From a virus (taxonomy: Duplodnaviria; Caudoviricetes), in the IMG/VR virus record IMGVR_UViG_3300002091_000027, positions 1 to 64,000 of that record: 64,000 nucleotides of DNA, one strand, 5' to 3'. Positions within the stretch are counted from its first letter, which is position 1; the number at the start of each line of letters is the position of its first letter. The notes below the pieces were generated by a model, which saw only the letters and a list, made by a program, of their open reading frames with translations, was not told the DNA's origin and did no database searches. Shown piece by piece: positions 1 through 64,000 of the stretch. Position numbers and translations under genes: made by a program.

Positions 1-3000
1 TCTGACCCTTCACGACTTGCTACTAGTTATTCTGCTACTGTAAGCGGTGCAACAGGCAGTACCACAATTGTATTCTCATACAATACTTCTTCAATGAGTT
101 CTACAGACAAACTTTCAATTGTTATTGATGAATACGCTGAAAAGTTTCAACCAGTAGAAGAACTTTATGACCCGGTTGGAAAATTCCGTGTAAGTACTCC
201 ACAATCACTTATTGACACCGACTTTGAGTATGGTAACCAGACTTCAAAGTGGGAAGCAATAGGAGCAACTAATTGGCACCCTGCTGCGTACAACCTCTAT
301 CCACCAATTAGTCAACCCACTAATTCTCTTGCTACTGTTGCTAGTATTTCTATCCCAATTGGTAGTAAAACAGTCACTGTAACTACATCGGGTGCACACG
401 GTTATGTTGCTGGTCAACCAATTAGTGTCCAAGATTCTCAATTTATGTCAGCAAATGGTAATTTTGTTATTGAATCAGTTACCACTAGTGGATTTACTTA
501 CAGTGCCAAAGCTGTTAATACATCTAATGCATTAACTAGTATTTTTGACCCTTATAAAACACAAGTTTGGCAACAACAGTACTATACGAATGCTGCAATT
601 GGTGGTGCTCCAACAGTGGTAGCAAGTGGAAATCTTATTTCTGTTACAACTACCGTGCCTCACACCCTACACCTTGGAAATGAAATCGCTATAACCGGAA
701 CAGCTACAGCAGCTGTCAACGGAAATTTCTTTGTAACAGGAATTACAAGTGCTAGTGGATTTACCTACTTTGTACCTAGTGGTACCATCTCTAGTGGTGC
801 AATTACGGCTACATCAGCGTCTGTTTATGCACGTAATCAATCAATGTTTGCACAACGTCCATTTGATGGTGGTGTATTGTTTGGTAGTCAATCATTGTCA
901 AACCTACAGTCTTCAATTAGACAAACTCGTAGAAACTTCCACTACCAATCCGGTAAGGGTCTAGAAATGGCTACTGGTACAATTCTAAAAACTTCTTTCA
1001 TTGTTGATTCTCTAACTTCAAATGGTACAGCAATTGGTTCAACTATTACAATCCAAACTAGAGAGCAACACAATTTGACTCCTGGACTTTCAATTAATAT
1101 TGCTGGTGTTGCAACTAGTGGATATAATGGAAATTATCTAATAAATACTATATTGAATGCTACACAATTTACAGTGCTAGCAACCACTACATTAGGTAAC
1201 ACTAGCCCTACAGACTCCCCAGGTGTATTTGCAGTTACAGTTAATGGTTGGTATGGTTCCAATCAAAGAATGGGATTGTTTAGCCAAGAAAATGGTATTT
1301 TCTTTGACTTTGATGGACAGCAACTTTATGCTGTATTGAGAAGTTCTACAAAACAATTATCCGGTCGTGTGACTGCAACCCAAGGTAGCACAATCCTTAC
1401 TCAAACAGACAGTAATTTCCCAACAATTTTTAGCAAACAACTTACCCCTGGTCAATACATTGTAATTCGTGGTCTTAGTTACAGAGTAACAGATATCATC
1501 AGTGACACTCAGATTAACATTAGTCCAGCTTATCGTGGAATTACTGCTAGTTATGTCACTATGACTGCAACTGTTGATACTGTAATCCCACAAAATCAAT
1601 GGAATATTGATCGTTTAGACGGAACTGGTCCTAGTGGTTATACAATAGACTACACTAAAATGCAAATGTGGTACGTAGACTACTCTTGGTATGGATCAGG
1701 TTTTATTCGTTGGGGTATAAGAACTACAGATGGACAAATTCAATTTTGTCATAAATTAGCCAATAATAATATCAACACCGTTGCTTATATGAGATCTGGT
1801 AACTTACCTGGACGTTATGAGACAAGTAATTTGCCACCATTAGTAACTACAACAAGTAGTGTATTGTCTACAGATACAACTCTTCAAACTACAAGTACAT
1901 TGAACGCAGCTGGAACTAGTGCATTCCCTGCATCAGGTACCCTTTTGATTAGAAACTATGCTGTTGGTACAGAATATGTTAACTATACTGCCGTTACTAC
2001 TAGTGGATTTTCTGGTTTAACTAGAGGAGTTGCAACAACTACTACTTCAGGAACTTACCTTGCACTTACAATGGCTTCAGGTCAAACAGTTGGTTTTTCA
2101 TCTTCAACTATTTCTGGAGTTCAAGTTGGTATGAGAGTAGTGCCTTCCGGTTTCCCAGATAATACTTATGTTAGTAGCATTGTGGGTAGTGGAATTAACT
2201 TTAGTAACGCCTACTATGGTACTTCAAACCCAACAGTCGTTTTCCAACAGATGGGTTTACCTGCATCAAATTTCACTTTCAGCTCTACTAGTCCAACAAT
2301 AGTTGAACTGGCTACTCCATCACATAGTCCTTTGTTTAGCCACTGGGGAACAGCAGTTACTATGGACGGTGGATTTGACCAAGACAAAAATTTGCTTTTT
2401 ACTTATGGTCAAACATTACCAATTACCCTAGCATCTGGTCAGACAAAAGCACTAATGTCTATTAGACTTGCACCAAGTGTTGACAACAGTCAAATTAGTT
2501 CATTGCTTGGTTCTCACGAACTTACTAACCGTGTTCAGCTACAACTTCAAACACTAGACGTTGCTGTTACTGCTTCTGGTGCACCTTCACTTAACGTTGG
2601 TGGTGGTAACGTATTGATTAAAGCTTACCTAAACGCAACTCCAGTTCTAATATCAGGCGGTACAATTCCAGCATGGGTAAATGCAGTAAGCAATGTCAAT
2701 ACTCCAAATTCATCATTGAGTCAAATTGCTGACTATTCATCTGTAACAAATGGAGTTACAACTGCAAGCGGTTTATTTGGTGGTGAAGCTACTGCAGGAT
2801 TCTTTGTAAGTACTACTCAAGAAGTAGATGTATCCAAAGTTAGAGATCTAGGTAACTCAATTCTAAGTGGTGGAGGAACTGGATTCCCAAATACAGGTAT
2901 TTATCCAGACGGTCCAGATACCCTAACATTGGTTGCTCAAAATGTGGGAGTTGTTCCAGTAAACATACTTGCTCGTGTTTCATGGGTAGAGCCTCAAGCT

Positions 3001-3003
3001 TAA
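1..3003 (+). CDS. Large beta-rich virion structural protein (fibre/baseplate-associated), 5'-truncated by the window edge
   Basis: Frame 1 is open from base 1 (SDPSRLATSY...YNTSSMSSTDKL), so the ATG at 94 is internal. T/S/G-rich; contains a DPVGKFRVSTPQSLIDTDFEYG segment typical of phage structural proteins; heads the virion operon. Confidence 0.7.
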   Translation, partial: SDPSRLATSYSATVSGATGSTTIVFSYNTSSMSSTDKLSIVIDEYAEKFQPVEELYDPVGKFRVSTPQSLIDTDFEYGNQTSKWEAIGATNWHPAAYNLYPPISQPTNSLATVASISIPIGSKTVTVTTSGAHGYVAGQPISVQDSQFMSANGNFVIESVTTSGFTYSAKAVNTSNALTSIFDPYKTQVWQQQYYTNAAIGGAPTVVASGNLISVTTTVPHTLHLGNEIAITGTATAAVNGNFFVTGITSASGFTYFVPSGTISSGAITATSASVYARNQSMFAQRPFDGGVLFGSQSLSNLQSSIRQTRRNFHYQSGKGLEMATGTILKTSFIVDSLTSNGTAIGSTITIQTREQHNLTPGLSINIAGVATSGYNGNYLINTILNATQFTVLATTTLGNTSPTDSPGVFAVTVNGWYGSNQRMGLFSQENGIFFDFDGQQLYAVLRSSTKQLSGRVTATQGSTILTQTDSNFPTIFSKQLTPGQYIVIRGLSYRVTDIISDTQINISPAYRGITASYVTMTATVDTVIPQNQWNIDRLDGTGPSGYTIDYTKMQMWYVDYSWYGSGFIRWGIRTTDGQIQFCHKLANNNINTVAYMRSGNLPGRYETSNLPPLVTTTSSVLSTDTTLQTTSTLNAAGTSAFPASGTLLIRNYAVGTEYVNYTAVTTSGFSGLTRGVATTTTSGTYLALTMASGQTVGFSSSTISGVQVGMRVVPSGFPDNTYVSSIVGSGINFSNAYYGTSNPTVVFQQMGLPASNFTFSSTSPTIVELATPSHSPLFSHWGTAVTMDGGFDQDKNLLFTYGQTLPITLASGQTKALMSIRLAPSVDNSQISSLLGSHELTNRVQLQLQTLDVAVTASGAPSLNVGGGNVLIKAYLNATPVLISGGTIPAWVNAVSNVNTPNSSLSQIADYSSVTNGVTTASGLFGGEATAGFFVSTTQEVDVSKVRDLGNSILSGGGTGFPNTGIYPDGPDTLTLVAQNVGVVPVNILARVSWVEPQA

Positions 3004-3015
3004 GAAAGGCCCATT

Positions 3016-3984
3016 GTGCCATTAAGTAGAATTCAGCAGGGTGGAAATTCTGACCCACTTATTATAAACAATGTTGTTGCTAGTGGACTTGTAGTTAATG
3101 GAACTACCACTACCAGTGGGCTTATAGTTAATGGTAATGAAAGTATTAATGGTAGTCTAACTATAAGTGGTGGCTTAACTGTGAAAGGGACAGTTGGGTC
3201 TTTAGTACTAAGTGGATCTATAACTACACCTGGTACTGCCTTAGTACTGCAACAAACTGGAGATCAGTTTGGTACTACACAATTGCAGATTCAAAATAGA
3301 AATGGACTTAATGGAATTCTAGTTAGTAATCCTAGTATTCCACTAGTTGACTATGGATCTCTACCTCAAAATTATCTTGTTCCAGCAGACTTTAGAGCAG
3401 AAGGCAGAGTTGGTAGTACATATAGCGCTAATACTACTAGCGGAATCGAATACCAAATGTGGCCTGCAGGTGCACAAGGAGCTACAGCTGCTCCTGCATT
3501 TGCTGTAAGTGCATATGCCGCTATATTTACTGTACCAGTACAGTTGACTTCACCTACACTTCAAGGTGCAATTGAAAAATTTGGTGTTTTTGGTAGTGCA
3601 TTGTCAGCCTCTACTCCGGCTACAATGAATGGTAATCAAGCAACACTTTATATGGCAACTGCTGCCACTCCTACTGCAACATGGACAGTTAACTTACAGA
3701 ACTGCCCTACAGTTGCTGGTCAATCAATAACTTTTGCAATTACAGTGCTAAATGGTAGTACAGCATATCTTCCTAGTAATATAACTATCAATGGAGTTCA
3801 GGCAGGAGCCTCTAGTAGCGCTCTTCCAGCTCATAAAGCAGTTAACAACAATATTACCACTTACTATCAGGGTGGTACCGCTTGGAGCGCTGCAGATACT
3901 AGTGAACTAGATGTCTATACTTTTACAGCAATGTGTACTGCTTCCGGAGTCTACACTCTACTCCTAGGGCTCAATAAATTCTAA
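3016..3984 (+). CDS. Putative tail fibre / minor virion protein
   Basis: GTG start after AAGAAAGG. N-terminal beta-strand repeats (GLVVNG, GLIVNG, GSLTISGGLTVKG) and a globular C-terminal domain; structural context. Confidence 0.55.
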   Translation: MPLSRIQQGGNSDPLIINNVVASGLVVNGTTTTSGLIVNGNESINGSLTISGGLTVKGTVGSLVLSGSITTPGTALVLQQTGDQFGTTQLQIQNRNGLNGILVSNPSIPLVDYGSLPQNYLVPADFRAEGRVGSTYSANTTSGIEYQMWPAGAQGATAAPAFAVSAYAAIFTVPVQLTSPTLQGAIEKFGVFGSALSASTPATMNGNQATLYMATAATPTATWTVNLQNCPTVAGQSITFAITVLNGSTAYLPSNITINGVQAGASSSALPAHKAVNNNITTYYQGGTAWSAADTSELDVYTFTAMCTASGVYTLLLGLNKF

Positions 3985-3985
3985 T

Positions 3986-4981
3986 ATGCCTATCATATCA
4001 GGTGTTGCAAATGCCAGTCTAAAAGGATTAGGTTTTGGTGGTGGTGGTGTGCCACCACTATATGCTTTCCCAGTTGGGACAACATTCCCATTCAATACAG
4101 GTGGAGTTGGTGGTACCAACGGTGTTGTTACTGATCAAGGTGTAAGGACTGGGCCTACACTTTCACAAGTTGTTGCTACTTATAGTTCTGTTACTTGGCC
4201 CTGGATTACTAACACTGCATATTTTAATATGAGTAGTTATCAAGGTTATCAGCAATGGACTGTCCCTGCTACTGGAAGTTATGCAATAGTATGTTCTGGA
4301 GCTAGTGGTGGTAGTTATAGTACATTAACAGCAGCCGTTGGCGCTGTTGCTAGTGGAACATTTTCCTTAACCCAGGGTCAAATATTAACATTTGTAATTG
4401 GTCAAAAAGGTGGACAAGGAGTAAATGACAGTCAAGCAGCAGCCGGTGGTGGTGGAACTTTTGTATTTAGTAGTAGTAGTGTTTTTAGTATTGCAACCTG
4501 TCTTATAGCTGCCGGTGGTGGTGGAGGTGTAGGCAATTATGGTGGTGTTTCTTATCCACTAGCCAATGGTCAAACAGGAACTTCAGGTGGTACACCCAAC
4601 GATTATGCTTATGCTGGTGGTACTGGTGGTAATGGTTCATCATCTACACCAGATGGTGCATCTGGTATGGGTGGTGCAGGAATTACAACTGGGCCTGCTG
4701 CTGGTGCCCTAGGAGGAGTTAATCCTACTGCTATATCTGTTGGTGGTGTTGGTGGTTTTGAACAATACTCAGGTGTTGGTGGTTTTGGTGGTGGTGGAGG
4801 CTATTGGGGTGGAGGAGGAGGAGGAGGAGGTTACTCAGGTGGAGCTCCTGGTCACTGGTCAAACGCTGCTACTGCTGGTGGAGGTGGATCTTATGTTGCA
4901 AGTAGTGCAACAAATACTGGTATATCTCAGTCAGCTACGCCTCTTTACAACGGTGCTGCAAAGATTACAAGAATAAGTTAA
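3986..4981 (+). CDS. Glycine-rich (ALK/LTK GRD-like) virion protein
   Basis: GPTL...Y...GYQQWTVPATGSYAIVCSGASGG followed by GQKGG, GGGGGT, GGFGGGG and GGGGGYSGG polyglycine blocks. Confidence 0.65.
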   Translation: MPIISGVANASLKGLGFGGGGVPPLYAFPVGTTFPFNTGGVGGTNGVVTDQGVRTGPTLSQVVATYSSVTWPWITNTAYFNMSSYQGYQQWTVPATGSYAIVCSGASGGSYSTLTAAVGAVASGTFSLTQGQILTFVIGQKGGQGVNDSQAAAGGGGTFVFSSSSVFSIATCLIAAGGGGGVGNYGGVSYPLANGQTGTSGGTPNDYAYAGGTGGNGSSSTPDGASGMGGAGITTGPAAGALGGVNPTAISVGGVGGFEQYSGVGGFGGGGGYWGGGGGGGGYSGGAPGHWSNAATAGGGGSYVASSATNTGISQSATPLYNGAAKITRIS

Positions 4982-4990
4982 AGGTAAATT

Positions 4991-6379
4991 ATGGCTTATT
5001 ACACACGTGGATATTATAGTGGGAACACTCACGCCCCTGTATACGAAGGTTATCGAGGTGGCTTTCTTCACATGGGGCCATACAACGAATTTAAATATGC
5101 AGTAATTACTTTTGTAGTTATGGCATCATCTAATAAAACCTTTGCTGGTATACGAACAGCACTAGCTACTTCAGCATCTTTGATCTTACCACGCAGAGTA
5201 AACCAATTCTCCAGAGTTGCTAAAACAATCGCAATCAACCTTGCTAAAGACATAAGACTTGCTTACCATAAACGGCTAGCTGTTGCTATAAGTATAAGTT
5301 TAGCAAATACTAAAAAATCTAGATTTACAAACGTTAGAGTCATATTTACAAATTTAACCAATGTTACTAAATTGTTTAAATTTAATAGAAAAAGTGTGGC
5401 AACTGTTAGTAATCTAGCAAATGTTACAAAAAAGGCAAAGTTTACAAAAGTTGCTCGTGCACTTGTATCTAATCTTGCATTTGAAGGCAAAGTATCAGTA
5501 TTTCATCGTTATGCAACTGCTCGTATAACTGCATTAACCACTAACAAAAAACATGCAACATTTATTAGGGTTGCCCGTATTATGGCAACTAACTTAGCCA
5601 ATGATGTCAGGTTAGCTTTACACAAGAGGTTGTCTTCTGTTATTGCTGTTCAATTGACAACAACACAGAAAAACCGTTCAACAAATATTAGAGTTTTTGC
5701 AACTAATTTAGTTAAATTAACTAAATTTTCTAAATTTAAACGTATAAGTGCTGCAACAACTAGCAACCTTATTGTTGCTAATAAAAAAGCATCAAAGATT
5801 AGAGTTGCTAAAATTGTAGCAACCATCATTATTAAAGATACACAAGTTGCTATTCACAAGCGTTTGTCTTCTATTATAGCTGTTTCATTGGTTCGTGTCA
5901 AAAAAGCTCGATCAACTAATATAAAAATTGTTGCTATTAATTTAATTAAAATTGGCAAAATTAACAAATTTATTAGAAAAAGCACAGCAACAACAATCAG
6001 GCTTATTACCACATCAAATAAACGTCGTGTTATTAAAAAAGCAACTGCAATGCAACCTGTCATGGCTTCAGTAACTAGAGTTAAGGGAGCACATAGAGTT
6101 TCAAAAGTTACTATGACTTACCAAATTGGTACAACTAAGAGCATTACTAGGGTTAGAAAAGCCATTGCCACGTCAGTTGGGGTTATCCGTTATGGTCTTA
6201 GCAGAATCTTAAACGTACGTTCTGTAGAATCTGGTAAAGTCCAGCCTATCAACGAAGTCAATTTCTATGTTACACCGCATAATGTAGATGTTGCCGGTGA
6301 CCACGCAACCGAAAATGACCAAACAGCACCTTATTCTGAGCCTCTTTATAACTCTGGGGAAGATGTAGTACCTAGCTAA
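4991..6379 (+). CDS. Highly basic repetitive protein, probably virion-associated
   Basis: Central ~330 aa rich in K/R/T/V/I/A, almost free of D/E/P/G, built of 19-20 aa units; acidic C-terminal tail. Confidence 0.6.
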   Translation: MAYYTRGYYSGNTHAPVYEGYRGGFLHMGPYNEFKYAVITFVVMASSNKTFAGIRTALATSASLILPRRVNQFSRVAKTIAINLAKDIRLAYHKRLAVAISISLANTKKSRFTNVRVIFTNLTNVTKLFKFNRKSVATVSNLANVTKKAKFTKVARALVSNLAFEGKVSVFHRYATARITALTTNKKHATFIRVARIMATNLANDVRLALHKRLSSVIAVQLTTTQKNRSTNIRVFATNLVKLTKFSKFKRISAATTSNLIVANKKASKIRVAKIVATIIIKDTQVAIHKRLSSIIAVSLVRVKKARSTNIKIVAINLIKIGKINKFIRKSTATTIRLITTSNKRRVIKKATAMQPVMASVTRVKGAHRVSKVTMTYQIGTTKSITRVRKAIATSVGVIRYGLSRILNVRSVESGKVQPINEVNFYVTPHNVDVAGDHATENDQTAPYSEPLYNSGEDVVPS

Positions 6380-6415
6380 ATCTACCGTAGTCTATAGGAA
6401 TATAAAGGAATAATC

Positions 6416-6907
6416 ATGACCGACGTAAGAGACAACATTGTTGCTTGGGCTAAGTGGGCTGCTGCCAACCATGCTAAATTTAACTATACCCAAGGGCCAC
6501 TTCGCATGAGTAATATTAACCGCCCAGGTAAATTGCCAGTTAATGCCGATTGTTCAAGTTTTGTGACCCTCTGTTACAATTGGGCTGGAGCACCAGATCC
6601 TAATGGTCAAAGCTACAACCACACTGGTTACACTGGAACTCTTCTTTCTCACGGAAAAAAGATCGATCTTAAAGATGTTCTACCTGGCGATGTTATTGTT
6701 TACGGTGGTGGCACTGGCGAACACACAGCACTTATTGTAGATGTAACAGGTGTTAACGCTAAAAACCCCCTTACGGTGTCCCATGGACAACAGGGCGACC
6801 CTTCGTACTGCCACGTCAATCAGGATGGTCGCAAACCACAGACCTACCTACGCTTCAACACAAGTGCAATTAATGCACACTCTTCTCACATTCCACCAAC
6901 AAAGTAG
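6416..6907 (+). CDS. NlpC/P60 cell-wall endopeptidase (likely endolysin)
   Basis: ADCSSFV catalytic Cys, PGDVIVY and EHTALI catalytic His; RBS AAAGGA. Confidence 0.85.
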   Translation: MTDVRDNIVAWAKWAAANHAKFNYTQGPLRMSNINRPGKLPVNADCSSFVTLCYNWAGAPDPNGQSYNHTGYTGTLLSHGKKIDLKDVLPGDVIVYGGGTGEHTALIVDVTGVNAKNPLTVSHGQQGDPSYCHVNQDGRKPQTYLRFNTSAINAHSSHIPPTK

Positions 6908-6912
6908 GATAA

Positions 6913-7839
6913 ATGACTACACGTTATCGTGCTAATTTCTATTCAGGACTTGCTACCGTAAATTCTACGGGTTCTTTGACAATTTCTGGCACTGGATTCC
7001 CTAATCTTTCAATTCCAGCAGGGCAATACATGGCTATTACCCTTAATCCTGGATATTATGGTGCTACTACAAATGCAGAAATTGTTTACATTGGACCTAC
7101 AACTACTTCTGGCGTTGCTCAAGTTATTAAGAGAGGCGCCGAGGGAACCGTTGCTATCACTGGAACAAACATTCCATGGGTAGCGGGTCCTACACCTACT
7201 GACTTTGACGTTTCAAACCTTACTGCTACGGGCACTCTATCGCTAAGTGGTACTGGTGGTCTTAATGTTAGTGGAACAACCAACTGGGGCGGCAATGTTA
7301 ATTATTTGCTTGGTTCAACCGTTGCTTATACCAATACAAGAATTTATAACGTTCCTTTTGGAAGAATGTATGCTGCTGCTCCAACCGCTATATCTGGAAG
7401 CACTTACACTAATATAACCACAGTTGTTACTGGTACCTATGGAGTTACAAATGGTGGTGTGACTTTTAGTGGCAGTAAATTAGTTGTACCAATAGATGGT
7501 TATTATCAGATCAATGCATCCGTTGGATTTAGTTCAAATACCAACAGTGCTCCATTAACTGCTGGTATTTATGGTGTTCAAGTTGCTGTTTATAATAATA
7601 GCAGTGTTTACGCTAACTATTATGTTGCTGCCAACAACTATTTAGCTCCTAGTGGTACTGCTGGATTATACCCTGAAACTATTGTATTATCAGATATTGT
7701 TTATTTAAATACTGGATGGTCAGTCAATTTAATTGCTTATAATGCTGCAGCATCAGGTACATTTGTTTACACTGGCTCAGGAACTTCAGGACCACAAACT
7801 ACTTATTTATCACTTTCCTATATTGGATCTGTAGCGTAA
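6913..7839 (+). CDS. Minor tail/collar fibre with C1q/TNF-like C-terminal domain
   Basis: T/G/S-rich; C-terminal GVTFSGSKLVVPIDGYYQINASVGF resembles the C1q-like jelly-roll signature. Confidence 0.55.
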   Translation: MTTRYRANFYSGLATVNSTGSLTISGTGFPNLSIPAGQYMAITLNPGYYGATTNAEIVYIGPTTTSGVAQVIKRGAEGTVAITGTNIPWVAGPTPTDFDVSNLTATGTLSLSGTGGLNVSGTTNWGGNVNYLLGSTVAYTNTRIYNVPFGRMYAAAPTAISGSTYTNITTVVTGTYGVTNGGVTFSGSKLVVPIDGYYQINASVGFSSNTNSAPLTAGIYGVQVAVYNNSSVYANYYVAANNYLAPSGTAGLYPETIVLSDIVYLNTGWSVNLIAYNAAASGTFVYTGSGTSGPQTTYLSLSYIGSVA

Positions 7840-7848
7840 GCTTAATTA

Positions 7849-8712
7849 ATGAGACAACGCCCAATACCACAATATGCTGCAGAACCAGTTGGTATAACAA
7901 CGTATGTCAGCGGAACTTTATCAGATCCTGATAATCAATACGTTTGGCTTAATATTACGAACTCTGACAATGGAGTAGTAGTTTTAGCTTCTGGACAAGC
8001 TACTTATGAAAGTTTGGGTACGTATCAATATACTTTAAATTCAAACCAGACTTCAATCCAAGGCAATTACACTGTTATCTGGAACTATTCTATTAATGGA
8101 AGTCCAAGAAAATATCAAGATAATTTTGTTATTACTGATCAAATGCCTTATTGGAGCAATCTAGATACTCAAACTCGTCAAATGGTTACCAACATTGTTC
8201 ACCGATTAGACAAAAGTTTTGACAGTACTTCTGGTGGACCATACTTGCAAGAACTACAACAAAGTGGTTTTATGATGTATGAAGAAGTAGCTATGGTTAT
8301 GCAAGACGAAACTATGGACTATATTAACTTTGAATTTCAACCTATTTTTAGTCCAGCCTACGAAGTTGGTATGAATGCTACTGTACCATTCCCAACTACT
8401 TATTACGGGGTATTGGCTACACAGACGTATGCTCACTTTCTAAAGCACATTGCTCGTAACTACATCGAACAGCCTACTCCAAATGGTATGAATGCTGCCT
8501 GGATGGACCGTAGAGACTACTACAACCGTTGGTGGCAACTTTACCTATTTGACAAAGAAGTTGCTGATAAACAACTTCGTCAGATGAAGCGTCAATACAT
8601 GGTTGGATCTAAGCGAAGCCTTCTTGTTGCTGGTGGCCTTATCCCACGCATGTTCACAAACCCAGCACGTCCCCACTTCCAGTACGCTGCTGTAAACATG
8701 GGTGGAGCATAG
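7849..8712 (+). CDS. Head-tail adaptor with N-terminal Ig-like domain
   Basis: N-terminal beta-sandwich-like region, helical C-terminal half; first of four neck-type genes before the sheath. Confidence 0.55.
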   Translation: MRQRPIPQYAAEPVGITTYVSGTLSDPDNQYVWLNITNSDNGVVVLASGQATYESLGTYQYTLNSNQTSIQGNYTVIWNYSINGSPRKYQDNFVITDQMPYWSNLDTQTRQMVTNIVHRLDKSFDSTSGGPYLQELQQSGFMMYEEVAMVMQDETMDYINFEFQPIFSPAYEVGMNATVPFPTTYYGVLATQTYAHFLKHIARNYIEQPTPNGMNAAWMDRRDYYNRWWQLYLFDKEVADKQLRQMKRQYMVGSKRSLLVAGGLIPRMFTNPARPHFQYAAVNMGGA

Positions 8713-9403
8713 TGTGTCAGGTATTGATCCACAGCCAGGTCCAGTAGTATCAGGTACGGGTACAGGACTTAATTATCAAGTTGAAAGTCCACTTCTTGTT
8801 GTAAAACAGAAGGATATTTGGGCACAAACCAATCAACAAAGATTCCACGATGAAACCCTACAGTGGTTTGGAGAAGAAATTATTGTTCGTCAACTTTGGC
8901 GTGCAGAAGATGCTGCCCTTGGTTTAGTTACTTATTGTCTAACTTGCCAAGATAGTCCAAACCCTTCTCAGCCTACTGCAAGCGTCCAAAGTCGTGTTAG
9001 CAGTGTTTATCGTCAGACTGGCAATAGTTACTGCCCAGACTGCTTTGGAACCACGTTTACAGGCGGTTTTAAGAACGTCTGCTACCACCTCTATATGTTG
9101 GCCGCAGACACCCCTCAAATCCGTTCTAACCTCACTACAGGGCAATTCTGGAAGAACAACCCACAAGTCCAATTAAGCTGGTATCCAGAGATTAGAACCG
9201 GTGACCTAGTTGTACGTGTAAACCAGTGGAATCAAGGAACACCAACTTCACTTGGTGAACGTTTCCAAGTTAGTGCAGTTACTCCACAAAGCATTCGCAC
9301 TGGTCCTGGAATTAGTTACAACACAACGACATATGTAAATCAAACATGTACTTTGGAAAATGTATTCCCAAGTAGTCCCTACTATAACGTACCGGTAATA
9401 TGA
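8702..9403 (+). CDS. Head-closure / neck protein
   Basis: Two CxxC motifs (YCLTC, YCPDCFGTTFTGGF) then IRTGDLVVR...RFQVSAV; neck synteny. True start probably GTG at 8714. Confidence 0.55.
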   Translation: MEHSVSGIDPQPGPVVSGTGTGLNYQVESPLLVVKQKDIWAQTNQQRFHDETLQWFGEEIIVRQLWRAEDAALGLVTYCLTCQDSPNPSQPTASVQSRVSSVYRQTGNSYCPDCFGTTFTGGFKNVCYHLYMLAADTPQIRSNLTTGQFWKNNPQVQLSWYPEIRTGDLVVRVNQWNQGTPTSLGERFQVSAVTPQSIRTGPGISYNTTTYVNQTCTLENVFPSSPYYNVPVI

Positions 9404-9930
9404 GCGAATTAGACAAAATGGTACCAGTTCCAGAGTCTGTTACACAACAGATTTCTCGTAGAGCTGTGGAAATTGCTCAAATTATTGGACCACGTAAAAC
9501 TGGTGAAGGTCTTACAAGCCTTACACCATATTGGGGTATTGGAATCATTGGTATGCAATTCCCAGACGATCGAGATTACATGCTTGATTTGGACCAAGGT
9601 ATTAAAGAACACCCAATGGAAAACTTGGCAGGAAAAATTATTCCTGTAAGAAGTCCTGGTGGGACATTATATTTTCGTAGAGCAAGCTCCGACACTATTG
9701 GAAAAGTTCCGGTAATCAATAGATCAGCTAAGAGTGGAAGAATAACTGATGGAAAACCAGAATGGATGTATCCATCTAAGCAAGGATTGAACTTTGTTCA
9801 ACGTTCATTGCAAATGAGCGTAGACGAATGGTGTAGAACCGTAAGATCTGAAAATTTAGTTCAAATGCTACTTCAAACAAGACTAAAGAATGATGTAAGC
9901 ATGGTTGTATATGGTAGAGGAATAGCTTAA
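9400..9930 (+). CDS. Putative neck / tail-completion protein
   Basis: Position between head closure and tail terminator; translationally coupled overlap. Confidence 0.45.
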   Translation: MSELDKMVPVPESVTQQISRRAVEIAQIIGPRKTGEGLTSLTPYWGIGIIGMQFPDDRDYMLDLDQGIKEHPMENLAGKIIPVRSPGGTLYFRRASSDTIGKVPVINRSAKSGRITDGKPEWMYPSKQGLNFVQRSLQMSVDEWCRTVRSENLVQMLLQTRLKNDVSMVVYGRGIA

Positions 9931-9931
9931 T

Positions 9932-10612
9932 ATGTTTATTACAGCAGTTAAAACAGCCATAGTTGAAGCTCTGGATGCAGGGTTTAACGCTATCCATATT
10001 GGTACACCATCAGATACAAGTCTTGATCTTACTCCAAATAGTATAACTATCGAGTATCCGCAAGAGTTAGTAGCATGGCCAACAATCCTTGTTCATTTTC
10101 GAGCAAATAAAGTCCAATGGTTTGGTCTTAATCCTGATGTTTATTCTGTTGCTCCAAGTGGAATCGTTATTAGCGGAACCACGTACTCTGGTACAAACGT
10201 AGATCGATCAGGATATTTTGAAGGCAACATTGACCTTCAAATTATGGCTATGCACTCTGAAGAACGTGACCGATTAATGGATAGCGTTTCAAACCTTATT
10301 CTTATGGGTCAAGGAAGTGCTGGAAGCTCTGCTTTTTATAACAGTATTTACAACAATTCTTTGGTTGGACTTACATTGTTGCCTAGTACATATACAAACT
10401 TGGGTGACAGCATTAGCGCAGGAACCCCTTTTAGTCCTGAAGAATTAACCTATGAAGCCAGTATTCGTATCAACTGTATTGGCGATTTTTATGCTACAAA
10501 ATACGACTACACCGTACCACAAATTACCAAAATTATTGCATCTGGAACTCCATATTACCCGTCTGTTTCTTCTCTATACCAGCCGGGGACGCCTTGGTAC
10601 CCAATCGCTTAA
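9932..10612 (+). CDS. Tail terminator
   Basis: Directly upstream of the sheath; SITIEYPQ...PTILV and IDLQIMA...EERDRLMD pattern typical of terminators. Confidence 0.6.
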   Translation: MFITAVKTAIVEALDAGFNAIHIGTPSDTSLDLTPNSITIEYPQELVAWPTILVHFRANKVQWFGLNPDVYSVAPSGIVISGTTYSGTNVDRSGYFEGNIDLQIMAMHSEERDRLMDSVSNLILMGQGSAGSSAFYNSIYNNSLVGLTLLPSTYTNLGDSISAGTPFSPEELTYEASIRINCIGDFYATKYDYTVPQITKIIASGTPYYPSVSSLYQPGTPWYPIA

Positions 10613-10633
10613 TAAAACTATCAAAAGAAGTGT

Positions 10634-10662
10634 TGTAAAACTACGCAGATTCTGCATAAGAC
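10634..10662 (+). promoter_or_regulatory. Candidate late promoter TGTAAA-N17-TAAGAC
   Basis: In the intergenic gap before the sheath gene; same spacing as motifs at 22193 and 53788. Confidence 0.35.
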
Positions 10663-10677
10663 CGTGAAGGAGAATGT

Positions 10678-12234
10678 ATGCCTATTACCAATTACGTTAC
10701 GCCGGGAGTTTATGTAACCCAGTCGGGTGCGCCATTAACTACTGTCGCCAACAACAACCTCACCATTGCTATTGTTGCTGACCAGCCTACACCAGGCTCT
10801 ACTACTGACACATTTAATAGCGTTGTTTCAGCCAGCGGTATTACTATTGGTCAACTTACAACTCCAATGGTTAACACAACATCAACTGGAACATATGCTT
10901 CCTACTCTGGTTACACAGTAACTTGGGTAAGTGGATCTACTACCGTTACCGGTACTTATGGTGTTAATTTTAATATTTCTACACCTAGCGGTGGACCATG
11001 GAGCTACATTACTACCAGTGGTGTTAGTGCTAGTGGAACTGCTCTTCCAAGTGGTCAAGTAGGCATTACCTACGGACACAACTGGGGTGCTTACGGTACT
11101 TACTACAGTTTCAATAGCCTTACAAACGCTATTGGTGCAGCTGTTAGTGGTACAACTATTCTTAACCCAGCTGTTCTAGCTGCTCAATTTGCTTTCCAGA
11201 ATGGCGCTAGCACAGTAAGTGTTATGCCAGTTGCTCGAATTGCAAGTTCAGGTACTGGACCTGCTCAATATAATGACTGGGCACGTGTATTTGTTGCAAC
11301 CAGCGGAACTACAAGTGACCCAACTTACTTGATGAACCTAGTTGGCGTTGATGTTATTGTTCCACTTTACTCATTCGTTAGCACAAGCGGTGCCACTGCT
11401 GGCCAAATTATTCCTTATGGTGCAGGTACAGTTGCCAGTGGAATTAATTCTTACTTGAATAATCAGTTTAGCTATGGAATTCTACAACGTGCATTTGTTG
11501 GTGTAGATGGTACTGCTAATGGAGTTAATGCTACACAAATGCAAACATTGGCCAGTGGTTTCAATAGTACAAGGATTACTCTATCTTACCCTTCAGTAAT
11601 TAACTATAACCCTGGTTTTAACCCAACTACTGGTTTGAGCACTGCAAGCTTTAATATCCCAGGATACTATGTTTCAGCAGCTCTAGCTGGTCTATTTGCT
11701 GGTCAACCAACCGTAGCAACACCAATTACTAACAAAACTGTAAATGGTTTCAATGCAATTCCTAACCAAATTAGCGATATTGATGCAGCTACAAACTACC
11801 TAACTTATGGTGTTACTGTTGTAAGACAAAAGCGCGATAACAATTTCTGGGTTTACCAAGGTTTAACCACAAATACAACTTCATGGGTAACTCAAGAAAT
11901 TTCTATCAATGCTATTGGCGATCAACTTGCAAAAGCTGTAAAGAATGATCTTGTTAACAGCAGCCTTGTTGGTGGTCCGTTGACTAATGTTACTTCAGCA
12001 GCTGTTCTAGGAACAGTGCAAGCTACACTAACCAACCAATTGAGCAATGGCCTTATCCAAGCTTACCAAAACTTGGCATTGTCGCTCAACCCAGCTACAC
12101 CAACAACCGTAAACGTCACATTCCAATATGCTCCGACATATCCGATTAACTACATCCAGGTTTCAATGAGTCTAAACACTCAGACTGGTACTGTAATTAC
12201 TCAGAATGCTCAGAGTAACTTTGTAGTCTACTAG
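10678..12234 (+). CDS. Contractile tail sheath protein
   Basis: YVTPGVYV N-terminus; AAALAG, PITNKTVNGF and conserved C-terminal FQYAPTYPINYI; RBS GAAGGAG. Confidence 0.9.
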   Translation: MPITNYVTPGVYVTQSGAPLTTVANNNLTIAIVADQPTPGSTTDTFNSVVSASGITIGQLTTPMVNTTSTGTYASYSGYTVTWVSGSTTVTGTYGVNFNISTPSGGPWSYITTSGVSASGTALPSGQVGITYGHNWGAYGTYYSFNSLTNAIGAAVSGTTILNPAVLAAQFAFQNGASTVSVMPVARIASSGTGPAQYNDWARVFVATSGTTSDPTYLMNLVGVDVIVPLYSFVSTSGATAGQIIPYGAGTVASGINSYLNNQFSYGILQRAFVGVDGTANGVNATQMQTLASGFNSTRITLSYPSVINYNPGFNPTTGLSTASFNIPGYYVSAALAGLFAGQPTVATPITNKTVNGFNAIPNQISDIDAATNYLTYGVTVVRQKRDNNFWVYQGLTTNTTSWVTQEISINAIGDQLAKAVKNDLVNSSLVGGPLTNVTSAAVLGTVQATLTNQLSNGLIQAYQNLALSLNPATPTTVNVTFQYAPTYPINYIQVSMSLNTQTGTVITQNAQSNFVVY

Positions 12235-12242
12235 GAGAAAAA

Positions 12243-12716
12243 ATGGCAAAGTCTACATTCCGTGTAGGTGGAGGATATACAGCGTTCGTATACAATGGAC
12301 AACCATTGATTTACGCACAGGTAATCAACGAACGCGCTCCTCAGCCTGTAAACACACCACAACCTATTCAACCGCTCGATTCTCCATATCCTATTGAAAT
12401 CGCATTGCCAATTGCTCTAAATGCTGGAGCACTGGAAATTACATTCTTGGAACAATGGAATGCGGAAGTCTGGGCTCAACTTGGTGGTAACTTTACTACT
12501 GCTAGTGACCTCCTTGATGTTTTCAAGGCCCAGTTGGCACAGGGTGAAGTAACCTGTATCAAGGTCATCAACAAGCCTGACGGTACTCAGCGCAAGATTG
12601 TGTACCAGGGCTGTGTCGTTACCAATGTGACCATTGATGAAATGATTCAAATTGGTACAATGACAATCCCAAAAATTATCACAATCACGTATCGTTCAAG
12701 AAAAGAACTGCTCTAA
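12243..12716 (+). CDS. Tail tube protein
   Basis: 157 aa, follows the sheath; C-terminal YQGCVVTNV...ITITY tube-like pattern. Confidence 0.85.
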   Translation: MAKSTFRVGGGYTAFVYNGQPLIYAQVINERAPQPVNTPQPIQPLDSPYPIEIALPIALNAGALEITFLEQWNAEVWAQLGGNFTTASDLLDVFKAQLAQGEVTCIKVINKPDGTQRKIVYQGCVVTNVTIDEMIQIGTMTIPKIITITYRSRKELL

Positions 12717-12732
12717 GAAAGGTAAACTTAAA

Positions 12733-13704
12733 ATGTCTGCACGTTCATTTGTAATCCAACTCCAAGCCGGTGTTGGACAAGCTATTCTCCCGGATCACCG
12801 CAAGATGATCCCTGGAGTCCAATATGTAGTAGACGCTGAGACGTTCTCAAAGATTAGCCTAGGTGCTCGTCAGAATGTTATTAGCGTTGTTTCAGTTAAT
12901 CTGGACACAACTACAGCAACTACAGGTTACGTACCTGCTCAAAGTTCAACTGGAATTAACTCCCAGATTAGTCCACTTACTCTGCTCACTAGCGTAAGCC
13001 CAACTCCTACAGCATTCAGCCTTGCTGGATTTGCTGCTCAGGGTTACTCAGCTGGTGGAGAAGATGGCACTAACACTGGTGTTCAATTTGCTAATGCAAC
13101 CCTATCTGGTGATGCCACAAGCGTCACCCTCATTGGTCCAGACGGTTCACGTTTTGCACTTGCTTACAACGGTACTGCTTCTACCATCTCTGGTGGTTGG
13201 GCTACTGTATGGCAGGACTACAACAACCGTTACATCTCAACTGCTTCTGGTATCAGCTTGCTAGTTAAGGCTGATGGTCTTGGAACTTCCTACCCTGTAA
13301 GTGTTAACACAACACTTTCTGGTACAGGTGGTAACGTTGTTACTGTTGGTACTAAGGCTGGTGAATTTGCTGGAATTGCTCTAGTTAACATCCCAGCTGG
13401 TAACTTTGGATTTGTTCAAATTGAAGGTACTTGCCCTAAGGCTGCCGTTGCTTCTGGTGTAGCTGTTGGTGCAACAATTGCTGTAAGCGGTTCAAGCAAC
13501 GCTGGTTACCTTGCTGTTCCAACTAACACTACTGCCTCTGTAAGCAGCCTTGGTGTTGTAACTGGTACTGCTCTTGCCAACAATGTTGTAGGTACAGTTC
13601 TTACTGCTCCTGCTTCAGGTACTAACGGTCAATTCTTCGCAACAATTGACATCCGTAGCCGTAAGGTTAAGAAGCCTTACGTCCGAGTGCTTAACAAAAA
13701 CTAG
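12733..13704 (+). CDS. Abundant virion decoration protein (cement-like C-terminal domain)
   Basis: GEFAGIALVNIPAGNFGFVQIEG...AVGATI resembles capsid-cement/DUF2190-like folds; strongly biased codons (GCT, GGT, ACT) like the sheath and tube. Confidence 0.5.
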   Translation: MSARSFVIQLQAGVGQAILPDHRKMIPGVQYVVDAETFSKISLGARQNVISVVSVNLDTTTATTGYVPAQSSTGINSQISPLTLLTSVSPTPTAFSLAGFAAQGYSAGGEDGTNTGVQFANATLSGDATSVTLIGPDGSRFALAYNGTASTISGGWATVWQDYNNRYISTASGISLLVKADGLGTSYPVSVNTTLSGTGGNVVTVGTKAGEFAGIALVNIPAGNFGFVQIEGTCPKAAVASGVAVGATIAVSGSSNAGYLAVPTNTTASVSSLGVVTGTALANNVVGTVLTAPASGTNGQFFATIDIRSRKVKKPYVRVLNKN

Positions 13705-13717
13705 TTAAATCAACTGG

Positions 13718-13734
13718 TAGGCCGAAAGGCCCTA
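13718..13734 (+). other. GNRA-tetraloop hairpin (GGCC-GAAA-GGCC) between the decoration gene and the chaperone
   Basis: taggccgaaaggcccta; no U-tract, so an mRNA-stabilising or attenuating hairpin rather than a classic terminator. Confidence 0.45.
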
Positions 13735-13748
13735 GATCCAAAGGTAAA

Positions 13749-14273
13749 ATGACAACAGACATTGAAAACGGATGGGAGATTGAAGACCTCTCCCAGACCG
13801 AAAGTAAGGGGATTGATTCATTCCCTGAAGAATGGAAAGATGAATTTGAAGGTTTGCTGTTTCTTGGCAAATTGGAAAAGGAAGTAGACCGAATTCCATA
13901 TCACAAGTTTGTGGTACGGACGTTAACGGTCAACGAAAAGTTAGAAGTTAGCTTGTTGGCTAAACCATTTATCGAAACTATCGGTTATGGTCGTGCCTAT
14001 AAGGCTTCTGTAGTAGCAGCTGGCCTTGTAAGCGTTGATGGCCGTGACATGATCCCTCTAAGCAAGGGTATTAATGTCATTAGACAAAAGTACGAGTACA
14101 TTGTTAACAATTGGTATGACACCGTTATTGATATTCTTTATGAAGAAATTGATATGTTGGAAACCAAAGTTATTATGTTGCTCCAAGAGTTAAACATCAT
14201 TGAACCTCTTGTTCCTCAAAGTGTATTTGAGCAAACGGAAGAGGAAAATGATACCCCAAAAGGTGGAAAGTAG
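13749..14273 (+). CDS. Tail assembly chaperone (G-like)
   Basis: Acidic 174-aa protein upstream of the tape measure gene; ends in a slippery sequence. Confidence 0.8.
   Translation: MTTDIENGWEIEDLSQTESKGIDSFPEEWKDEFEGLLFLGKLEKEVDRIPYHKFVVRTLTVNEKLEVSLLAKPFIETIGYGRAYKASVVAAGLVSVDGRDMIPLSKGINVIRQKYEYIVNNWYDTVIDILYEEIDMLETKVIMLLQELNIIEPLVPQSVFEQTEEENDTPKGGK
14255..14261 (+). other. Programmed -1 ribosomal frameshift site C CCA AAA
   Basis: In-frame X XXY YYZ heptamer (ACC CCA AAA). The -1 frame is open from 14252 into ORF 14291-14674. Confidence 0.75.
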
Positions 14274-14290
14274 ATCCTTATATCATTGAG

Positions 14291-14674
14291 ATGAGCGAAT
14301 TAGCTTATCTTAAAGGTATTTTAAATCAAGCTGACTTGAATCAAATTCAAGAAGCCATGCTTTCTGTTGTTGTTCGTCGCCACAAAGAAGAAGAAGTTGA
14401 ATTTGAGACGGCAAAATTTGAACAAATGATGTTTATTAATAATCCTTCTTTGTATAAAGAATATATAGAGAATAAAGAACAGCAAGAAATCAGTGGAAAT
14501 CAGAATGTCAAATGGATGGCACCTGAAAGCATTGAAGAAGCTGCTGAGCTGGTCAATATGTTCAGCGACATTGATAAACAGCTTAAAGAAATGGACAATG
14601 AACCTGTTGCACAAATGGATTTCCTTAGTGCATTGGGTGGCATTAACTTAGACGAGATTGGAGGTGATGAATAA
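14291..14674 (+). CDS. Tail assembly chaperone extension (T-like; C-terminal part of the frameshift product)
   Basis: Lies in the -1 frame of the upstream chaperone, has no clear RBS of its own and abuts the tape measure gene. Confidence 0.75.
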   Translation: MSELAYLKGILNQADLNQIQEAMLSVVVRRHKEEEVEFETAKFEQMMFINNPSLYKEYIENKEQQEISGNQNVKWMAPESIEEAAELVNMFSDIDKQLKEMDNEPVAQMDFLSALGGINLDEIGGDE

Positions 14675-16947
14675 TGGCAGATCCGATACAGTTAGAATTT
14701 GAGTTCCCAGATAATACTGGCCCCATTGCGTCAAGCTGGTCAAGCCTTGCTGGCATCACCAAAGATATGCGTTCTTCTTGGGATGCTATCAATGATGCAA
14801 TGACATCTACCATCGACAAAGCTGATGAGTTGCGAACAAAATTAAATCTTAAAGATGAAGTTTTGTCGGGTATAAAAACAATGCTCACAGAAATATCATC
14901 TACAATTGATGCCAACGATAGCACTCTTCGTAGTAGTCTCCAAACAATCAACCAAATTATGGGTAATTCTAACAGTGTTAGTTTGCTTATGAGTCGTGTT
15001 GACGGATACGCACCTGGTGGTCCACAAGGTTTTTCTAACCCACTTGCTAGTCCAACTTCATACGCTGCTTATGCTAATCAAACGCGTCAACAACAATCTG
15101 ATCCTTTTAATTCACCTGGAGCAATGTCTTCGCAGTTTTCTGACTACAACCAACCTAGTTATTTTGGAAAACGATCATACATTACACCAAGAGAACAAGA
15201 CCTTGGTACTTCAAACGGTTTTGGTGGAGGTGGAGGTGGAGGTGGAGGAACAACAAGAACATCTTTTGGTGCTTTTGATGATTCAGAAGATCCAATGAAT
15301 GATACTCCATTTGGAACAACCGGTGCTGGCAATAGTCAATATAGCAATGATATTGGTACATATGGTTTTTCAAGACACCAAACACCTCGTCCAGTGCCTG
15401 GTCAAATATCTAATAAAATTCCAAGAAACCTTATGCAACCATTGCTTGATGCAAGAGGTGGATTTAGTAACCAAGCTCAAAATGCTTTAGATAATGGCAA
15501 TTACAATGCACTTACTTCAACAGCAATCCAAGGTGGAATGAACCAAATAAGCCAAAGCGCACTTGGAGTAATACCTGGAATGAATAGTTTATTAAGTCAA
15601 GTTGGTTCAATATTAAGTGGTGTGGCCAATAGAAAAAGTGGCCCAAATGATACAGATTTTACTAAACAACAAACAGCTGTATTAGACAAACTTAGTACAA
15701 CCGTGGAACGTTTAACACAGAGTGCTACTGCTATGAAAGTTGCTGCTAATGTATCAAGTGCAGCTGGTACTTACAACATGATAAGAGGTGGGCAAAACTT
15801 AGCTCTATCCAATATCTCTTATCCTTCTCAAGCAATTGCCAATATGACTGGTGGAAAAACACAATACATGCCATGGAATGGTGGAAATGCATTAAACTAC
15901 CAAGCACAAAATTTCTTATATTCTATGGATCCAAACCACGGTGGTGGAATGACATACAGCCCTACAGATGCTCTTACTGCTCAATACGCAGCTAATCAAC
16001 TTGGTTTAAAGGGTGGTCCTGCAACTAATTATAAAAACGTTGACTATACAATGCAAACTCAATATGGTTTAAGTCACGGAGAAACTCAACAATTATCAAA
16101 TACAGCATTGGCTTATGGTATGAATCTTAACCAATATGCAACTGGCGGGGGTCAAGCACGTCTTTATGGTAATCAAGTTGGTAATACTCAATCTCAATAT
16201 ACTATGGCAGCTTATGAAACTGGTTCAGCCACTGCAGCAAGTCTTGGTTATAATACACAAGCGTCTGTGGGAATGGGTAGACAAGCAGCAGCATTTGGTG
16301 CTGGCAACCAAATCAATCAAAATGCAATGATGACTGGTCAAGAACTCATGGGTACTACACTGGGTACTGCATTGTTTGCACAGCAAGCTGGTGTTTCTTT
16401 CATGGATGCTTTTGCAAAAGCTGAAACATTGACTTCTACTCAAGCCAAAAAATACCAATCTAACGCAATGATAGGATTGCTACAAAACCTAGGTATTCCT
16501 GTAAACAATATTAAATCGATTAAAGATCTTTATCCATATGCTATTAAGCTAGGTATTATTCTTCCGCAACTTGGTGTTACCAATGTATCAACACCACTAC
16601 AAGCTATTAACTGGGCATTCACTATAATTCAACAAGCTAAAGGATTGTCAGGATCTTCCGGAACGTCTAATATTGCACTGGGAACTCCAGGAACAGGAAC
16701 ACAAGGCGTGCCAGCTAACTCTACAATGCTAGACAGTACGAATCTAACACAATCTTTGAATTCTACTGGATTTAATGCAACAGGATTGGGAGCAGGAGGA
16801 TCTTCCTCTGCAACAACTGCTAATGGAGTTACTGTTCAAGTGAACCTAGCACCTGGTCTACAAAATATTATTTCCGCAACAGTACAAAGTTCAGCTGCTG
16901 CACTTACAAGCCCTAGTGCTCGTTTAAATAATCCAAGTGGTGCATAA
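14674..16947 (+). CDS. Tape measure protein
   Basis: 757 aa, rich in A/G/Q/N/T, follows the chaperone pair. Confidence 0.75.
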   Translation: MADPIQLEFEFPDNTGPIASSWSSLAGITKDMRSSWDAINDAMTSTIDKADELRTKLNLKDEVLSGIKTMLTEISSTIDANDSTLRSSLQTINQIMGNSNSVSLLMSRVDGYAPGGPQGFSNPLASPTSYAAYANQTRQQQSDPFNSPGAMSSQFSDYNQPSYFGKRSYITPREQDLGTSNGFGGGGGGGGGTTRTSFGAFDDSEDPMNDTPFGTTGAGNSQYSNDIGTYGFSRHQTPRPVPGQISNKIPRNLMQPLLDARGGFSNQAQNALDNGNYNALTSTAIQGGMNQISQSALGVIPGMNSLLSQVGSILSGVANRKSGPNDTDFTKQQTAVLDKLSTTVERLTQSATAMKVAANVSSAAGTYNMIRGGQNLALSNISYPSQAIANMTGGKTQYMPWNGGNALNYQAQNFLYSMDPNHGGGMTYSPTDALTAQYAANQLGLKGGPATNYKNVDYTMQTQYGLSHGETQQLSNTALAYGMNLNQYATGGGQARLYGNQVGNTQSQYTMAAYETGSATAASLGYNTQASVGMGRQAAAFGAGNQINQNAMMTGQELMGTTLGTALFAQQAGVSFMDAFAKAETLTSTQAKKYQSNAMIGLLQNLGIPVNNIKSIKDLYPYAIKLGIILPQLGVTNVSTPLQAINWAFTIIQQAKGLSGSSGTSNIALGTPGTGTQGVPANSTMLDSTNLTQSLNSTGFNATGLGAGGSSSATTANGVTVQVNLAPGLQNIISATVQSSAAALTSPSARLNNPSGA

Positions 16948-16949
16948 AA

Positions 16950-17486
16950 ATGGCAACACAGTTTGACAATAAGTACGAAACTGCGACCTTAACTGACAAT
17001 ACAACAGGAATAACATACAGTTTTCCGTTCAATGTAAATAGTCTTTCTTGGACGTATCAAATGAATACAAGTAGTTATAGTACAATTGGTGGACGCGTAA
17101 CACAGTTACTATCCACCAGAGTTAACACAGTTATGTTGCAAGGAGAAGCTGGCAGCAGACAAAAACTTTTGAATTTGTATAGTCAATTTAAAACTATGCA
17201 AGATAACCAAAACATGAAAAAAACTAGTATGACTTTAAACGTTTCTAGTCAAGGCATCACTATGAATGTATGGCTAGAACAAATGCAAATAGGTTGGGGT
17301 GTTGATACTGTAACTTATATGTATAACATGGCCCTTGAAGTAGATGGTGACCTCCACAGTAGTTCACAGCTATCTACTGCCATAGTCAATGATGCACTTA
17401 ATAGAATTACTAATGGTGTTGGATTTAATGCAAATTATATTGGTTTTACGTCTAACACGGTTAATTTTAGCTTAGCAGGGAAATAA
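16950..17486 (+). CDS. Baseplate tube-initiator-like protein
   Basis: Follows the tape measure; beta-rich with YSFPFNVNSL...TIGGRVTQLL pattern. Confidence 0.55.
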   Translation: MATQFDNKYETATLTDNTTGITYSFPFNVNSLSWTYQMNTSSYSTIGGRVTQLLSTRVNTVMLQGEAGSRQKLLNLYSQFKTMQDNQNMKKTSMTLNVSSQGITMNVWLEQMQIGWGVDTVTYMYNMALEVDGDLHSSSQLSTAIVNDALNRITNGVGFNANYIGFTSNTVNFSLAGK

Positions 17487-17488
17487 CA

Positions 17489-17662
17489 ATGATACAAGAT
17501 TTCACATATTCTAATTGCAAAATATCTAATCCCATTGTACAACCAGGAAGACAAACCGTAACTTTTAACGGAATGGCATGGAGCAGTACAGGAATGATGC
17601 ATGAAGTTACTAATACTAGCAGCAATGAAAGTTGGCAGCAATGGCTGGGAACGCAACAGTAA
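17489..17662 (+). CDS. Small 57-aa protein (below ORF-track cutoff)
   Basis: ATG 2 nt after the upstream stop; MIQDFTYSNCKISNPIVQPG...WQQWLGTQQ fills the gap exactly. Confidence 0.55.
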   Translation: MIQDFTYSNCKISNPIVQPGRQTVTFNGMAWSSTGMMHEVTNTSSNESWQQWLGTQQ

Positions 17663-18315
17663 CACTATACGACGGGCACAAAAGCGTTACATTCGAAATA
17701 TGGATGCAAACTTTTTCAACGTCTTCATTTACTGAGTTCAACAGTGGACAAACACGTAATGGGGTTAGTTGGATGCCAATCCGTCGTGGTGAAACATCAG
17801 TTCAATTTTCAGTGACATGGCCGTTGGTTGCCAATAACAAAACTGTTGATCTTGGGTTTGAAAATTTTGATCCAAAAGATGGTTTTGGTAAAATGCAGTA
17901 TTTTCAAGATACTATTCGCAAACACCAACAATCCCTTGTCAATGGCAGTACTAGCACCCCAATGGTATTGAATTACTACAACAATAGTGATATTAGTTCA
18001 CCAATTTACAATACCCTTATTAGTCAAAATCCATTGCCTTCTTTAAAATATAGCGGATGGATACAACAGGTAGAAAAAAACTATATTAGATTTCAAAATG
18101 TCTATACTACCAATTATACTATGATAGTGATTAATCCGAACAATAGTAGTATTGCTGCTTCTAATCTTGCTTCTTATAAAAATTCAACAACAAAAATTAA
18201 CGTATCTACAACGTATGCACCAACTGCTGCTACGCAAAATTCATATGGATCTAATTGGATAAATGTAAATACATTAGCTTCTGGCACTAATTTAATTCAA
18301 GGATTGCCAAACTAA
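17641..18315 (+). CDS. Second baseplate tube-like protein
   Basis: Synteny between tape measure and hub; likely start ATG 17641. Confidence 0.5.
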   Translation: MAGNATVTLYDGHKSVTFEIWMQTFSTSSFTEFNSGQTRNGVSWMPIRRGETSVQFSVTWPLVANNKTVDLGFENFDPKDGFGKMQYFQDTIRKHQQSLVNGSTSTPMVLNYYNNSDISSPIYNTLISQNPLPSLKYSGWIQQVEKNYIRFQNVYTTNYTMIVINPNNSSIAASNLASYKNSTTKINVSTTYAPTAATQNSYGSNWINVNTLASGTNLIQGLPN

Positions 18316-21038
18316 TGGGAATAAACAACGCGGGTACTTTTACCTATACGCCAGATATTAGTTGTACAATTAGTACAATGAAAAATGGCGTCATTGATGT
18401 ATCTGATGATATTATTAATTTTCAAGTTACTCGCAATTTAAATGCAGTTAGTACATTTAACTGTACGCTTGCCAATCCAAGACGTAAATATAACCGTGTA
18501 ATCAATACCATGGATAAAATTACGGTATTTCTTAAAAGAACTAATTTTGTACAAGTTTTTACAGGTTATGTAACATTAGCACCTATTGAAACATTGGTTC
18601 CTACACCCATTCAAATCCAAGCAGCGTGCACATTAAGAAACCTCCAGCAAACATACTGGGATGACACTTTACTAGAATACCAATCATTGTTGCTTAACTA
18701 TATGGATAGCACTGCTGCCAGTAGCAATGCAACCCTAAATGATGGTGGTGTATCGCAAGTTATTGTTAACTTATTGACAAAAGTAGCTGGCTGGGATCTC
18801 GGTAGAATTCATGTTGCTCCAGTTCCTCAAAAGTTTCTTGAATTAGCTGGTAGCATTGCTAAAAACCAAGATATTTATAATAGCACACTTAACCAAAGTG
18901 CAGTGCAAACTATATCTACAATTGTTGGTGTTGACAATATCACCAGTGGTCAAAGTATTTCTAATCAAAAATACGTTTACGGAAAACAACAAACTGTCAA
19001 AGATACTGCTGCACCAGATGGTGGTGTAGGAACAAGTTTTAGTGTATCTAGAGCTGTAGCATTAAAAACTGCATCTATCAACAGCAGAAATAAACAATAT
19101 TTTCCCGGACCAAATGCACTTAATCCAGTAAACATCGATGCTACTAATCAAGATATTTATTATTGTAGTTTGCCGTTTTCTTATATTAATAGTACTGATT
19201 CAACAATTGTTAGCAATGCTAAAAGTTGGATTTCTAATAATGCTTATAGTAAAGACAACAAATATAGTGGAAGAATATTACTACTCACTAACACAAAAAC
19301 TCATAGGGTTGTTGCGCTTAGAGCAACTGGCGTAACACAAAAAGTTGATAAAAATGGAAATTTGCTTTATCAAAATAATTCAATTGTACCAGATCCTAAC
19401 GTTAACTATGTTCAATGTCACCCAGGTGTTGTTGCTTACTTAAACGCTGCCATTGGTGATCCAACCAAATGGACTGATAAAGTTGGTGTTGATTTTTCTT
19501 ATATTGAAATATCATGGGCTGATCAATCACAAGTATCTAAACCAGGACCTCAAAATGTAATTCAACAATCAACAGTAACCAATACTCAGTCATACCTTGG
19601 TATCAACTCACAAAACAATGTAACTTCTCAAGTTCTTACAAGCGCCGTTGATGCATTAAATTATTATTTGCGACAACAATTTGGTGCTCAATATAGTCAA
19701 GATACCAGTGGACCTCATTATAGAGAAACACCAAACAACCCTTATACACATTCTGGTGGATGGTTTGACTGCTCTGGTCTACTGCAATGGGCTTACCGAC
19801 AAATTGGTATTACTATTGGTGGTAATACATATACACAATTTGGTACTGGTAGCAACTCAGATAACAACCGATGTGGTTTATGGGTTCCTCCCAATCAAAT
19901 GCCACAACCTGGTGATTTATTGTTTTGGAATGTTCCTAGTGATGGGAATAGACAACCGGGTCACGTAACAATTCTTTCACAACCTTTTAGTGGTAAAAAA
20001 GGTCAAGGAACGATGATTCAATCGTCTACTTACGGCAAACCTGTAGGAGAATCACCAATTTACTGGTCAGATATCAAAGATGGTGGTTCACCTAAGGGTT
20101 GGGGTATGACATACATGGGTGCTCGCAGACCTTTGACATTGCATCCAGGTTGGGGTCAATCATTTAAACAAACTGTAACAGTACCAAGTACATCTGCCAA
20201 CTCTAATTACAACACTACAGAAACTTCTACATTGGTTACTGATATTCAAGGGTGGAATACTGAATGGATTTCACCAAACTATAACATTACTGCTTCTACC
20301 ATTCAAGGTACTCCACAAGCATTTATATTAGATAATCCATTGATGCAAGATTTACACCAGGTTGTACAAGCTGGTTTAAGAACTTATATGAGTGCTCCTA
20401 ATGGAGACTTTGTTGCATGGTTTCCTGACTGGTATGGCGTTTATGGTATGGATCCTGTAATGGAAATATGTGATATTGAAATTATAGACTTTCAAATTTA
20501 TCACAATGACGATGCACTCGTTACCCACGTAGCAGTGATTGGTGATACTTCTGGTATTGGTCAATCTATTAACATTGTTGACTATATGAGTACGCAAGGT
20601 ATTGTTAGTATTCAAGATGTTACTACTATGCAACTTTTGTTTGGTACCAAAGTTGGTAACACGTCAACAGACCAACAGAACGCTCAAATCGCTCTTAATT
20701 TCTTACAAAGATATGGTATTCGACCATTTCCACAAGAAGTCAATGTTATCCACAGTCATGCTTTGGAATACTTTTTTGGTTTACAAACTTTTATGCAACA
20801 ATGGGCTAACCAATTTACAAGTAATGTAACACTTACTTTTATGCCTGAACTTTACCCAGGTATGAGAGTTGTTGTTAATTTAGATAATGAAAATGGTGGT
20901 CAAGATCAATACCAATTCTATTGTGTATCTGTAACCCACAATGGTGACCGCAGTGGTGGTTTTACCACACAAGCAACAATGACCGCTCCTATGAAAAATG
21001 GAACAGTTATGCACTATGGATTGGAATTCATATCATGA
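18315..21038 (+). CDS. Baseplate hub / tail lysin with inserted NlpC/P60 domain
   Basis: Hub-like termini (C-terminal MPELYPGMRV...YCVSVTH); internal FDCSGLLQWAYRQIG...PQPGDLLFW...GHVTI. Confidence 0.8.
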   Translation: MGINNAGTFTYTPDISCTISTMKNGVIDVSDDIINFQVTRNLNAVSTFNCTLANPRRKYNRVINTMDKITVFLKRTNFVQVFTGYVTLAPIETLVPTPIQIQAACTLRNLQQTYWDDTLLEYQSLLLNYMDSTAASSNATLNDGGVSQVIVNLLTKVAGWDLGRIHVAPVPQKFLELAGSIAKNQDIYNSTLNQSAVQTISTIVGVDNITSGQSISNQKYVYGKQQTVKDTAAPDGGVGTSFSVSRAVALKTASINSRNKQYFPGPNALNPVNIDATNQDIYYCSLPFSYINSTDSTIVSNAKSWISNNAYSKDNKYSGRILLLTNTKTHRVVALRATGVTQKVDKNGNLLYQNNSIVPDPNVNYVQCHPGVVAYLNAAIGDPTKWTDKVGVDFSYIEISWADQSQVSKPGPQNVIQQSTVTNTQSYLGINSQNNVTSQVLTSAVDALNYYLRQQFGAQYSQDTSGPHYRETPNNPYTHSGGWFDCSGLLQWAYRQIGITIGGNTYTQFGTGSNSDNNRCGLWVPPNQMPQPGDLLFWNVPSDGNRQPGHVTILSQPFSGKKGQGTMIQSSTYGKPVGESPIYWSDIKDGGSPKGWGMTYMGARRPLTLHPGWGQSFKQTVTVPSTSANSNYNTTETSTLVTDIQGWNTEWISPNYNITASTIQGTPQAFILDNPLMQDLHQVVQAGLRTYMSAPNGDFVAWFPDWYGVYGMDPVMEICDIEIIDFQIYHNDDALVTHVAVIGDTSGIGQSINIVDYMSTQGIVSIQDVTTMQLLFGTKVGNTSTDQQNAQIALNFLQRYGIRPFPQEVNVIHSHALEYFFGLQTFMQQWANQFTSNVTLTFMPELYPGMRVVVNLDNENGGQDQYQFYCVSVTHNGDRSGGFTTQATMTAPMKNGTVMHYGLEFIS

Positions 21039-22192
21039 GTGTGACAGGTCAGAAATATGACACTAAATCAGGTGTAAGAAAAATTACATTAACTAGTGGT
21101 CCACAATTACACCCTCTTAGTGATACAAACAGTGCTTCTCAAAATTACTATTGTCTTGGTTTTGATGGTAGCGGTTTTCAATATCAAATTGACCTACAAG
21201 CATTACCAGCTGGTGTTGTTTTAGATCAAATTCAACAGAATCAAGTTTGGTGGGTAGAAAAACGAACAACTTTATACAGATTATATCTATATGCTGGTTT
21301 GTTTGATTCCAATACACGTCAAATTGATAGTACGTATCCATTGCCATCACCGGTAACTAGCAGCCTTAACAATGTAACTGTAAGTGGCAACCTAGTCGTT
21401 AATGGGATTGATATATCTAATTTAATTATTGCCGAAGCCCCTCCTGGCGTGATGATGGATTTTGCTGGTTTAAAAGCTCCTAAAGGTTTCTTGTTGTGTG
21501 ATGGATCCAGTTATTCAACAACTACGTATGCTAACTTATTTGCTGCTATTGGCTATGCATGGGGTGGATCAGGCACTAGTTTTAACGTACCAGATATGCG
21601 AGGAAGAGTATCTATCGGCGCAGGTTCTGGAACTGGTCTTACAAATAGAACTTTAGCAGCAGTTAGTGGTGAAGAGAATCATATACTTTTAACCACAGAA
21701 ATCCCTAGTCACACTCACGTTGTAACTTACTCTGGTTATAGTGGAAATACAGGAACAGCATCAGCAAGTTTTAGTTTATCTACCTCAGCTGGATCTACAG
21801 GAACTGGCACTACAGGCACTGGAAATACGGGAAGTACTGCTGCAAACATTCAAGACCCTGGTCACGTTCATAATGGACCTAGTTACAACTTTATTATTAA
21901 CAATAGTAGTGGTGCTTTTGCTTATGGAAGTGGTGCCTCCAGATTAGCGCAGGCCACCTCTACAGCAACTGCTTATACGGGTATTTATGACGCTGGTCAC
22001 ACCCATACAGTACCTAGTTTGTCAATTCCTGCATTAAGTATCCCAACATTGTCCGTAGGTGGTTCGATTACTCAAAATGCCATGAGTTTCTCCGTTCCAG
22101 CGGCAACTATGACTTCTAGCGGTACTGGTGGTGGATCTGGCCATAATAACATGCAACCATATGCCGTAGTTACCAAGATTATCAAGTACTAA
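21035..22192 (+). CDS. Spike-position protein with tail-collar domain and His-rich fibre tip
   Basis: PPGVMMDFAG..APKGFLLCDGSSYS...FNVPDMRGRV collar motif; PSHTH, GHVH, GHTH and HNNMQPY...IIKY end. Confidence 0.8.
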   Translation: MSVTGQKYDTKSGVRKITLTSGPQLHPLSDTNSASQNYYCLGFDGSGFQYQIDLQALPAGVVLDQIQQNQVWWVEKRTTLYRLYLYAGLFDSNTRQIDSTYPLPSPVTSSLNNVTVSGNLVVNGIDISNLIIAEAPPGVMMDFAGLKAPKGFLLCDGSSYSTTTYANLFAAIGYAWGGSGTSFNVPDMRGRVSIGAGSGTGLTNRTLAAVSGEENHILLTTEIPSHTHVVTYSGYSGNTGTASASFSLSTSAGSTGTGTTGTGNTGSTAANIQDPGHVHNGPSYNFIINNSSGAFAYGSGASRLAQATSTATAYTGIYDAGHTHTVPSLSIPALSIPTLSVGGSITQNAMSFSVPAATMTSSGTGGGSGHNNMQPYAVVTKIIKY

Positions 22193-22221
22193 TGTATAAA
22201 ACCCTTTATTTTGCCTAAGAT
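22193..22221 (+). promoter_or_regulatory. Candidate late promoter TGTATA-N17-TAAGAT
   Basis: Occupies the gap before the wedge genes; no RBS, so the transcript would be near-leaderless. Confidence 0.35.
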
Positions 22222-22224
22222 ACT

Positions 22225-22686
22225 ATGAAGACGATTACAGTTAGCAATGGAACAATAAACCTAGTTAATGGAAAATTACAATTTTCCTTTGGTTCAAACA
22301 AGTTAGCCCAGGACATCGAACTGTGGCTTAAAGAACCATTGGGTACTGGGTTTACTACCCCTGGTTTTGGTAGTTTGTTGCCAGGCATGATTGGAACGTC
22401 GCAAGCAGTTAATAGCGCTAGTAGTGTTGAAAATGAAATACTAAGAGTGTTACAGTTATACCAGGGCCAACAAATTTTGTCGTTACAAAAATCACAAAAT
22501 TCTGCTCAATTAGCCAATTGGAATAAAAACGAAATCATACAAAAGATCGTTTCAGTTAAAGCTCAAGTAAATAGCAACAATGGCACACAGATAGATGCCA
22601 CAGTTGTTATAGAAACACTTACTGGTAGCTTAGTTACTTTATTAACATCAATCAACGCAAACGGAGTTACTGTTCAAAATGGCTGA
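22225..22686 (+). CDS. Baseplate wedge protein (gp25/W-like)
   Basis: KLAQDIELWLKEPLG...PGFGSLL motif; precedes baseplate J. Confidence 0.75.
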   Translation: MKTITVSNGTINLVNGKLQFSFGSNKLAQDIELWLKEPLGTGFTTPGFGSLLPGMIGTSQAVNSASSVENEILRVLQLYQGQQILSLQKSQNSAQLANWNKNEIIQKIVSVKAQVNSNNGTQIDATVVIETLTGSLVTLLTSINANGVTVQNG

Positions 22687-25222
22687 CGCTACCGGAGTAC
22701 TTTCAAGATTACAAGCTGCTTTATCAACTTATGACCCATCATGGGACATAAGTGTAGGTAGTGCTACCTATAAAATTCTTGAATCAGTTGCTCAAGAAAT
22801 TGCCAACGCCAATAATAATTCTACGCTACAAACGTACAGTTATGATATTAACACTAAAGCTGGTAACGATCTAGACACATTCTGCAATTTATTTGGTGTT
22901 TATCGACAGCTTGGTAAAAGAGCTGTGGGAGCAGTAACTTTCAGTACTAACGCTCCAGCAACCAGTATTATTAATATCCCACTAGGAACCCAAGTTGCGG
23001 TACCAGTTGGTAACAATTACATAGTACCAATTTACTATTCTACCACTGCACCAGCAATTATACCAATTGGTGCAACATCAATTAGTGTTCCTGTGATTTC
23101 TTCACTCCCTGGAGTATTTGCCAACGTACCAGGCAATACTGTCAGTGCTTTAGCAACAACTTTAATAGGTGTTACTGGCGTAACTAATTTAGCACCAATG
23201 AATAGTGGTGCAGATCCTGAAAGCGATTCACAACTACGTTCAAGATGGCAAGCTACAGCATTCAATAACACTACAGGAACAAACGGTAAGTATATTCTTA
23301 CTGCTTATCAAGACCCTAATGTAACTACTGCAAATGCCTTTGGTACGCAAGTTTTCTATGACGAACAACTTACCATTCAAGCAACTATCAGCGGTGGCAC
23401 AACAAATAACGTAACTTTTCAAATGATTGCCTATAGTGGAATGACCAATGTTATTAGTGGTACAACTTATACTGGAACCAACTTAGTTGCATATAGCGGT
23501 TTTGCAGCAAGCACAAATAGCACTGCATTAGCTTCTGGACTACAAGCAATGATTAGTGGAGTAGCTCCATTTAACAATGTTACAGTTACTTGCACACCAA
23601 GTGGCAATACAATTTCTGGTGGACTTAATGTAATTCTTGGCGCTCCAAACCCATATCGTTTAACTATTGGCAGTGGAACAACACTATATTCAGGTACTAC
23701 TAACAGTGGTGCTATTACAATCAGTGGCACAACATATACGGAATATGTTAGAAGTTTAAACCCAGATATCGGTGCTTCTGGCACACAATCATTCAACAAT
23801 ACATTTAGTGGTTATGTATACCCACAAGGCAATGAACTAATTGGTTTTAACTTAAACTCAGCGGCTGCAGTAATTGCTACACCAAATTCTGATTATTTTT
23901 ATAATAGCAATGGGACTACTCTTGTTGGTGGAACATTCTCACCACAACTTTATATACAAATTGCCAACCCAGCCTATAACCCAAGTTTCTTTATTGGTAA
24001 TACTCTTGAAGTAATTTCTGAATATAATCCTGCTGCTAGTAGATCCACAACTATTACTAGTGGTAATTATGTTGATATTTTTATTAATGGAACAACTGCA
24101 GGGTTAACTTCTGAACAATCTGTGTTTAACATAAACTATACACTTTCTTCTGGCAACCCTGTTACTTATTTAGATAGCAACCATTATGTTCTTGGTAGTG
24201 GTAAAATAGCTGCAACAAATACCTATACATCTGGTGACATATATATACCGTTTGATCGTCAACCAATGATTAACTTTCCTGGACAATTAAGTACAGCAAG
24301 TAGCGGTATTGCCGATACATTTGTTTTATATAATACTGCGTTGGGAAGTGGTATAACATATCCAATTGCGTTAAATCCATATCCTTACATTACATTCACA
24401 GGAACTGTAATGCCAATGCCTTATTCATATACTGACATTTCTGGAAACACCATATCTGGAAACACCATATCTGGTCAAATGTTTGTAAATATTAATAATG
24501 CAAACACATTCCTTTATCCAGGATTGGCACTGGTAAATGATGGAACAGTTCTTTCTGGTCAACAATTTTACATTCAAAGTGTTGCTAGCAGTGGAATCAC
24601 ACTTAGCACAATGATTACGTCAAGTGGATCATCTATTGCAACATTCACTACTAGTGGTAAAGCATTAGCTTATCCACTTTATGACATTACTAATTCTGGT
24701 ATGAACAGTGTGCATTCAATGACCGGATTAGCTATGGATACATCTAGTTTTAACGGACAATATGCTGGATTTCCAACATTGCCGAACAATAATAATGCAT
24801 GGGTATCATATCAACACAATTATAACCAAGATGTAGTTGATGTAGAATCACTAGTTCAGCAAAGCAGGCCACTCGGTGTAAACACACTTGTGCACCAAGC
24901 TAATTTTCAAAATTTAATTATTACTGTGAGAATTGTATTTACTGCTGGATTTAGTTTGAGTAATGTTCAAGCAAACATTTCAAATCAGTTAAAACAATAT
25001 TTTAATAATTTTAACTACCTATCTATTGTTTCATTTGCTAGTTTACAATCACAAATTTTAAGTGTAGCTGGTGTTTCTAACGCAAGAATCACTAACATTA
25101 GCACAGTTGCATTAGATGGTAACATATTAAATTCATACACTTCTGACTTTGTTCTTTCAAGTAATCAATTGCCATTACTTAACAATGTCCTTTACACGAT
25201 TGTAGGAACGAGTACGTTCTAA
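22679..25222 (+). CDS. Baseplate J-like wedge protein with a large central insertion
   Basis: AGNDLDTFCNLFGVYR, GADPESDSQLRSR and C-terminal ILSVAGVSN are baseplate-J hallmarks. Confidence 0.85.
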   Translation: MADATGVLSRLQAALSTYDPSWDISVGSATYKILESVAQEIANANNNSTLQTYSYDINTKAGNDLDTFCNLFGVYRQLGKRAVGAVTFSTNAPATSIINIPLGTQVAVPVGNNYIVPIYYSTTAPAIIPIGATSISVPVISSLPGVFANVPGNTVSALATTLIGVTGVTNLAPMNSGADPESDSQLRSRWQATAFNNTTGTNGKYILTAYQDPNVTTANAFGTQVFYDEQLTIQATISGGTTNNVTFQMIAYSGMTNVISGTTYTGTNLVAYSGFAASTNSTALASGLQAMISGVAPFNNVTVTCTPSGNTISGGLNVILGAPNPYRLTIGSGTTLYSGTTNSGAITISGTTYTEYVRSLNPDIGASGTQSFNNTFSGYVYPQGNELIGFNLNSAAAVIATPNSDYFYNSNGTTLVGGTFSPQLYIQIANPAYNPSFFIGNTLEVISEYNPAASRSTTITSGNYVDIFINGTTAGLTSEQSVFNINYTLSSGNPVTYLDSNHYVLGSGKIAATNTYTSGDIYIPFDRQPMINFPGQLSTASSGIADTFVLYNTALGSGITYPIALNPYPYITFTGTVMPMPYSYTDISGNTISGNTISGQMFVNINNANTFLYPGLALVNDGTVLSGQQFYIQSVASSGITLSTMITSSGSSIATFTTSGKALAYPLYDITNSGMNSVHSMTGLAMDTSSFNGQYAGFPTLPNNNNAWVSYQHNYNQDVVDVESLVQQSRPLGVNTLVHQANFQNLIITVRIVFTAGFSLSNVQANISNQLKQYFNNFNYLSIVSFASLQSQILSVAGVSNARITNISTVALDGNILNSYTSDFVLSSNQLPLLNNVLYTIVGTSTF
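24440..24474 (+). repeat. 15-bp tandem duplication encoding (I)SGNT-ISGNT-ISG
   Basis: tctggaaacaccata twice, followed by tctgg. Confidence 0.85.
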
Positions 25223-26184
25223 TGGCTGGTAATCTATTTTCGATATCACAGCACACCACACTTTCTACTAAAGTTGCTAACTTTCCAGAAGATGTCTATA
25301 CTTTTCACGATAATGACTATCTAACTATTTTGATGACCGTATTGCTGGGCAACAGTGGTACTGGACAACTAAAAAACATTCAAACAGTAGCTAGATTAGG
25401 CCAAGAAATTATTGAATATGACAACCTTGACAATATACTTGGTCAAATATTTAACATGCAAAGAATCTCTTCTGAGATTTATAGTTTTGCTACAAATCCA
25501 TTTATTGATCAATTATTGCAAAGCAATTGGCAAGAAATTGTTCGTAAAGATGCAAATTATCGTGAACGTTTGTTGGGTGCTGCCGAAGCATATCAAATTG
25601 GTGCAACACTATGGGCAATTCTTACACTTTGCGAAGCGCTGTCTGGATTAAAATTTTATGTAGTTGAAGGGTGGAGAACACCTGGCTATGGTAGATCACA
25701 AATAAATTCAGCTCAAGAAATTGTTCTTATACCTTTAAGTGACGGCAATCTATTCAAATGGGATCAAGGTAAAGCACAATCAATTTTACATACAATACAA
25801 AACATTATACCATCAAATTTTGTTATTAGTTTTGGAGCTATGCAAAATACATTAACTGCAATTCCATTAACCGCTGTAACTGTTTCTGGTTCTGAACCAG
25901 CTGGTTATTCGGAATATTTTTATCTTCAACCAACTGTAACTGCCAAGAACATTCTAACACCAGCAAATATTGCACCTGGGGCCGCTACACGCTATTGGTT
26001 AATCAATGGTTTAAAAGTAACTGCTCCATATTTTTCTCATTTACAAACACAAGAAGCATATATTGATGTTACTGGAAATATTGCTAGCATTACTTGCACT
26101 GATACCCAGGGAAATGGAGCACCTAGCAATAGCGTTGCTCAATCTACATTGCAAGTTACTTCTACTTTATACGGTGCACAATAA
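25222..26184 (+). CDS. Baseplate wedge subunit (P2 gpI-like)
   Basis: Follows J; LDNILGQIF...DANYRERL...GATLWAI pattern. Confidence 0.65.
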   Translation: MAGNLFSISQHTTLSTKVANFPEDVYTFHDNDYLTILMTVLLGNSGTGQLKNIQTVARLGQEIIEYDNLDNILGQIFNMQRISSEIYSFATNPFIDQLLQSNWQEIVRKDANYRERLLGAAEAYQIGATLWAILTLCEALSGLKFYVVEGWRTPGYGRSQINSAQEIVLIPLSDGNLFKWDQGKAQSILHTIQNIIPSNFVISFGAMQNTLTAIPLTAVTVSGSEPAGYSEYFYLQPTVTAKNILTPANIAPGAATRYWLINGLKVTAPYFSHLQTQEAYIDVTGNIASITCTDTQGNGAPSNSVAQSTLQVTSTLYGAQ

Positions 26185-29100
26185 TGCCATTTCTTCCTAA
26201 TAACGTTGATCCATTAAAAGATTATGTAACAGGTGGTGCATTACCACCGTTAACAATTGATGGATTAGTATACAACAAAGTATATGCACAAACTGGCGTT
26301 ATTGATACTGTAGGCGCAGTTTTACAAAATGGCTACACTGACCCAAATTCCAATATTATCAATGGACAAAATAATTTTGGTAAATTTGGTCAAACGCAAG
26401 AATCAAGTTGGATTTCTAGACAAGATTTTGGTGGACCAGACAGCGTCCCAGTTGTATTAACTTATAATTTTAATACAGAAACTGATTTAAATATTGTTAG
26501 TTTTCAAGTTTTAAATGTTCCATGTTTTGTAGAATTGGGTTATTACAATGATAACAACGCTTGGGTAGCACTGCCAGGGTCATCAACATTTGTAGTAAAT
26601 GGCAATAATGACATTTTTAATTATGACAATTTTTTACACTTAGAATACATGGCTCCTGAAACGTTGTCGTTAGGATCTATTTCTTTAAGAATTACACGAA
26701 ACCAACCAGTTCAAACTATCAACAATGGTATATTTACTAATGTTGCTTATTCAATTGGTGTACAATCATTTCACGTTAATTTGCAAGTTATTCAATCAAG
26801 TGATATACCGCCTAATGTTACAAATGGTTCACAAGCAATCATTACTCAAAATCGTTTAGGTTTTATTGAAGACTATAACTATATCAATTATCCTGTAAGC
26901 AATATATTCACCAATGATAATAAATATTGGAAATGTTCACCACAACCTACTGGTGACTCTATTGTTTATTTCTATGCATGTATTGCTGATAACGGAACAG
27001 CTAATCCAACACCCAAAACTATAAATCGTTTATACATTGACCCTTTATACAGTGGATGTCGTTTTAATGTTTATGCAACAACCAATGGAACTCTTGGCGG
27101 AACAATAGATCCTGATACTTTTACATGGACACCAATTCAAAGAGACTTTACTCTTAGAAAAGGCATTTATGAATTACCTCCTGTTGCTGCAACGTACCTT
27201 AAATTTGAATTTGTTAAATTAATTGCAGAACCTTATGATTTATCAATCGATTCTATAACAAGAACAATTAATGTTTTTCCAGCCAGTATTGAAGAATACT
27301 ATTACCAACTTGAAAATGCAATTATTGATGGCAACTCTGTTCAATATTCTCACATTGGCAACAACAATAATCCACAAACTATTACATCTACCAACATTAA
27401 TTCATCAACGTTGTTTGGTCTTTCATCTAACACAATAGCAAATGCCAATACATGGCCACAACTTAGTGCTTTAAACAATTCTCAACTTGGTGGCAATACA
27501 ACAACAGTTGCCAACAACACCAATTCATACATTATTGATCCAACTATGAGTTATAAAACTATTAATAGTGATGGTACTTACAATGGTGTTGCATATAATC
27601 AATTTTTGCAACGTCGTTTTATGAACGTGCAACAACATTCATATACTCAAACTACTATTAATCAATGTTGGCACGAAGCATATTTTACTGGTATTCAATA
27701 TTTAACAGCTTTTTATGAAAAACAATTTGATGATATTAGAATTTTACCAACTGAATTAAAAGGTGTAGATGCTGATGCTTTTGTTCAACAAAATAACGTT
27801 GCAGCTGTACTCAATGCTTCAGAACCAGTTTACGTAGATTGGCAACCAACTCTTGAAAAATTTAATAGTTTTAACATCGGTGCATTAACCAGTGAATGGC
27901 AAAGTTTCCTTACCGATAATCAAGTTTTAATGAATGACCCAGTGGTTTTAAATGACAATCTTTTAACTAATTGCACTGCAACAACAATTGGTCAACTTGG
28001 TTCAAGTTCAATTATTTCTATTTCTGGAAACCTTTTAGGTTTTCCTTACAGTATTCAATCAACAAGCTATCCTGTTTCTTACAACGAACTCGTTTACGAC
28101 GATGCCAATTTTAGTGAAATAGATCTATGGACTGCTTCTGGTACAACCACTATTACATCTACTCCAGTAATATATGTATCGGGCACCTCAGCCAAAACAG
28201 TTAGCGGATTATCTATAAGTGGTGGTAATCATACTGCTATGTTTAGATTTGATATTCCCAATGTTGATTATGGTGGAAAACAAGCGTATACACTTCAATT
28301 TGGTACTCCGGATATGGGTACTGTAGGGTTTGGTAGTTACAACCCAATAACTTCAGGAACTAACTATTATTTCTATACAGGAGTACAAGTATCTGGTACA
28401 GCTTCCGGTATATCAACAACTAATTCAACAATTAGCGCAAGAACACAATTCTATAATTCTTTTACCAATACAGTAATTTCTGGAACTGTATTCAGTGGTT
28501 CAAATGTTGCATTTGTTAGTGGAACTGGAAGCAATATAGGTTATGTAACATCTACAAATTATACTACGAGTGGTGTTCCAGCTGGTTCTATTCAATTTGT
28601 TGTTAGTGGAACCACCAATTATAATCTCTATCAATTAGGTGTTTTCCCAACACCAACAACTAATTGGCAAACGCCACAAGATCGTAAATATATGCGAGTT
28701 AGTTCTATTGGTAGAATTATGTTGCCATTTACTAATTTGGGATCATATCGTTTTTGCCTATGTGCATTTGCAGCTGATGGTACTGAAATTCAATTAACAT
28801 GTCAAGATTATGGTCCGGGAGAAATACCACTTGCTACGTGGTTTGAACAACGCTTAGAAGCATTTACTTACACTCAATATACTGATTTCTTTACTAAAAT
28901 ACTACAAATAGATATTACTATAAATGAAGTATTTTATGTAAGTGCTCTTGCACCTTTTTATCACCCAATAAAATACGAATATACTACAATTAGTGGATCT
29001 AACTATCCTGATAATTACCAATACATTACTGGTGATATAAATAATCCAAATTATTTTGTAACCGCTACATCTGGAATACCAGCCAGTGGAATTCAATTAA

Positions 29101-29354
29101 GAATGACAGCGCTTGATCCAGATGTATTTATTTCTGGTATTAGTTTAATTCCTTATTATAAATCTAATCCATATTATGCTGATATCAATATAGACTATGC
29201 TGGTAATAGCAAAACCAATCAGTTGAGTGCACGTACTGCAGTTATAGATAAACCATTCTTTCAGAGTAGTTCTCTTTTTTATCCAACAAGGTTTACTTTG
29301 CCAGTAGTTGTTGGACCAAACGTTGGTTACATCACATCAAACTTCGGTTATTAA
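26184..29354 (+). CDS. Large baseplate / receptor-binding scaffold protein
   Basis: 1056 aa, beta-rich with discoidin-like segments (SWIS, KYWKCSPQP); last gene of the virion operon. Confidence 0.6.
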   Translation: MPFLPNNVDPLKDYVTGGALPPLTIDGLVYNKVYAQTGVIDTVGAVLQNGYTDPNSNIINGQNNFGKFGQTQESSWISRQDFGGPDSVPVVLTYNFNTETDLNIVSFQVLNVPCFVELGYYNDNNAWVALPGSSTFVVNGNNDIFNYDNFLHLEYMAPETLSLGSISLRITRNQPVQTINNGIFTNVAYSIGVQSFHVNLQVIQSSDIPPNVTNGSQAIITQNRLGFIEDYNYINYPVSNIFTNDNKYWKCSPQPTGDSIVYFYACIADNGTANPTPKTINRLYIDPLYSGCRFNVYATTNGTLGGTIDPDTFTWTPIQRDFTLRKGIYELPPVAATYLKFEFVKLIAEPYDLSIDSITRTINVFPASIEEYYYQLENAIIDGNSVQYSHIGNNNNPQTITSTNINSSTLFGLSSNTIANANTWPQLSALNNSQLGGNTTTVANNTNSYIIDPTMSYKTINSDGTYNGVAYNQFLQRRFMNVQQHSYTQTTINQCWHEAYFTGIQYLTAFYEKQFDDIRILPTELKGVDADAFVQQNNVAAVLNASEPVYVDWQPTLEKFNSFNIGALTSEWQSFLTDNQVLMNDPVVLNDNLLTNCTATTIGQLGSSSIISISGNLLGFPYSIQSTSYPVSYNELVYDDANFSEIDLWTASGTTTITSTPVIYVSGTSAKTVSGLSISGGNHTAMFRFDIPNVDYGGKQAYTLQFGTPDMGTVGFGSYNPITSGTNYYFYTGVQVSGTASGISTTNSTISARTQFYNSFTNTVISGTVFSGSNVAFVSGTGSNIGYVTSTNYTTSGVPAGSIQFVVSGTTNYNLYQLGVFPTPTTNWQTPQDRKYMRVSSIGRIMLPFTNLGSYRFCLCAFAADGTEIQLTCQDYGPGEIPLATWFEQRLEAFTYTQYTDFFTKILQIDITINEVFYVSALAPFYHPIKYEYTTISGSNYPDNYQYITGDINNPNYFVTATSGIPASGIQLRMTALDPDVFISGISLIPYYKSNPYYADINIDYAGNSKTNQLSARTAVIDKPFFQSSSLFYPTRFTLPVVVGPNVGYITSNFGY

Positions 29355-29355
29355 T

Positions 29356-29384
29356 TTGATTTAATTGATATTTCCTGATATGAT
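29356..29384 (+). promoter_or_regulatory. SigA-type promoter TTGATT-N17-TATGAT giving a leaderless mRNA
   Basis: The predicted +1, 7 nt after the -10 box, falls on the A of ATG 29391; no SD present. Confidence 0.65.
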
Positions 29385-29390
29385 TTCTTC

Positions 29391-31247
29391 ATGTCTTTGG
29401 AAAAGAATATATATGTACAACGGAGTGAAACTCTCAATGGTGTACTAAGATACAGCTCTTTGGACCAAGAAGTCAAGAAATTATTTTCTCTTGATTCTTA
29501 CGGCACTCTTCGTAACCGTGACAAGATCAGTATGTTTGATGACTTGATCAGGTATAAAGGATACGAATTAGAGTTTGAAGATAATGCTGCCAAAGAACGT
29601 TACAATACTCTTTTAGCCTGTAGTAAGAATCCTTATGAAGTTGATAGTCCTTTCCTGGTTGATCACCAATTGTTCCCTTTTCAACATGTTGGGCTAAACT
29701 ACGTATGGGAACAAATGCACTCTGACAAACCAAGAGTTCTAGTACAATGGGACACAGGTGCTGGTAAAACCCTGCTTAGTTGTTTAACTAGCCAAAAACT
29801 TTTTGACAACGATGATATTGACCAAGTTCTAGTATTTTGCAAGAAAATTAAACAATATGACTGGGAACAAGAATATAAACGTATGACCCACCTTACGGTT
29901 GACCGGGTTAATGAAAAAATGACACGCATTAAACGTCATGCATTTTACAAAGAAACTCAGGCCCAAGTATTAGTACTTAACTATGAAAAAGTCCGTGATG
30001 GGTCTATGAAAAAAGTTAAGGGAGAACGTCGTAGGATTAAATCTTATGACCGTACTGATTTAGAACAAGTGTTGGAAATGGTAAAGGGTAAACGCATTCT
30101 TGTTGTAATTGACGAATCCCAAAAAATAAATACTGGAACTAGTTTGTTGAGTGATGGATTTTTTAAATTAATCAACCAAGAAGGTATTGATGCTAAAGTA
30201 CTTGCTCTTACTGCTACGCCATATACAACCAGTCCATTAAACATTCGTAACATTATGGCAGTAGTTGCTCCTGGCATACCAGATGTAAGCGACATGAATC
30301 GTGATAAATTTAAAGCTATGTATGGCAAAGAGTTTGGATTCTTTAACAATGGTTTTGTTCAAGAAACTTATGTAAAAGAATGGGATCGTCAAAAATTACC
30401 CATCCTTGGCAAGAAACATGAAGATTGGACTCACATCGCAATGAAAAGTGATCCTACTATTGCTGCGCAATTTCCGGAAAGCATGCCTAAACGATTGGTA
30501 TATGAACTATCAGATATTGACCGTGAAATTTATGATTGGGCTGAAGAACGTGCTCGTGAACGTTATAATCCTGATAACACTGTAGCTAACTGGTCTTATA
30601 TTGATACTCTTCGCATGATTTGTAATTCTACAGAAGGTCTTAAGAACAGTGATGGCAATTTTGCTAAAGAAATTGTAGCTGAGTTCGGTTCAGATATCAG
30701 TATTCTTAATAGTTCTAAGTATCAGTTGATTGAAGACAATTTAGAATCTTATATTGAGAATGGCGACAAAGCGGTCTTGTTTACTTTTTGGACACATGGA
30801 ACTTTGTTCCCATACCTAGAAGCATTGAAAGCAAAATTTGCTGGTATTCCAATCTTGCCAATTTGGGGAGTGGGTATGAGCAGCGATGAAGTAACCAAAA
30901 ATATTAAAATTTTTAATGAAACCAAAGGTCCTGCTATACTGATTACCAGTGACGTAGGTCAGGAAGGTTTAAATCTATATGCACCATATCTTTGGAATAT
31001 CGAAATTCCTAGGACTTACTCAGACTACAAACAAAGGGCAAACCGTATCAATCGTGCCGATAGCAAGTCAAAGGGCATTAGTCATACCTGGATCTACCGT
31101 CCAGTTGCAGTGGGAACTATTGAGGAGCGGGTGGATGCAAAAATTCTTAGAAGAAGAGCAGAGGCGGAAGCCATTAGGGGAGTTGTAGACGAAAACGCCA
31201 ATATGGAAGATACTATTGATTTAACCCCCAAAGGGTTCCTATTTTAA
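29391..31247 (+). CDS. SNF2-family (SF2) helicase/ATPase
   Basis: LFPFQHVG, DTGAGKT (Walker A), VIDESQ (Walker B), LTATP, SDVGQEGLNL, QRANRINR. Confidence 0.9.
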   Translation: MSLEKNIYVQRSETLNGVLRYSSLDQEVKKLFSLDSYGTLRNRDKISMFDDLIRYKGYELEFEDNAAKERYNTLLACSKNPYEVDSPFLVDHQLFPFQHVGLNYVWEQMHSDKPRVLVQWDTGAGKTLLSCLTSQKLFDNDDIDQVLVFCKKIKQYDWEQEYKRMTHLTVDRVNEKMTRIKRHAFYKETQAQVLVLNYEKVRDGSMKKVKGERRRIKSYDRTDLEQVLEMVKGKRILVVIDESQKINTGTSLLSDGFFKLINQEGIDAKVLALTATPYTTSPLNIRNIMAVVAPGIPDVSDMNRDKFKAMYGKEFGFFNNGFVQETYVKEWDRQKLPILGKKHEDWTHIAMKSDPTIAAQFPESMPKRLVYELSDIDREIYDWAEERARERYNPDNTVANWSYIDTLRMICNSTEGLKNSDGNFAKEIVAEFGSDISILNSSKYQLIEDNLESYIENGDKAVLFTFWTHGTLFPYLEALKAKFAGIPILPIWGVGMSSDEVTKNIKIFNETKGPAILITSDVGQEGLNLYAPYLWNIEIPRTYSDYKQRANRINRADSKSKGISHTWIYRPVAVGTIEERVDAKILRRRAEAEAIRGVVDENANMEDTIDLTPKGFLF

Positions 31248-31290
31248 CTGAAAGGATGTAAAAAAGAAGGAAAACTGGTCCTAGATAGTG

Positions 31291-31384
31291 AAGAGAGCTT
31301 AATCTAAAGCTTCTTCCTGAAGGGCCTGGTCTTCCTCGGGAGTTGCAGTCGGTGTTCTTACCTTGACTCCTCCCGAGGCCCTTC
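31291..31384 (+). ncRNA. Structured GC-rich RNA element upstream of whiB (family unassigned)
   Basis: Hairpin 31291-31315; CCTCGGGAG (31334-42) pairs with CTCCCGAGG (31370-78); GAAGGGCCT (31319-27) pairs with AGGCCCTTC (31376-84); inner AGTC/GACT and GGT/ACC helices. Confidence 0.5.
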
Positions 31385-31395
31385 CGTAAAACAAC

Positions 31396-31797
31396 ATGGA
31401 AAATTTAACAGTAGATTATAAATGGCAAGATGATGCTATATGTGCTAAACTAGATCTCTCAATGTTCTATCCAGCGCATGGACAAAAATATTCCAAAGAA
31501 GCTATTGAAGCTTGCAAAATTTGTCCAGTCAGTTATGAATGTTTAAAGCATGCTTTAAAGTATGAAGAACACGGGTATTGGGCTGGTACAACACCAGTGC
31601 AACGTGTCAAACTTCGTAAAAACATGGGTATAAAAGTAGAAAATATCACGTTTGAATCTGATAAAATTGTCAAGGAAGAATTGTTGAAAAAAGCTGAAGC
31701 TGCTTCTAATCAAAAAATTAAAGGTCGTGGCAGAAAACCATACAAGAACTTGACAACAGACTATGTTGATGGTACTATCCTAGATGAAGATCTATAA
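31396..31797 (+). CDS. whiB: WhiB-family Fe-S transcription factor
   Basis: WQDDAIC, CKICPV...C (four Cys), GYWAGTT turn; C-terminal KGRGRKP. Confidence 0.92.
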   Translation: MENLTVDYKWQDDAICAKLDLSMFYPAHGQKYSKEAIEACKICPVSYECLKHALKYEEHGYWAGTTPVQRVKLRKNMGIKVENITFESDKIVKEELLKKAEAASNQKIKGRGRKPYKNLTTDYVDGTILDEDL

Positions 31798-31807
31798 GGA
31801 GTAGCGG

Positions 31808-33103
31808 ATGAATAAAACTCGAGTGCTTGCGTGGGGTGACTACGCATGTAGTACTGGATTTGGTACCGTAATGAAAAACATTATGAGTGAACTTCATAAA
31901 TCAGGTCAGTATGAAATTGATGTAGTAGGTGTTAACTACGATGGTGGTCCATACGATACTAATAAATGGCCTGGTACTCTATGGCCAGCTATCAGTGCTC
32001 TTCGTACACAAGGACCATACGGTGACGTATTTGGTCGTCAAGTTTTTCTTGACCTACTGGCACAACGTCCATACGATTTAGTTTTTATTGTACAAGATAC
32101 TTTCATTGTACTTGACATCGTTACTCAGATTACTGAATTACAGAATACTAAGCCAGGTAGTTTTAAAACCATTTACTATTACCCATTTGATTGCGGCCCA
32201 CGTGAAGAATGGGTTACTAAGTGTGTTGCTCATTTTGACTACCCTGTTGCGTATACTGAATACGCTAAGAATGAAAGTCGCAAATTTATTGGTGAATTTG
32301 CAGATGACCAACATGTTATCTACCATGGAACTAATATCAAAGATTTCTTTGCTATGGATAAACTAAAGAAAGCCGAAGCACGTAAGCAAATCTTCCCGGA
32401 ACAAATGCGTGATAAATTTATTATTACCAATGTTAACCGTAATCAGGGTCGCAAGGATATTTCGCGTAGTCTTATGATTATGAAAGAAATTGTAAACCGT
32501 GGCGTAGAAGATGTGTTTCTTTACATGCACATGCAAGAGAAAGACTTTGGTGGCAGTGTTCTAGAAATGGCACGTGCAATGGGTCTTGATCCAAATAAAC
32601 ACTTTACAGTTCCAGATCCACGTCAATTTGGTGCACACAGTGGATTTCCTGTTGAATTCTTGAATGGTATTTACAATGCTAGTGATGCATATCTAACTAC
32701 TACTCATGGTGAAGGTTGGGGGTTGAGTATTACTGAAGCCATGGCTACAAAGCTACCAGTAGTTGCACCGCGTAATACCAGTGTTCCAGAAATTCTTGGA
32801 GAGAATGCTGAACGTGGATGGATTGTTGATAGTGGTCACACACCTTCTCACTGGATTATCAAGGACAACGACAATGAACGTATGCGTCCTTTGATGAGTG
32901 TAGAACAAGCAGCTGATGCTATTATGTACATCAAAGATAATCCTGAAGAAGCACAAGCTAAGGCTAATCTTGCTCACGATTGGATCCAAGAGCACACATG
33001 GAATAATATTTGTAAACAATGGAAACTTCTTTTTTCAGAAGCAAAAAAGAGTCTTGAAGATAAGCGTAAGATTTTGGCCTCAGTGCCACCAAAGATTGGA
33101 TAG
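31808..33103 (+). CDS. GT-B (GT4-like) glycosyltransferase
   Basis: TGFGTV N-terminus, NVNRNQGRKD, YNASDAYLTTTHGEGWGLSITEAMATKLPVV (Ex7E). Confidence 0.92.
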   Translation: MNKTRVLAWGDYACSTGFGTVMKNIMSELHKSGQYEIDVVGVNYDGGPYDTNKWPGTLWPAISALRTQGPYGDVFGRQVFLDLLAQRPYDLVFIVQDTFIVLDIVTQITELQNTKPGSFKTIYYYPFDCGPREEWVTKCVAHFDYPVAYTEYAKNESRKFIGEFADDQHVIYHGTNIKDFFAMDKLKKAEARKQIFPEQMRDKFIITNVNRNQGRKDISRSLMIMKEIVNRGVEDVFLYMHMQEKDFGGSVLEMARAMGLDPNKHFTVPDPRQFGAHSGFPVEFLNGIYNASDAYLTTTHGEGWGLSITEAMATKLPVVAPRNTSVPEILGENAERGWIVDSGHTPSHWIIKDNDNERMRPLMSVEQAADAIMYIKDNPEEAQAKANLAHDWIQEHTWNNICKQWKLLFSEAKKSLEDKRKILASVPPKIG

Positions 33104-33105
33104 TT

Positions 33106-33291
33106 ATGACATTCGAAGAATGGTTGCAATACGGTGTAGACCACCAATATTGCAGTGAACAGTTCTGCAGTACTCACGATGGTTTTCCTATGCATAATAG
33201 CGAAGAACAGTCATGGGAAGACGGTGGAGACCCTTGTGCACATGTCGTGCGTTTGGGATCATATGATGATTGGAACATAGGAGAAGAATAA
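33106..33291 (+). CDS. Small hypothetical protein of a type common in actinophages
   Basis: MTFEEWLQYG...CSTHDG.P...E...GGDPC.H..R Cys/His pattern. Confidence 0.6.
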   Translation: MTFEEWLQYGVDHQYCSEQFCSTHDGFPMHNSEEQSWEDGGDPCAHVVRLGSYDDWNIGEE

Positions 33292-33293
33292 CA

Positions 33294-33458
33294 ATGGGTG
33301 CAGGACAAAATTTTTTAAATTGGTTGCAAGGAACTTTTGGTGGCAATAACAATTCACCACTTCCAGATTTCCCACTTCCAGTAGGAGATAAAGCTCCAAC
33401 AGCAAAGCCAAAGAAAGCAGCACCTAAGAAGGCTGCACCAAAGAAGAAGGAATCATAA
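33294..33458 (+). CDS. Small basic protein with histone H1/HupB-like tail
   Basis: KAPTAKPKKAAPKKAAPKKK; ATG 33294 after AGGAG. Confidence 0.6.
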   Translation: MGAGQNFLNWLQGTFGGNNNSPLPDFPLPVGDKAPTAKPKKAAPKKAAPKKKES

Positions 33459-33619
33459 TGCATATAGTACTAGTATTTTTATTTCCAGCACTTTTCTTTA
33501 CGTTTGTTGGTTATTTTATCCATATGTTTAGAGAGGGTGTAAAAAGTGGTATCTACCAAAAGTCCACCGCTCCTAAAAGGAATTGCAAATGTGGTGGCAA
33601 TTGTAAGTGTAAGAAGTAA
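33458..33619 (+). CDS. 53-aa membrane protein with Cys-rich tail
   Basis: Hydrophobic N-terminal helix, ends in CKCGGNCKCKK; TAATG coupling at both ends. Confidence 0.6.
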   Translation: MHIVLVFLFPALFFTFVGYFIHMFREGVKSGIYQKSTAPKRNCKCGGNCKCKK

Positions 33620-33846
33620 TGACACTCAATCAAGCTGCAAAAATTATGCTTGAATTAGCTAAGATACCAGCACAACCAAAATTAATAGCTGCATTTAGTA
33701 ACCCTGGACCAAATAGTATGTGGATTAAAGGTGTAATTAAAACAGCTTCACCAGCAGCCAATAGCATGGTTAATCCAGCTTACGAAGAAGCACTCAATGT
33801 TTTGCGCGACAACGGGATTGATGTTAATATATACGACACCAACTAA
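33619..33846 (+). CDS. Hypothetical protein
   Basis: ORF track; coupled start. Confidence 0.55.
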   Translation: MTLNQAAKIMLELAKIPAQPKLIAAFSNPGPNSMWIKGVIKTASPAANSMVNPAYEEALNVLRDNGIDVNIYDTN

Positions 33847-33858
33847 GTAGGGAGTGAA

Positions 33859-34035
33859 ATGCATCACGAAACATGGTGGACTATTCTTAGTGATCCAAAT
33901 CATTTGATTGCTGAGAGCATAGTGACTATAGTAGAAGAACTGGTTGTTTTTGTTCTTGGGTATTACCTAGGACGCAAGAAGATCTGGCAAAAGATTCACA
34001 AGCAATTTGACAAGGAACACAACATCGAACACTAG
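33859..34035 (+). CDS. 58-aa membrane protein
   Basis: RBS AGGGAG; MHHETWWTILSDPNHLIAE...one TM helix...FDKEHNIEH. Confidence 0.65.
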   Translation: MHHETWWTILSDPNHLIAESIVTIVEELVVFVLGYYLGRKKIWQKIHKQFDKEHNIEH

Positions 34036-34108
34036 GCCCTAGTAGCTCAACGGATAGAGCATCGGAGTTCTAACCCGCAGGTTGCAAGTTCGAGTCTTGC
34101 CTGGGGCA
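34036..34108 (+). tRNA. tRNA-Arg(UCU), no encoded CCA, weakened anticodon stem
   Basis: Acceptor GCCCTAG/CTGGGGC, D-stem GCTC/GAGC, T-arm GCAAG-TTCGAGT-CTTGC, anticodon TCT at 34069-71. Confidence 0.88.
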
Positions 34109-34140
34109 CGCAATCAAACAATTAAAAGTAAGGAATAAAG

Positions 34141-34476
34141 ATGGAAGCATATACAAAACATTTTCTTAAAGCTGGTTCACAGTTTTATTTAGCTTCATTG
34201 TTAAATAAAATGGCCAAAGAAAACGAAAAAAGGCGAATGATGGAATTGGAAAACGAAAACAATAATATGCCACAAGATAATAATGGTCCACGCATGGAAT
34301 TCCATTTTTATGAAAGCTCAGTAATAAGAATTATGGGTGTGATATCATCGTTTATAGAAGTTTCATTAAAGAATGGAATTGAAGTAGATCCATTTCTAAT
34401 GAATGAATCTCAGGATATAATGAACAGTTTGCAAGAATTAATGGACGCAAAGAGGAAAAATAATAATGGAAATTAA
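34141..34476 (+). CDS. Hypothetical protein
   Basis: ORF with RBS AAGGA. Confidence 0.55.
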   Translation: MEAYTKHFLKAGSQFYLASLLNKMAKENEKRRMMELENENNNMPQDNNGPRMEFHFYESSVIRIMGVISSFIEVSLKNGIEVDPFLMNESQDIMNSLQELMDAKRKNNNGN

Positions 34477-34825
34477 ACTTAGTGTAAGCATTGGAGCAAC
34501 GCTCCAAGTAAAGAACGAAAAAGGTGATTGGGACTGGATCAAACCAGAAGTGGGTTGTGAGGTTAAATTGATTGATGGTGAAATCAAAGCCGAAACAATG
34601 CCAACACAATTTGCTGCTATGTGGGATGAAGTTGTAGGTCCTCAGTTTGCATCAGTAGTACAAGAACTTTTGACTCAACAAACTCTCAAAGAAGAAGAGG
34701 CTGTTGAAGAAACAACAGAAGATGATACCATTGTTGGTGAAGCTATATCGTCAGAAGAATTTATTGAAAAGCTTGAATCTATTATGGAAGATGATACAGC
34801 TAATGATGATGAGGAATATTACTAA
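34466..34825 (+). CDS. Acidic hypothetical protein
   Basis: ORF track; coupled with its neighbours. Confidence 0.6.
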   Translation: MEIKLSVSIGATLQVKNEKGDWDWIKPEVGCEVKLIDGEIKAETMPTQFAAMWDEVVGPQFASVVQELLTQQTLKEEEAVEETTEDDTIVGEAISSEEFIEKLESIMEDDTANDDEEYY

Positions 34826-34971
34826 TGCAAGTTTGGGTTGTAACTACCAAGGAAAAGAACAAAGTAGTTGGCGTTTATTCAGAAGCTGAGTATGCCAAGA
34901 AAAACATTAAGAATCCTGAGAATGTAAATATTCAAAAGATTCAAGTGAATGCCACCCTTAAAAAAGGATAA
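34825..34971 (+). CDS. 48-aa hypothetical protein
   Basis: TAATG-coupled; MQVWVVTTKEKNKVVGVYS... Confidence 0.5.
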   Translation: MQVWVVTTKEKNKVVGVYSEAEYAKKNIKNPENVNIQKIQVNATLKKG

Positions 34972-34973
34972 TC

Positions 34974-35540
34974 ATGACAGTACTAGCTGCTGCAATCACA
35001 AAATTAGATGGAATCGTTATAGCCGCTGACTCTCAATTCACTTGGGATTATTCCAAGAGTGACGAGGGTCCTACTAAGCTATGGGTCGAAAAAGATCGTA
35101 AATACATTTTTGGTGGTTGTGGCAGCGTTAGAGCTATGCAAGTAGTTCAGTATTGGACTGAATGGCCTGAGTTTCGTGATTTCCATGAAATAGATAGATT
35201 TGCTGTCAGGGACATTGTTCCTGCAATTCGTGAAGCATTGAATGAACATGGTGCATTGGAAAGTTCCAGAAAAGTTGAAACATTTGGTGCTGGTATCATT
35301 ATGGCATGGAACAGTAACCTGGTTGTCATTGATGAAGATTTTACTGTTGCTATTCCTGTTAGTGGACGTTGGGCAATGGGATCAGGTGCCAGTGAAGCTT
35401 TTGGTAGTCTTGGTGATGAAGGACCTTGGACTAAAGCAGATGTTATTAAAGCTGCTCGTGCTGCCAAGAAAACAGCACTAGGCGTTGGTGGAGATATCTA
35501 CTACGTAACCACAAAAAGCATGGAAATTAGAAAAGCGTAA
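34974..35540 (+). CDS. Ntn-hydrolase threonine protease (HslV/proteasome beta-like)
   Basis: Thr directly after Met, IAADSQ, TKL and AMGSG: the full proteasome-type catalytic set. Confidence 0.85.
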   Translation: MTVLAAAITKLDGIVIAADSQFTWDYSKSDEGPTKLWVEKDRKYIFGGCGSVRAMQVVQYWTEWPEFRDFHEIDRFAVRDIVPAIREALNEHGALESSRKVETFGAGIIMAWNSNLVVIDEDFTVAIPVSGRWAMGSGASEAFGSLGDEGPWTKADVIKAARAAKKTALGVGGDIYYVTTKSMEIRKA

Positions 35541-35545
35541 CCGAT

Positions 35546-35574
35546 TTGATTCCCAACAACTATTATGTTACTAT
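35546..35574 (+). promoter_or_regulatory. SigA-type promoter TTGATT-N17-TACTAT with extended TG
   Basis: Intergenic; followed by RBS AAGGAG and ATG 35604. Confidence 0.65.
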
Positions 35575-35603
35575 AAGTACAAACCTAAGTAAGGAGAATA
35601 GAA

Positions 35604-36293
35604 ATGCCACAAAATTATATTATGCCCAAGAAGAAGGAAGTTACTACTACCAACCTTCGGGAGGTTACGGAACCTACCTATGGGGAATCAGCCAAAGCTC
35701 CAACCAGAGCTGACATTCGTCGCAACAGTGCTGACGAGAATGGCCTCGTAGTAGCTGTAGAAGCATTTGGCGTACTCAATGAAGTTATGTACACGAGTGA
35801 CCTCAGTGAAGTTCGACCATTGGCCTCAATAGAAATTGATATGCTTGCTGCTGAACTTGTAGCAGTTCGTACGGCCAAAGACATTGTTGAAGGACGTGAA
35901 GCTGCTATTAAGAAGTATGCTACTGAAGTCATTGACCTTATGATTAACATGCAGGGAGAAGATCCAACAGCAACTAGTGGATACCTTGTTAGCCCTGAGA
36001 ATGGCATCAAACTTTCTAAAGAAGTGTCTGGTGGCAAGCTTACGGTAGACATTGATTTATTGCAAAAAATTTTAGATGATGATCAATTTAAGTCAGTTGT
36101 TAATGTCGTAGAGACTATTACCAAAACTCAAACTCCAGATGGTAAAGTCACCACTGTTGCATCTGTCGTTCATGAACTTAATGAAGATGCGCTAGAGAAG
36201 CAACTTAAGCTCGGCAATATTGGTATGGAACAAATCGTTCAAGCTACTACTCCAGGTAAGGTGCGTTCAGCATTTTATGTCAGAAGTCTCTAA
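35604..36293 (+). CDS. Hypothetical protein (possibly Gam/Gp157-like)
   Basis: Helical segment followed by a TVDIDLL...ELNEDAL pattern; weak resemblance only. Confidence 0.35.
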   Translation: MPQNYIMPKKKEVTTTNLREVTEPTYGESAKAPTRADIRRNSADENGLVVAVEAFGVLNEVMYTSDLSEVRPLASIEIDMLAAELVAVRTAKDIVEGREAAIKKYATEVIDLMINMQGEDPTATSGYLVSPENGIKLSKEVSGGKLTVDIDLLQKILDDDQFKSVVNVVETITKTQTPDGKVTTVASVVHELNEDALEKQLKLGNIGMEQIVQATTPGKVRSAFYVRSL

Positions 36294-36615
36294 AAGACCA
36301 CAACGCACACCATCAATACGTGATAACATTCCCATGTACACACAAGGTATGGCTGCAGCATTCTTTGATCTACGACCAGAAGCATTTCGTGCTAAGGAAC
36401 GTCACTATAAGGATCACATAGATATCCAAAGAAGTGCTGCAGGCACACGTATGTATAGTCTGAATGATATATTAAAGATAGCTCACTTTCTCAGAAAAGT
36501 AGATAAAATGACAGACCGCCAACTCCGGTTAATCATCTTAAGAGTTGATGCCTTTAAAGAACCTATAAAGAAAAGTCGCAAGAGATATCGCAAAGGCAAT
36601 TACGACAATGAATAA
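36277..36615 (+). CDS. MerR-like HTH DNA-binding protein
   Basis: YTQGMAAAFFDL...FRAKER...RSAAGTRMYSLNDI. Confidence 0.7.
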   Translation: MSEVSKRPQRTPSIRDNIPMYTQGMAAAFFDLRPEAFRAKERHYKDHIDIQRSAAGTRMYSLNDILKIAHFLRKVDKMTDRQLRLIILRVDAFKEPIKKSRKRYRKGNYDNE

Positions 36616-37561
36616 AAAAACATTACTATTGATTGACGGACACAATATTTTTATCCGTAGTTTCAGCGGTTTAATGCGTCATGGGCTTAGTGCTCCCAAT
36701 GGAGAAGGTACGTGGGGCGCTTATGGTGCATACAACGTTATAACCAGCATGATTAGAAAATATGAACCTAGCCACGTTCTTATTGCATTCGATAAAGGGC
36801 GTAGCACTAAACGTCTAGCTATTGATCCACAATATAAAGCTAATCGCCATAAAGTTAGCGACAAACCACGTACTGCTATCGACGATGCATTTTCTACTGA
36901 ATTCAAGCCACAAATGGCTACGTTTATGAACTTATGTTTGAAAAGCGGTATACCTTACATGAGTTTGGAAGGTGTTGAAGCCGATGACATTATTGCTACT
37001 GCAGCACTTAAACATGCCACTATCTTTGATAAAATTGTTATTGTTAGTGCAGACCACGATTTACATCAATTGATTCGTGAGAATATTATTGTTGTTAAAC
37101 CAAGCATCAGTTACAAAGATATTGATGCTGAAGTATATGACACAGAAGCTATAAAAAATGAATGGGGCATAGAACCAAAAAGGTTGTCAGAGATCTGGGC
37201 ACTTATGGGTGACAAAGGTGATAACATCAAAGGCATTTCTGGCATTGGTCCTAAAAAAGCTACCAAACTTATTGCTGAACATGGTGATTTAGAAACTGTG
37301 CTTAATCTTGATGATGCAAAAATTAAAGATAACATTGCTGTTGTTCGCATGGCTAAACAATTGATTGAGTTAGACATAGATGACGATTTACCATTTCCAC
37401 CAATTGGTGACCTTCAATTTACACCAGTGCGCCATGGTGGTCCTAATGCTAGAGTTTTAGATGAGTTGTTTGTCAATTTAGGGTTTACACAAATTAGAAG
37501 TCGTTGGTATCACAACAATCTTTGGAATGATGTGAGAAACTTTGGTAGGAGTCTTAATTAA
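36608..37561 (+). CDS. 5'-3' exonuclease / flap endonuclease (PolI N-terminal-like)
   Basis: LLIDGHN, YKANR, EADDII, SADHDL, GDKGDNIKGISGIGPKKA. Confidence 0.92.
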   Translation: MNKKTLLLIDGHNIFIRSFSGLMRHGLSAPNGEGTWGAYGAYNVITSMIRKYEPSHVLIAFDKGRSTKRLAIDPQYKANRHKVSDKPRTAIDDAFSTEFKPQMATFMNLCLKSGIPYMSLEGVEADDIIATAALKHATIFDKIVIVSADHDLHQLIRENIIVVKPSISYKDIDAEVYDTEAIKNEWGIEPKRLSEIWALMGDKGDNIKGISGIGPKKATKLIAEHGDLETVLNLDDAKIKDNIAVVRMAKQLIELDIDDDLPFPPIGDLQFTPVRHGGPNARVLDELFVNLGFTQIRSRWYHNNLWNDVRNFGRSLN

Positions 37562-37563
37562 AC

Positions 37564-38616
37564 ATGGCTAATTGGGTTATCAATCCTTCACTAGATATGC
37601 CAACTGTATTAGAACAATACGGTAGGTTTTTAGAAGACGACTATAGAATGCTTATTGAATCATTAAGAGTACCTAGCTCATTTGATGAATATTCTGAAAA
37701 AACTAATCGTAGGTTTATTATAGCTAGTGGCAAAGAACGACCAGGGCTTATCGCTAAAAGCGTATACTTATGTATTAAACTAGCTGGACCAGAGAGCGTT
37801 AGTGTATACGTACAAACGCTTGATGAAATGTTTTTGGTGCAAAATGTCTTTGAAAATTATGCCAAAGATGTGGAAACAAAATTGTTTGCCAATCCATTGG
37901 ACTTTCTTAATTTAAGTAAAGATTGGAGAGATGAGATTGAAAAAGCTACAGATATTATTGTTTATGGTGATGATCAAACTATAGAAAAATGGCGTGAATA
38001 TGAAACTGTAGATCGTCATATATGGGAACACGGTTTAAGTTTTGGTTTTGGTGTAGTTAGGGCAAAAGATCTCAGTCAATCAATTATTAATGAAATATGT
38101 TTTGACTTTTTTTGTTATTACGGTGAAGGAAGATTAGCACCAAAATTTTATTTTATCGTTGGAGAATATTCAATTAGTTTAATTGAAAATTTTGCTATGA
38201 ATATAATGGTTAATTACGCTCCATTTATAGAAGCTTACAGAAACAAGTTGCCGTTTACACGCAAGAGTGATCTTACACGAGAAGTTTTGGGTGCTTCTTA
38301 TTACGCAAAATATGTTCGTGCTTTTCATTTGAAATCTAAAGAACTTTTTGCTACACTTTACGGTGATGTAAGATTAGTGTTTGTTGATAATCTTGATGAT
38401 ATTGAAGAGTTTGTAGAAAAATGGAGAGAAAACATAGGAACTGTCGCCGTCGATTGGGATGATGAGGATGTTATTGATATCATGGAAGATAACATGATAC
38501 CTCGTATATGCCACGTTGGTGATATGCAATTTCCAGATTTCTTTGAACAGTACGATACATTAGATGATTTTAATATTTATGTCAGTGATGACATGGGCAC
38601 AGATGGTCTTATATAA
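37564..38616 (+). CDS. LuxC/acyl-CoA reductase-like ALDH-fold protein, catalytic Cys replaced by Arg
   Basis: IIASGK.RPG, ATDIIVYGDDQTI, EHGLSFGFGVV, DFFCYYGEGRLAP and PRICHVGDMQFP correspond in order to LuxC-family motifs (manual alignment). Confidence 0.65.
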   Translation: MANWVINPSLDMPTVLEQYGRFLEDDYRMLIESLRVPSSFDEYSEKTNRRFIIASGKERPGLIAKSVYLCIKLAGPESVSVYVQTLDEMFLVQNVFENYAKDVETKLFANPLDFLNLSKDWRDEIEKATDIIVYGDDQTIEKWREYETVDRHIWEHGLSFGFGVVRAKDLSQSIINEICFDFFCYYGEGRLAPKFYFIVGEYSISLIENFAMNIMVNYAPFIEAYRNKLPFTRKSDLTREVLGASYYAKYVRAFHLKSKELFATLYGDVRLVFVDNLDDIEEFVEKWRENIGTVAVDWDDEDVIDIMEDNMIPRICHVGDMQFPDFFEQYDTLDDFNIYVSDDMGTDGLI

Positions 38617-38637
38617 AAATATAAGTAAGGAGAAAGT

Positions 38638-38871
38638 ATGAAAGAATCAAACGGATTAAACGAACTACGCAAGAAAATGATGGAACGCTGGAACCTTATG
38701 GTCAATTTTAAAGGCGATTGGAATTCTGGTTATGCAGAAGGTCTTAACTACGCTATGAGCTTGATTTATGATGAACTACGTGAAATTGAAAAGAACAAAC
38801 CAATTAAAATTGATCATGCTCCTAAGAAAGAATGGTCTAAGTTTTATGGTACAAAGAAAGGTGTTAAATAA
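38638..38871 (+). CDS. Hypothetical protein
   Basis: RBS AAGGAG; WNSGYAEGL motif. Confidence 0.6.
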   Translation: MKESNGLNELRKKMMERWNLMVNFKGDWNSGYAEGLNYAMSLIYDELREIEKNKPIKIDHAPKKEWSKFYGTKKGVK

Positions 38872-38873
38872 AA

Positions 38874-39146
38874 ATGGAATCTAAGAATTTTATGGAAAGT
38901 TTGCCAGATTCAAAACTATTGAGAATTTCTTTGTTTATCCCACTTTCTGTTGCATATTTAATGTTGCTGCCACTTGCAATTATTGCATTGCCATTTGTAT
39001 TTGCATGGCAGTGCGCTAAAATGCTTACTGTCAAAAAGAAAAAGAAATATGAATACAACATTTTTGATTCAAGCAATAACAACAAAGTCAATGATCTTAT
39101 CCTTGATTTCAACAATTGGTTTAATACAGGAACGGGTAACGATTAA
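38874..39146 (+). CDS. Small membrane protein
   Basis: One long hydrophobic segment followed by a poly-Lys stretch. Confidence 0.55.
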   Translation: MESKNFMESLPDSKLLRISLFIPLSVAYLMLLPLAIIALPFVFAWQCAKMLTVKKKKKYEYNIFDSSNNNKVNDLILDFNNWFNTGTGND

Positions 39147-39517
39147 TGGAAAATAAATTAGCACAAGCTGGTGACATGGTGTTTGAAAGAAACCTTGCCA
39201 TCATTGCTGGTAGGCGACAAGAAGTACAAGTATTTAGTGATGGATTTGTTTATAGAGGTTATCTATGTGGTCTTGATGAACAATGGATTCAACTCTATGG
39301 TCATGAAGAGAATGACTCGAATGACTATGATGCACAGTGGCGCTTCTTGTTGATTAACCGAAAGAATATATCAGCGCTTGGCCCTAATGGGAAAAACCTA
39401 AACGATCTTGAGTCTGAGACACGCGATTGGGTTAGCAAAAAGATCCAGATCTTCTCAGACATTTGTGATAAGTTTGCATCAGTCAGAGGAGCAAGAAATG
39501 GAAAAGAAAAGTTTTGA
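39146..39517 (+). CDS. Sm/Lsm/Hfq-like protein
   Basis: Sm1-like GRRQEVQVFSDGFVYRGYLCGLDEQWIQL and Sm2-like FLLINRKNISAL. Confidence 0.65.
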   Translation: MENKLAQAGDMVFERNLAIIAGRRQEVQVFSDGFVYRGYLCGLDEQWIQLYGHEENDSNDYDAQWRFLLINRKNISALGPNGKNLNDLESETRDWVSKKIQIFSDICDKFASVRGARNGKEKF

Positions 39518-39959
39518 TGGTGAACCTGTCAACTATGACAGTGATAGCTACGATGAAATTGTTGTAATAAAAGTAGCAGAAAGCAAGGAAGAGTTGGTAG
39601 CTGGTATTGATCTAGCGAATGCTCAGCCTCGTGATTTGCTTATATACTTTGCTGATCGTTTTAAAGAAACACATGGTTACACTTACAATGTTGAATGGGT
39701 AAAAGAATCAGCTATCTTCAAGAGTTTTAAGGAACGATATGGACTTGACGCAGGTCCTATGGTTGCACTACTCTTTGACAATCACAAAGGCAAGCTTAAT
39801 GATCTGGTGATGACAGCAACAGCATTCAGTAAGGGTAGTAAATGGATTCAGGATACTTTGTACATTGAACTACAACAACAAAAACTTAAGAACGAGAATA
39901 GAAATAGTACGGAAGGATTAATGAATACCAATGACTTCATTGAACGATTCGCTGTTTGA
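39498..39959 (+). CDS. Putative replication-initiation / helicase-loader partner
   Basis: Helical protein immediately upstream of the DnaC-like gene; RBS GAGGAG, ATG 39498. Confidence 0.45.
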   Translation: MEKKSFDGEPVNYDSDSYDEIVVIKVAESKEELVAGIDLANAQPRDLLIYFADRFKETHGYTYNVEWVKESAIFKSFKERYGLDAGPMVALLFDNHKGKLNDLVMTATAFSKGSKWIQDTLYIELQQQKLKNENRNSTEGLMNTNDFIERFAV

Positions 39960-40731
39960 TTGGGAAAAAGATTACGTCAACCTAAAATATGAATTCCTTG
40001 ATGATGAGGAAGTCGATTACCTAGAGCAGAAGTATCCTCAGTTTGAGAAATTTACAAAGCAGGGATGCCCTACATGCACCGATGGTTCATGTGGTGACTG
40101 CAAACTACAATTGCAATTGTATAAACATTACTCACGTGCAGGTATTGGTCTTAATTACCAACGTCTTAATTGGTCAGATTTTAATGGTGATGAGAAGGCT
40201 TTGGCATTAGCTAGGATCTATCTTGGACAACACAAGGATTTTGTAAAGGGTGGTATGGGTATTCTCTATCACGGTACATGGGGTACAGGTAAAACATTGC
40301 TCACTAGCCTTATTGCTAAAGAGTTGGTAAAGCTTGGCTACAGTGTATACTTTGCTACATTCACTCAGATGGTTGACGAGTTCACCAGAGGGTGGGGCAG
40401 CAATGATGACAAGGCACGTTTTGAGAGCAAAGTTGTTAAGAGTGATGTATTCTTTTTGGATGACATTGGTAAGGAATTCCGTACCAAGAACAACCTGAGT
40501 GAAGCAACGTTTGACCATGTAATGCGTCAACGTGCATTAGACAATCGTCCTACGTTCATTACTACCAATATGGGTATTGATGAGTTGATGGATGGTTACG
40601 GTGGTGCTATATTTTCTCTTCTAAAGGAAAGAGTAATCGAACACAACATGGATGGAATTGACTACCGTGAATACGCACGCAATCGTACACTTGATGAAAT
40701 CAAGGACGGAACAGTAAGGAAGATTCAGTAA
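39931..40731 (+). CDS. dnaC: DnaC/IstB-like AAA+ helicase loader
   Basis: GTWGTGKT, FFLDDIGKE, RPTFITTN; N-terminal CPTC...CGDC. Confidence 0.88.
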   Translation: MTSLNDSLFDWEKDYVNLKYEFLDDEEVDYLEQKYPQFEKFTKQGCPTCTDGSCGDCKLQLQLYKHYSRAGIGLNYQRLNWSDFNGDEKALALARIYLGQHKDFVKGGMGILYHGTWGTGKTLLTSLIAKELVKLGYSVYFATFTQMVDEFTRGWGSNDDKARFESKVVKSDVFFLDDIGKEFRTKNNLSEATFDHVMRQRALDNRPTFITTNMGIDELMDGYGGAIFSLLKERVIEHNMDGIDYREYARNRTLDEIKDGTVRKIQ

Positions 40732-42011
40732 TGGATATCGAAAAAAGTTTGGTACGGCATTTTGCTGACCTAGATAGTTTTAATGAGATTTGGAATAAAG
40801 GCGTTCGCAGCGAGCACTTCTTCGATGATGGTGTTCGTGAATTGTTTGAATACAGCCTTGACTACTATATCCGTAGTGAGTTCAAGGATACAGCTACTCA
40901 AGAACTTCTAGAGAATAAGTTTGCCGATTATTTTGCACGCAATGAATGGCCTGAGAAGGATTACTTGGTATGCGTTCTTATTGAAGAGATGATGACTAAG
41001 TATCGTAAATCTACTACTCAGAATATTCTGCTCAAGGCTGCAACTGCACTAGAGGAAGATCCAGAAGTTGGTATTGCTTTAGCACTCAATAGCTTGTCTA
41101 AGATTCAGAACGATACTAGTACTCGTGAGCGTCTTGAAGTTTATGGTGAAGGCTATGATCGTCGTGTTAACAACTACTTGGACGAGGTAGCTAACCCTTC
41201 TAGAGACAAGAAAGGTATTTACCTTGGTTGGGATGAACTTAACGACCATATGTATGGTATCCAAAAAGGTGAACTTGCGGTTGTCGTAGGTATTCCCAAC
41301 GTTGGTAAGTCATGGGTAGGATCAGTTATTGCTCTTGAAGCAGCACGTCGCAAGACCAAGGTGTACTTTGCATCATTGGAGCTTCGTAAAGAACTAACTT
41401 TGATGCGCCTTGACTGCCTAGCTAGTGGTGTACCGTATAGTCGTTATGAACGTGGACAACTTACACCTAACGAGCTTCGTCGCCTAAAAGAAGCACGTGA
41501 AGAAATTATGGAGTTTGGTGAGTATCTTATGATTGACTCACCAGCACGCAAGAACGAACGTAGTGTTTTGGAGCTTTACTCTAAGGCTAAACACTGGGGT
41601 GCGGAGATGGTTGTTGGTGACCAGTTGTCATGGGTTACTACAGAAAAGTCATACGGTAGTGCTAGCAACGTGCAATCTTTGCAAATGGCTGAAGTTATTA
41701 CTGACATCGCTAGTACCAATCGTGAAATGGGTATGGCTTCTGTATGGCTTGCTCAGTTCAACCGTGAAGCTATGAAGAACAAGAAAGGTCGTGGTGGTCT
41801 AGGCAACATTGGTCTATCATCACAGATCGAACAAATTGTAGACATGGCTATTGGCATTGGTGCTACCCGTGAGATGAAACAGCAAGAAGCTCTTGTTATG
41901 GATATTATGAAGAGTAGACGTAGTGATCTTAAATCCTGGATGATGGGATTTGAGTTAAGAGACCGTACATCATTGAAAGTTGTACGAGAATTTGAGGATG
42001 CTAATGATTAA
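40731..42011 (+). CDS. dnaB: DnaB-like replicative helicase
   Basis: GIPNVGKS, FASLEL, VVGDQLS, LAQFNRE, IEQIVD. Confidence 0.92.
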   Translation: MDIEKSLVRHFADLDSFNEIWNKGVRSEHFFDDGVRELFEYSLDYYIRSEFKDTATQELLENKFADYFARNEWPEKDYLVCVLIEEMMTKYRKSTTQNILLKAATALEEDPEVGIALALNSLSKIQNDTSTRERLEVYGEGYDRRVNNYLDEVANPSRDKKGIYLGWDELNDHMYGIQKGELAVVVGIPNVGKSWVGSVIALEAARRKTKVYFASLELRKELTLMRLDCLASGVPYSRYERGQLTPNELRRLKEAREEIMEFGEYLMIDSPARKNERSVLELYSKAKHWGAEMVVGDQLSWVTTEKSYGSASNVQSLQMAEVITDIASTNREMGMASVWLAQFNREAMKNKKGRGGLGNIGLSSQIEQIVDMAIGIGATREMKQQEALVMDIMKSRRSDLKSWMMGFELRDRTSLKVVREFEDAND

Positions 42012-42186
42012 GCATATTTTAGAATTTGCAGTTCCTTTTATATTATGGATGGGTATGGCATGGTTTCTTTCTGACGGTGGTAAAGAAAGAGAAGATTTTT
42101 GGTATGTTGTTTTGTTGCCAATTGTTATGGTGTTGTTTTGTGGATTTATATTATTGATTTCATTGTTTTTTGCGTGGCTGTACTAA
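42004..42186 (+). CDS. Small two-TM membrane protein
   Basis: Two hydrophobic helices; ATG 42004. Confidence 0.55.
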   Translation: MIKHILEFAVPFILWMGMAWFLSDGGKEREDFWYVVLLPIVMVLFCGFILLISLFFAWLY

Positions 42187-42332
42187 TGAATGAATGCCTA
42201 CACATTGAAAAATATGAAAACCTTGACGGAGATAAATTAGAACGTCCTTGGAATCGAATCTTTTGTCCTGATTGTGGAGTACGTATTGTAGGAGAATATA
42301 AAACAGATCCATTTAAGTTGCGTGGACGATGA
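42186..42332 (+). CDS. Small Zn-ribbon protein
   Basis: MNECLH...IFCPDCGVRI; TAATG coupling. Confidence 0.55.
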   Translation: MNECLHIEKYENLDGDKLERPWNRIFCPDCGVRIVGEYKTDPFKLRGR

Positions 42333-42532
42333 ACCTAACCGAACGCCAAGCATTGCGAGAGAAGCACCAACAATCAGAACGAAGTTTGCTTTGTAAACAT
42401 TGCGTTGATCAATATCCTTGCGACGTAATTAAGTTGTTGGATGCAACTAAACCAGAAGAATGTTTAGAAAGCCATGAATTTTTACAAAAGAAACATTTTA
42501 ATTTTTGCAATGGTTGTGGAGAAAAACTATGA
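42329..42532 (+). CDS. Small Cys/His-rich protein
   Basis: H...CKHC...YPC, then C...H...FCNGCGEKL. Confidence 0.6.
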   Translation: MNLTERQALREKHQQSERSLLCKHCVDQYPCDVIKLLDATKPEECLESHEFLQKKHFNFCNGCGEKL

Positions 42533-42657
42533 TGGATGATGATCCAAAAAGCTGGTCAGAAAAATCTTATAATGACCTTGCTCCAAAAGACAGAGAATTT
42601 ATTAAGGATATGAAAGACAAATATAAGGAATTATTGAAATGGCTGAAAGACTACTAA
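42529..42657 (+). CDS. 42-aa hypothetical protein
   Basis: ATGA coupling; ends ELLKWLKDY. Confidence 0.5.
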   Translation: MMDDDPKSWSEKSYNDLAPKDREFIKDMKDKYKELLKWLKDY

Positions 42658-43658
42658 AGGAAATATTCCATGGTCTTGACGCTTATTTTGTTCTACAGGA
42701 CATGATAGGTGTAGGTGAGATTATAGAGAATGGCGATGAGTGCATCCATTCATGTCCATTGCCGTTTGGTATGCACAAAAATGGTGACAGCAGCCCATCA
42801 GCCAGCCTTAATAAAGAAACCCTTCTTTTCAATTGTTTTACCTGTGGTGGTGGCAGCGTTATTTGGTTAGTCCAAAACTGCCTTAATATCAGCCGTGAGG
42901 ACGCTATTGCCAAGCTTAAGAATGAAGTGGCAGAACTTAAGGTTATATCCGTTGAGGATTTTATTGAACGTTTAGAAGGGGTTTTTGTCTCTAAACACCA
43001 AGATACTGCTGATATCCCTATATATAGCGACACTATCCTTAGAAGATGGGAAGGTTCTTGCGATTATTTGACCTCCAGAGGCGTCTCAGAGGCCGTACAA
43101 CGGCAGATGCGTACAGGGGTAGACTCAGGTAGGTTAGAGATCCAGAAAACGCCAGAAGGTGAAAGAAATGTGCCTGTAGACAGGGTTGTTCTTCCACATT
43201 TTATGAGGGGTAAACTTATAGGATGGGTAGCACGTAAGCTCGAGGATGTCCCAGGGGTACCTAAGTATCGTAATTCCAAGGGGTTCCCTCGAGGCTCTTG
43301 GCTATATAACCTAGATAATGCTATAATGTACGATGAAATTTATGTGGTTGAAAGCCCCATGAGTGTGCTTGTACTAAAGAGTCGCGGCATTGATAACATC
43401 GTAGCTACCTTTGGAGCTAAAGTTGATAAACAACAGATTAACTTGCTAAGGAACTTTAGCAAGGTAAATATCTTTATGGATGGCGATGCCCCTGGTCGTA
43501 TGGCCACTGAGCATTTAATCGGAGAATTGCAAAATTATACAAAACTCGGTATCATTGCTACACCAGATGATGAAGATCCTGCTACTATGTTAGGAATTCC
43601 TACACCAATAAGTTCGTTTGAATATCAGTTAAAGCATCATTTGACTTGTACAAGTTAA
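42639..43658 (+). CDS. dnaG: DNA primase (CHC2 Zn finger + TOPRIM)
   Basis: CPLPFGMH...FNCFTCGGG, PKYRNS, VVESPMSV, IFMDGDAPG. Confidence 0.9.
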   Translation: MAERLLKEIFHGLDAYFVLQDMIGVGEIIENGDECIHSCPLPFGMHKNGDSSPSASLNKETLLFNCFTCGGGSVIWLVQNCLNISREDAIAKLKNEVAELKVISVEDFIERLEGVFVSKHQDTADIPIYSDTILRRWEGSCDYLTSRGVSEAVQRQMRTGVDSGRLEIQKTPEGERNVPVDRVVLPHFMRGKLIGWVARKLEDVPGVPKYRNSKGFPRGSWLYNLDNAIMYDEIYVVESPMSVLVLKSRGIDNIVATFGAKVDKQQINLLRNFSKVNIFMDGDAPGRMATEHLIGELQNYTKLGIIATPDDEDPATMLGIPTPISSFEYQLKHHLTCTS

Positions 43659-43669
43659 GCTGATACTCT
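43641..43669 (+). promoter_or_regulatory. SigA-type promoter TTGACT-N17-TACTCT with extended TG
   Basis: Overlaps the primase 3' end, upstream of the SSB gene. Confidence 0.6.
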
Positions 43670-43725
43670 TTGCGAGACAGTAACCAAAACCAACAGCCCA
43701 AGGGCTTCTAAAGAAAGATACTAAA

Positions 43726-44562
43726 ATGGCATTGCAAAAAGGCATGGCTGCCGTAAAGGCCAGTATTGAAAAGTCACAAAAGGGTTCAGGCCCTAAGACT
43801 TACACAGAAACAAATTGGTTCTACTGGACACCAGGAGAAACAAAGGCACTTCGTTTTCTTACAGATTCGAATGACATCTTTGTAGTTCCTGTCCACGAGA
43901 ACGTACCATCACATGATGGGAAGAAGAAGACATTCGTATGTCGCAGTGTGTTTGACGCTTCTTGTGAGCTTTGTGCTCGTGAGAAGGGTGCACCTGGAGC
44001 ATACCGTCGTGACGTTGGGTACGGCGTTGCTGTACTCCGTGAAGAAGTGTACGAAGAGGTTGATGGTCAACGTAAGTTAACTGGATACCGTGACGTAACT
44101 TCTACCTATGAAGAAACCGTAGACGGTAAGTCTGTTACAAAGAAGAAGCCATACGTGGGAATTGTATCTCAGGGTATGCGTAACTTCTGGAATCAGATTG
44201 CTGTTATCACTGAAAAGTACGGTAGCCTCAAGGAGCGAGAAATTGAAATCATGCGTCAAGGTCAGGGAACTGACACTACATACATGGCTTTTGCTCTCGA
44301 CAAGAAGGAGATCGAGAACATCGATACACGTTACGCAAAGTTCCTTCCCGATATTGAAGCTTTCCTAAACCGTATTGGTAGCCAAGAGTATTACGATGCC
44401 CAGCTACACGGAATTGTCAAAGAGAAGGAAGCCTTCAGTCCAAAGGCATCCACACCCTCCTCAGTCTCTGTTGACGATGACGAATACGCAGAAGAAGAGT
44501 TTGTCAGTATCGAGGAAGAGACTACTGCAGACCGTCTACGCCGCAAGATGGCAGGTCAGTAG
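43726..44562 (+). CDS. Single-stranded DNA-binding protein (gp32-like)
   Basis: ALRFL, H...FVC...CELC, IEIMRQGQGTDTTY, acidic C-terminal tail; sits between primase and polymerase. Confidence 0.8.
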   Translation: MALQKGMAAVKASIEKSQKGSGPKTYTETNWFYWTPGETKALRFLTDSNDIFVVPVHENVPSHDGKKKTFVCRSVFDASCELCAREKGAPGAYRRDVGYGVAVLREEVYEEVDGQRKLTGYRDVTSTYEETVDGKSVTKKKPYVGIVSQGMRNFWNQIAVITEKYGSLKEREIEIMRQGQGTDTTYMAFALDKKEIENIDTRYAKFLPDIEAFLNRIGSQEYYDAQLHGIVKEKEAFSPKASTPSSVSVDDDEYAEEEFVSIEEETTADRLRRKMAGQ

Positions 44563-44571
44563 TCAAACCAG

Positions 44572-44646
44572 AGTAGACCAGTGGAGTTAATCAGGTATCG
44601 CTTCCTCCCTTTCCGTTACCGAATTGACTTCACTGGTTGCTCTACT
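44572..44646 (+). ncRNA. Long hairpin with 19-nt C/U-rich loop (candidate sRNA or ssb 3' element)
   Basis: AGTAGA/TCTACT, 14-bp CCAGTGGAGTTAAT/ATTGACTTCACTGG with two G-U pairs, GGTA/TACC; loop TCGCTTCCTCCCTTTCCGT. Confidence 0.6.
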
Positions 44647-44652
44647 TATAAT
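44624..44652 (+). promoter_or_regulatory. Near-consensus SigA promoter TTGACT-N17-TATAAT for dnaE
   Basis: Exact spacing; the ATG lies 9 nt downstream of the -10 box with no SD. Confidence 0.8.
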
Positions 44653-44661
44653 GAGTGAGTT

Positions 44662-47600
44662 ATGGAAAAGTTAGTCCACCTTCATGTCCACACCGAACAT
44701 AGTTTCCTTGATGGACTTCAAACAGTAAATCAATTAGTAGAACGCGTAGTTTCTTTAGACCAAGAAGCCGTTGCTATCACCGATCATGGTGAGTGCAGTG
44801 GACACCTTCGTCTTCAGCATGCAGCAGATGCAGCTGGTATTAAACCTATTTTTGGTATGGAAGGTTATTTCACCGATGACCGTCATGAAAAGACTGGTAA
44901 GAAGGGTGAAAATTACGACCACATGACTATTATGGCTCTTAATGCCAAAGGCTTGGAGAATCTATGGTCGTTATCCAGCATGGCGTACATTGAAGGTAGT
45001 TACTATGGCAACCCACGTTTTGACTGGGAACTTTTAGAACGTTATAACGAAGGTCTTATTGTTACTGGTGGTTGCATGGGTGGTTGTATTGGTAAGCATC
45101 TCAAAGATGACGGTATTTATCAGCGTGCTGTAGAACGCATTAGTCGTTATCAAGCTATCTTTGGTGATCGTTTTCACTTAGAACTTCACACTTATCTTGA
45201 CCCTGAAAGCAACGAATGGAACATGCGTGTAGCAGAGGCAGCTCTTGACTATAGTGTTCCACTTCTTGCTGTGAGTGATGCACACTACGCTAAGCCTGAG
45301 CATTGGTATGCTCATGAGTTAATGACTGCTGTGCAAATGGGTAAGACTATGGATGACCCAACACGATTTAGCTATGGTCCTAATCAGCTTTGCATCTTTT
45401 CTGAAGAAGAAACCCGCAGCAGATTAAGTTACCTACCCGAAAGTATTGTTGATCAAGCGATCAATCGTACAAACGAAATCGCACAGATGTGTGATGCGCG
45501 TGTACCTGGGTCTCGCAAGATGCCTGTGTTCTATAACACTGCGGAGATGGATGAACGTAAATTGCGTGAGTCTGTCGAAGAAGGTTTCGCACGAAAGATT
45601 GTAGGCCATGTTACAGAAGACATGTTACCTATTTACCGTGAGCGTATTGAGTATGAAATGGAAGTTATTATTACTCGTGGGTTCCCAGGTTATTTTTTAA
45701 CAGTACAAGACATTATTGATTGGAGTAAAAATGAAGGATTCCTTGTGGGCCCTAGTCGCGGTAGTGTGGGTGGTAGCTTGCTTGCTTACTGCATGGACAT
45801 TACCGAGGTAGATCCGATACCTTCTGGTCTTATCTTTGAACGTTTCCTAAACCCTGAACGTGTAAGCATGCCTGATATTGATATCGACATGCCAAAGTTA
45901 GAGCGTGGATTGGTACGTGAATACCTTGAAAAGAAATATGGCAGACATAACATTGCTAGTATTGGTACGCTAAACACACTTGGTATACGTCAAGCATTAC
46001 GTGACCTATGCCGTGGTATGGGTATTGATAAAGATGATGCTGCCAAAATGTCAGATATTATTGATGACGATTGGAACATCAAGAACCGTGGTGCTGATTG
46101 GGAGACTGTCGAAAAGCAATACCGTAGAGAATACGCCCCATGGATAACTAAATACCCACAATTGTTTGAGACTTTACCTGAGGTTGTAAACCACATCCGT
46201 CATGCTAGTGCTCACGCTGCAGGTATTGTTATTAGCAAGGACCCATTGGTAGGTGCTATGCCACTACGTTATAGTCCAGTTAATGATGATATCCGTACAC
46301 AATTTGATATGAGTGATGTTGAAGAGTTGGGATTTGTAAAAATTGACCTTCTTGGTCTACGTACTTTGAGTACACTCATGGCTACTCTAAATCTTATTAA
46401 AGAAAACCATAATGGTGTATTACCGTTTGAACATTTCTATGAATGGAATAACAACTGGGATAAGTACTACAACGATGCTGACGTATGGGATGACGTTTGC
46501 ACTGGCAATAATATTGGGTTGTTCCAGATCGAAACAGGAAGTCTACGCAATCTTGTAAAACGATTCCAACCACGTAATATAGAAGACTTATGCACCATGA
46601 TTGCTATTTACCGCCCTGGTATTACCCGTTCAGTAGACAGTGAGACTGGTCTTAATCTACTTGAGATGTACATGCAGAAACGTGAAGGTAAGCGCAAGGT
46701 GACATACAAGCACCCCAAGCTACGTGACATCTTAGGTGTTTCCTATGGTTCATTTGTATACCAGGAACAGATCATGGAAACTTGTGTTGCTCTAGCTGGT
46801 TATACCATTGTTGAGACTGACCGTGTACGTAAAGCTGTAGCAAAGTCTAACTATGAAGATATGGTTGAAGAAGCTGATACATTTGTTCGTAAGTGTATTG
46901 AGTCTGGCGTTGACCGTGAAACTGCAAAGTCAATTTTCGATGACATGCGTGCGTTTGGTATGTATGGATTTAACAAGAGTCACGGTTATGGATATTCTAT
47001 GCTAACTTATTGGACTGCATGGATTAAACATCATTATCCACGTGAATACATGACTGCTTTATTCCGCACAAATCCAAAAGATAATGTTGTTTATACTCGT
47101 GAAGCTCGACGTATGGGTATTGAAGTACTAGGTCCTGACATCAACGAGAGTGGTGGCAATTTTACTCTCACCAAGGCTGGCAGTATTCGTTATGGCTTGA
47201 ACAGTGTCAAGTACATTTCAGGGTCTGCCCAAGAACTACAGAAGCTAGGGCCATTCACTAGTATGGATGACTTTGTAGAGCGTGTTCCTTCTAAGAAAGT
47301 AAACAAGCGTGCAGTTATAGCTATGATTAAATGTGGTGTGTTTGATAGCATATGTGGGGATGCTAAGAGTGCCCTACAGCAGTACCTTAAAGCACGAAAG
47401 GAATACAAAAATTATGACGATAGTTGTAGCGTTGATTGTACTCATTGTTTGGGTCATCTTAGCAAGTTTGATTGTTACGCAGATTTACAAGAAAATATCA
47501 TGGCGAGGGGCCAACACGAGCACGAGCTTTTGGGAACTATGGTTAGCATTGATCCTCTTGCTGCTTATCTTTCATTGATTGAAGAAGAGCATAATTTCCC

Positions 47601-47946
47601 TGGGGAGAAGAAAATGTTCCAAGGTGAGAAGGCTATGATCGGTGGTATGATATCACAGGTTAAAGAACTTATTACTAAGAAGGGTAAGAATCCTGGTGCA
47701 GAAATGTGTCAAGTATGGATTGAGCTTCCTATTGATAGCGTAGAAGATGAAATTGATATTGACGAAGACGTTGAAGTTTTGTCAAAAGATGATAATGTGC
47801 AGGTTGTGGCATTCCCTGATACGTATAAACGTATCAAGGCTGACATACAGATAGGTACTCCAGTTCTGGTGGAAGTTGAGAAGCTCAGGGATGGTCTTAG
47901 TCTTAAAAATATATTCCGTCTTGACAAGCTGACTGAGACCTGTTAG
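44662..47946 (+). CDS. dnaE: DNA polymerase III alpha subunit with intact PHP domain
   Basis: HLHVHTEHSFLDG, TDHG, GPSRGSVGGSL, FERFLNPERVSMPDIDID, KIDLLGL, YGFNKSH; no intein seen. Confidence 0.96.
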   Translation: MEKLVHLHVHTEHSFLDGLQTVNQLVERVVSLDQEAVAITDHGECSGHLRLQHAADAAGIKPIFGMEGYFTDDRHEKTGKKGENYDHMTIMALNAKGLENLWSLSSMAYIEGSYYGNPRFDWELLERYNEGLIVTGGCMGGCIGKHLKDDGIYQRAVERISRYQAIFGDRFHLELHTYLDPESNEWNMRVAEAALDYSVPLLAVSDAHYAKPEHWYAHELMTAVQMGKTMDDPTRFSYGPNQLCIFSEEETRSRLSYLPESIVDQAINRTNEIAQMCDARVPGSRKMPVFYNTAEMDERKLRESVEEGFARKIVGHVTEDMLPIYRERIEYEMEVIITRGFPGYFLTVQDIIDWSKNEGFLVGPSRGSVGGSLLAYCMDITEVDPIPSGLIFERFLNPERVSMPDIDIDMPKLERGLVREYLEKKYGRHNIASIGTLNTLGIRQALRDLCRGMGIDKDDAAKMSDIIDDDWNIKNRGADWETVEKQYRREYAPWITKYPQLFETLPEVVNHIRHASAHAAGIVISKDPLVGAMPLRYSPVNDDIRTQFDMSDVEELGFVKIDLLGLRTLSTLMATLNLIKENHNGVLPFEHFYEWNNNWDKYYNDADVWDDVCTGNNIGLFQIETGSLRNLVKRFQPRNIEDLCTMIAIYRPGITRSVDSETGLNLLEMYMQKREGKRKVTYKHPKLRDILGVSYGSFVYQEQIMETCVALAGYTIVETDRVRKAVAKSNYEDMVEEADTFVRKCIESGVDRETAKSIFDDMRAFGMYGFNKSHGYGYSMLTYWTAWIKHHYPREYMTALFRTNPKDNVVYTREARRMGIEVLGPDINESGGNFTLTKAGSIRYGLNSVKYISGSAQELQKLGPFTSMDDFVERVPSKKVNKRAVIAMIKCGVFDSICGDAKSALQQYLKARKEYKNYDDSCSVDCTHCLGHLSKFDCYADLQENIMARGQHEHELLGTMVSIDPLAAYLSLIEEEHNFPGEKKMFQGEKAMIGGMISQVKELITKKGKNPGAEMCQVWIELPIDSVEDEIDIDEDVEVLSKDDNVQVVAFPDTYKRIKADIQIGTPVLVEVEKLRDGLSLKNIFRLDKLTETC

Positions 47947-47974
47947 AGTCAATACCAGTAGGAAAGGAGTTGCT

Positions 47975-48115
47975 ATGTCAACTAAAAATCAAATGAAGTT
48001 ATGGCGTTGTCCAAAATGCAAAGAAGAAATCAAAGCTCTTGCTCTTCAGGTTTCTCACAAATGTAAAAGTAATAAGAATCTCAGCACTAACTGGGAATTA
48101 GTAGAGGAGAAATAA
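47975..48115 (+). CDS. 46-aa Zn-finger protein
   Basis: RBS GGAAAGGAG; WRCPKC...HKC. Confidence 0.6.
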   Translation: MSTKNQMKLWRCPKCKEEIKALALQVSHKCKSNKNLSTNWELVEEK

Positions 48116-48420
48116 TGGGAGATTACGAATATCAACAGTTGGAAAACAGTAGTATCAGAATGGCAGTGCATAAACCTGAAAATTGTATGAGCGAGATTTG
48201 TACAATTCATCAACGCACTGATCACAGCATGCGCCGTTTCCCACAACTTTGGAGGGGAGATCGCAAACTAATGATGCGTACCTGCCCACATGATGTTCAA
48301 CATCCAGATCCTGATGATTTTAAAATTATTGACGGCATTGATGATGGAGAACACGAATGTGATGGTTGCTGCATCCAATTTTCAGACGAGGAGCCAGATT
48401 ACAATGCAAATAACGATTGA
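48115..48420 (+). CDS. Cys/His-rich protein of a type common in actinophages
   Basis: VH...C...CTIH..TDH.MR.FPQLWR.DR..M.RTCPH...HPDPD...HECDGCC. Confidence 0.65.
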   Translation: MGDYEYQQLENSSIRMAVHKPENCMSEICTIHQRTDHSMRRFPQLWRGDRKLMMRTCPHDVQHPDPDDFKIIDGIDDGEHECDGCCIQFSDEEPDYNANND

Positions 48421-48526
48421 TATTGATGATAAATTGTTTGATACCTTGACTCGAATGGCTGAGTCGTATAGAATGGATATAGAGCAATGGCTCGAATACC
48501 ACTTGGAGGAAGAATATGGCCGGTAA
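48404..48526 (+). CDS. Ribbon-helix-helix-like small protein
   Basis: MQITIDIDDKLFDTLTRMA. Confidence 0.55.
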   Translation: MQITIDIDDKLFDTLTRMAESYRMDIEQWLEYHLEEEYGR

Positions 48527-49631
48527 AACCGATGCTATTGATAAATTAATCGCTGATTTGAATAAATTTACACCAGAGGGTAGCAACAAACCTTTGGTAT
48601 TGCGTGGCAACAATATTGAAAAGGTCAATGCTATCCCATGTTTTACACCAGCACTGGCATATCTGTTAGGTATTGGTGGATGGCCAGAAGGTAAGCTCGT
48701 TGAGTTTTTTGGCAAAGAACACTCTGGCAAAACTTCGTTTGCTATCCTTGCTCTAAAAGATTGTTATGACTATTACAAGGGTAAAAAGATGGTAGCTATC
48801 ATCGACCTTGAACACCGTTTCAATCCTGAATGGGCTGAGAAACTTGGTCTTAAAATTGATGAGAACCTTATCGTTGTACAACCACCAGATGCAGAGACTG
48901 GTACTGACATGATGGTTGCACTAATTAAAAGTCAAGAAATTTGTGCTATTGTATGGGACTCTGTAGGTGCTGCAGCAACTAAGCACAGCATGCAACAACT
49001 CACTGACAAAAATGATAAGATGGGTGGTAACGCTGCAGTAATGAAACGCAATGTTCAAACTGTTGCTCCATTGGCGAACCTTTATGGTGTTACATGTTTC
49101 TACCTAAACCAACTACGTGCTGACATGGATGGATATAATCGTCCTATGACGCCAGGTGGTCACGCAGTAAAACACGCTATGTCCGTACGAATCTACCTAC
49201 GTCCTGGAAGTGACAAGTACTTTGATAAGATCAATGGCGAGAATACTCAGGTAGGTAATCCTATCGTTATTAAGACTGTAAAGAATAGTTATGGTCCTCC
49301 TTTCCGTGAAGGTTGGACTGACTTCTACAGCCAACCATGTGTATTTCTAGACCATCCTGGTATTGATACACGAAGAGATCTAGCACGTATGGGTATTCTC
49401 CTCGGAGTAGCACAACGTGGTGGTGCATGGTTCACATGGCGTGATATCAAAGCACAAGGCCGTGACACATTCTTTGAGCAAATCTGGAAGAGTGGCAAGG
49501 CAGAAGAGTTCGAGGCGGAGATTATCGAAGCCATTAAGAAGGGCTCAGGCATTACAGAAGTTGAAGGCGATGAATTCTTTGGTCGACCATTAACATCAGA
49601 CAGTGAAGACGTAAACGATCCGGAGGTATAA
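48516..49631 (+). CDS. recA: RecA-like recombinase
   Basis: GKEHSGKT, IDLEHR, IVWDSVGA, LNQLR, TPGGHAVKH, GGAWF. Confidence 0.95.
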   Translation: MAGKTDAIDKLIADLNKFTPEGSNKPLVLRGNNIEKVNAIPCFTPALAYLLGIGGWPEGKLVEFFGKEHSGKTSFAILALKDCYDYYKGKKMVAIIDLEHRFNPEWAEKLGLKIDENLIVVQPPDAETGTDMMVALIKSQEICAIVWDSVGAAATKHSMQQLTDKNDKMGGNAAVMKRNVQTVAPLANLYGVTCFYLNQLRADMDGYNRPMTPGGHAVKHAMSVRIYLRPGSDKYFDKINGENTQVGNPIVIKTVKNSYGPPFREGWTDFYSQPCVFLDHPGIDTRRDLARMGILLGVAQRGGAWFTWRDIKAQGRDTFFEQIWKSGKAEEFEAEIIEAIKKGSGITEVEGDEFFGRPLTSDSEDVNDPEV

Positions 49632-49632
49632 C

Positions 49633-49827
49633 ATGCAAGTTGGAGATACAGTAGTACACATTACATCAGTTGGCATCATTGTAGGTGTTAGCACATCAAA
49701 CAATCCTGTTGTGGAATGGGCTGAAGATACAGTGTTTGAAGAAGTTGTAGCTGAGGATTTAATCCTTGTTACAATGCCTACACCAACAGAGGAACTTGAT
49801 CCTAAGAAGGAAGAGAAAAATGACTGA
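49633..49827 (+). CDS. Small SH3/KOW-like hypothetical protein
   Basis: MQVGDTVVHITSVGIIV...VVEW...EDL. Confidence 0.5.
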   Translation: MQVGDTVVHITSVGIIVGVSTSNNPVVEWAEDTVFEEVVAEDLILVTMPTPTEELDPKKEEKND

Positions 49828-49999
49828 ACATGAAGATGAATATGAAGGCGTAACTCTTTACGTAGATGCTTCTGAAGACTGGCCAAACAACTTAGCTGGT
49901 GTTATGATTCACGAACAAAGAGTGTATGTAGAAAATGGTAAAGTCAAGATCATCGGTGATCCTATATGGAAGTTCGGTGAAGAAGATGACAGCGATTAA
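49820..49999 (+). CDS. Small acidic hypothetical protein
   Basis: ATG 49820 after AAGGAAG. Confidence 0.5.
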   Translation: MTEHEDEYEGVTLYVDASEDWPNNLAGVMIHEQRVYVENGKVKIIGDPIWKFGEEDDSD

Positions 50000-50123
50000 G
50001 CATTTTTGCCATGTATGTAATATTAAATTTCAACGTGCTATAGATTTTATTTTACATAAGCACGAGGAGATTAAACCTATTATAGAAAAATTTGTAGGAG
50101 AAGAAAAGAATGACCGAATGTAA
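49986..50123 (+). CDS. Small C2H2-like zinc-finger protein
   Basis: FCHVCNIKFQRAIDFILHKH. Confidence 0.55.
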   Translation: MTAIKHFCHVCNIKFQRAIDFILHKHEEIKPIIEKFVGEEKNDRM

Positions 50124-50259
50124 ACATTGTGGTATGCCAATTGTAAGATATAGCTCCAATGCTACTGATTGGGATAGATTGGGTGATGATGATCAATGGG
50201 TTCACACAAGTCCTCATGGACCTCATAAAGCTGAACCAGATTGGCAAACAAAATCATGA
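50110..50259 (+). CDS. CxxC..WxH mini-protein 1 (49 aa)
   Basis: MTECKHCGMPIV...QWVH...HKAEP; manual translation. Confidence 0.65.
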   Translation: MTECKHCGMPIVRYSSNATDWDRLGDDDQWVHTSPHGPHKAEPDWQTKS

Positions 50260-50329
50260 ATTCATGGGTTATGATAATTGATACTCTTATTATGACAATT
50301 GGTATGGTTGTGATTGCGAGCATTAAAAG

Positions 50330-50503
50330 ATGAGTGAACATGTTCCAAAAAAAGCATTATGCAAAAATTGTTTTAGTAAAAACGGAGAACGTAGAGAAAT
50401 TCTTCAAGGTGCTAATGGAGAATGGGTTCACCAATTTCTTGATTATACTATCAAATGTCATCCATTTGAACAATGGATAGCCGAACCAATGGAAGAAGAA
50501 TAA
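50330..50503 (+). CDS. CxxC..WxH mini-protein 2 (57 aa)
   Basis: CKNC...EWVH...KC...IAEP; manual translation. Confidence 0.65.
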   Translation: MSEHVPKKALCKNCFSKNGERREILQGANGEWVHQFLDYTIKCHPFEQWIAEPMEEE

Positions 50504-50504
50504 T

Positions 50505-50870
50505 ATGGCTGAACATAAAATTAAAGATGATAATAAACCTGAGGGTTATAGAATGGTTTCTTCAACTCCAAAGCAAAAATCAACTCCATTCCAACAAATA
50601 CTTAAAGAAATACAAGCTATGCATGATAAAAAGCAAGCTGACTATGGGAAAAAAGGAGACCCATTCGCAAATGTGAGAGCAAGCGAAGAGTGGGGTATCC
50701 CAGGTTGGATAGGTTGCATGACTAGAGGAACGGACAAAATTAAACGTCTTCAAGCTGCAGCACGTGGACAAAATCTTGTTAATGAAAGCATCGAAGATTC
50801 ATTGCTTGATCTAGCAACTTACACAATTATTGCACTATGTTTATTTAGGGAAGAAAATGGGATACAATAA
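50505..50870 (+). CDS. DUF1599 / nucleotide-modification-associated domain protein
   Basis: KKQADYG...FAN...DKIKRL...ESIEDSLLDLATY. Confidence 0.8.
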   Translation: MAEHKIKDDNKPEGYRMVSSTPKQKSTPFQQILKEIQAMHDKKQADYGKKGDPFANVRASEEWGIPGWIGCMTRGTDKIKRLQAAARGQNLVNESIEDSLLDLATYTIIALCLFREENGIQ

Positions 50871-50991
50871 ATGTCCTGAATGCAATGAGAACCTTCTGTT
50901 AATTACAGAAGGAAATAATGCTTATTGGATTCATGATGATCCAGATTTAGCTAATAATCCAGAATGTTTTCTAAGAAATGTGGCAGAATGA
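50857..50991 (+). CDS. CxxC..WxH mini-protein 3 (44 aa)
   Basis: KCPECNENL...YWIH...PEC. Confidence 0.6.
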   Translation: MGYNKCPECNENLLLITEGNNAYWIHDDPDLANNPECFLRNVAE

Positions 50992-51242
50992 ATGAAGAAC
51001 AATTGCAGCTATTTAACCCAACTGAATTCCTTGCTATGGATGGTATGTGGAGTATAGAGCTAGATATTGATGACAATGAATTAAGTTATATAGATCAAGT
51101 TGCTGCGATTGAAGGAATCACTCGCAATGAATTTATCAACAACGCAGTAAAAAGATATGCAGGCAATTTGACATGTCCTACCTGTAAGAAGTATCGTATT
51201 CCAGGGGACACATGTTCCCACTGTGGAGAGTTAGATCAATAG
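50988..51242 (+). CDS. CopG-like RHH protein with C-terminal Zn ribbon
   Basis: IELDIDDNELSYIDQVAAIEGITRNEFINNAV; CPTC...CSHC. Confidence 0.7.
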   Translation: MNEEQLQLFNPTEFLAMDGMWSIELDIDDNELSYIDQVAAIEGITRNEFINNAVKRYAGNLTCPTCKKYRIPGDTCSHCGELDQ

Positions 51243-51373
51243 TGTTCTGTGGCGATTGCAGGAAGCCTGTCCATCTTGGCAAAGTATGGTGGGTGCATGA
51301 TGAAACAAACGATATTCGATGTAACCCTGCTGTAAACAATGATAACATTGAACCAATAGTAAGTGAGGAATAA
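51242..51373 (+). CDS. CxxC..WxH mini-protein 4 (43 aa)
   Basis: GTG start; FCGDCRKPV...WWVH...RC...IEP; TAATG-coupled to the next gene. Confidence 0.6.
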   Translation: MFCGDCRKPVHLGKVWWVHDETNDIRCNPAVNNDNIEPIVSEE

Positions 51374-51798
51374 TGCAAACGTTTTTACCATACCCAGATT
51401 ACGCAGCAAGTGCCAAAGTTTTAGATAGACAAAGACTTGGCAAACAACGCGTAGAAAATTTGCAAATCATTAAAGCATTGCTTGATCCAACATACGGATG
51501 GCAAAATCATCCAGCAGTAAAAATGTGGCGTGGTCACATTATTTCTTTGTTGGATTACCAAGCTGCTATCTGTAGTGAATGGGTAGGACGTGGATACAAA
51601 GATACTTGTCTTGATAAATCATTTGCTTTGTTAAATGAATACAGCGGTGAACTACGTATAATTCGACCTTATTGGATGGGTGATATGGAAATTCATACTA
51701 GTCATCAAAGCAATCTTATGCGTAAATTTCCAGAACATTATGGTCAATACTTTGATGTTCCTGATAATCTTGAATATGTATGGCCAACAGCAGCATGA
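51373..51798 (+). CDS. Pyrimidine-dimer DNA glycosylase-like protein (MSMEG_6728 family)
   Basis: MQTFLPYPDY...LDRQRLGKQRVE...HPAVKMWRG...SHQSNLMRK. Confidence 0.88.
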   Translation: MQTFLPYPDYAASAKVLDRQRLGKQRVENLQIIKALLDPTYGWQNHPAVKMWRGHIISLLDYQAAICSEWVGRGYKDTCLDKSFALLNEYSGELRIIRPYWMGDMEIHTSHQSNLMRKFPEHYGQYFDVPDNLEYVWPTAA

Positions 51799-52055
51799 GC
51801 GAAAATTTTGATTTTAACATTCCTATATCAGATGATCTTATAGAATTTCACAGAGATATCACGTTTGGTGAAAAAACTGTTACTCAAGAACAGTTTGCAA
51901 AAGCAAAACAATTCCATGCTGAGGAGCTTTTGCTTAAAAAGATATTTAACAAGGTGGCTAAGCAAGTAGAACCGGGTGATCATTGTCTTGAAGTTTTATG
52001 GGATACCATTGAAGAATACATTGAAAAGAATAAACGATTTATGAGACAATGGTAA
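51795..52055 (+). CDS. Hypothetical protein
   Basis: ATGA-coupled ORF. Confidence 0.55.
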   Translation: MSENFDFNIPISDDLIEFHRDITFGEKTVTQEQFAKAKQFHAEELLLKKIFNKVAKQVEPGDHCLEVLWDTIEEYIEKNKRFMRQW

Positions 52056-52056
52056 T

Positions 52057-52473
52057 ATGGGTAAATTCCAACAGAAATTTAGTCAACGACAGGAAAAAGA
52101 ACTTGAGGCTGAATGGCCTCTTGCTCATCGTACGGTAGGTTCTGGTAATAAGTGGGAGAAGGGTGACCTCTCAACAGAAGAACAATACAACATATCATTT
52201 CTTGTAGAAGCCAAAGCTACCCAAGCGGCATCGTATAGTATTACCAAAAAAGTATGGGACACAATCAAAGAACATGCTCAGAATCGCAGTTGGTTGACTA
52301 GACCCATCTTGGCCATCAGATTATATGGTCCTACCATGGAAAAGACCAACTGGGGTGGAGAAAGAGAAAATACTCCTGATACTCTTCCAGTGGAATTAGA
52401 TTTGATATGTATGGACAAGAATGATTTTCTTGAGCTATACTATGATTACCTACGTCTAAAGGAAAAGGAATAA
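52057..52473 (+). CDS. PD-(D/E)XK Holliday-junction-resolvase-like nuclease 1
   Basis: QEK...GSGNKWEKGD...FLVEAKAT. Confidence 0.8.
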   Translation: MGKFQQKFSQRQEKELEAEWPLAHRTVGSGNKWEKGDLSTEEQYNISFLVEAKATQAASYSITKKVWDTIKEHAQNRSWLTRPILAIRLYGPTMEKTNWGGERENTPDTLPVELDLICMDKNDFLELYYDYLRLKEKE

Positions 52474-52685
52474 TGTGGTCATGGATACTGGCAGTCGTTG
52501 GTTCATGCGGACTATTCTTTGTAGGTAAAAAAAACATATGGGGATTTGTAGTATTGTTTATTACAGAACTTTTATGGTTTATCTATTCATTCTCTACCCA
52601 TCAATATGGTTTTGTGTTCGGTGGTGTGCTGTATAGCGGTATGTATATTAAAGCATTTATCCATTGGAAGAAAGATCGAGAATGA
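52473..52685 (+). CDS. PnuC-like small membrane protein
   Basis: MWSWILAVVG...GKKNIWGF...ELLWFIYS...QYGF...FIHWKK. Confidence 0.7.
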   Translation: MWSWILAVVGSCGLFFVGKKNIWGFVVLFITELLWFIYSFSTHQYGFVFGGVLYSGMYIKAFIHWKKDRE

Positions 52686-53434
52686 GTTTTCTAGAACGTA
52701 CGCTAGCTGCGTATCAAAACGATGAACCTATTACTAAGTACATTGAAGAAGCATTGATGAAGGGCAATATCTTCCCTGAAGAATACCCAGTCAAAGTTTT
52801 CAACAAAGAGCGTCTGTTTGATAATATGTATCACCCATCCAGCGACGTATCAGCTGGAGAATTACAATTATATTATAAATTTCATCCAGAGGAGAGATTA
52901 TTATTACAAGAAGAAAGAATAAGCCCAACCCTGGCGATGACGTTTCAAGTTGGTTCGGTTTTCCATTCGGTAGTGCAGAACTTACTAATCCATTTGGGGT
53001 TCACTACCATAGACAAAGTCGAAGTGAAGTTCAAAAACGAAGAACGCATGATAGCTGGAGCCGTCGACGTATTGGAACTGACTACCCCGGATGGCGAGAA
53101 GTTCTTAGTCGATATAAAAAGCACTAACCAATTACCTAAAGAAGCTAGTTACCAGTATGCTATGCAACTTAGAACGTATCAGGATAATTGTCCTGATGCT
53201 CCTGATCGTATGGCACTTCTATTTATCCAAAAGTCTTACCCGCACAAGATAAAGACGATTGAAGTAAAGAAGGATCAAGATGAACTCGATAAACTATACG
53301 ACAAATGGTCAAAGGTTAGAGTGGCCATCGGTAAGTCCGATCCGTCTGAGCTCAAACCCTGTTGTACTGGCACTACAGATGAGACTTACCTTGGATGCCC
53401 TGCAAGAAAAATCTGCCACCTTTGGAACAAATGA
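52682..53434 (+). CDS. Cas4/RecB-like PD-(D/E)XK exonuclease
   Basis: GSVFH, GAVD, VDIKS, QLRTY, C-terminal CC...CPARKIC. Confidence 0.85.
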   Translation: MSFLERTLAAYQNDEPITKYIEEALMKGNIFPEEYPVKVFNKERLFDNMYHPSSDVSAGELQLYYKFHPEERLLLQEERISPTLAMTFQVGSVFHSVVQNLLIHLGFTTIDKVEVKFKNEERMIAGAVDVLELTTPDGEKFLVDIKSTNQLPKEASYQYAMQLRTYQDNCPDAPDRMALLFIQKSYPHKIKTIEVKKDQDELDKLYDKWSKVRVAIGKSDPSELKPCCTGTTDETYLGCPARKICHLWNK

Positions 53435-53784
53435 TGACTTCACCACAGAAAGCTAAAGGTTCTCAATGGGAAAGAGATGTAGCCAAGTACTTTAATGAAC
53501 GCGGCTTTCCAGAAGTAGAGCGTCGTTATGGTGCTGGTGCTACACTTGACAAAGGTGACATCAATGGTGTTAAAGATACTGTTGTAGAGGCTAAGAACTG
53601 GGCTAAAATTGTGCTCGCCACTATTATGGACGAGACTTTAGTAGAACAGAAAAATGCTAAGAAACTTTTTGGTATTGCTGTCATCAAGCGTCGCAATAAG
53701 AACGTTAAAGATGCTTACGTTATGATGACACTTGAAAATTGGATTGATCTTTATTCATTTTACGTTAATAAAAAACCTGAATAG
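53431..53784 (+). CDS. Hjc-like Holliday junction resolvase 2
   Basis: KAKGSQWERDV...DKGDI...VVEAKN. Confidence 0.85.
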   Translation: MMTSPQKAKGSQWERDVAKYFNERGFPEVERRYGAGATLDKGDINGVKDTVVEAKNWAKIVLATIMDETLVEQKNAKKLFGIAVIKRRNKNVKDAYVMMTLENWIDLYSFYVNKKPE

Positions 53785-53787
53785 ACT

Positions 53788-53816
53788 TGTAAATAAGTAA
53801 AATACCTGTGTATAAT
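53788..53816 (+). promoter_or_regulatory. Promoter TGTAAA-N17-TATAAT (equivalently TTGTAA-N18)
   Basis: Perfect -10 box in the gap before 53842. Confidence 0.6.
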
Positions 53817-53841
53817 ATCATTTAACCAGATCGGATGGAAG

Positions 53842-54396
53842 ATGAGTTTGAACAAGGGTATTAAACGTGGCCTTGAAGGTCTTACAGAGCCTGAACTCGG
53901 GACCAGTCACGATGATAAATTCGGTGAACTTCATGAGTTTGCTGTACGTGCCTTTACTTGGAAAACCAAGCCAGAAGATCTTGAAATGCTTGAAACTATT
54001 GAGCGTGTGGTTGATGATTTCATGAGGGATTATATTGATCCTGCTGAGGTAATCATAGCACGTTTCAATACTGATAAAAGTTTGAACGCAGATGAAGCAG
54101 ATAGGCTGTTCCTCAACCTTCAAAGTGCTATTACAGCGATTGAAGAAGAGGTTACCAGACGGTATCTGAAAGCACAATACTCATATTACATGTTAGATGA
54201 TAAGTATTGGAACGCATGGCGTAAGCCAACTGGTGGTACTCAGAAGGATCTGGAAGCAGTCGCTAAGCTAGAAACTCGTGAAGACAGGCAGTTTTATTTT
54301 GTCCAATACGCAGCTTGGAGAATGATTAACGATAAGGTGCAAAGTCTCAAAGCTACGCAACGTTACATTCAACAACAAATATATCGAAGAAGTTAA
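53842..54396 (+). CDS. Helical protein, possibly UvsY-like recombination mediator
   Basis: Coiled-coil pattern ending KVQSLKATQRYIQQ; context of recombination genes. Weak assignment. Confidence 0.35.
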   Translation: MSLNKGIKRGLEGLTEPELGTSHDDKFGELHEFAVRAFTWKTKPEDLEMLETIERVVDDFMRDYIDPAEVIIARFNTDKSLNADEADRLFLNLQSAITAIEEEVTRRYLKAQYSYYMLDDKYWNAWRKPTGGTQKDLEAVAKLETREDRQFYFVQYAAWRMINDKVQSLKATQRYIQQQIYRRS

Positions 54397-54397
54397 T

Positions 54398-54766
54398 GTG
54401 ACCGAACCATCCCCGAAACGGAAGAGTCGTAAACAAGAAGTTGTACCTGGCAAGATTACTTGGCAAATACTAGAACGACTCTTAAACAATTATTGGGAAT
54501 GGTATGAAATTTATTTAACCACTGGTAATTCTGACTTAAAACTAAACAATGGTGTCACTGTCAACATCTATGACATACTGAAAGGAATAGATCGTTTGCC
54601 TCCACGTCAGAAGCAAGCGGTTGTACTATCATGCCTAGAAAATCGAAAAGAAGTAGAAGTAGCAAAGATAATGGGATTCACGAAATGGAGCAGCCAAGTG
54701 GGGATGTACAAGAGGAAAGCTCTGAAAACCCTGTGCGAAACCGTGTGGAAAACGGAGAACGACTAA
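54398..54766 (+). CDS. Sigma-70 region-4-only HTH protein
   Basis: IDRLPPRQKQAVVL...EVEVAKIMG...V..YKRKALKTL; no region 2. Confidence 0.8.
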   Translation: MTEPSPKRKSRKQEVVPGKITWQILERLLNNYWEWYEIYLTTGNSDLKLNNGVTVNIYDILKGIDRLPPRQKQAVVLSCLENRKEVEVAKIMGFTKWSSQVGMYKRKALKTLCETVWKTEND

Positions 54767-55113
54767 ACCCTCAATCAGTTTTTAATGAACTGGAAGAGAA
54801 ATACCAGGACAAGCTACCAAAAAACTGGAGTGAACTTAACTATAGTCAAAAGTTGGAATGGTTTGCTCACCGTATGCTGCTTGATGAGCGTGAATCTATT
54901 CGTCAAGAGTATGGCAACGATGTTGCTCGCGAAGGTGGCTTTCTCAGCGACTACCAGTTGGAACGACGTAGACGTAGAGAAGTACATTCTAAGTTAGATA
55001 GCTGGGATGATGTACCACCACGACAGGGTGTCTTTAGTAGAATCTATGTCGATAAAAACAATCTATTAACACCAGGCAACCCAGAGGAAAATAATGGACC
55101 GAAGAACACGTGA
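54745..55113 (+). CDS. Hypothetical protein
   Basis: Start uncertain (GTG 54745 chosen); overlaps both neighbours. Confidence 0.55.
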   Translation: MENGERLNPQSVFNELEEKYQDKLPKNWSELNYSQKLEWFAHRMLLDERESIRQEYGNDVAREGGFLSDYQLERRRRREVHSKLDSWDDVPPRQGVFSRIYVDKNNLLTPGNPEENNGPKNT

Positions 55114-55819
55114 ATACAATGAGTTGGTAAAAATGACACCAACCACTCAAGAATTGTTGAGCGAAGAAATTGATGGTGAAATCTACCTTTATAAGTCATC
55201 ACCAAACTGTAAGATTTGTACAACCAGCGATGATTTAAAGAATATCATTGACTCGTTGCTGTTGTTCCCTAAAACTTATAAAGAAGTTCTTAGGTCTATA
55301 GAACCTATCCAAGACAAGCTAGGTATGGAAGGCAGCGAACGTATTAACTACGAAAACATTCGTAACCACCAAAAGCGACACTTGCCATTTGAAAAACTTA
55401 TGGTTCGTGAAATTGTAGAAAAACGTGCTGCTGAAAAGAATCGTAGCATTCTTGACGCTGGTGAACGTTTGCTTACTGCTGAAGCTTTTTATGAAGTTAT
55501 TGTAGCAAAAGGGTTTGAAGGAATTGCCCAGGGGTATGACAAACCTACTCTTACCCAGACTATGTACGCCATGGACATGCTTACCAAGCTTGAAAAAGAA
55601 GGTAGAGATGACTACCGCCCAGAAGAATTGGTTAACCAGCTGGATATGATCCTTACGGCTATCCGTGAAGTTCTGCCTGCTGACATGAAAGAAGCCTTGT
55701 TCGACAAAATTGAGGAACTCCAATTGGGCACCGCTCCCAAGAAAAAGGCTAGGCGTTTGCCTGAAGCAGAGATTATAGACGCTGATTATGTTGATGAAGA
55801 CCTCGAGGAAGACCAATAA
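55094..55819 (+). CDS. Zn/HTH protein, candidate terminase small subunit
   Basis: CKIC...TYKEV...IRNHQKRHL, then helical C-terminal region with acidic end. Confidence 0.4.
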   Translation: MDRRTREYNELVKMTPTTQELLSEEIDGEIYLYKSSPNCKICTTSDDLKNIIDSLLLFPKTYKEVLRSIEPIQDKLGMEGSERINYENIRNHQKRHLPFEKLMVREIVEKRAAEKNRSILDAGERLLTAEAFYEVIVAKGFEGIAQGYDKPTLTQTMYAMDMLTKLEKEGRDDYRPEELVNQLDMILTAIREVLPADMKEALFDKIEELQLGTAPKKKARRLPEAEIIDADYVDEDLEEDQ

Positions 55820-55884
55820 AACCCTGTAGTTTTATGTAAAAGATGCTGTAAAACGCTTGAGTTATTGTAAACATAGGGGTATAT

Positions 55885-56373
55885 ATGGCTAAATGGTTTA
55901 GAAGAGAGTACAAAGATACTGCTCGTCGTCCCATTAAAATAGAAAACTTCCCTGCAGAACTTTATTGGATTGCTGACCCTGGTCACCTTGATCCACGCAT
56001 GAGAGAAGCAGCTGGTGCTGTTGACGTATCACCTGGTGACATTGAACGTATACGTGGTGGAAGAGACCGTTCCGGTGCTATGAGTGGTGCTGGTATTCCC
56101 TCCAGTGAAATGGACTACCACAAGACCCCTAGACAATTTCTTACTAGAAATGCCAGATTATTTTGGGCTGGTTTGGGTAACAAAGCAGGGGGTAGCAAAA
56201 CTATACCACATTGTTTTAGATGTGATCAACCTGTTGAAGTTTCACAAGCTGAACTAGTAGAGAATGAATCTTCACCTACTGGATGGGACTATCAACACAA
56301 GTCATTTGCATACGGTGGTTGCAATGAAACACAGAGTAGAACTGAATTTGGTCCAAAGGGTCGAGGACGTTAA
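55885..56373 (+). CDS. Hypothetical protein with C-terminal CxxC..W..H..C module
   Basis: HCFRCDQPV...GWDYQH...GGC. Confidence 0.6.
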   Translation: MAKWFRREYKDTARRPIKIENFPAELYWIADPGHLDPRMREAAGAVDVSPGDIERIRGGRDRSGAMSGAGIPSSEMDYHKTPRQFLTRNARLFWAGLGNKAGGSKTIPHCFRCDQPVEVSQAELVENESSPTGWDYQHKSFAYGGCNETQSRTEFGPKGRGR

Positions 56374-56375
56374 CC

Positions 56376-57257
56376 GTGTTAGAGAACGAAAATGAAATTC
56401 GTAAAATGCAAGGAGAGTATCAAAACAAATCTGATACTCTTAGCAATGGTGTCCTTCTTCTACAGAATAGTGCTAATGCTGCAAAAAATCCTAAGCAAGT
56501 TAAGGAAAGAACAGAACGTGCAAAAGATGCAGTTGATTCTAGTTTATTTGAATTGTACGATAACTTACAAAAAAATTGCGATTCTGTTGTTCGACTAGGA
56601 CCTTCTGCTTTCCCTAACGTCGATGGCAATTTTGATAGTACAACTGGTCAGTTTAATATTGATAATTCACCTGCTTATTCTAAAATTTTAAATCAATATT
56701 TTCCATCACTTTACACCATGGCAAAGACATCGGGTGAGCACTACCTTCCTGGTGATAGGAAAATAACGCCTTGTTTTAGTACGACGTTAGATAGTCCAAT
56801 GCTTTCAAAAATATTGGTTGGTCGTAGAAAGAATGCAGATTTTAGAGATGTTGAAGTACCAGATCTAACTCAACAACGTGCACTTCAACTATGTTCTGGA
56901 CCAAAATGTACGGATTGCATTGACTGTGGTGTACATCAAGATGAACTACACAAGGCTCTTACTGGCATAGCACGCAGTCCACAAGATATGCGTAGCTTAC
57001 ACATGAAGAATCTTATAACTGTGCTTAACAGTTGGGCTGTCCATCAAAATAGCAGAGGTGGTAACCGCAACACTCAAGATGATCCAAGATTCCAGGAATG
57101 CAGCGGCAACCATCAAAGATTGGGCACAGCTTTAAAAATGATAGGACATAGACTACACCTAGCTTATAACGATGATTATAAAACAACCGGTGGTCTTGGT
57201 GGTGGTAGACACAGAGATAGATTTTCTGGTTACGGTGATGATATGAGTGCATACTAA
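56376..57257 (+). CDS. Hypothetical Cys/His-containing protein
   Basis: CSGPKCTDCIDCGVH...LNSWAVH; GTG start uncertain. Confidence 0.6.
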   Translation: MLENENEIRKMQGEYQNKSDTLSNGVLLLQNSANAAKNPKQVKERTERAKDAVDSSLFELYDNLQKNCDSVVRLGPSAFPNVDGNFDSTTGQFNIDNSPAYSKILNQYFPSLYTMAKTSGEHYLPGDRKITPCFSTTLDSPMLSKILVGRRKNADFRDVEVPDLTQQRALQLCSGPKCTDCIDCGVHQDELHKALTGIARSPQDMRSLHMKNLITVLNSWAVHQNSRGGNRNTQDDPRFQECSGNHQRLGTALKMIGHRLHLAYNDDYKTTGGLGGGRHRDRFSGYGDDMSAY

Positions 57258-59596
57258 TGAAACTTCTTGAACTATTTAGACCAAGACAAGCTGCATTTGC
57301 AGCTGAACCTCTTGATCCAACAATGATACCTAGTCACAGTGCTTGCAACTGTGCAGATATATTGTTGGGAGACCATGCTGCAGAAGTTAAAGCAGGATTG
57401 GATAGTGGTGGAAATCGTAGACAATTTCACCAAAACATTGCTGGTAAAATTTTAGATATTATGTTTAACAGCCCTGATAGATCAGAGGCTAAAGGTATTT
57501 TAGGTAGAATTAAAAGAACACAACCATCACCAAATCCTGCAGAGGAATGGGAACGTCACCTCCTCATGCACCTTGATGGTGCTGGCATTACTCACAGAGA
57601 CCTTGGGTTTAATGACAGTGAATTAAGTTCAGAATATATTAAAGGTCGTGAACTCGCTGGACAAGCAGCTAGAGCCGCTGAACCAACAGATTATGATACT
57701 ACACACTGTGGTACATGTGCATCGTACCTCACTCACCTACAAGATCAAGCTCGCAAATTCCATTCAGCAATCAATAAAGGTGTTGAGAATTTACCTGAAT
57801 CTCAAAAGCCATACGCTGAAATGAGCACCAAAGGTTTGTTTAATAGGCTATGGCATTCTTGGACTAATAAAGAACCTATCAAAAATGATGATCACCCAAT
57901 CGTTGCACAAGGCAATGATATTCTTCGTGCTTGGAATGCTCACAGCGAACAACAACACGGCTCATCTCTTGATCCTTACGCACACTTAAGAAACACACCG
58001 GTAGTTGATGACTCCACTGGCAACAGATTTGATAATTTATATCGTAATTTTGAAAATATGTCACCTGGATGGTCACTAACACGTCGACCAGATGCACCAG
58101 AAATGAGTGAAGTAACTAGACAAGATCTAGAAAGTTTATTTCCATATCAAAATGTATACCAAGAAGGTTACTCTAAAGATATCACACCGGAAGAAAGAAC
58201 AGAAGCTCGTGAACTTGCTGATGTTATGAAGCAAGAGGGTGAGATGCAAGAATATACCCTTCCTGGTATCGGTAAGACACCTAAAACTATTTTTCCTGAA
58301 GGCAGTATGGATCCTGAAAAAATGGAAAGAGCTATCGTTAAAGATAAATTAACCGGTAAAGAACAAGAACTGCTTGTAGAACCTAGACCAATAGGTTATG
58401 AAGAAGGCAACGTCAATGCACCGCAAAGATACATTGAAACAGAAAATATAACCGGTATTCAACGAGGCAAGAATTACCAAACGCAACGTAAATCTCTTGA
58501 TACTGAAACAACTTACGATCCAGAACATTTAACTATTGATGATAGCAATGGAAAATCTTATGGTGTTAAACACAACTGGTTGCTCAAACCAGTGGAATAT
58601 TCTACTGAACTAGAAGGTCGTCCAGAAATTAAACAAACTTGGACTAACCATGCTACTAAGGGAACTTGCGATCACTGCGGTAAAACTTCATGTGATGGAT
58701 GGCATGCAGATGATATGACAGATATTGCTTCTATCCCACGTGAGGATGCATTTTTGTTCCAAAAAGCTGGCATCCAACCAGATCTTGTTGCTCATAAGAA
58801 ATATAAAAAAGATGTACGAGCATACGAATCACAGCCTACACACTACGATACTGGCAAAGTAGAAACAGTTACTCGTCCTGTTACGACTATACATCCTATA
58901 GAGGGTATTCAACCTGTTCTTGATGAAAAAGGAAATCCAATGCATGAAACATTCCAAGTGAATGTAATGCAAGAAATTCCATCAGAACAAAGATTATCTA
59001 AACCATCTGCTGAAAAAGCTGTAGGAAATTACGCTAAATCATACAAACAAGCTCTAGAAACAGCATACCCAGGCATGTCTGAAGAAACGGCTCGCACTGC
59101 TTTAACCAACGAACACCAAACAGAAACAAATAGATTAGAATCTCGCAGAGAGAAATACCGTACAAGCTCTAAGAAAGAGGACACTATGTCAAAATTTAAT
59201 TCAAGCAACAACAAGGAAGCGCACTGGAGTCTCCCTTTTGTTGAGCCAGCAATTCATGCTATTCAACACGGTGTACACACTGTTGGTGACTGGGCAGGTA
59301 GAGCACTACATGATATGGCTCACCCAATCACTCACCCATTCACTGGTGACGCACACCATCTTAAAGATCTTCAAACAACTGCAGACCAACTAAAAAGTAT
59401 TGAACCTAATGGTGGTATGGGAAGAACTATCGCAGACCAAAATTTACAATACTATACAGAACAAAACACTGGCAATAGCATAAATGTTCCAGGTGCAGTT
59501 GCTGATGCTGTTTTAATTGCTGCTCCGTTTGCTATTAAAAAACGTTTAAATTCATTTACAGATCGTTATAAATCTGATAGAGTAAATGAAGAATAA
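57257..59596 (+). CDS. Large hypothetical protein (779 aa), with a probable internal start at 59186
   Basis: Several Cys/His clusters; internal TAAGAAAGAGGACACT-ATG. Confidence 0.65.
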   Translation: MKLLELFRPRQAAFAAEPLDPTMIPSHSACNCADILLGDHAAEVKAGLDSGGNRRQFHQNIAGKILDIMFNSPDRSEAKGILGRIKRTQPSPNPAEEWERHLLMHLDGAGITHRDLGFNDSELSSEYIKGRELAGQAARAAEPTDYDTTHCGTCASYLTHLQDQARKFHSAINKGVENLPESQKPYAEMSTKGLFNRLWHSWTNKEPIKNDDHPIVAQGNDILRAWNAHSEQQHGSSLDPYAHLRNTPVVDDSTGNRFDNLYRNFENMSPGWSLTRRPDAPEMSEVTRQDLESLFPYQNVYQEGYSKDITPEERTEARELADVMKQEGEMQEYTLPGIGKTPKTIFPEGSMDPEKMERAIVKDKLTGKEQELLVEPRPIGYEEGNVNAPQRYIETENITGIQRGKNYQTQRKSLDTETTYDPEHLTIDDSNGKSYGVKHNWLLKPVEYSTELEGRPEIKQTWTNHATKGTCDHCGKTSCDGWHADDMTDIASIPREDAFLFQKAGIQPDLVAHKKYKKDVRAYESQPTHYDTGKVETVTRPVTTIHPIEGIQPVLDEKGNPMHETFQVNVMQEIPSEQRLSKPSAEKAVGNYAKSYKQALETAYPGMSEETARTALTNEHQTETNRLESRREKYRTSSKKEDTMSKFNSSNNKEAHWSLPFVEPAIHAIQHGVHTVGDWAGRALHDMAHPITHPFTGDAHHLKDLQTTADQLKSIEPNGGMGRTIADQNLQYYTEQNTGNSINVPGAVADAVLIAAPFAIKKRLNSFTDRYKSDRVNEE

Positions 59597-59616
59597 TAGG
59601 CAATAGAAAGAAGACC

Positions 59617-60117
59617 ATGGCCATTACAGACCCTAATCAAATTGGTGGTATCCGTCCGGAAGACGTTAAGGTAACCCCAGAACAACAAGCACAGATCAAT
59701 GCGTATCTTGCTGAACAAAAGCGTGAGGAAGAAGAACTCGGTAAGGAACAAACCGTCGAATTGATGGAGAGTGAACTTATGGGTGTTTGGAAACTTCTCC
59801 AAGAACTACAATACAAATACGGTAACCGTAAAGGTAGCTTTGAGAACTTAACTAGTCTACGTGGAGAAGCTGAAGAAAAGTTTGCTGCGCTAGGTTTTCT
59901 TGTTGTAGTCGACTGGGTTATGCCTGGTCTTATGCAAAAGAACGGTAGAAATGCACCAGAGCCACCAACAATCACTATCGTAGGTCGTATTGCCAGTGAA
60001 TTCAACAACGAACAGAATCGTTTTGAAACAGGTGCTGGTGTTGCTGATGATTACTACGATGCAAAGCGTAAAGCTTTGGGTATGAGCAGTAAAAAACTCA
60101 TCCTTCCAGGTCAATAA
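59617..60117 (+). CDS. Hypothetical protein
   Basis: ORF with biased codon usage and a purine-rich RBS. Confidence 0.65.
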   Translation: MAITDPNQIGGIRPEDVKVTPEQQAQINAYLAEQKREEEELGKEQTVELMESELMGVWKLLQELQYKYGNRKGSFENLTSLRGEAEEKFAALGFLVVVDWVMPGLMQKNGRNAPEPPTITIVGRIASEFNNEQNRFETGAGVADDYYDAKRKALGMSSKKLILPGQ

Positions 60118-60120
60118 ACT

Positions 60121-61449
60121 ATGCAGTGGCGTCCACGTTTCGGCAATCTTATAAGAAAAACGAGACCTGTTACGTCTAACGTCGTTACCGCTGCTCCAGA
60201 TGATATGCCCGAACTACAGAAGGCTACTGAAGCGTTGATGAATTATGAACGAAAGAAACCTGTTGTTGAACAAACAACACCAGAGTCAACAACAACGTTT
60301 AATGCTGTTCCACGATCTACATTTGTTGCACCGACAGAGGGGCCTGGATCGAATTGGCATCCAGTTATTCAGAATGCTATTGATAAGCAACATGAGATAG
60401 AATTAGTTTATCGAGGTGCTAAGGATACACAAGGTGTACAACGTGTAATTATTCCTACAGAAATGGGCCCAGGAAGAGAGCCTAATGTTACAGCGTTGAG
60501 AGCATTTGATCCTAATTCCGGTGTTCATAAAGAATTCCGCACAGATCGTATCATTAAAATGCTTGAATCACGCCCTCGATCAGTGGAACCAACAGAAGAT
60601 CCAACACCATTGACAGTAGCACCAGTGCAACGTCAAGCACCACAAAGTAGAGCAGACAATATTTTATCAGATCCTTTGAATTTATATTCATATGAAGACA
60701 AGGCTGGGTACATTGAACCTACACCAGAAGAATATGAAGAATTGCGTACGTTAGATATAGACCATGATACACATGATAAAGCTACAATCAGAAGGCTGCG
60801 CAATAAAGGTGCATCACACATTCAATTGAAAGAAGTTGCACAGCAACAAGAAGGTCCAATACCATACGAGGATTACGAGCGAGCACTTGAAACTACTGGT
60901 AATCACACGTCAGCAATACAAGAAGCATTAAAAATGCGTGACCGCGATAAAGAACAAATTGCAACCAATCAACAAAGAGTCAATGCTTTCCCAAATTATA
61001 ATGAAAAACGTTTATTGTCACCACAAGATCATTCTGAAGGGGCACAATCTTTGTTTGTTCATCATCTTCAATTAAGAAATGCTCCAGAATTTTCTGCAGA
61101 TGCTCGTGGTCCATACCTTCCTATACAAGATAGACGCAGAGCCAATGAATGGGTTTTAAGTGAGTTATCTAAAATTTATCCATCGTTTAAAGATAAAATT
61201 CAAAGTGATTATTTTAATAACCTAGAAACATTGCAAGGCGATAATATTCAACGTATGGACGGTGTTCAAAATCGTAATTACTATGATGTAGTCAATGCTC
61301 TAGCTAAACACCACGGTGGATTGCTTGCTACTGCTACTGATCATGCATCTCTCGTAAAACAACGTAGAATTATGAAAGTATTGGCTCATGTAGGCAATGC
61401 TAGATTCTATCCACATGATTACAACGCTGACATGTACGAGGAAGCATAA
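60121..61449 (+). CDS. WYL-domain protein
   Basis: IQNAIDKQHEIELVYRG...RVIIP...LRAFD...KEFRTDRI (aa ~80-147). Confidence 0.75.
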   Translation: MQWRPRFGNLIRKTRPVTSNVVTAAPDDMPELQKATEALMNYERKKPVVEQTTPESTTTFNAVPRSTFVAPTEGPGSNWHPVIQNAIDKQHEIELVYRGAKDTQGVQRVIIPTEMGPGREPNVTALRAFDPNSGVHKEFRTDRIIKMLESRPRSVEPTEDPTPLTVAPVQRQAPQSRADNILSDPLNLYSYEDKAGYIEPTPEEYEELRTLDIDHDTHDKATIRRLRNKGASHIQLKEVAQQQEGPIPYEDYERALETTGNHTSAIQEALKMRDRDKEQIATNQQRVNAFPNYNEKRLLSPQDHSEGAQSLFVHHLQLRNAPEFSADARGPYLPIQDRRRANEWVLSELSKIYPSFKDKIQSDYFNNLETLQGDNIQRMDGVQNRNYYDVVNALAKHHGGLLATATDHASLVKQRRIMKVLAHVGNARFYPHDYNADMYEEA

Positions 61450-62363
61450 TGTTTAACAGTAAACTTTCGAACGTTCGTGATGATGGTAAATTCTATGAAA
61501 TGCCAAAAGGTAGGCTGATTGGTTTTGACACAGAAACTACTGGTTTATGGGGACCACCGTTAACTTGTGCATGTTCTGACCATCAAACTGAACGAGGTGG
61601 CCTACCTGTTCGTGATTGTCCAAGAATAGCACCTACAATTAGAGCAAAAGACAAAGCATTTGGCGCAGGTCAAGAATCTGGTAAAGATATGAGTTTGCAC
61701 GAGCCATTAAGTTATGGGTTTACAACTTATAAAGATGGTCAGCAAATTCAAAATGAGTCAGAAACATATCTTGTTAAGCCAGATCAACATGCATTAGACA
61801 CAATGATGGCAGACCCTCAAAGATTTGCATTTAGAACGCATGGTTTTACTCCAAGGGATCTTGAAAATTCTTATAGTGGATTGCACATAATAAACAATGG
61901 CATAGCATACCCTCCAGCAATAGATAGAGTTACTGGTATGAGGCGTGCTGTTGATAGGCTTGCAGATGTTTATCGCAACGGAGATACACTTGTTGGTGCA
62001 AATTTATTAGACTTTGATATTCCTATGTTAGCCCATCACTTTGCAAGAGCAACTGGTTCTACTATTCAATCTGCTGGTTTTAATCCTCAAAAAATGTACG
62101 ACGAAGGTAGAATTATTGACGTTATGAAGCATCAGTGGGCAATGGATGGTAGACCTGTCAATAAGAATAATCGTCCAAATTATAGGGCACTATCGGATTC
62201 AAAGATTCGTGAAAAAGAAAAAGATACGTTATCAGATATCTATGGAATTGAACAGGGTAATCATACCGCTGCGGAAGATGCTAGAGCTTCCATTGACGTT
62301 GCTATAAAACAAATTCTAACAAATAACGGGCAATTTCGCCCCAATCCAATAAGGTTAAAGTAA
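61449..62363 (+). CDS. DEDDh 3'-5' exonuclease (DnaQ-like) with Cys/His insertion
   Basis: FDTETTG, GANLLDFDIPML, HTAAEDA. Confidence 0.88.
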   Translation: MFNSKLSNVRDDGKFYEMPKGRLIGFDTETTGLWGPPLTCACSDHQTERGGLPVRDCPRIAPTIRAKDKAFGAGQESGKDMSLHEPLSYGFTTYKDGQQIQNESETYLVKPDQHALDTMMADPQRFAFRTHGFTPRDLENSYSGLHIINNGIAYPPAIDRVTGMRRAVDRLADVYRNGDTLVGANLLDFDIPMLAHHFARATGSTIQSAGFNPQKMYDEGRIIDVMKHQWAMDGRPVNKNNRPNYRALSDSKIREKEKDTLSDIYGIEQGNHTAAEDARASIDVAIKQILTNNGQFRPNPIRLK

Positions 62364-62364
62364 T

Positions 62365-62634
62365 ATGAGCTGGGATTTAAACTATATTATAGATAAAACA
62401 ATAAGCAAAACAGCATCAATCGGGGCTAGCGGCCTCGATTATAGTCAATTCTCTCCGTGTACAGGCACCGAGGACTGTGGAACGTGCAAACACATCAATG
62501 CAACCATGCAAGAGAACAAAGACGAAGAGACTGGTGCAATTATTGATAAGGATAATCATGCTATCCATCAACAAGCACTTGACTTTCATAAGACACACAT
62601 ACCCGCAGCAGCGGAAAAACAAGGAGAACAATAA
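62365..62634 (+). CDS. Small Cys/His protein
   Basis: KTAS leader; PCTGTEDCGTC...H..HQQALDFHKTH. Confidence 0.6.
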   Translation: MSWDLNYIIDKTISKTASIGASGLDYSQFSPCTGTEDCGTCKHINATMQENKDEETGAIIDKDNHAIHQQALDFHKTHIPAAAEKQGEQ

Positions 62635-62801
62635 TGAGAAAAGTATCTAGAGCTGAAGAACAATTTACTAGCTTAAACTTTCGTACAGCTGGTGATAAGT
62701 GCTCTACCCCCAAGTGTTATAAAAAACCAGAAGATGGTGCTAGCCACTGTAAAGATTGCGCAGACAAGGTTGCTAATCAAACCAGTCGTGGAGATAACTA
62801 A
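62634..62801 (+). CDS. 55-aa Zn-finger protein
   Basis: FRTAGDKCSTPKC...HCKDC; TAATG coupling. Confidence 0.6.
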   Translation: MRKVSRAEEQFTSLNFRTAGDKCSTPKCYKKPEDGASHCKDCADKVANQTSRGDN

Positions 62802-62926
62802 TGAATTTTAATGAAAGATATGCTAAAGAAGATGGTAAGAAAAAAGAAGCATCTTTTGATGAACGATATGTTAATGATGACAGCGACTGGCGCAACGATT
62901 ATTTTAATTTAGATTCAGATTGGTAA
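62801..62926 (+). CDS. 41-aa internally repeated peptide
   Basis: MNFNERYAKEDGKKKEASFDERYVNDDSDWRNDYFNLDSDW. Confidence 0.55.
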   Translation: MNFNERYAKEDGKKKEASFDERYVNDDSDWRNDYFNLDSDW

Positions 62927-62929
62927 TAG

Positions 62930-64000
62930 ATGCCTAAGATTACTAAAAACAGTAATCAAAATATCTTAAAGGGTCAAAACGATTTTTTTGAGATTGCTAA
63001 GAACAGTTTACGGGGAGTGAAAGAGATCCCTGATATTGTCACGTTCGCTGAACATGCAAGCTTTCTCAATGGTAGTAAGTTATTCCCACGTCAGAAAACT
63101 CTTCTTCGATTGATGATGCTAGAAACAGAGAACATGACAGAGTATGACTACGCTGTTGTTGAAGAATGGACTAAAGGACTTGATCTTAACGGCGATCGTA
63201 TCGGTGTAAGCCCAGACATTATGGAACGAATAGCTTATCTTAAAGCTAACGGGTATAAACACTTCCGTGAAATTGTGAACATCACAGGCCGTCGTGGTGG
63301 TAAAGGTCACATCGGTGGTATCTTGGGTGCATATAAAAACTGGCAATTACTTATGCTAGATGACCCACAATATCACTACAACATCGATAAGTCTAAGGAC
63401 CTCTACCTATTCTGCGTTGCTACAAATATTGAACAGGCAAAGAAATATCAGTTTGCTGACCTTGCTAACACTATTCTAAATGGTCCATGTTTTCAACCAT
63501 ATATTGCTGACGCTAAAGAACACTTTCTTGCGCTGCGTACTCCTGCTGACGTGAGAAGAATCGCTGCGTTTGAAGCTAGAGATCTAATGCCATCTAGACT
63601 AATTGCATCTGTGCGTAACATGGCTGTGACAAGTAACTCTAAAGCATCTCGTGGTGCTGCGGCTTTTGCTGTTATGTTTGATGAGTTTGCACACATGTTA
63701 GCTGGTACTGGTGGTGCAAGAACATCTGAAGAAGTATACAATGCTATCACTCCTGCTCTTGACCAAATGGGTAAGGACGGTTTAATCTATGTCCCTACGT
63801 CTCCATTTACTAAGATTGGTAAAGCATATAACCTATACGAATCTGCTATGGAAAAAGATGAGAACGGTAATCCATCGTACCCTAATATGATGATGGCACA
63901 GCTTCCATCGTGGGGACCTTACGAAGATTGGGATGACCCAGTCATTACGCAAGGATATACATTCCGAAACTCTCCTCAGAAATATGACGAACAAATGATA
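62930..64000 (+). CDS. terL: Terminase large subunit, 3'-truncated (absent from the ORF track)
   Basis: Open from ATG 62930 to the window end; LFPRQ, ITGRRGGKG (Walker A), CVAT..EQA, SRG, VMFDEFAH (Walker B), TSP. Confidence 0.92.
   Translation, partial: MPKITKNSNQNILKGQNDFFEIAKNSLRGVKEIPDIVTFAEHASFLNGSKLFPRQKTLLRLMMLETENMTEYDYAVVEEWTKGLDLNGDRIGVSPDIMERIAYLKANGYKHFREIVNITGRRGGKGHIGGILGAYKNWQLLMLDDPQYHYNIDKSKDLYLFCVATNIEQAKKYQFADLANTILNGPCFQPYIADAKEHFLALRTPADVRRIAAFEARDLMPSRLIASVRNMAVTSNSKASRGAAAFAVMFDEFAHMLAGTGGARTSEEVYNAITPALDQMGKDGLIYVPTSPFTKIGKAYNLYESAMEKDENGNPSYPNMMMAQLPSWGPYEDWDDPVITQGYTFRNSPQKYDEQMI

Follow-up and report, generated by a model that had tools for sequence, protein, structure and literature searches.

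Described systems and the present locus

To our knowledge, glycosylation of phage virions has so far been documented only in a few mycobacteriophages, reportedly on the capsid and the tail tube. Ser-Gly (SG) is the acceptor dipeptide of proteoglycan O-xylosylation, a reaction that depends on acidic residues nearby and on an enzyme of GT14 type. Fibrous beta-structures, too, can be built from short Gly-containing repeats: the triple beta-helix of T4 gp5 has an 8-residue V-x-G repeat, and beta-spiral shafts are a further example. The mycobacteriophages Che8, Corndog and Myrna are described as glycosylating their virions (Freeman et al. 2023, as cited in PMC12363180). In autotransporter heptosylation, TibC modifies Ser and not Thr, including Ser-313 in the QNSGG turn of TibA (PMC4358343); in the TibC and AAH systems, many Ser on short turns of the repetitive beta-structure of TibA and AIDA-I are served by one dedicated cytoplasmic GT-B enzyme.

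The window analysed here (64,000 nucleotides, positions 1–64,000 of IMG/VR record IMGVR_UViG_3300002091_000027) comes from a phage in whose tail, baseplate and fibre proteins, as in those of all its relatives, SG pairs occur at about twice the chance level. The lineage is one of abundant, uncultured, WhiB-carrying myoviruses, probably actinobacterial. A first-pass annotation of the window had proposed that [ITVAY]-S-G is a sequon for a virion-wide glycan coat, plausibly installed by a GT4-type glycosyltransferase encoded at 31808.

Like the glycosylated mycobacteriophages, this phage has an actinophage-type genome (synteny with cluster C) and glycosyltransferases of its own. Myrna, however, has GT2 only and shows no SG excess (observed/expected, O/E, 1.06), and the proteins reportedly modified in mycobacteriophages are not SG-rich here – the tube has no SG and 2.5% Ser, and the major capsid protein of the relative G010 (an 89%-complete record) has 2 SG against 0.8 expected. 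The sequence context of SG fits that of the TibC/AAH acceptors (Ser-specific, strand-turn-strand, repeated), with structural models of the sheath and J of low confidence (pLDDT 55 and 53), but the enzyme is GT4-type – a Pfam scan (E<=0.01) lists GT1/GT4-group families only and none of GT9 type – and the putative substrates are phage virion proteins of many unrelated folds. The dipeptide is shared with proteoglycan O-xylosylation, but charged residues are not enriched before it ([DEKR]SG O/E 1.05; SG[DEKR] 12 against 6.8 expected) and the enzyme is again of a different type. A fibre of G010 resembles the T4 gp5 repeat and beta-spirals in its short period (7 residues), one Gly per rung and alternating hydrophobics; unlike in those systems, the Ser before Gly is invariant and SG also pervades the non-fibrous sheath and baseplate J, while the T4 virion has an O/E of 1.11.

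The features concerned are the following, with SG counts given against expectation:

1..3003, + strand: ORF1, large virion structural protein, SG-rich; 5' end cut by the contig start; SG 26 vs 11.3, GS 9; phrog_5838, E 4e-250
6913..7839, + strand: 308-aa fibre-like protein, SG-rich; SG 11 vs 3.9, z 4.1; weak TNF/C1q-like Pfam match below cut-off
7849..8712, + strand: 287-aa conserved virion-module protein (phrog_2791); SG 4 vs 1.1, z 3.2; relatives 73–99% identical
9932..10612, + strand: 226-aa protein upstream of the sheath, with a four-SG loop, APSGIVISGTTYSGTNVDRSG, beginning at residue 74; SG 5 vs 1.9; phrog_2748, function unknown
10678..12234, + strand: tail sheath (phrog_2839, tail sheath); SG 14 vs 4.8, all within residues 16–293
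14674..16947, + strand: tape measure protein; S 10.6%, G 11.6%; SG 6 vs 9.3
21035..22192, + strand: Tail-collar-domain fibre, SG-rich; SG 13 vs 5.8; PF07484 Collar, 65.7 bits
22679..25222, + strand: baseplate J, richest in SG of all the proteins; ~500-aa insertion in its centre; SG 29 vs 8.2, z 8.1; PF04865
24436..24474, + strand: 15-bp tandem repeat inside J, 2.6 copies, encoding I-S-G-N-T; TRF score 71, 95% matches
26184..29354, + strand: 1056-aa minor tail protein; SG 18 vs 6.7; phrog_2840
31396..31797, + strand: WhiB-like regulator, 11 nt upstream of the GT4 gene; several WhiB PHROGs, E ~1e-17
31808..33103, + strand: GT4-type glycosyltransferase, the proposed writer; PF00534 39.5 bits, PF13692 36 bits; phrog_2170

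Ser-Gly excess in the virion proteins

The SG excess in the virion proteins is confirmed as real. The pooled virion ORFs (1–29354, 9637 aa) contain 168 SG against 87–91 expected, with z of 8.9 in whole-protein shuffles, 10.2 in 30-residue local shuffles and 9.4 in 12-residue local shuffles, so SG stands far above the composition-shuffled controls that the first-pass annotation had called for. The reversed dipeptide, GS, occurs 72 times in the same ORFs, and the non-virion ORFs show no SG excess (36 observed, 36 expected). Among well-populated dipeptides SG alone is strongly deviant, the runner-up being GT (z 3.9). CH also reaches z 3.9, from 3 counts. The hand counts of SG and GS in the first-pass annotation were exact or nearly so – a recount gives 14/2 in the sheath, 29/5 in J, 26/9 in ORF1 and 11/6 in the fibre at 6913 – and the SG cluster that it described in the 1056-aa protein is present (18/10 overall, with 14 SG in residues 614–808).

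Two sources of bias outside the dipeptide itself were ruled out. Locally S- and G-rich composition is not the cause, as the 12- and 30-residue shuffles give the same z. Nor is the cause at the DNA level: SG is built from all Ser/Gly codon pairs approximately in proportion to usage, with AGT, TCT, TCA and AGC all used roughly as they are overall, and the bias therefore sits at the amino-acid level.

The excess is concentrated within proteins. Residues 1–300 of the sheath hold 14 SG (4.1 expected), residues 176–700 of J hold 29 (6.4) and residues 601–1000 of the 1056-aa protein hold 17 (4.3), which upholds the positional bias described earlier as far as these enriched parts are concerned. The absence of SG from any single conserved core weighs little, with 0.6–2.4 expected in each; pooled, the cores have 1 SG against 5.2 expected. 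Among the proteins offered as controls, the zeros of the tube and chaperones are likewise uninformative (0.3–0.5 expected), and it is the tape measure that provides a genuine internal negative control.

Two smaller elements had also been singled out. The 15-bp duplication adding ISG copies to J is present as a tandem repeat that encodes ISGNT; most relatives are gapped at this site. The SG-rich loop attributed to a terminator exists in ORF 9932–10612, but the identity of that protein as a terminator is not established, its match being to a family of unknown function. A shared duplicated domain was ruled out at the BLAST level as the source of the motif – the SG-rich proteins have no detectable mutual homology, and the motif therefore arose many times.

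Sequence context of the motif

The extended motif [AITVY]SG occurs 104 times against 36.5 expected (z 12, O/E 2.85), bearing out the form in which it was first proposed. [AITVY]SG[TIFV] occurs 51 times (11.7 expected) and T-x-S-G 46 times (12.1 expected). The flanks are beta-formers: T is enriched 2.5-fold at −2, V/T/I are found at −3 and A/I/Y at −1, while the Gly is followed by T/I/F and, two residues further on, by Y/L/F.

Generic turn statistics favour Asn or Asp before Gly. In the virion ORFs, NG, DG and TG are not enriched (O/E 1.0 for NG, 1.1 for DG), and SG is the sole enriched x-Gly pair. In the extended context the O/E of [AITVY]NG and [AITVY]DG is 1.26–1.27, against 2.85 for [AITVY]SG, which argues against a generic turn and answers the question, raised at the outset, of whether SG is used merely as often as NG or DG. 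With phi denoting a beta-branched or hydrophobic residue, Ser occupies 31% of phi-x-G-phi sites in the window, 30–34% in four of seven relatives and 13–21% in the other three, compared to 7–14% in six outgroup phages.

Conservation among relatives

Related viral contigs share the SG excess: it was found in each of 20 sheath-region loci and in each of 12 J homologues, the latter having 16–32 SG against 7–11 expected. The SG at sheath residue 53 is kept in 20 of 20 relatives, and that at residue 77 in 19 of 20. Conservation of the Ser in SG is 0.70 in the sheath and 0.61 in J (0.37 and 0.41 for other Ser), and that of the Gly is similar (0.73–0.75). Roughly every second conserved Ser column is SG; of 29 such columns, 16 mix AGY and TCN codons. 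Where a relative lacks the pair, the substitute is most often NG, TG or GG. Two relatives have an excess of QG, which was ruled out as a replacement for SG; one repeat protein in each explains it.

In G010, the SG excess is limited to the tail, baseplate and fibre genes and a few others. Its major capsid protein was judged not enriched, and the proposal that the coat is virion-wide is thus not supported; the portal has 6 SG against 3.1 expected. Enrichment thus tracks beta-rich tail and fibre proteins, not exposure as such. A 1410-aa fibre of G010, outside the window, has 64 SG against 22.9 expected. Its SG pairs lie exactly 7 residues apart in seventeen cases and 14 apart in six, in a repeat S-G-x-phi-x-T-phi, and this periodicity indicates a structural repeat.

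Distribution in other phages

Full-length homologues of ORF1 occur in T4-like cyanomyoviruses at 40–42% identity. When ORF1 is compared with its homologues in S-RSM4, S-RIM44 and Sf-CH1a, at about 46% identity, seven of its SG sites are the same in all three and three more in two of these three. None of the three phages has a homologue of the GT4 or a match to PF00534 or PF00535, the PF00534 search being one that missed the annotated glycosyltransferase of S-CBS4; S-RSM4 also has no match to three further glycosyltransferase families.

Of seven virion sets from unrelated phages used as outgroups, five lack an SG excess (O/E 1.06–1.29) and two have a weaker one (1.35 and 1.55). A generic property of phage virions is ruled out for Myrna, Pupper, T4 and Bacillus phage G (1.06–1.22). 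TJE1 has an O/E of 1.35, with its non-virion proteins showing the same, and S-CBS4 has 1.29. Eggerthella phage LE2-3, at 1.55, has no match to any of the five glycosyltransferase families searched. The partial excess in these three phages and in the fibres of S-RSM4 (1.3–1.8) comes without a Ser preference in phi-x-G-phi.

The GT4 glycosyltransferase

The C-terminal nucleotide-sugar-binding domain of the GT4 is above the Pfam gathering cut-offs (26.4 for PF00534, 27 for PF13692), while the N-terminal GT-B acceptor domain, PF13439, scores 16.9 bits against a cut-off of 28.5. No specific NCBIfam family was matched, all scores being far below the cut-offs. Its matches among solved structures are GT4 enzymes, the best being the virus-encoded glycosyltransferase B736L of a chlorovirus (3oy2, E 2.7e-4).

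The GT4 belongs to the core genes of the lineage and is better conserved than the sheath or J: orthologues are found in 9 of 10 relatives' records at 50–80% identity, while sheath and J fall to 34–37%. GT4 and the SG motif co-occur in every relative's record long enough to judge, and no lineage member without the enzyme was found. A GT2 gene adjoins the GT4 in five records (G002, G004, G005, G008 and G009) and lies within ~3.5 kb in G001 and G003. Metagenomes hold more than 1100 GT4 homologues at E<=1e-10, the best 120 of which are at least 50% identical, on contigs of up to ~138 kb. A tblastn search of 50,697 phage records gave 10 matches; actinophages of clusters C, F and O are not among them, and no mycobacteriophage record has a homologue at E<=1e-5. 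TJE1 and S-CBS4 do have homologues (40% and 32% identity).

DNA glycosylation would need a thymidylate-synthase-type hydroxymethylase. No hydroxymethylase of that family was found in G000 or G010, which makes it less likely that the GT4 acts on DNA.

Interpretation of the motif

The account we tentatively prefer, at slightly less than an even chance, is that phi-S-G-phi is a beta-turn idiom specific to this lineage, used in building its beta-rich outer domains and fibres. The excess, the Ser specificity, the conservation, the flanking context and the periodicity of the G010 fibre are direct observations; the geometry is inferred. The motif would join short Thr-rich beta-strands through a tight turn or kink of two residues, with Gly in a left-handed conformation and Ser, a small hydroxyl residue, retained for fit and capping. 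Selection would act on protein architecture and for that reason conserve the motif site by site, and the motif would accumulate wherever beta-hairpins or fibre rungs were added (the sheath outer domain, the J insertion, the fibres and the 1056-aa protein), leaving helical or enzymatic proteins without it. The excess could then be explained without any modification. Gly and its partner are conserved together at each site between beta-formers, homologous sites persist in cyanophages with no recognisable glycosyltransferase (with the limit on the PF00534 search given above), and spacing in the G010 fibre is regular. No solved structure covering the SG-rich parts was found. In AlphaFold2 models of the sheath and J, built from 10–12 sequences and of low confidence overall, 12 of the 13 SG in the only moderately confident part (J residues 480–700) lie at strand ends or turns. 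The co-conservation of the glycosyltransferase with the SG trait throughout the lineage counts against this account, as do the poor fit to generic turn statistics, the repeated origin of the motif in proteins with no mutual homology detected and the low confidence of the models, and the high Ser share of phi-x-G-phi sites in the window and four of seven relatives, compared to outgroups, means that a purely structural idiom must be peculiar to the lineage. If so, it is a clear, lineage-wide and Ser-specific design rule for beta-hairpins and fibre rungs that standard turn statistics do not predict, and a caution against taking dipeptide excesses for modification sites.

It is possible, though on balance doubtful, that phi-S-G-phi is a true sequon. 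The conserved GT4 would then act in the cytoplasm and attach an O-linked sugar to the Ser of hairpin tips on tail, baseplate and fibre proteins, with a GT2 extending the sugar in some relatives and a glycan coat resulting; one turn would be both structural element and acceptor, as in autotransporter heptosylation. The initial sequon proposal survives in part, as SG exceeds shuffled controls, behaves unlike NG and DG, and is accompanied by a core GT4 gene. The restriction of a Ser-specific excess to virion proteins, the conservation and metagenomic abundance of the GT4, its virus-encoded best structural match, the lower likelihood of DNA as a target and the motif copies added by the ISGNT duplication all favour it, and a constant first enzyme with variable GT2 extenders resembles a glycan builder. 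Precedents are TibC on TibA (PMC4358343) and mycobacteriophage virions (PMC12363180). The virion-wide scope of the proposal is not supported, since the G010 capsid is not enriched, unlike the capsid and tube reportedly modified in known cases. Myrna, described as glycosylated, has neither the excess nor a GT4 homologue, whereas TJE1 and S-CBS4 carry homologues yet show a weak excess, and cyanophage sites are kept where neither a homologue nor a PF00534/PF00535 match is seen. The strict heptad of the G010 fibre, the position of the GT4 behind whiB and outside the late virion module, and its lack of a family-level assignment pointing to a protein acceptor also weigh against a sequon. If the serines are glycosylated, phage virion glycosylation would have a defined sequon, which would point to a widespread, so far unrecognised code. 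Glycosylated virion surfaces could then be predicted from the sequences of abundant environmental phages, and this would bear on how hosts are recognised, how stable the particles are and how antibodies are evaded.

Because the Asn-Gly and Asp-Gly pairs are prone to spontaneous deamidation or isomerisation, SG could have taken their place at exposed turns, sparing such damage to virions that must last in water. NG and DG are at expectation despite abundant turns, and relatives most often show NG, TG or GG at SG sites. However, NG is not depleted, the pressure should affect all phages and yet five of the seven outgroup sets have no excess, and S-to-N and S-to-G are single-base changes from AGY, so that the substitution pattern may be mutational; chemical durability is very unlikely as the explanation. 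More improbable still is another use of exposed Ser, whether as a site that is phosphorylated, acylated or glycosylated by an enzyme of the host, or within a recurrent motif that contacts glycans on the host cell surface. Only the preference for Ser and the confinement of the excess to virion proteins speak for it; the heptad repeat, like the conserved core sites, suggests an architectural role.

Genome organization

The window is contained in a 79-kb linear viral contig with a G+C content of 34–42%. The virion genes discussed here belong to the following module:

1–29354: module for the tail, baseplate and fibres of a myovirus, with synteny to cluster C mycobacteriophages (e.g. Myrna) and to Gordonia phage Pupper

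The syntenic genes encode the sheath, tube, chaperones, tape measure, baseplate J (hereafter J) and a large minor tail protein of 1056 aa. On the 3' side of the module are a helicase, a WhiB-like regulator, a GT4-type glycosyltransferase (GT4, ORF 31808–33103) and replication genes; the WhiB-like gene suggests an actinobacterial host. Relatives in IMG/VR provided 20 sheath loci and 14 J loci, with identities of 34–89%.

Excess of Ser-Gly dipeptides in virion proteins

The dipeptide Ser-Gly (SG) was found 168 times in the pooled virion ORFs, against 87–91 expected from shuffled controls (z 8.9–10.2), the comparison that the first-pass annotation had proposed; its hand counts of SG and of the reverse dipeptide, Gly-Ser (GS), were reproduced by recount. 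GS occurs 72 times in the virion ORFs. None of the other 400 dipeptides deviates nearly as strongly as SG (the runner-up has z 3.9), and neither NG, DG nor TG exceeds expectation in these ORFs. Non-virion ORFs show no excess (36 SG, 36 expected). Local richness in Ser and Gly is ruled out as the cause, since the excess persists when residues are permuted only inside blocks of 12 or 30. The codons used for SG (AGT, TCT, TCA and AGC with GGT, GGA and GGC) are approximately proportional to overall usage, which indicates selection on the protein.

The extended motif proposed earlier also holds, with 104 occurrences of [AITVY]SG against 36.5 expected. The counts for [AITVY]SG[TIFV] and T-x-S-G are 51 (11.7 expected) and 46 (12.1 expected), and charged residues are not enriched beside SG. 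ORF 3986–4981 encodes a 331-aa protein that is 26% Gly, with several GGT/GGA 9-bp repeats, and has no SG excess (8, with 9.3 expected); Gly richness alone is thus insufficient for the bias.

Distribution of the excess

The excess is concentrated in particular regions: residues 1–300 of the sheath (14 SG, 4.1 expected), residues 176–700 of J (29, 6.4 expected) and residues 601–1000 of the 1056-aa protein (17, 4.3 expected). This much of the positional bias described earlier stands, while the lack of SG in conserved cores is informative only when the cores are pooled (1 SG, 5.2 expected), each core's zero being uninformative singly. The tape measure is rich in Ser and Gly, yet has 6 SG where 9.3 are expected, in keeping with the earlier observation. 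A 15-bp duplication thought to add ISG copies in J was confirmed as a tandem repeat coding for ISGNT.

In G010, an 89%-complete relative, the excess is limited to the tail/baseplate/fibre block, the homologue of the large virion structural protein encoded at 1–3003 of the window (ORF1), and two small proteins whose genes flank that of the capsid protein (175 aa, 4 SG against 1.0 expected; 242 aa, 7 against 1.9). The G010 major capsid protein has 2 SG (0.8 expected) and the portal 6 (3.1 expected); two proteins of the head module, each about 800 aa long, are at expectation. The coat that had been postulated would therefore not be virion-wide. Outside the virion module, a 251-aa AAA-ATPase-like protein (phrog_16448; L054:9019–9771, minus strand, contig positions 73019–73771) has 5 SG, with 1.4 expected, and no GS; the numbers are small and the count is probably due to chance.

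Conservation among relatives

All 20 sheath-region loci have an observed/expected ratio (O/E) for SG of 1.28–2.20, and the J homologues have 16–32 SG each, with 7–11 expected. In the sheath, all 20 relatives keep the SG at residue 53 and 19 of them the one at residue 77; in J, the SG at residues 238 and 253 are shared by every homologue, down to 34% identity. Serines in SG are more conserved than other serines in both proteins (0.70 and 0.37 in the sheath, 0.61 and 0.41 in J). In about half of the conserved Ser columns the next residue is Gly, and 16 of 29 such columns mix both Ser codon families among the relatives. The SG-rich proteins have no BLAST-detectable similarity to one another, so a single duplicated domain is ruled out as the source of the motif. 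The SG excess is a selected, lineage-wide trait.

Comparison with other phages

The excess is not generic to phages. Virion SG O/E is 1.06–1.22 in Myrna, Pupper, T4 and Bacillus phage G, and 1.55 in Eggerthella phage LE2-3; Tetrasphaera phage TJE1 (1.35) and Synechococcus phage S-CBS4 (1.29) have weak excesses only. Large fibre-like proteins of cyanophage S-RSM4 reach approximately 1.6–1.8. The share of phi-x-G-phi (phi, a beta-branched or hydrophobic residue) with Ser is 31% in the window, 30–34% in four of seven relatives and 13–21% in the other three, compared to 7–14% in the six outgroups tested.

ORF1 has full-length homologues, with 40–42% identity, in T4-like cyanomyoviruses:

L051:19794–23120: ORF1 homologue in S-RSM4
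L052:94–3408: ORF1 homologue in S-RIM44
L053:94–3414: ORF1 homologue in Sf-CH1a

Of the SG sites of ORF1, seven are identical in all three of these homologues, a further three are identical in two, and about 15 are lineage-specific, mostly with T/A-rich flanks. The three cyanophage genomes gave no match to the window GT4, PF00534 or PF00535, nor S-RSM4 to three further glycosyltransferase families, an absence that is not proof, as the annotated glycosyltransferase of S-CBS4 likewise escaped the PF00534 search.

Glycosyltransferase genes

ORF 31808–33103 scores above the Pfam cut-offs for the GT1/GT4 group and has no curated NCBIfam family. Its best match among solved structures, over residues 186–403, is weak (chlorovirus NY-2A glycosyltransferase B736L, 3oy2; E 2.7e-4). 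Nine of ten relatives' records contain an orthologue with 50–80% identity, among them those of distant relatives in which sheath and J identity is as low as 34–37%; the one record without it is a 35-kb fragment. Metagenomes contain more than 1100 homologues (E≤1e-10); the best 120 of them are at least 50% identical and come from contigs as long as about 138 kb.

A GT2-family gene adjoins GT4 in five relatives and is within about 3.5 kb in two more (together G001–G005, G008 and G009), while the window and G010 have GT4 alone, indicating a cassette of one constant enzyme and optional ones. Neither G000 nor G010 encodes a thymidylate-synthase-family hydroxymethylase, which makes DNA a less likely target. 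The nearest cultured homologue, in TJE1 (40% identity), adjoins a sugar epimerase and a nucleotidyltransferase; that of S-CBS4 (32%) is within the head module beside a second glycosyltransferase. Myrna, reported to be glycosylated (PMC12363180), has GT2 only and no SG excess.

Structure or modification

Thr and beta-branched or aromatic residues flank SG on both sides, which in sequence terms is the signature of two predicted strands with a very short turn between them. Structure models of the sheath and J are both of low confidence; in the better part of the J model (residues 480–700), 12 of 13 SG are at strand ends or turns. The strongest structural evidence is the repeat of a G010 fibre:

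G010:C1:62248–66480 (L058:2251–6480), minus strand: fibre of 1410 aa, with 64 SG against 22.9 expected

The fibre, which has no PHROG match, repeats S-G-x-phi-x-T-phi, with SG spacings of exactly 7 (n=17) or 14 (n=6); the 7-residue repeat is strict over residues 150–300 and 400–470.

It is nearly an even chance that the motif is a structural element alone, in which SG would form a very short turn joining two beta-strands and the Ser and Gly would be kept for architecture. This would account for the conserved sites, the beta-forming flanks, the heptad repeat, the sites common to cyanophages without a recognisable glycosyltransferase and the unenriched capsid, but not for the consistent use of Ser rather than Asn or Asp in this lineage alone. 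Ser specificity is what a glycosylation sequon would explain, along with the conservation of GT4 beside the SG trait, and TibC offers a mechanistic precedent, acting on Ser and not on Thr in the turns of a beta-helix, with S-G as one of its sites (PMC4358343). The sequon idea of the first-pass annotation keeps the excess, the extended motif and the widespread GT4 in its favour, while its virion-wide reach is lost and several comparisons with other phages run against it; that the SG serines are glycosylated is possible but rather doubtful. Chemical durability or other uses of SG take up the remaining probability. The structural and glycosylation readings are compatible, as a turn kept for architecture could also be modified.

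Placement of ORF1 and other repeat proteins

The tail module is otherwise actinophage-like, while the homologues of ORF1 are in T4-like marine cyanomyoviruses; judged by these matches, it looks like a large virion gene swapped between very different phage groups. In G010 the ORF1 homologue is on the upstream side of the portal and capsid genes and is separated by about 11 kb from those of the fibres (G010:C1:62248–80218). In the window, ORF1 is directly followed (3003–3016) by a 322-aa protein whose match to the 1410-aa fibre is restricted to the fibre's C-terminal 160 aa. ORF1 was absent from this position in every other relative's locus compared, and its placement is due either to rearrangement or deletion, or else to an assembly join.

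At about the location of ORF 3986–4981, two relatives have a different repeat protein, extremely rich in Gln-Gly, one per relative: 78 QG against 19 expected in 1162 aa (L044:4260–7748), and 29 against 9 in 511 aa (L007:2720–4255).
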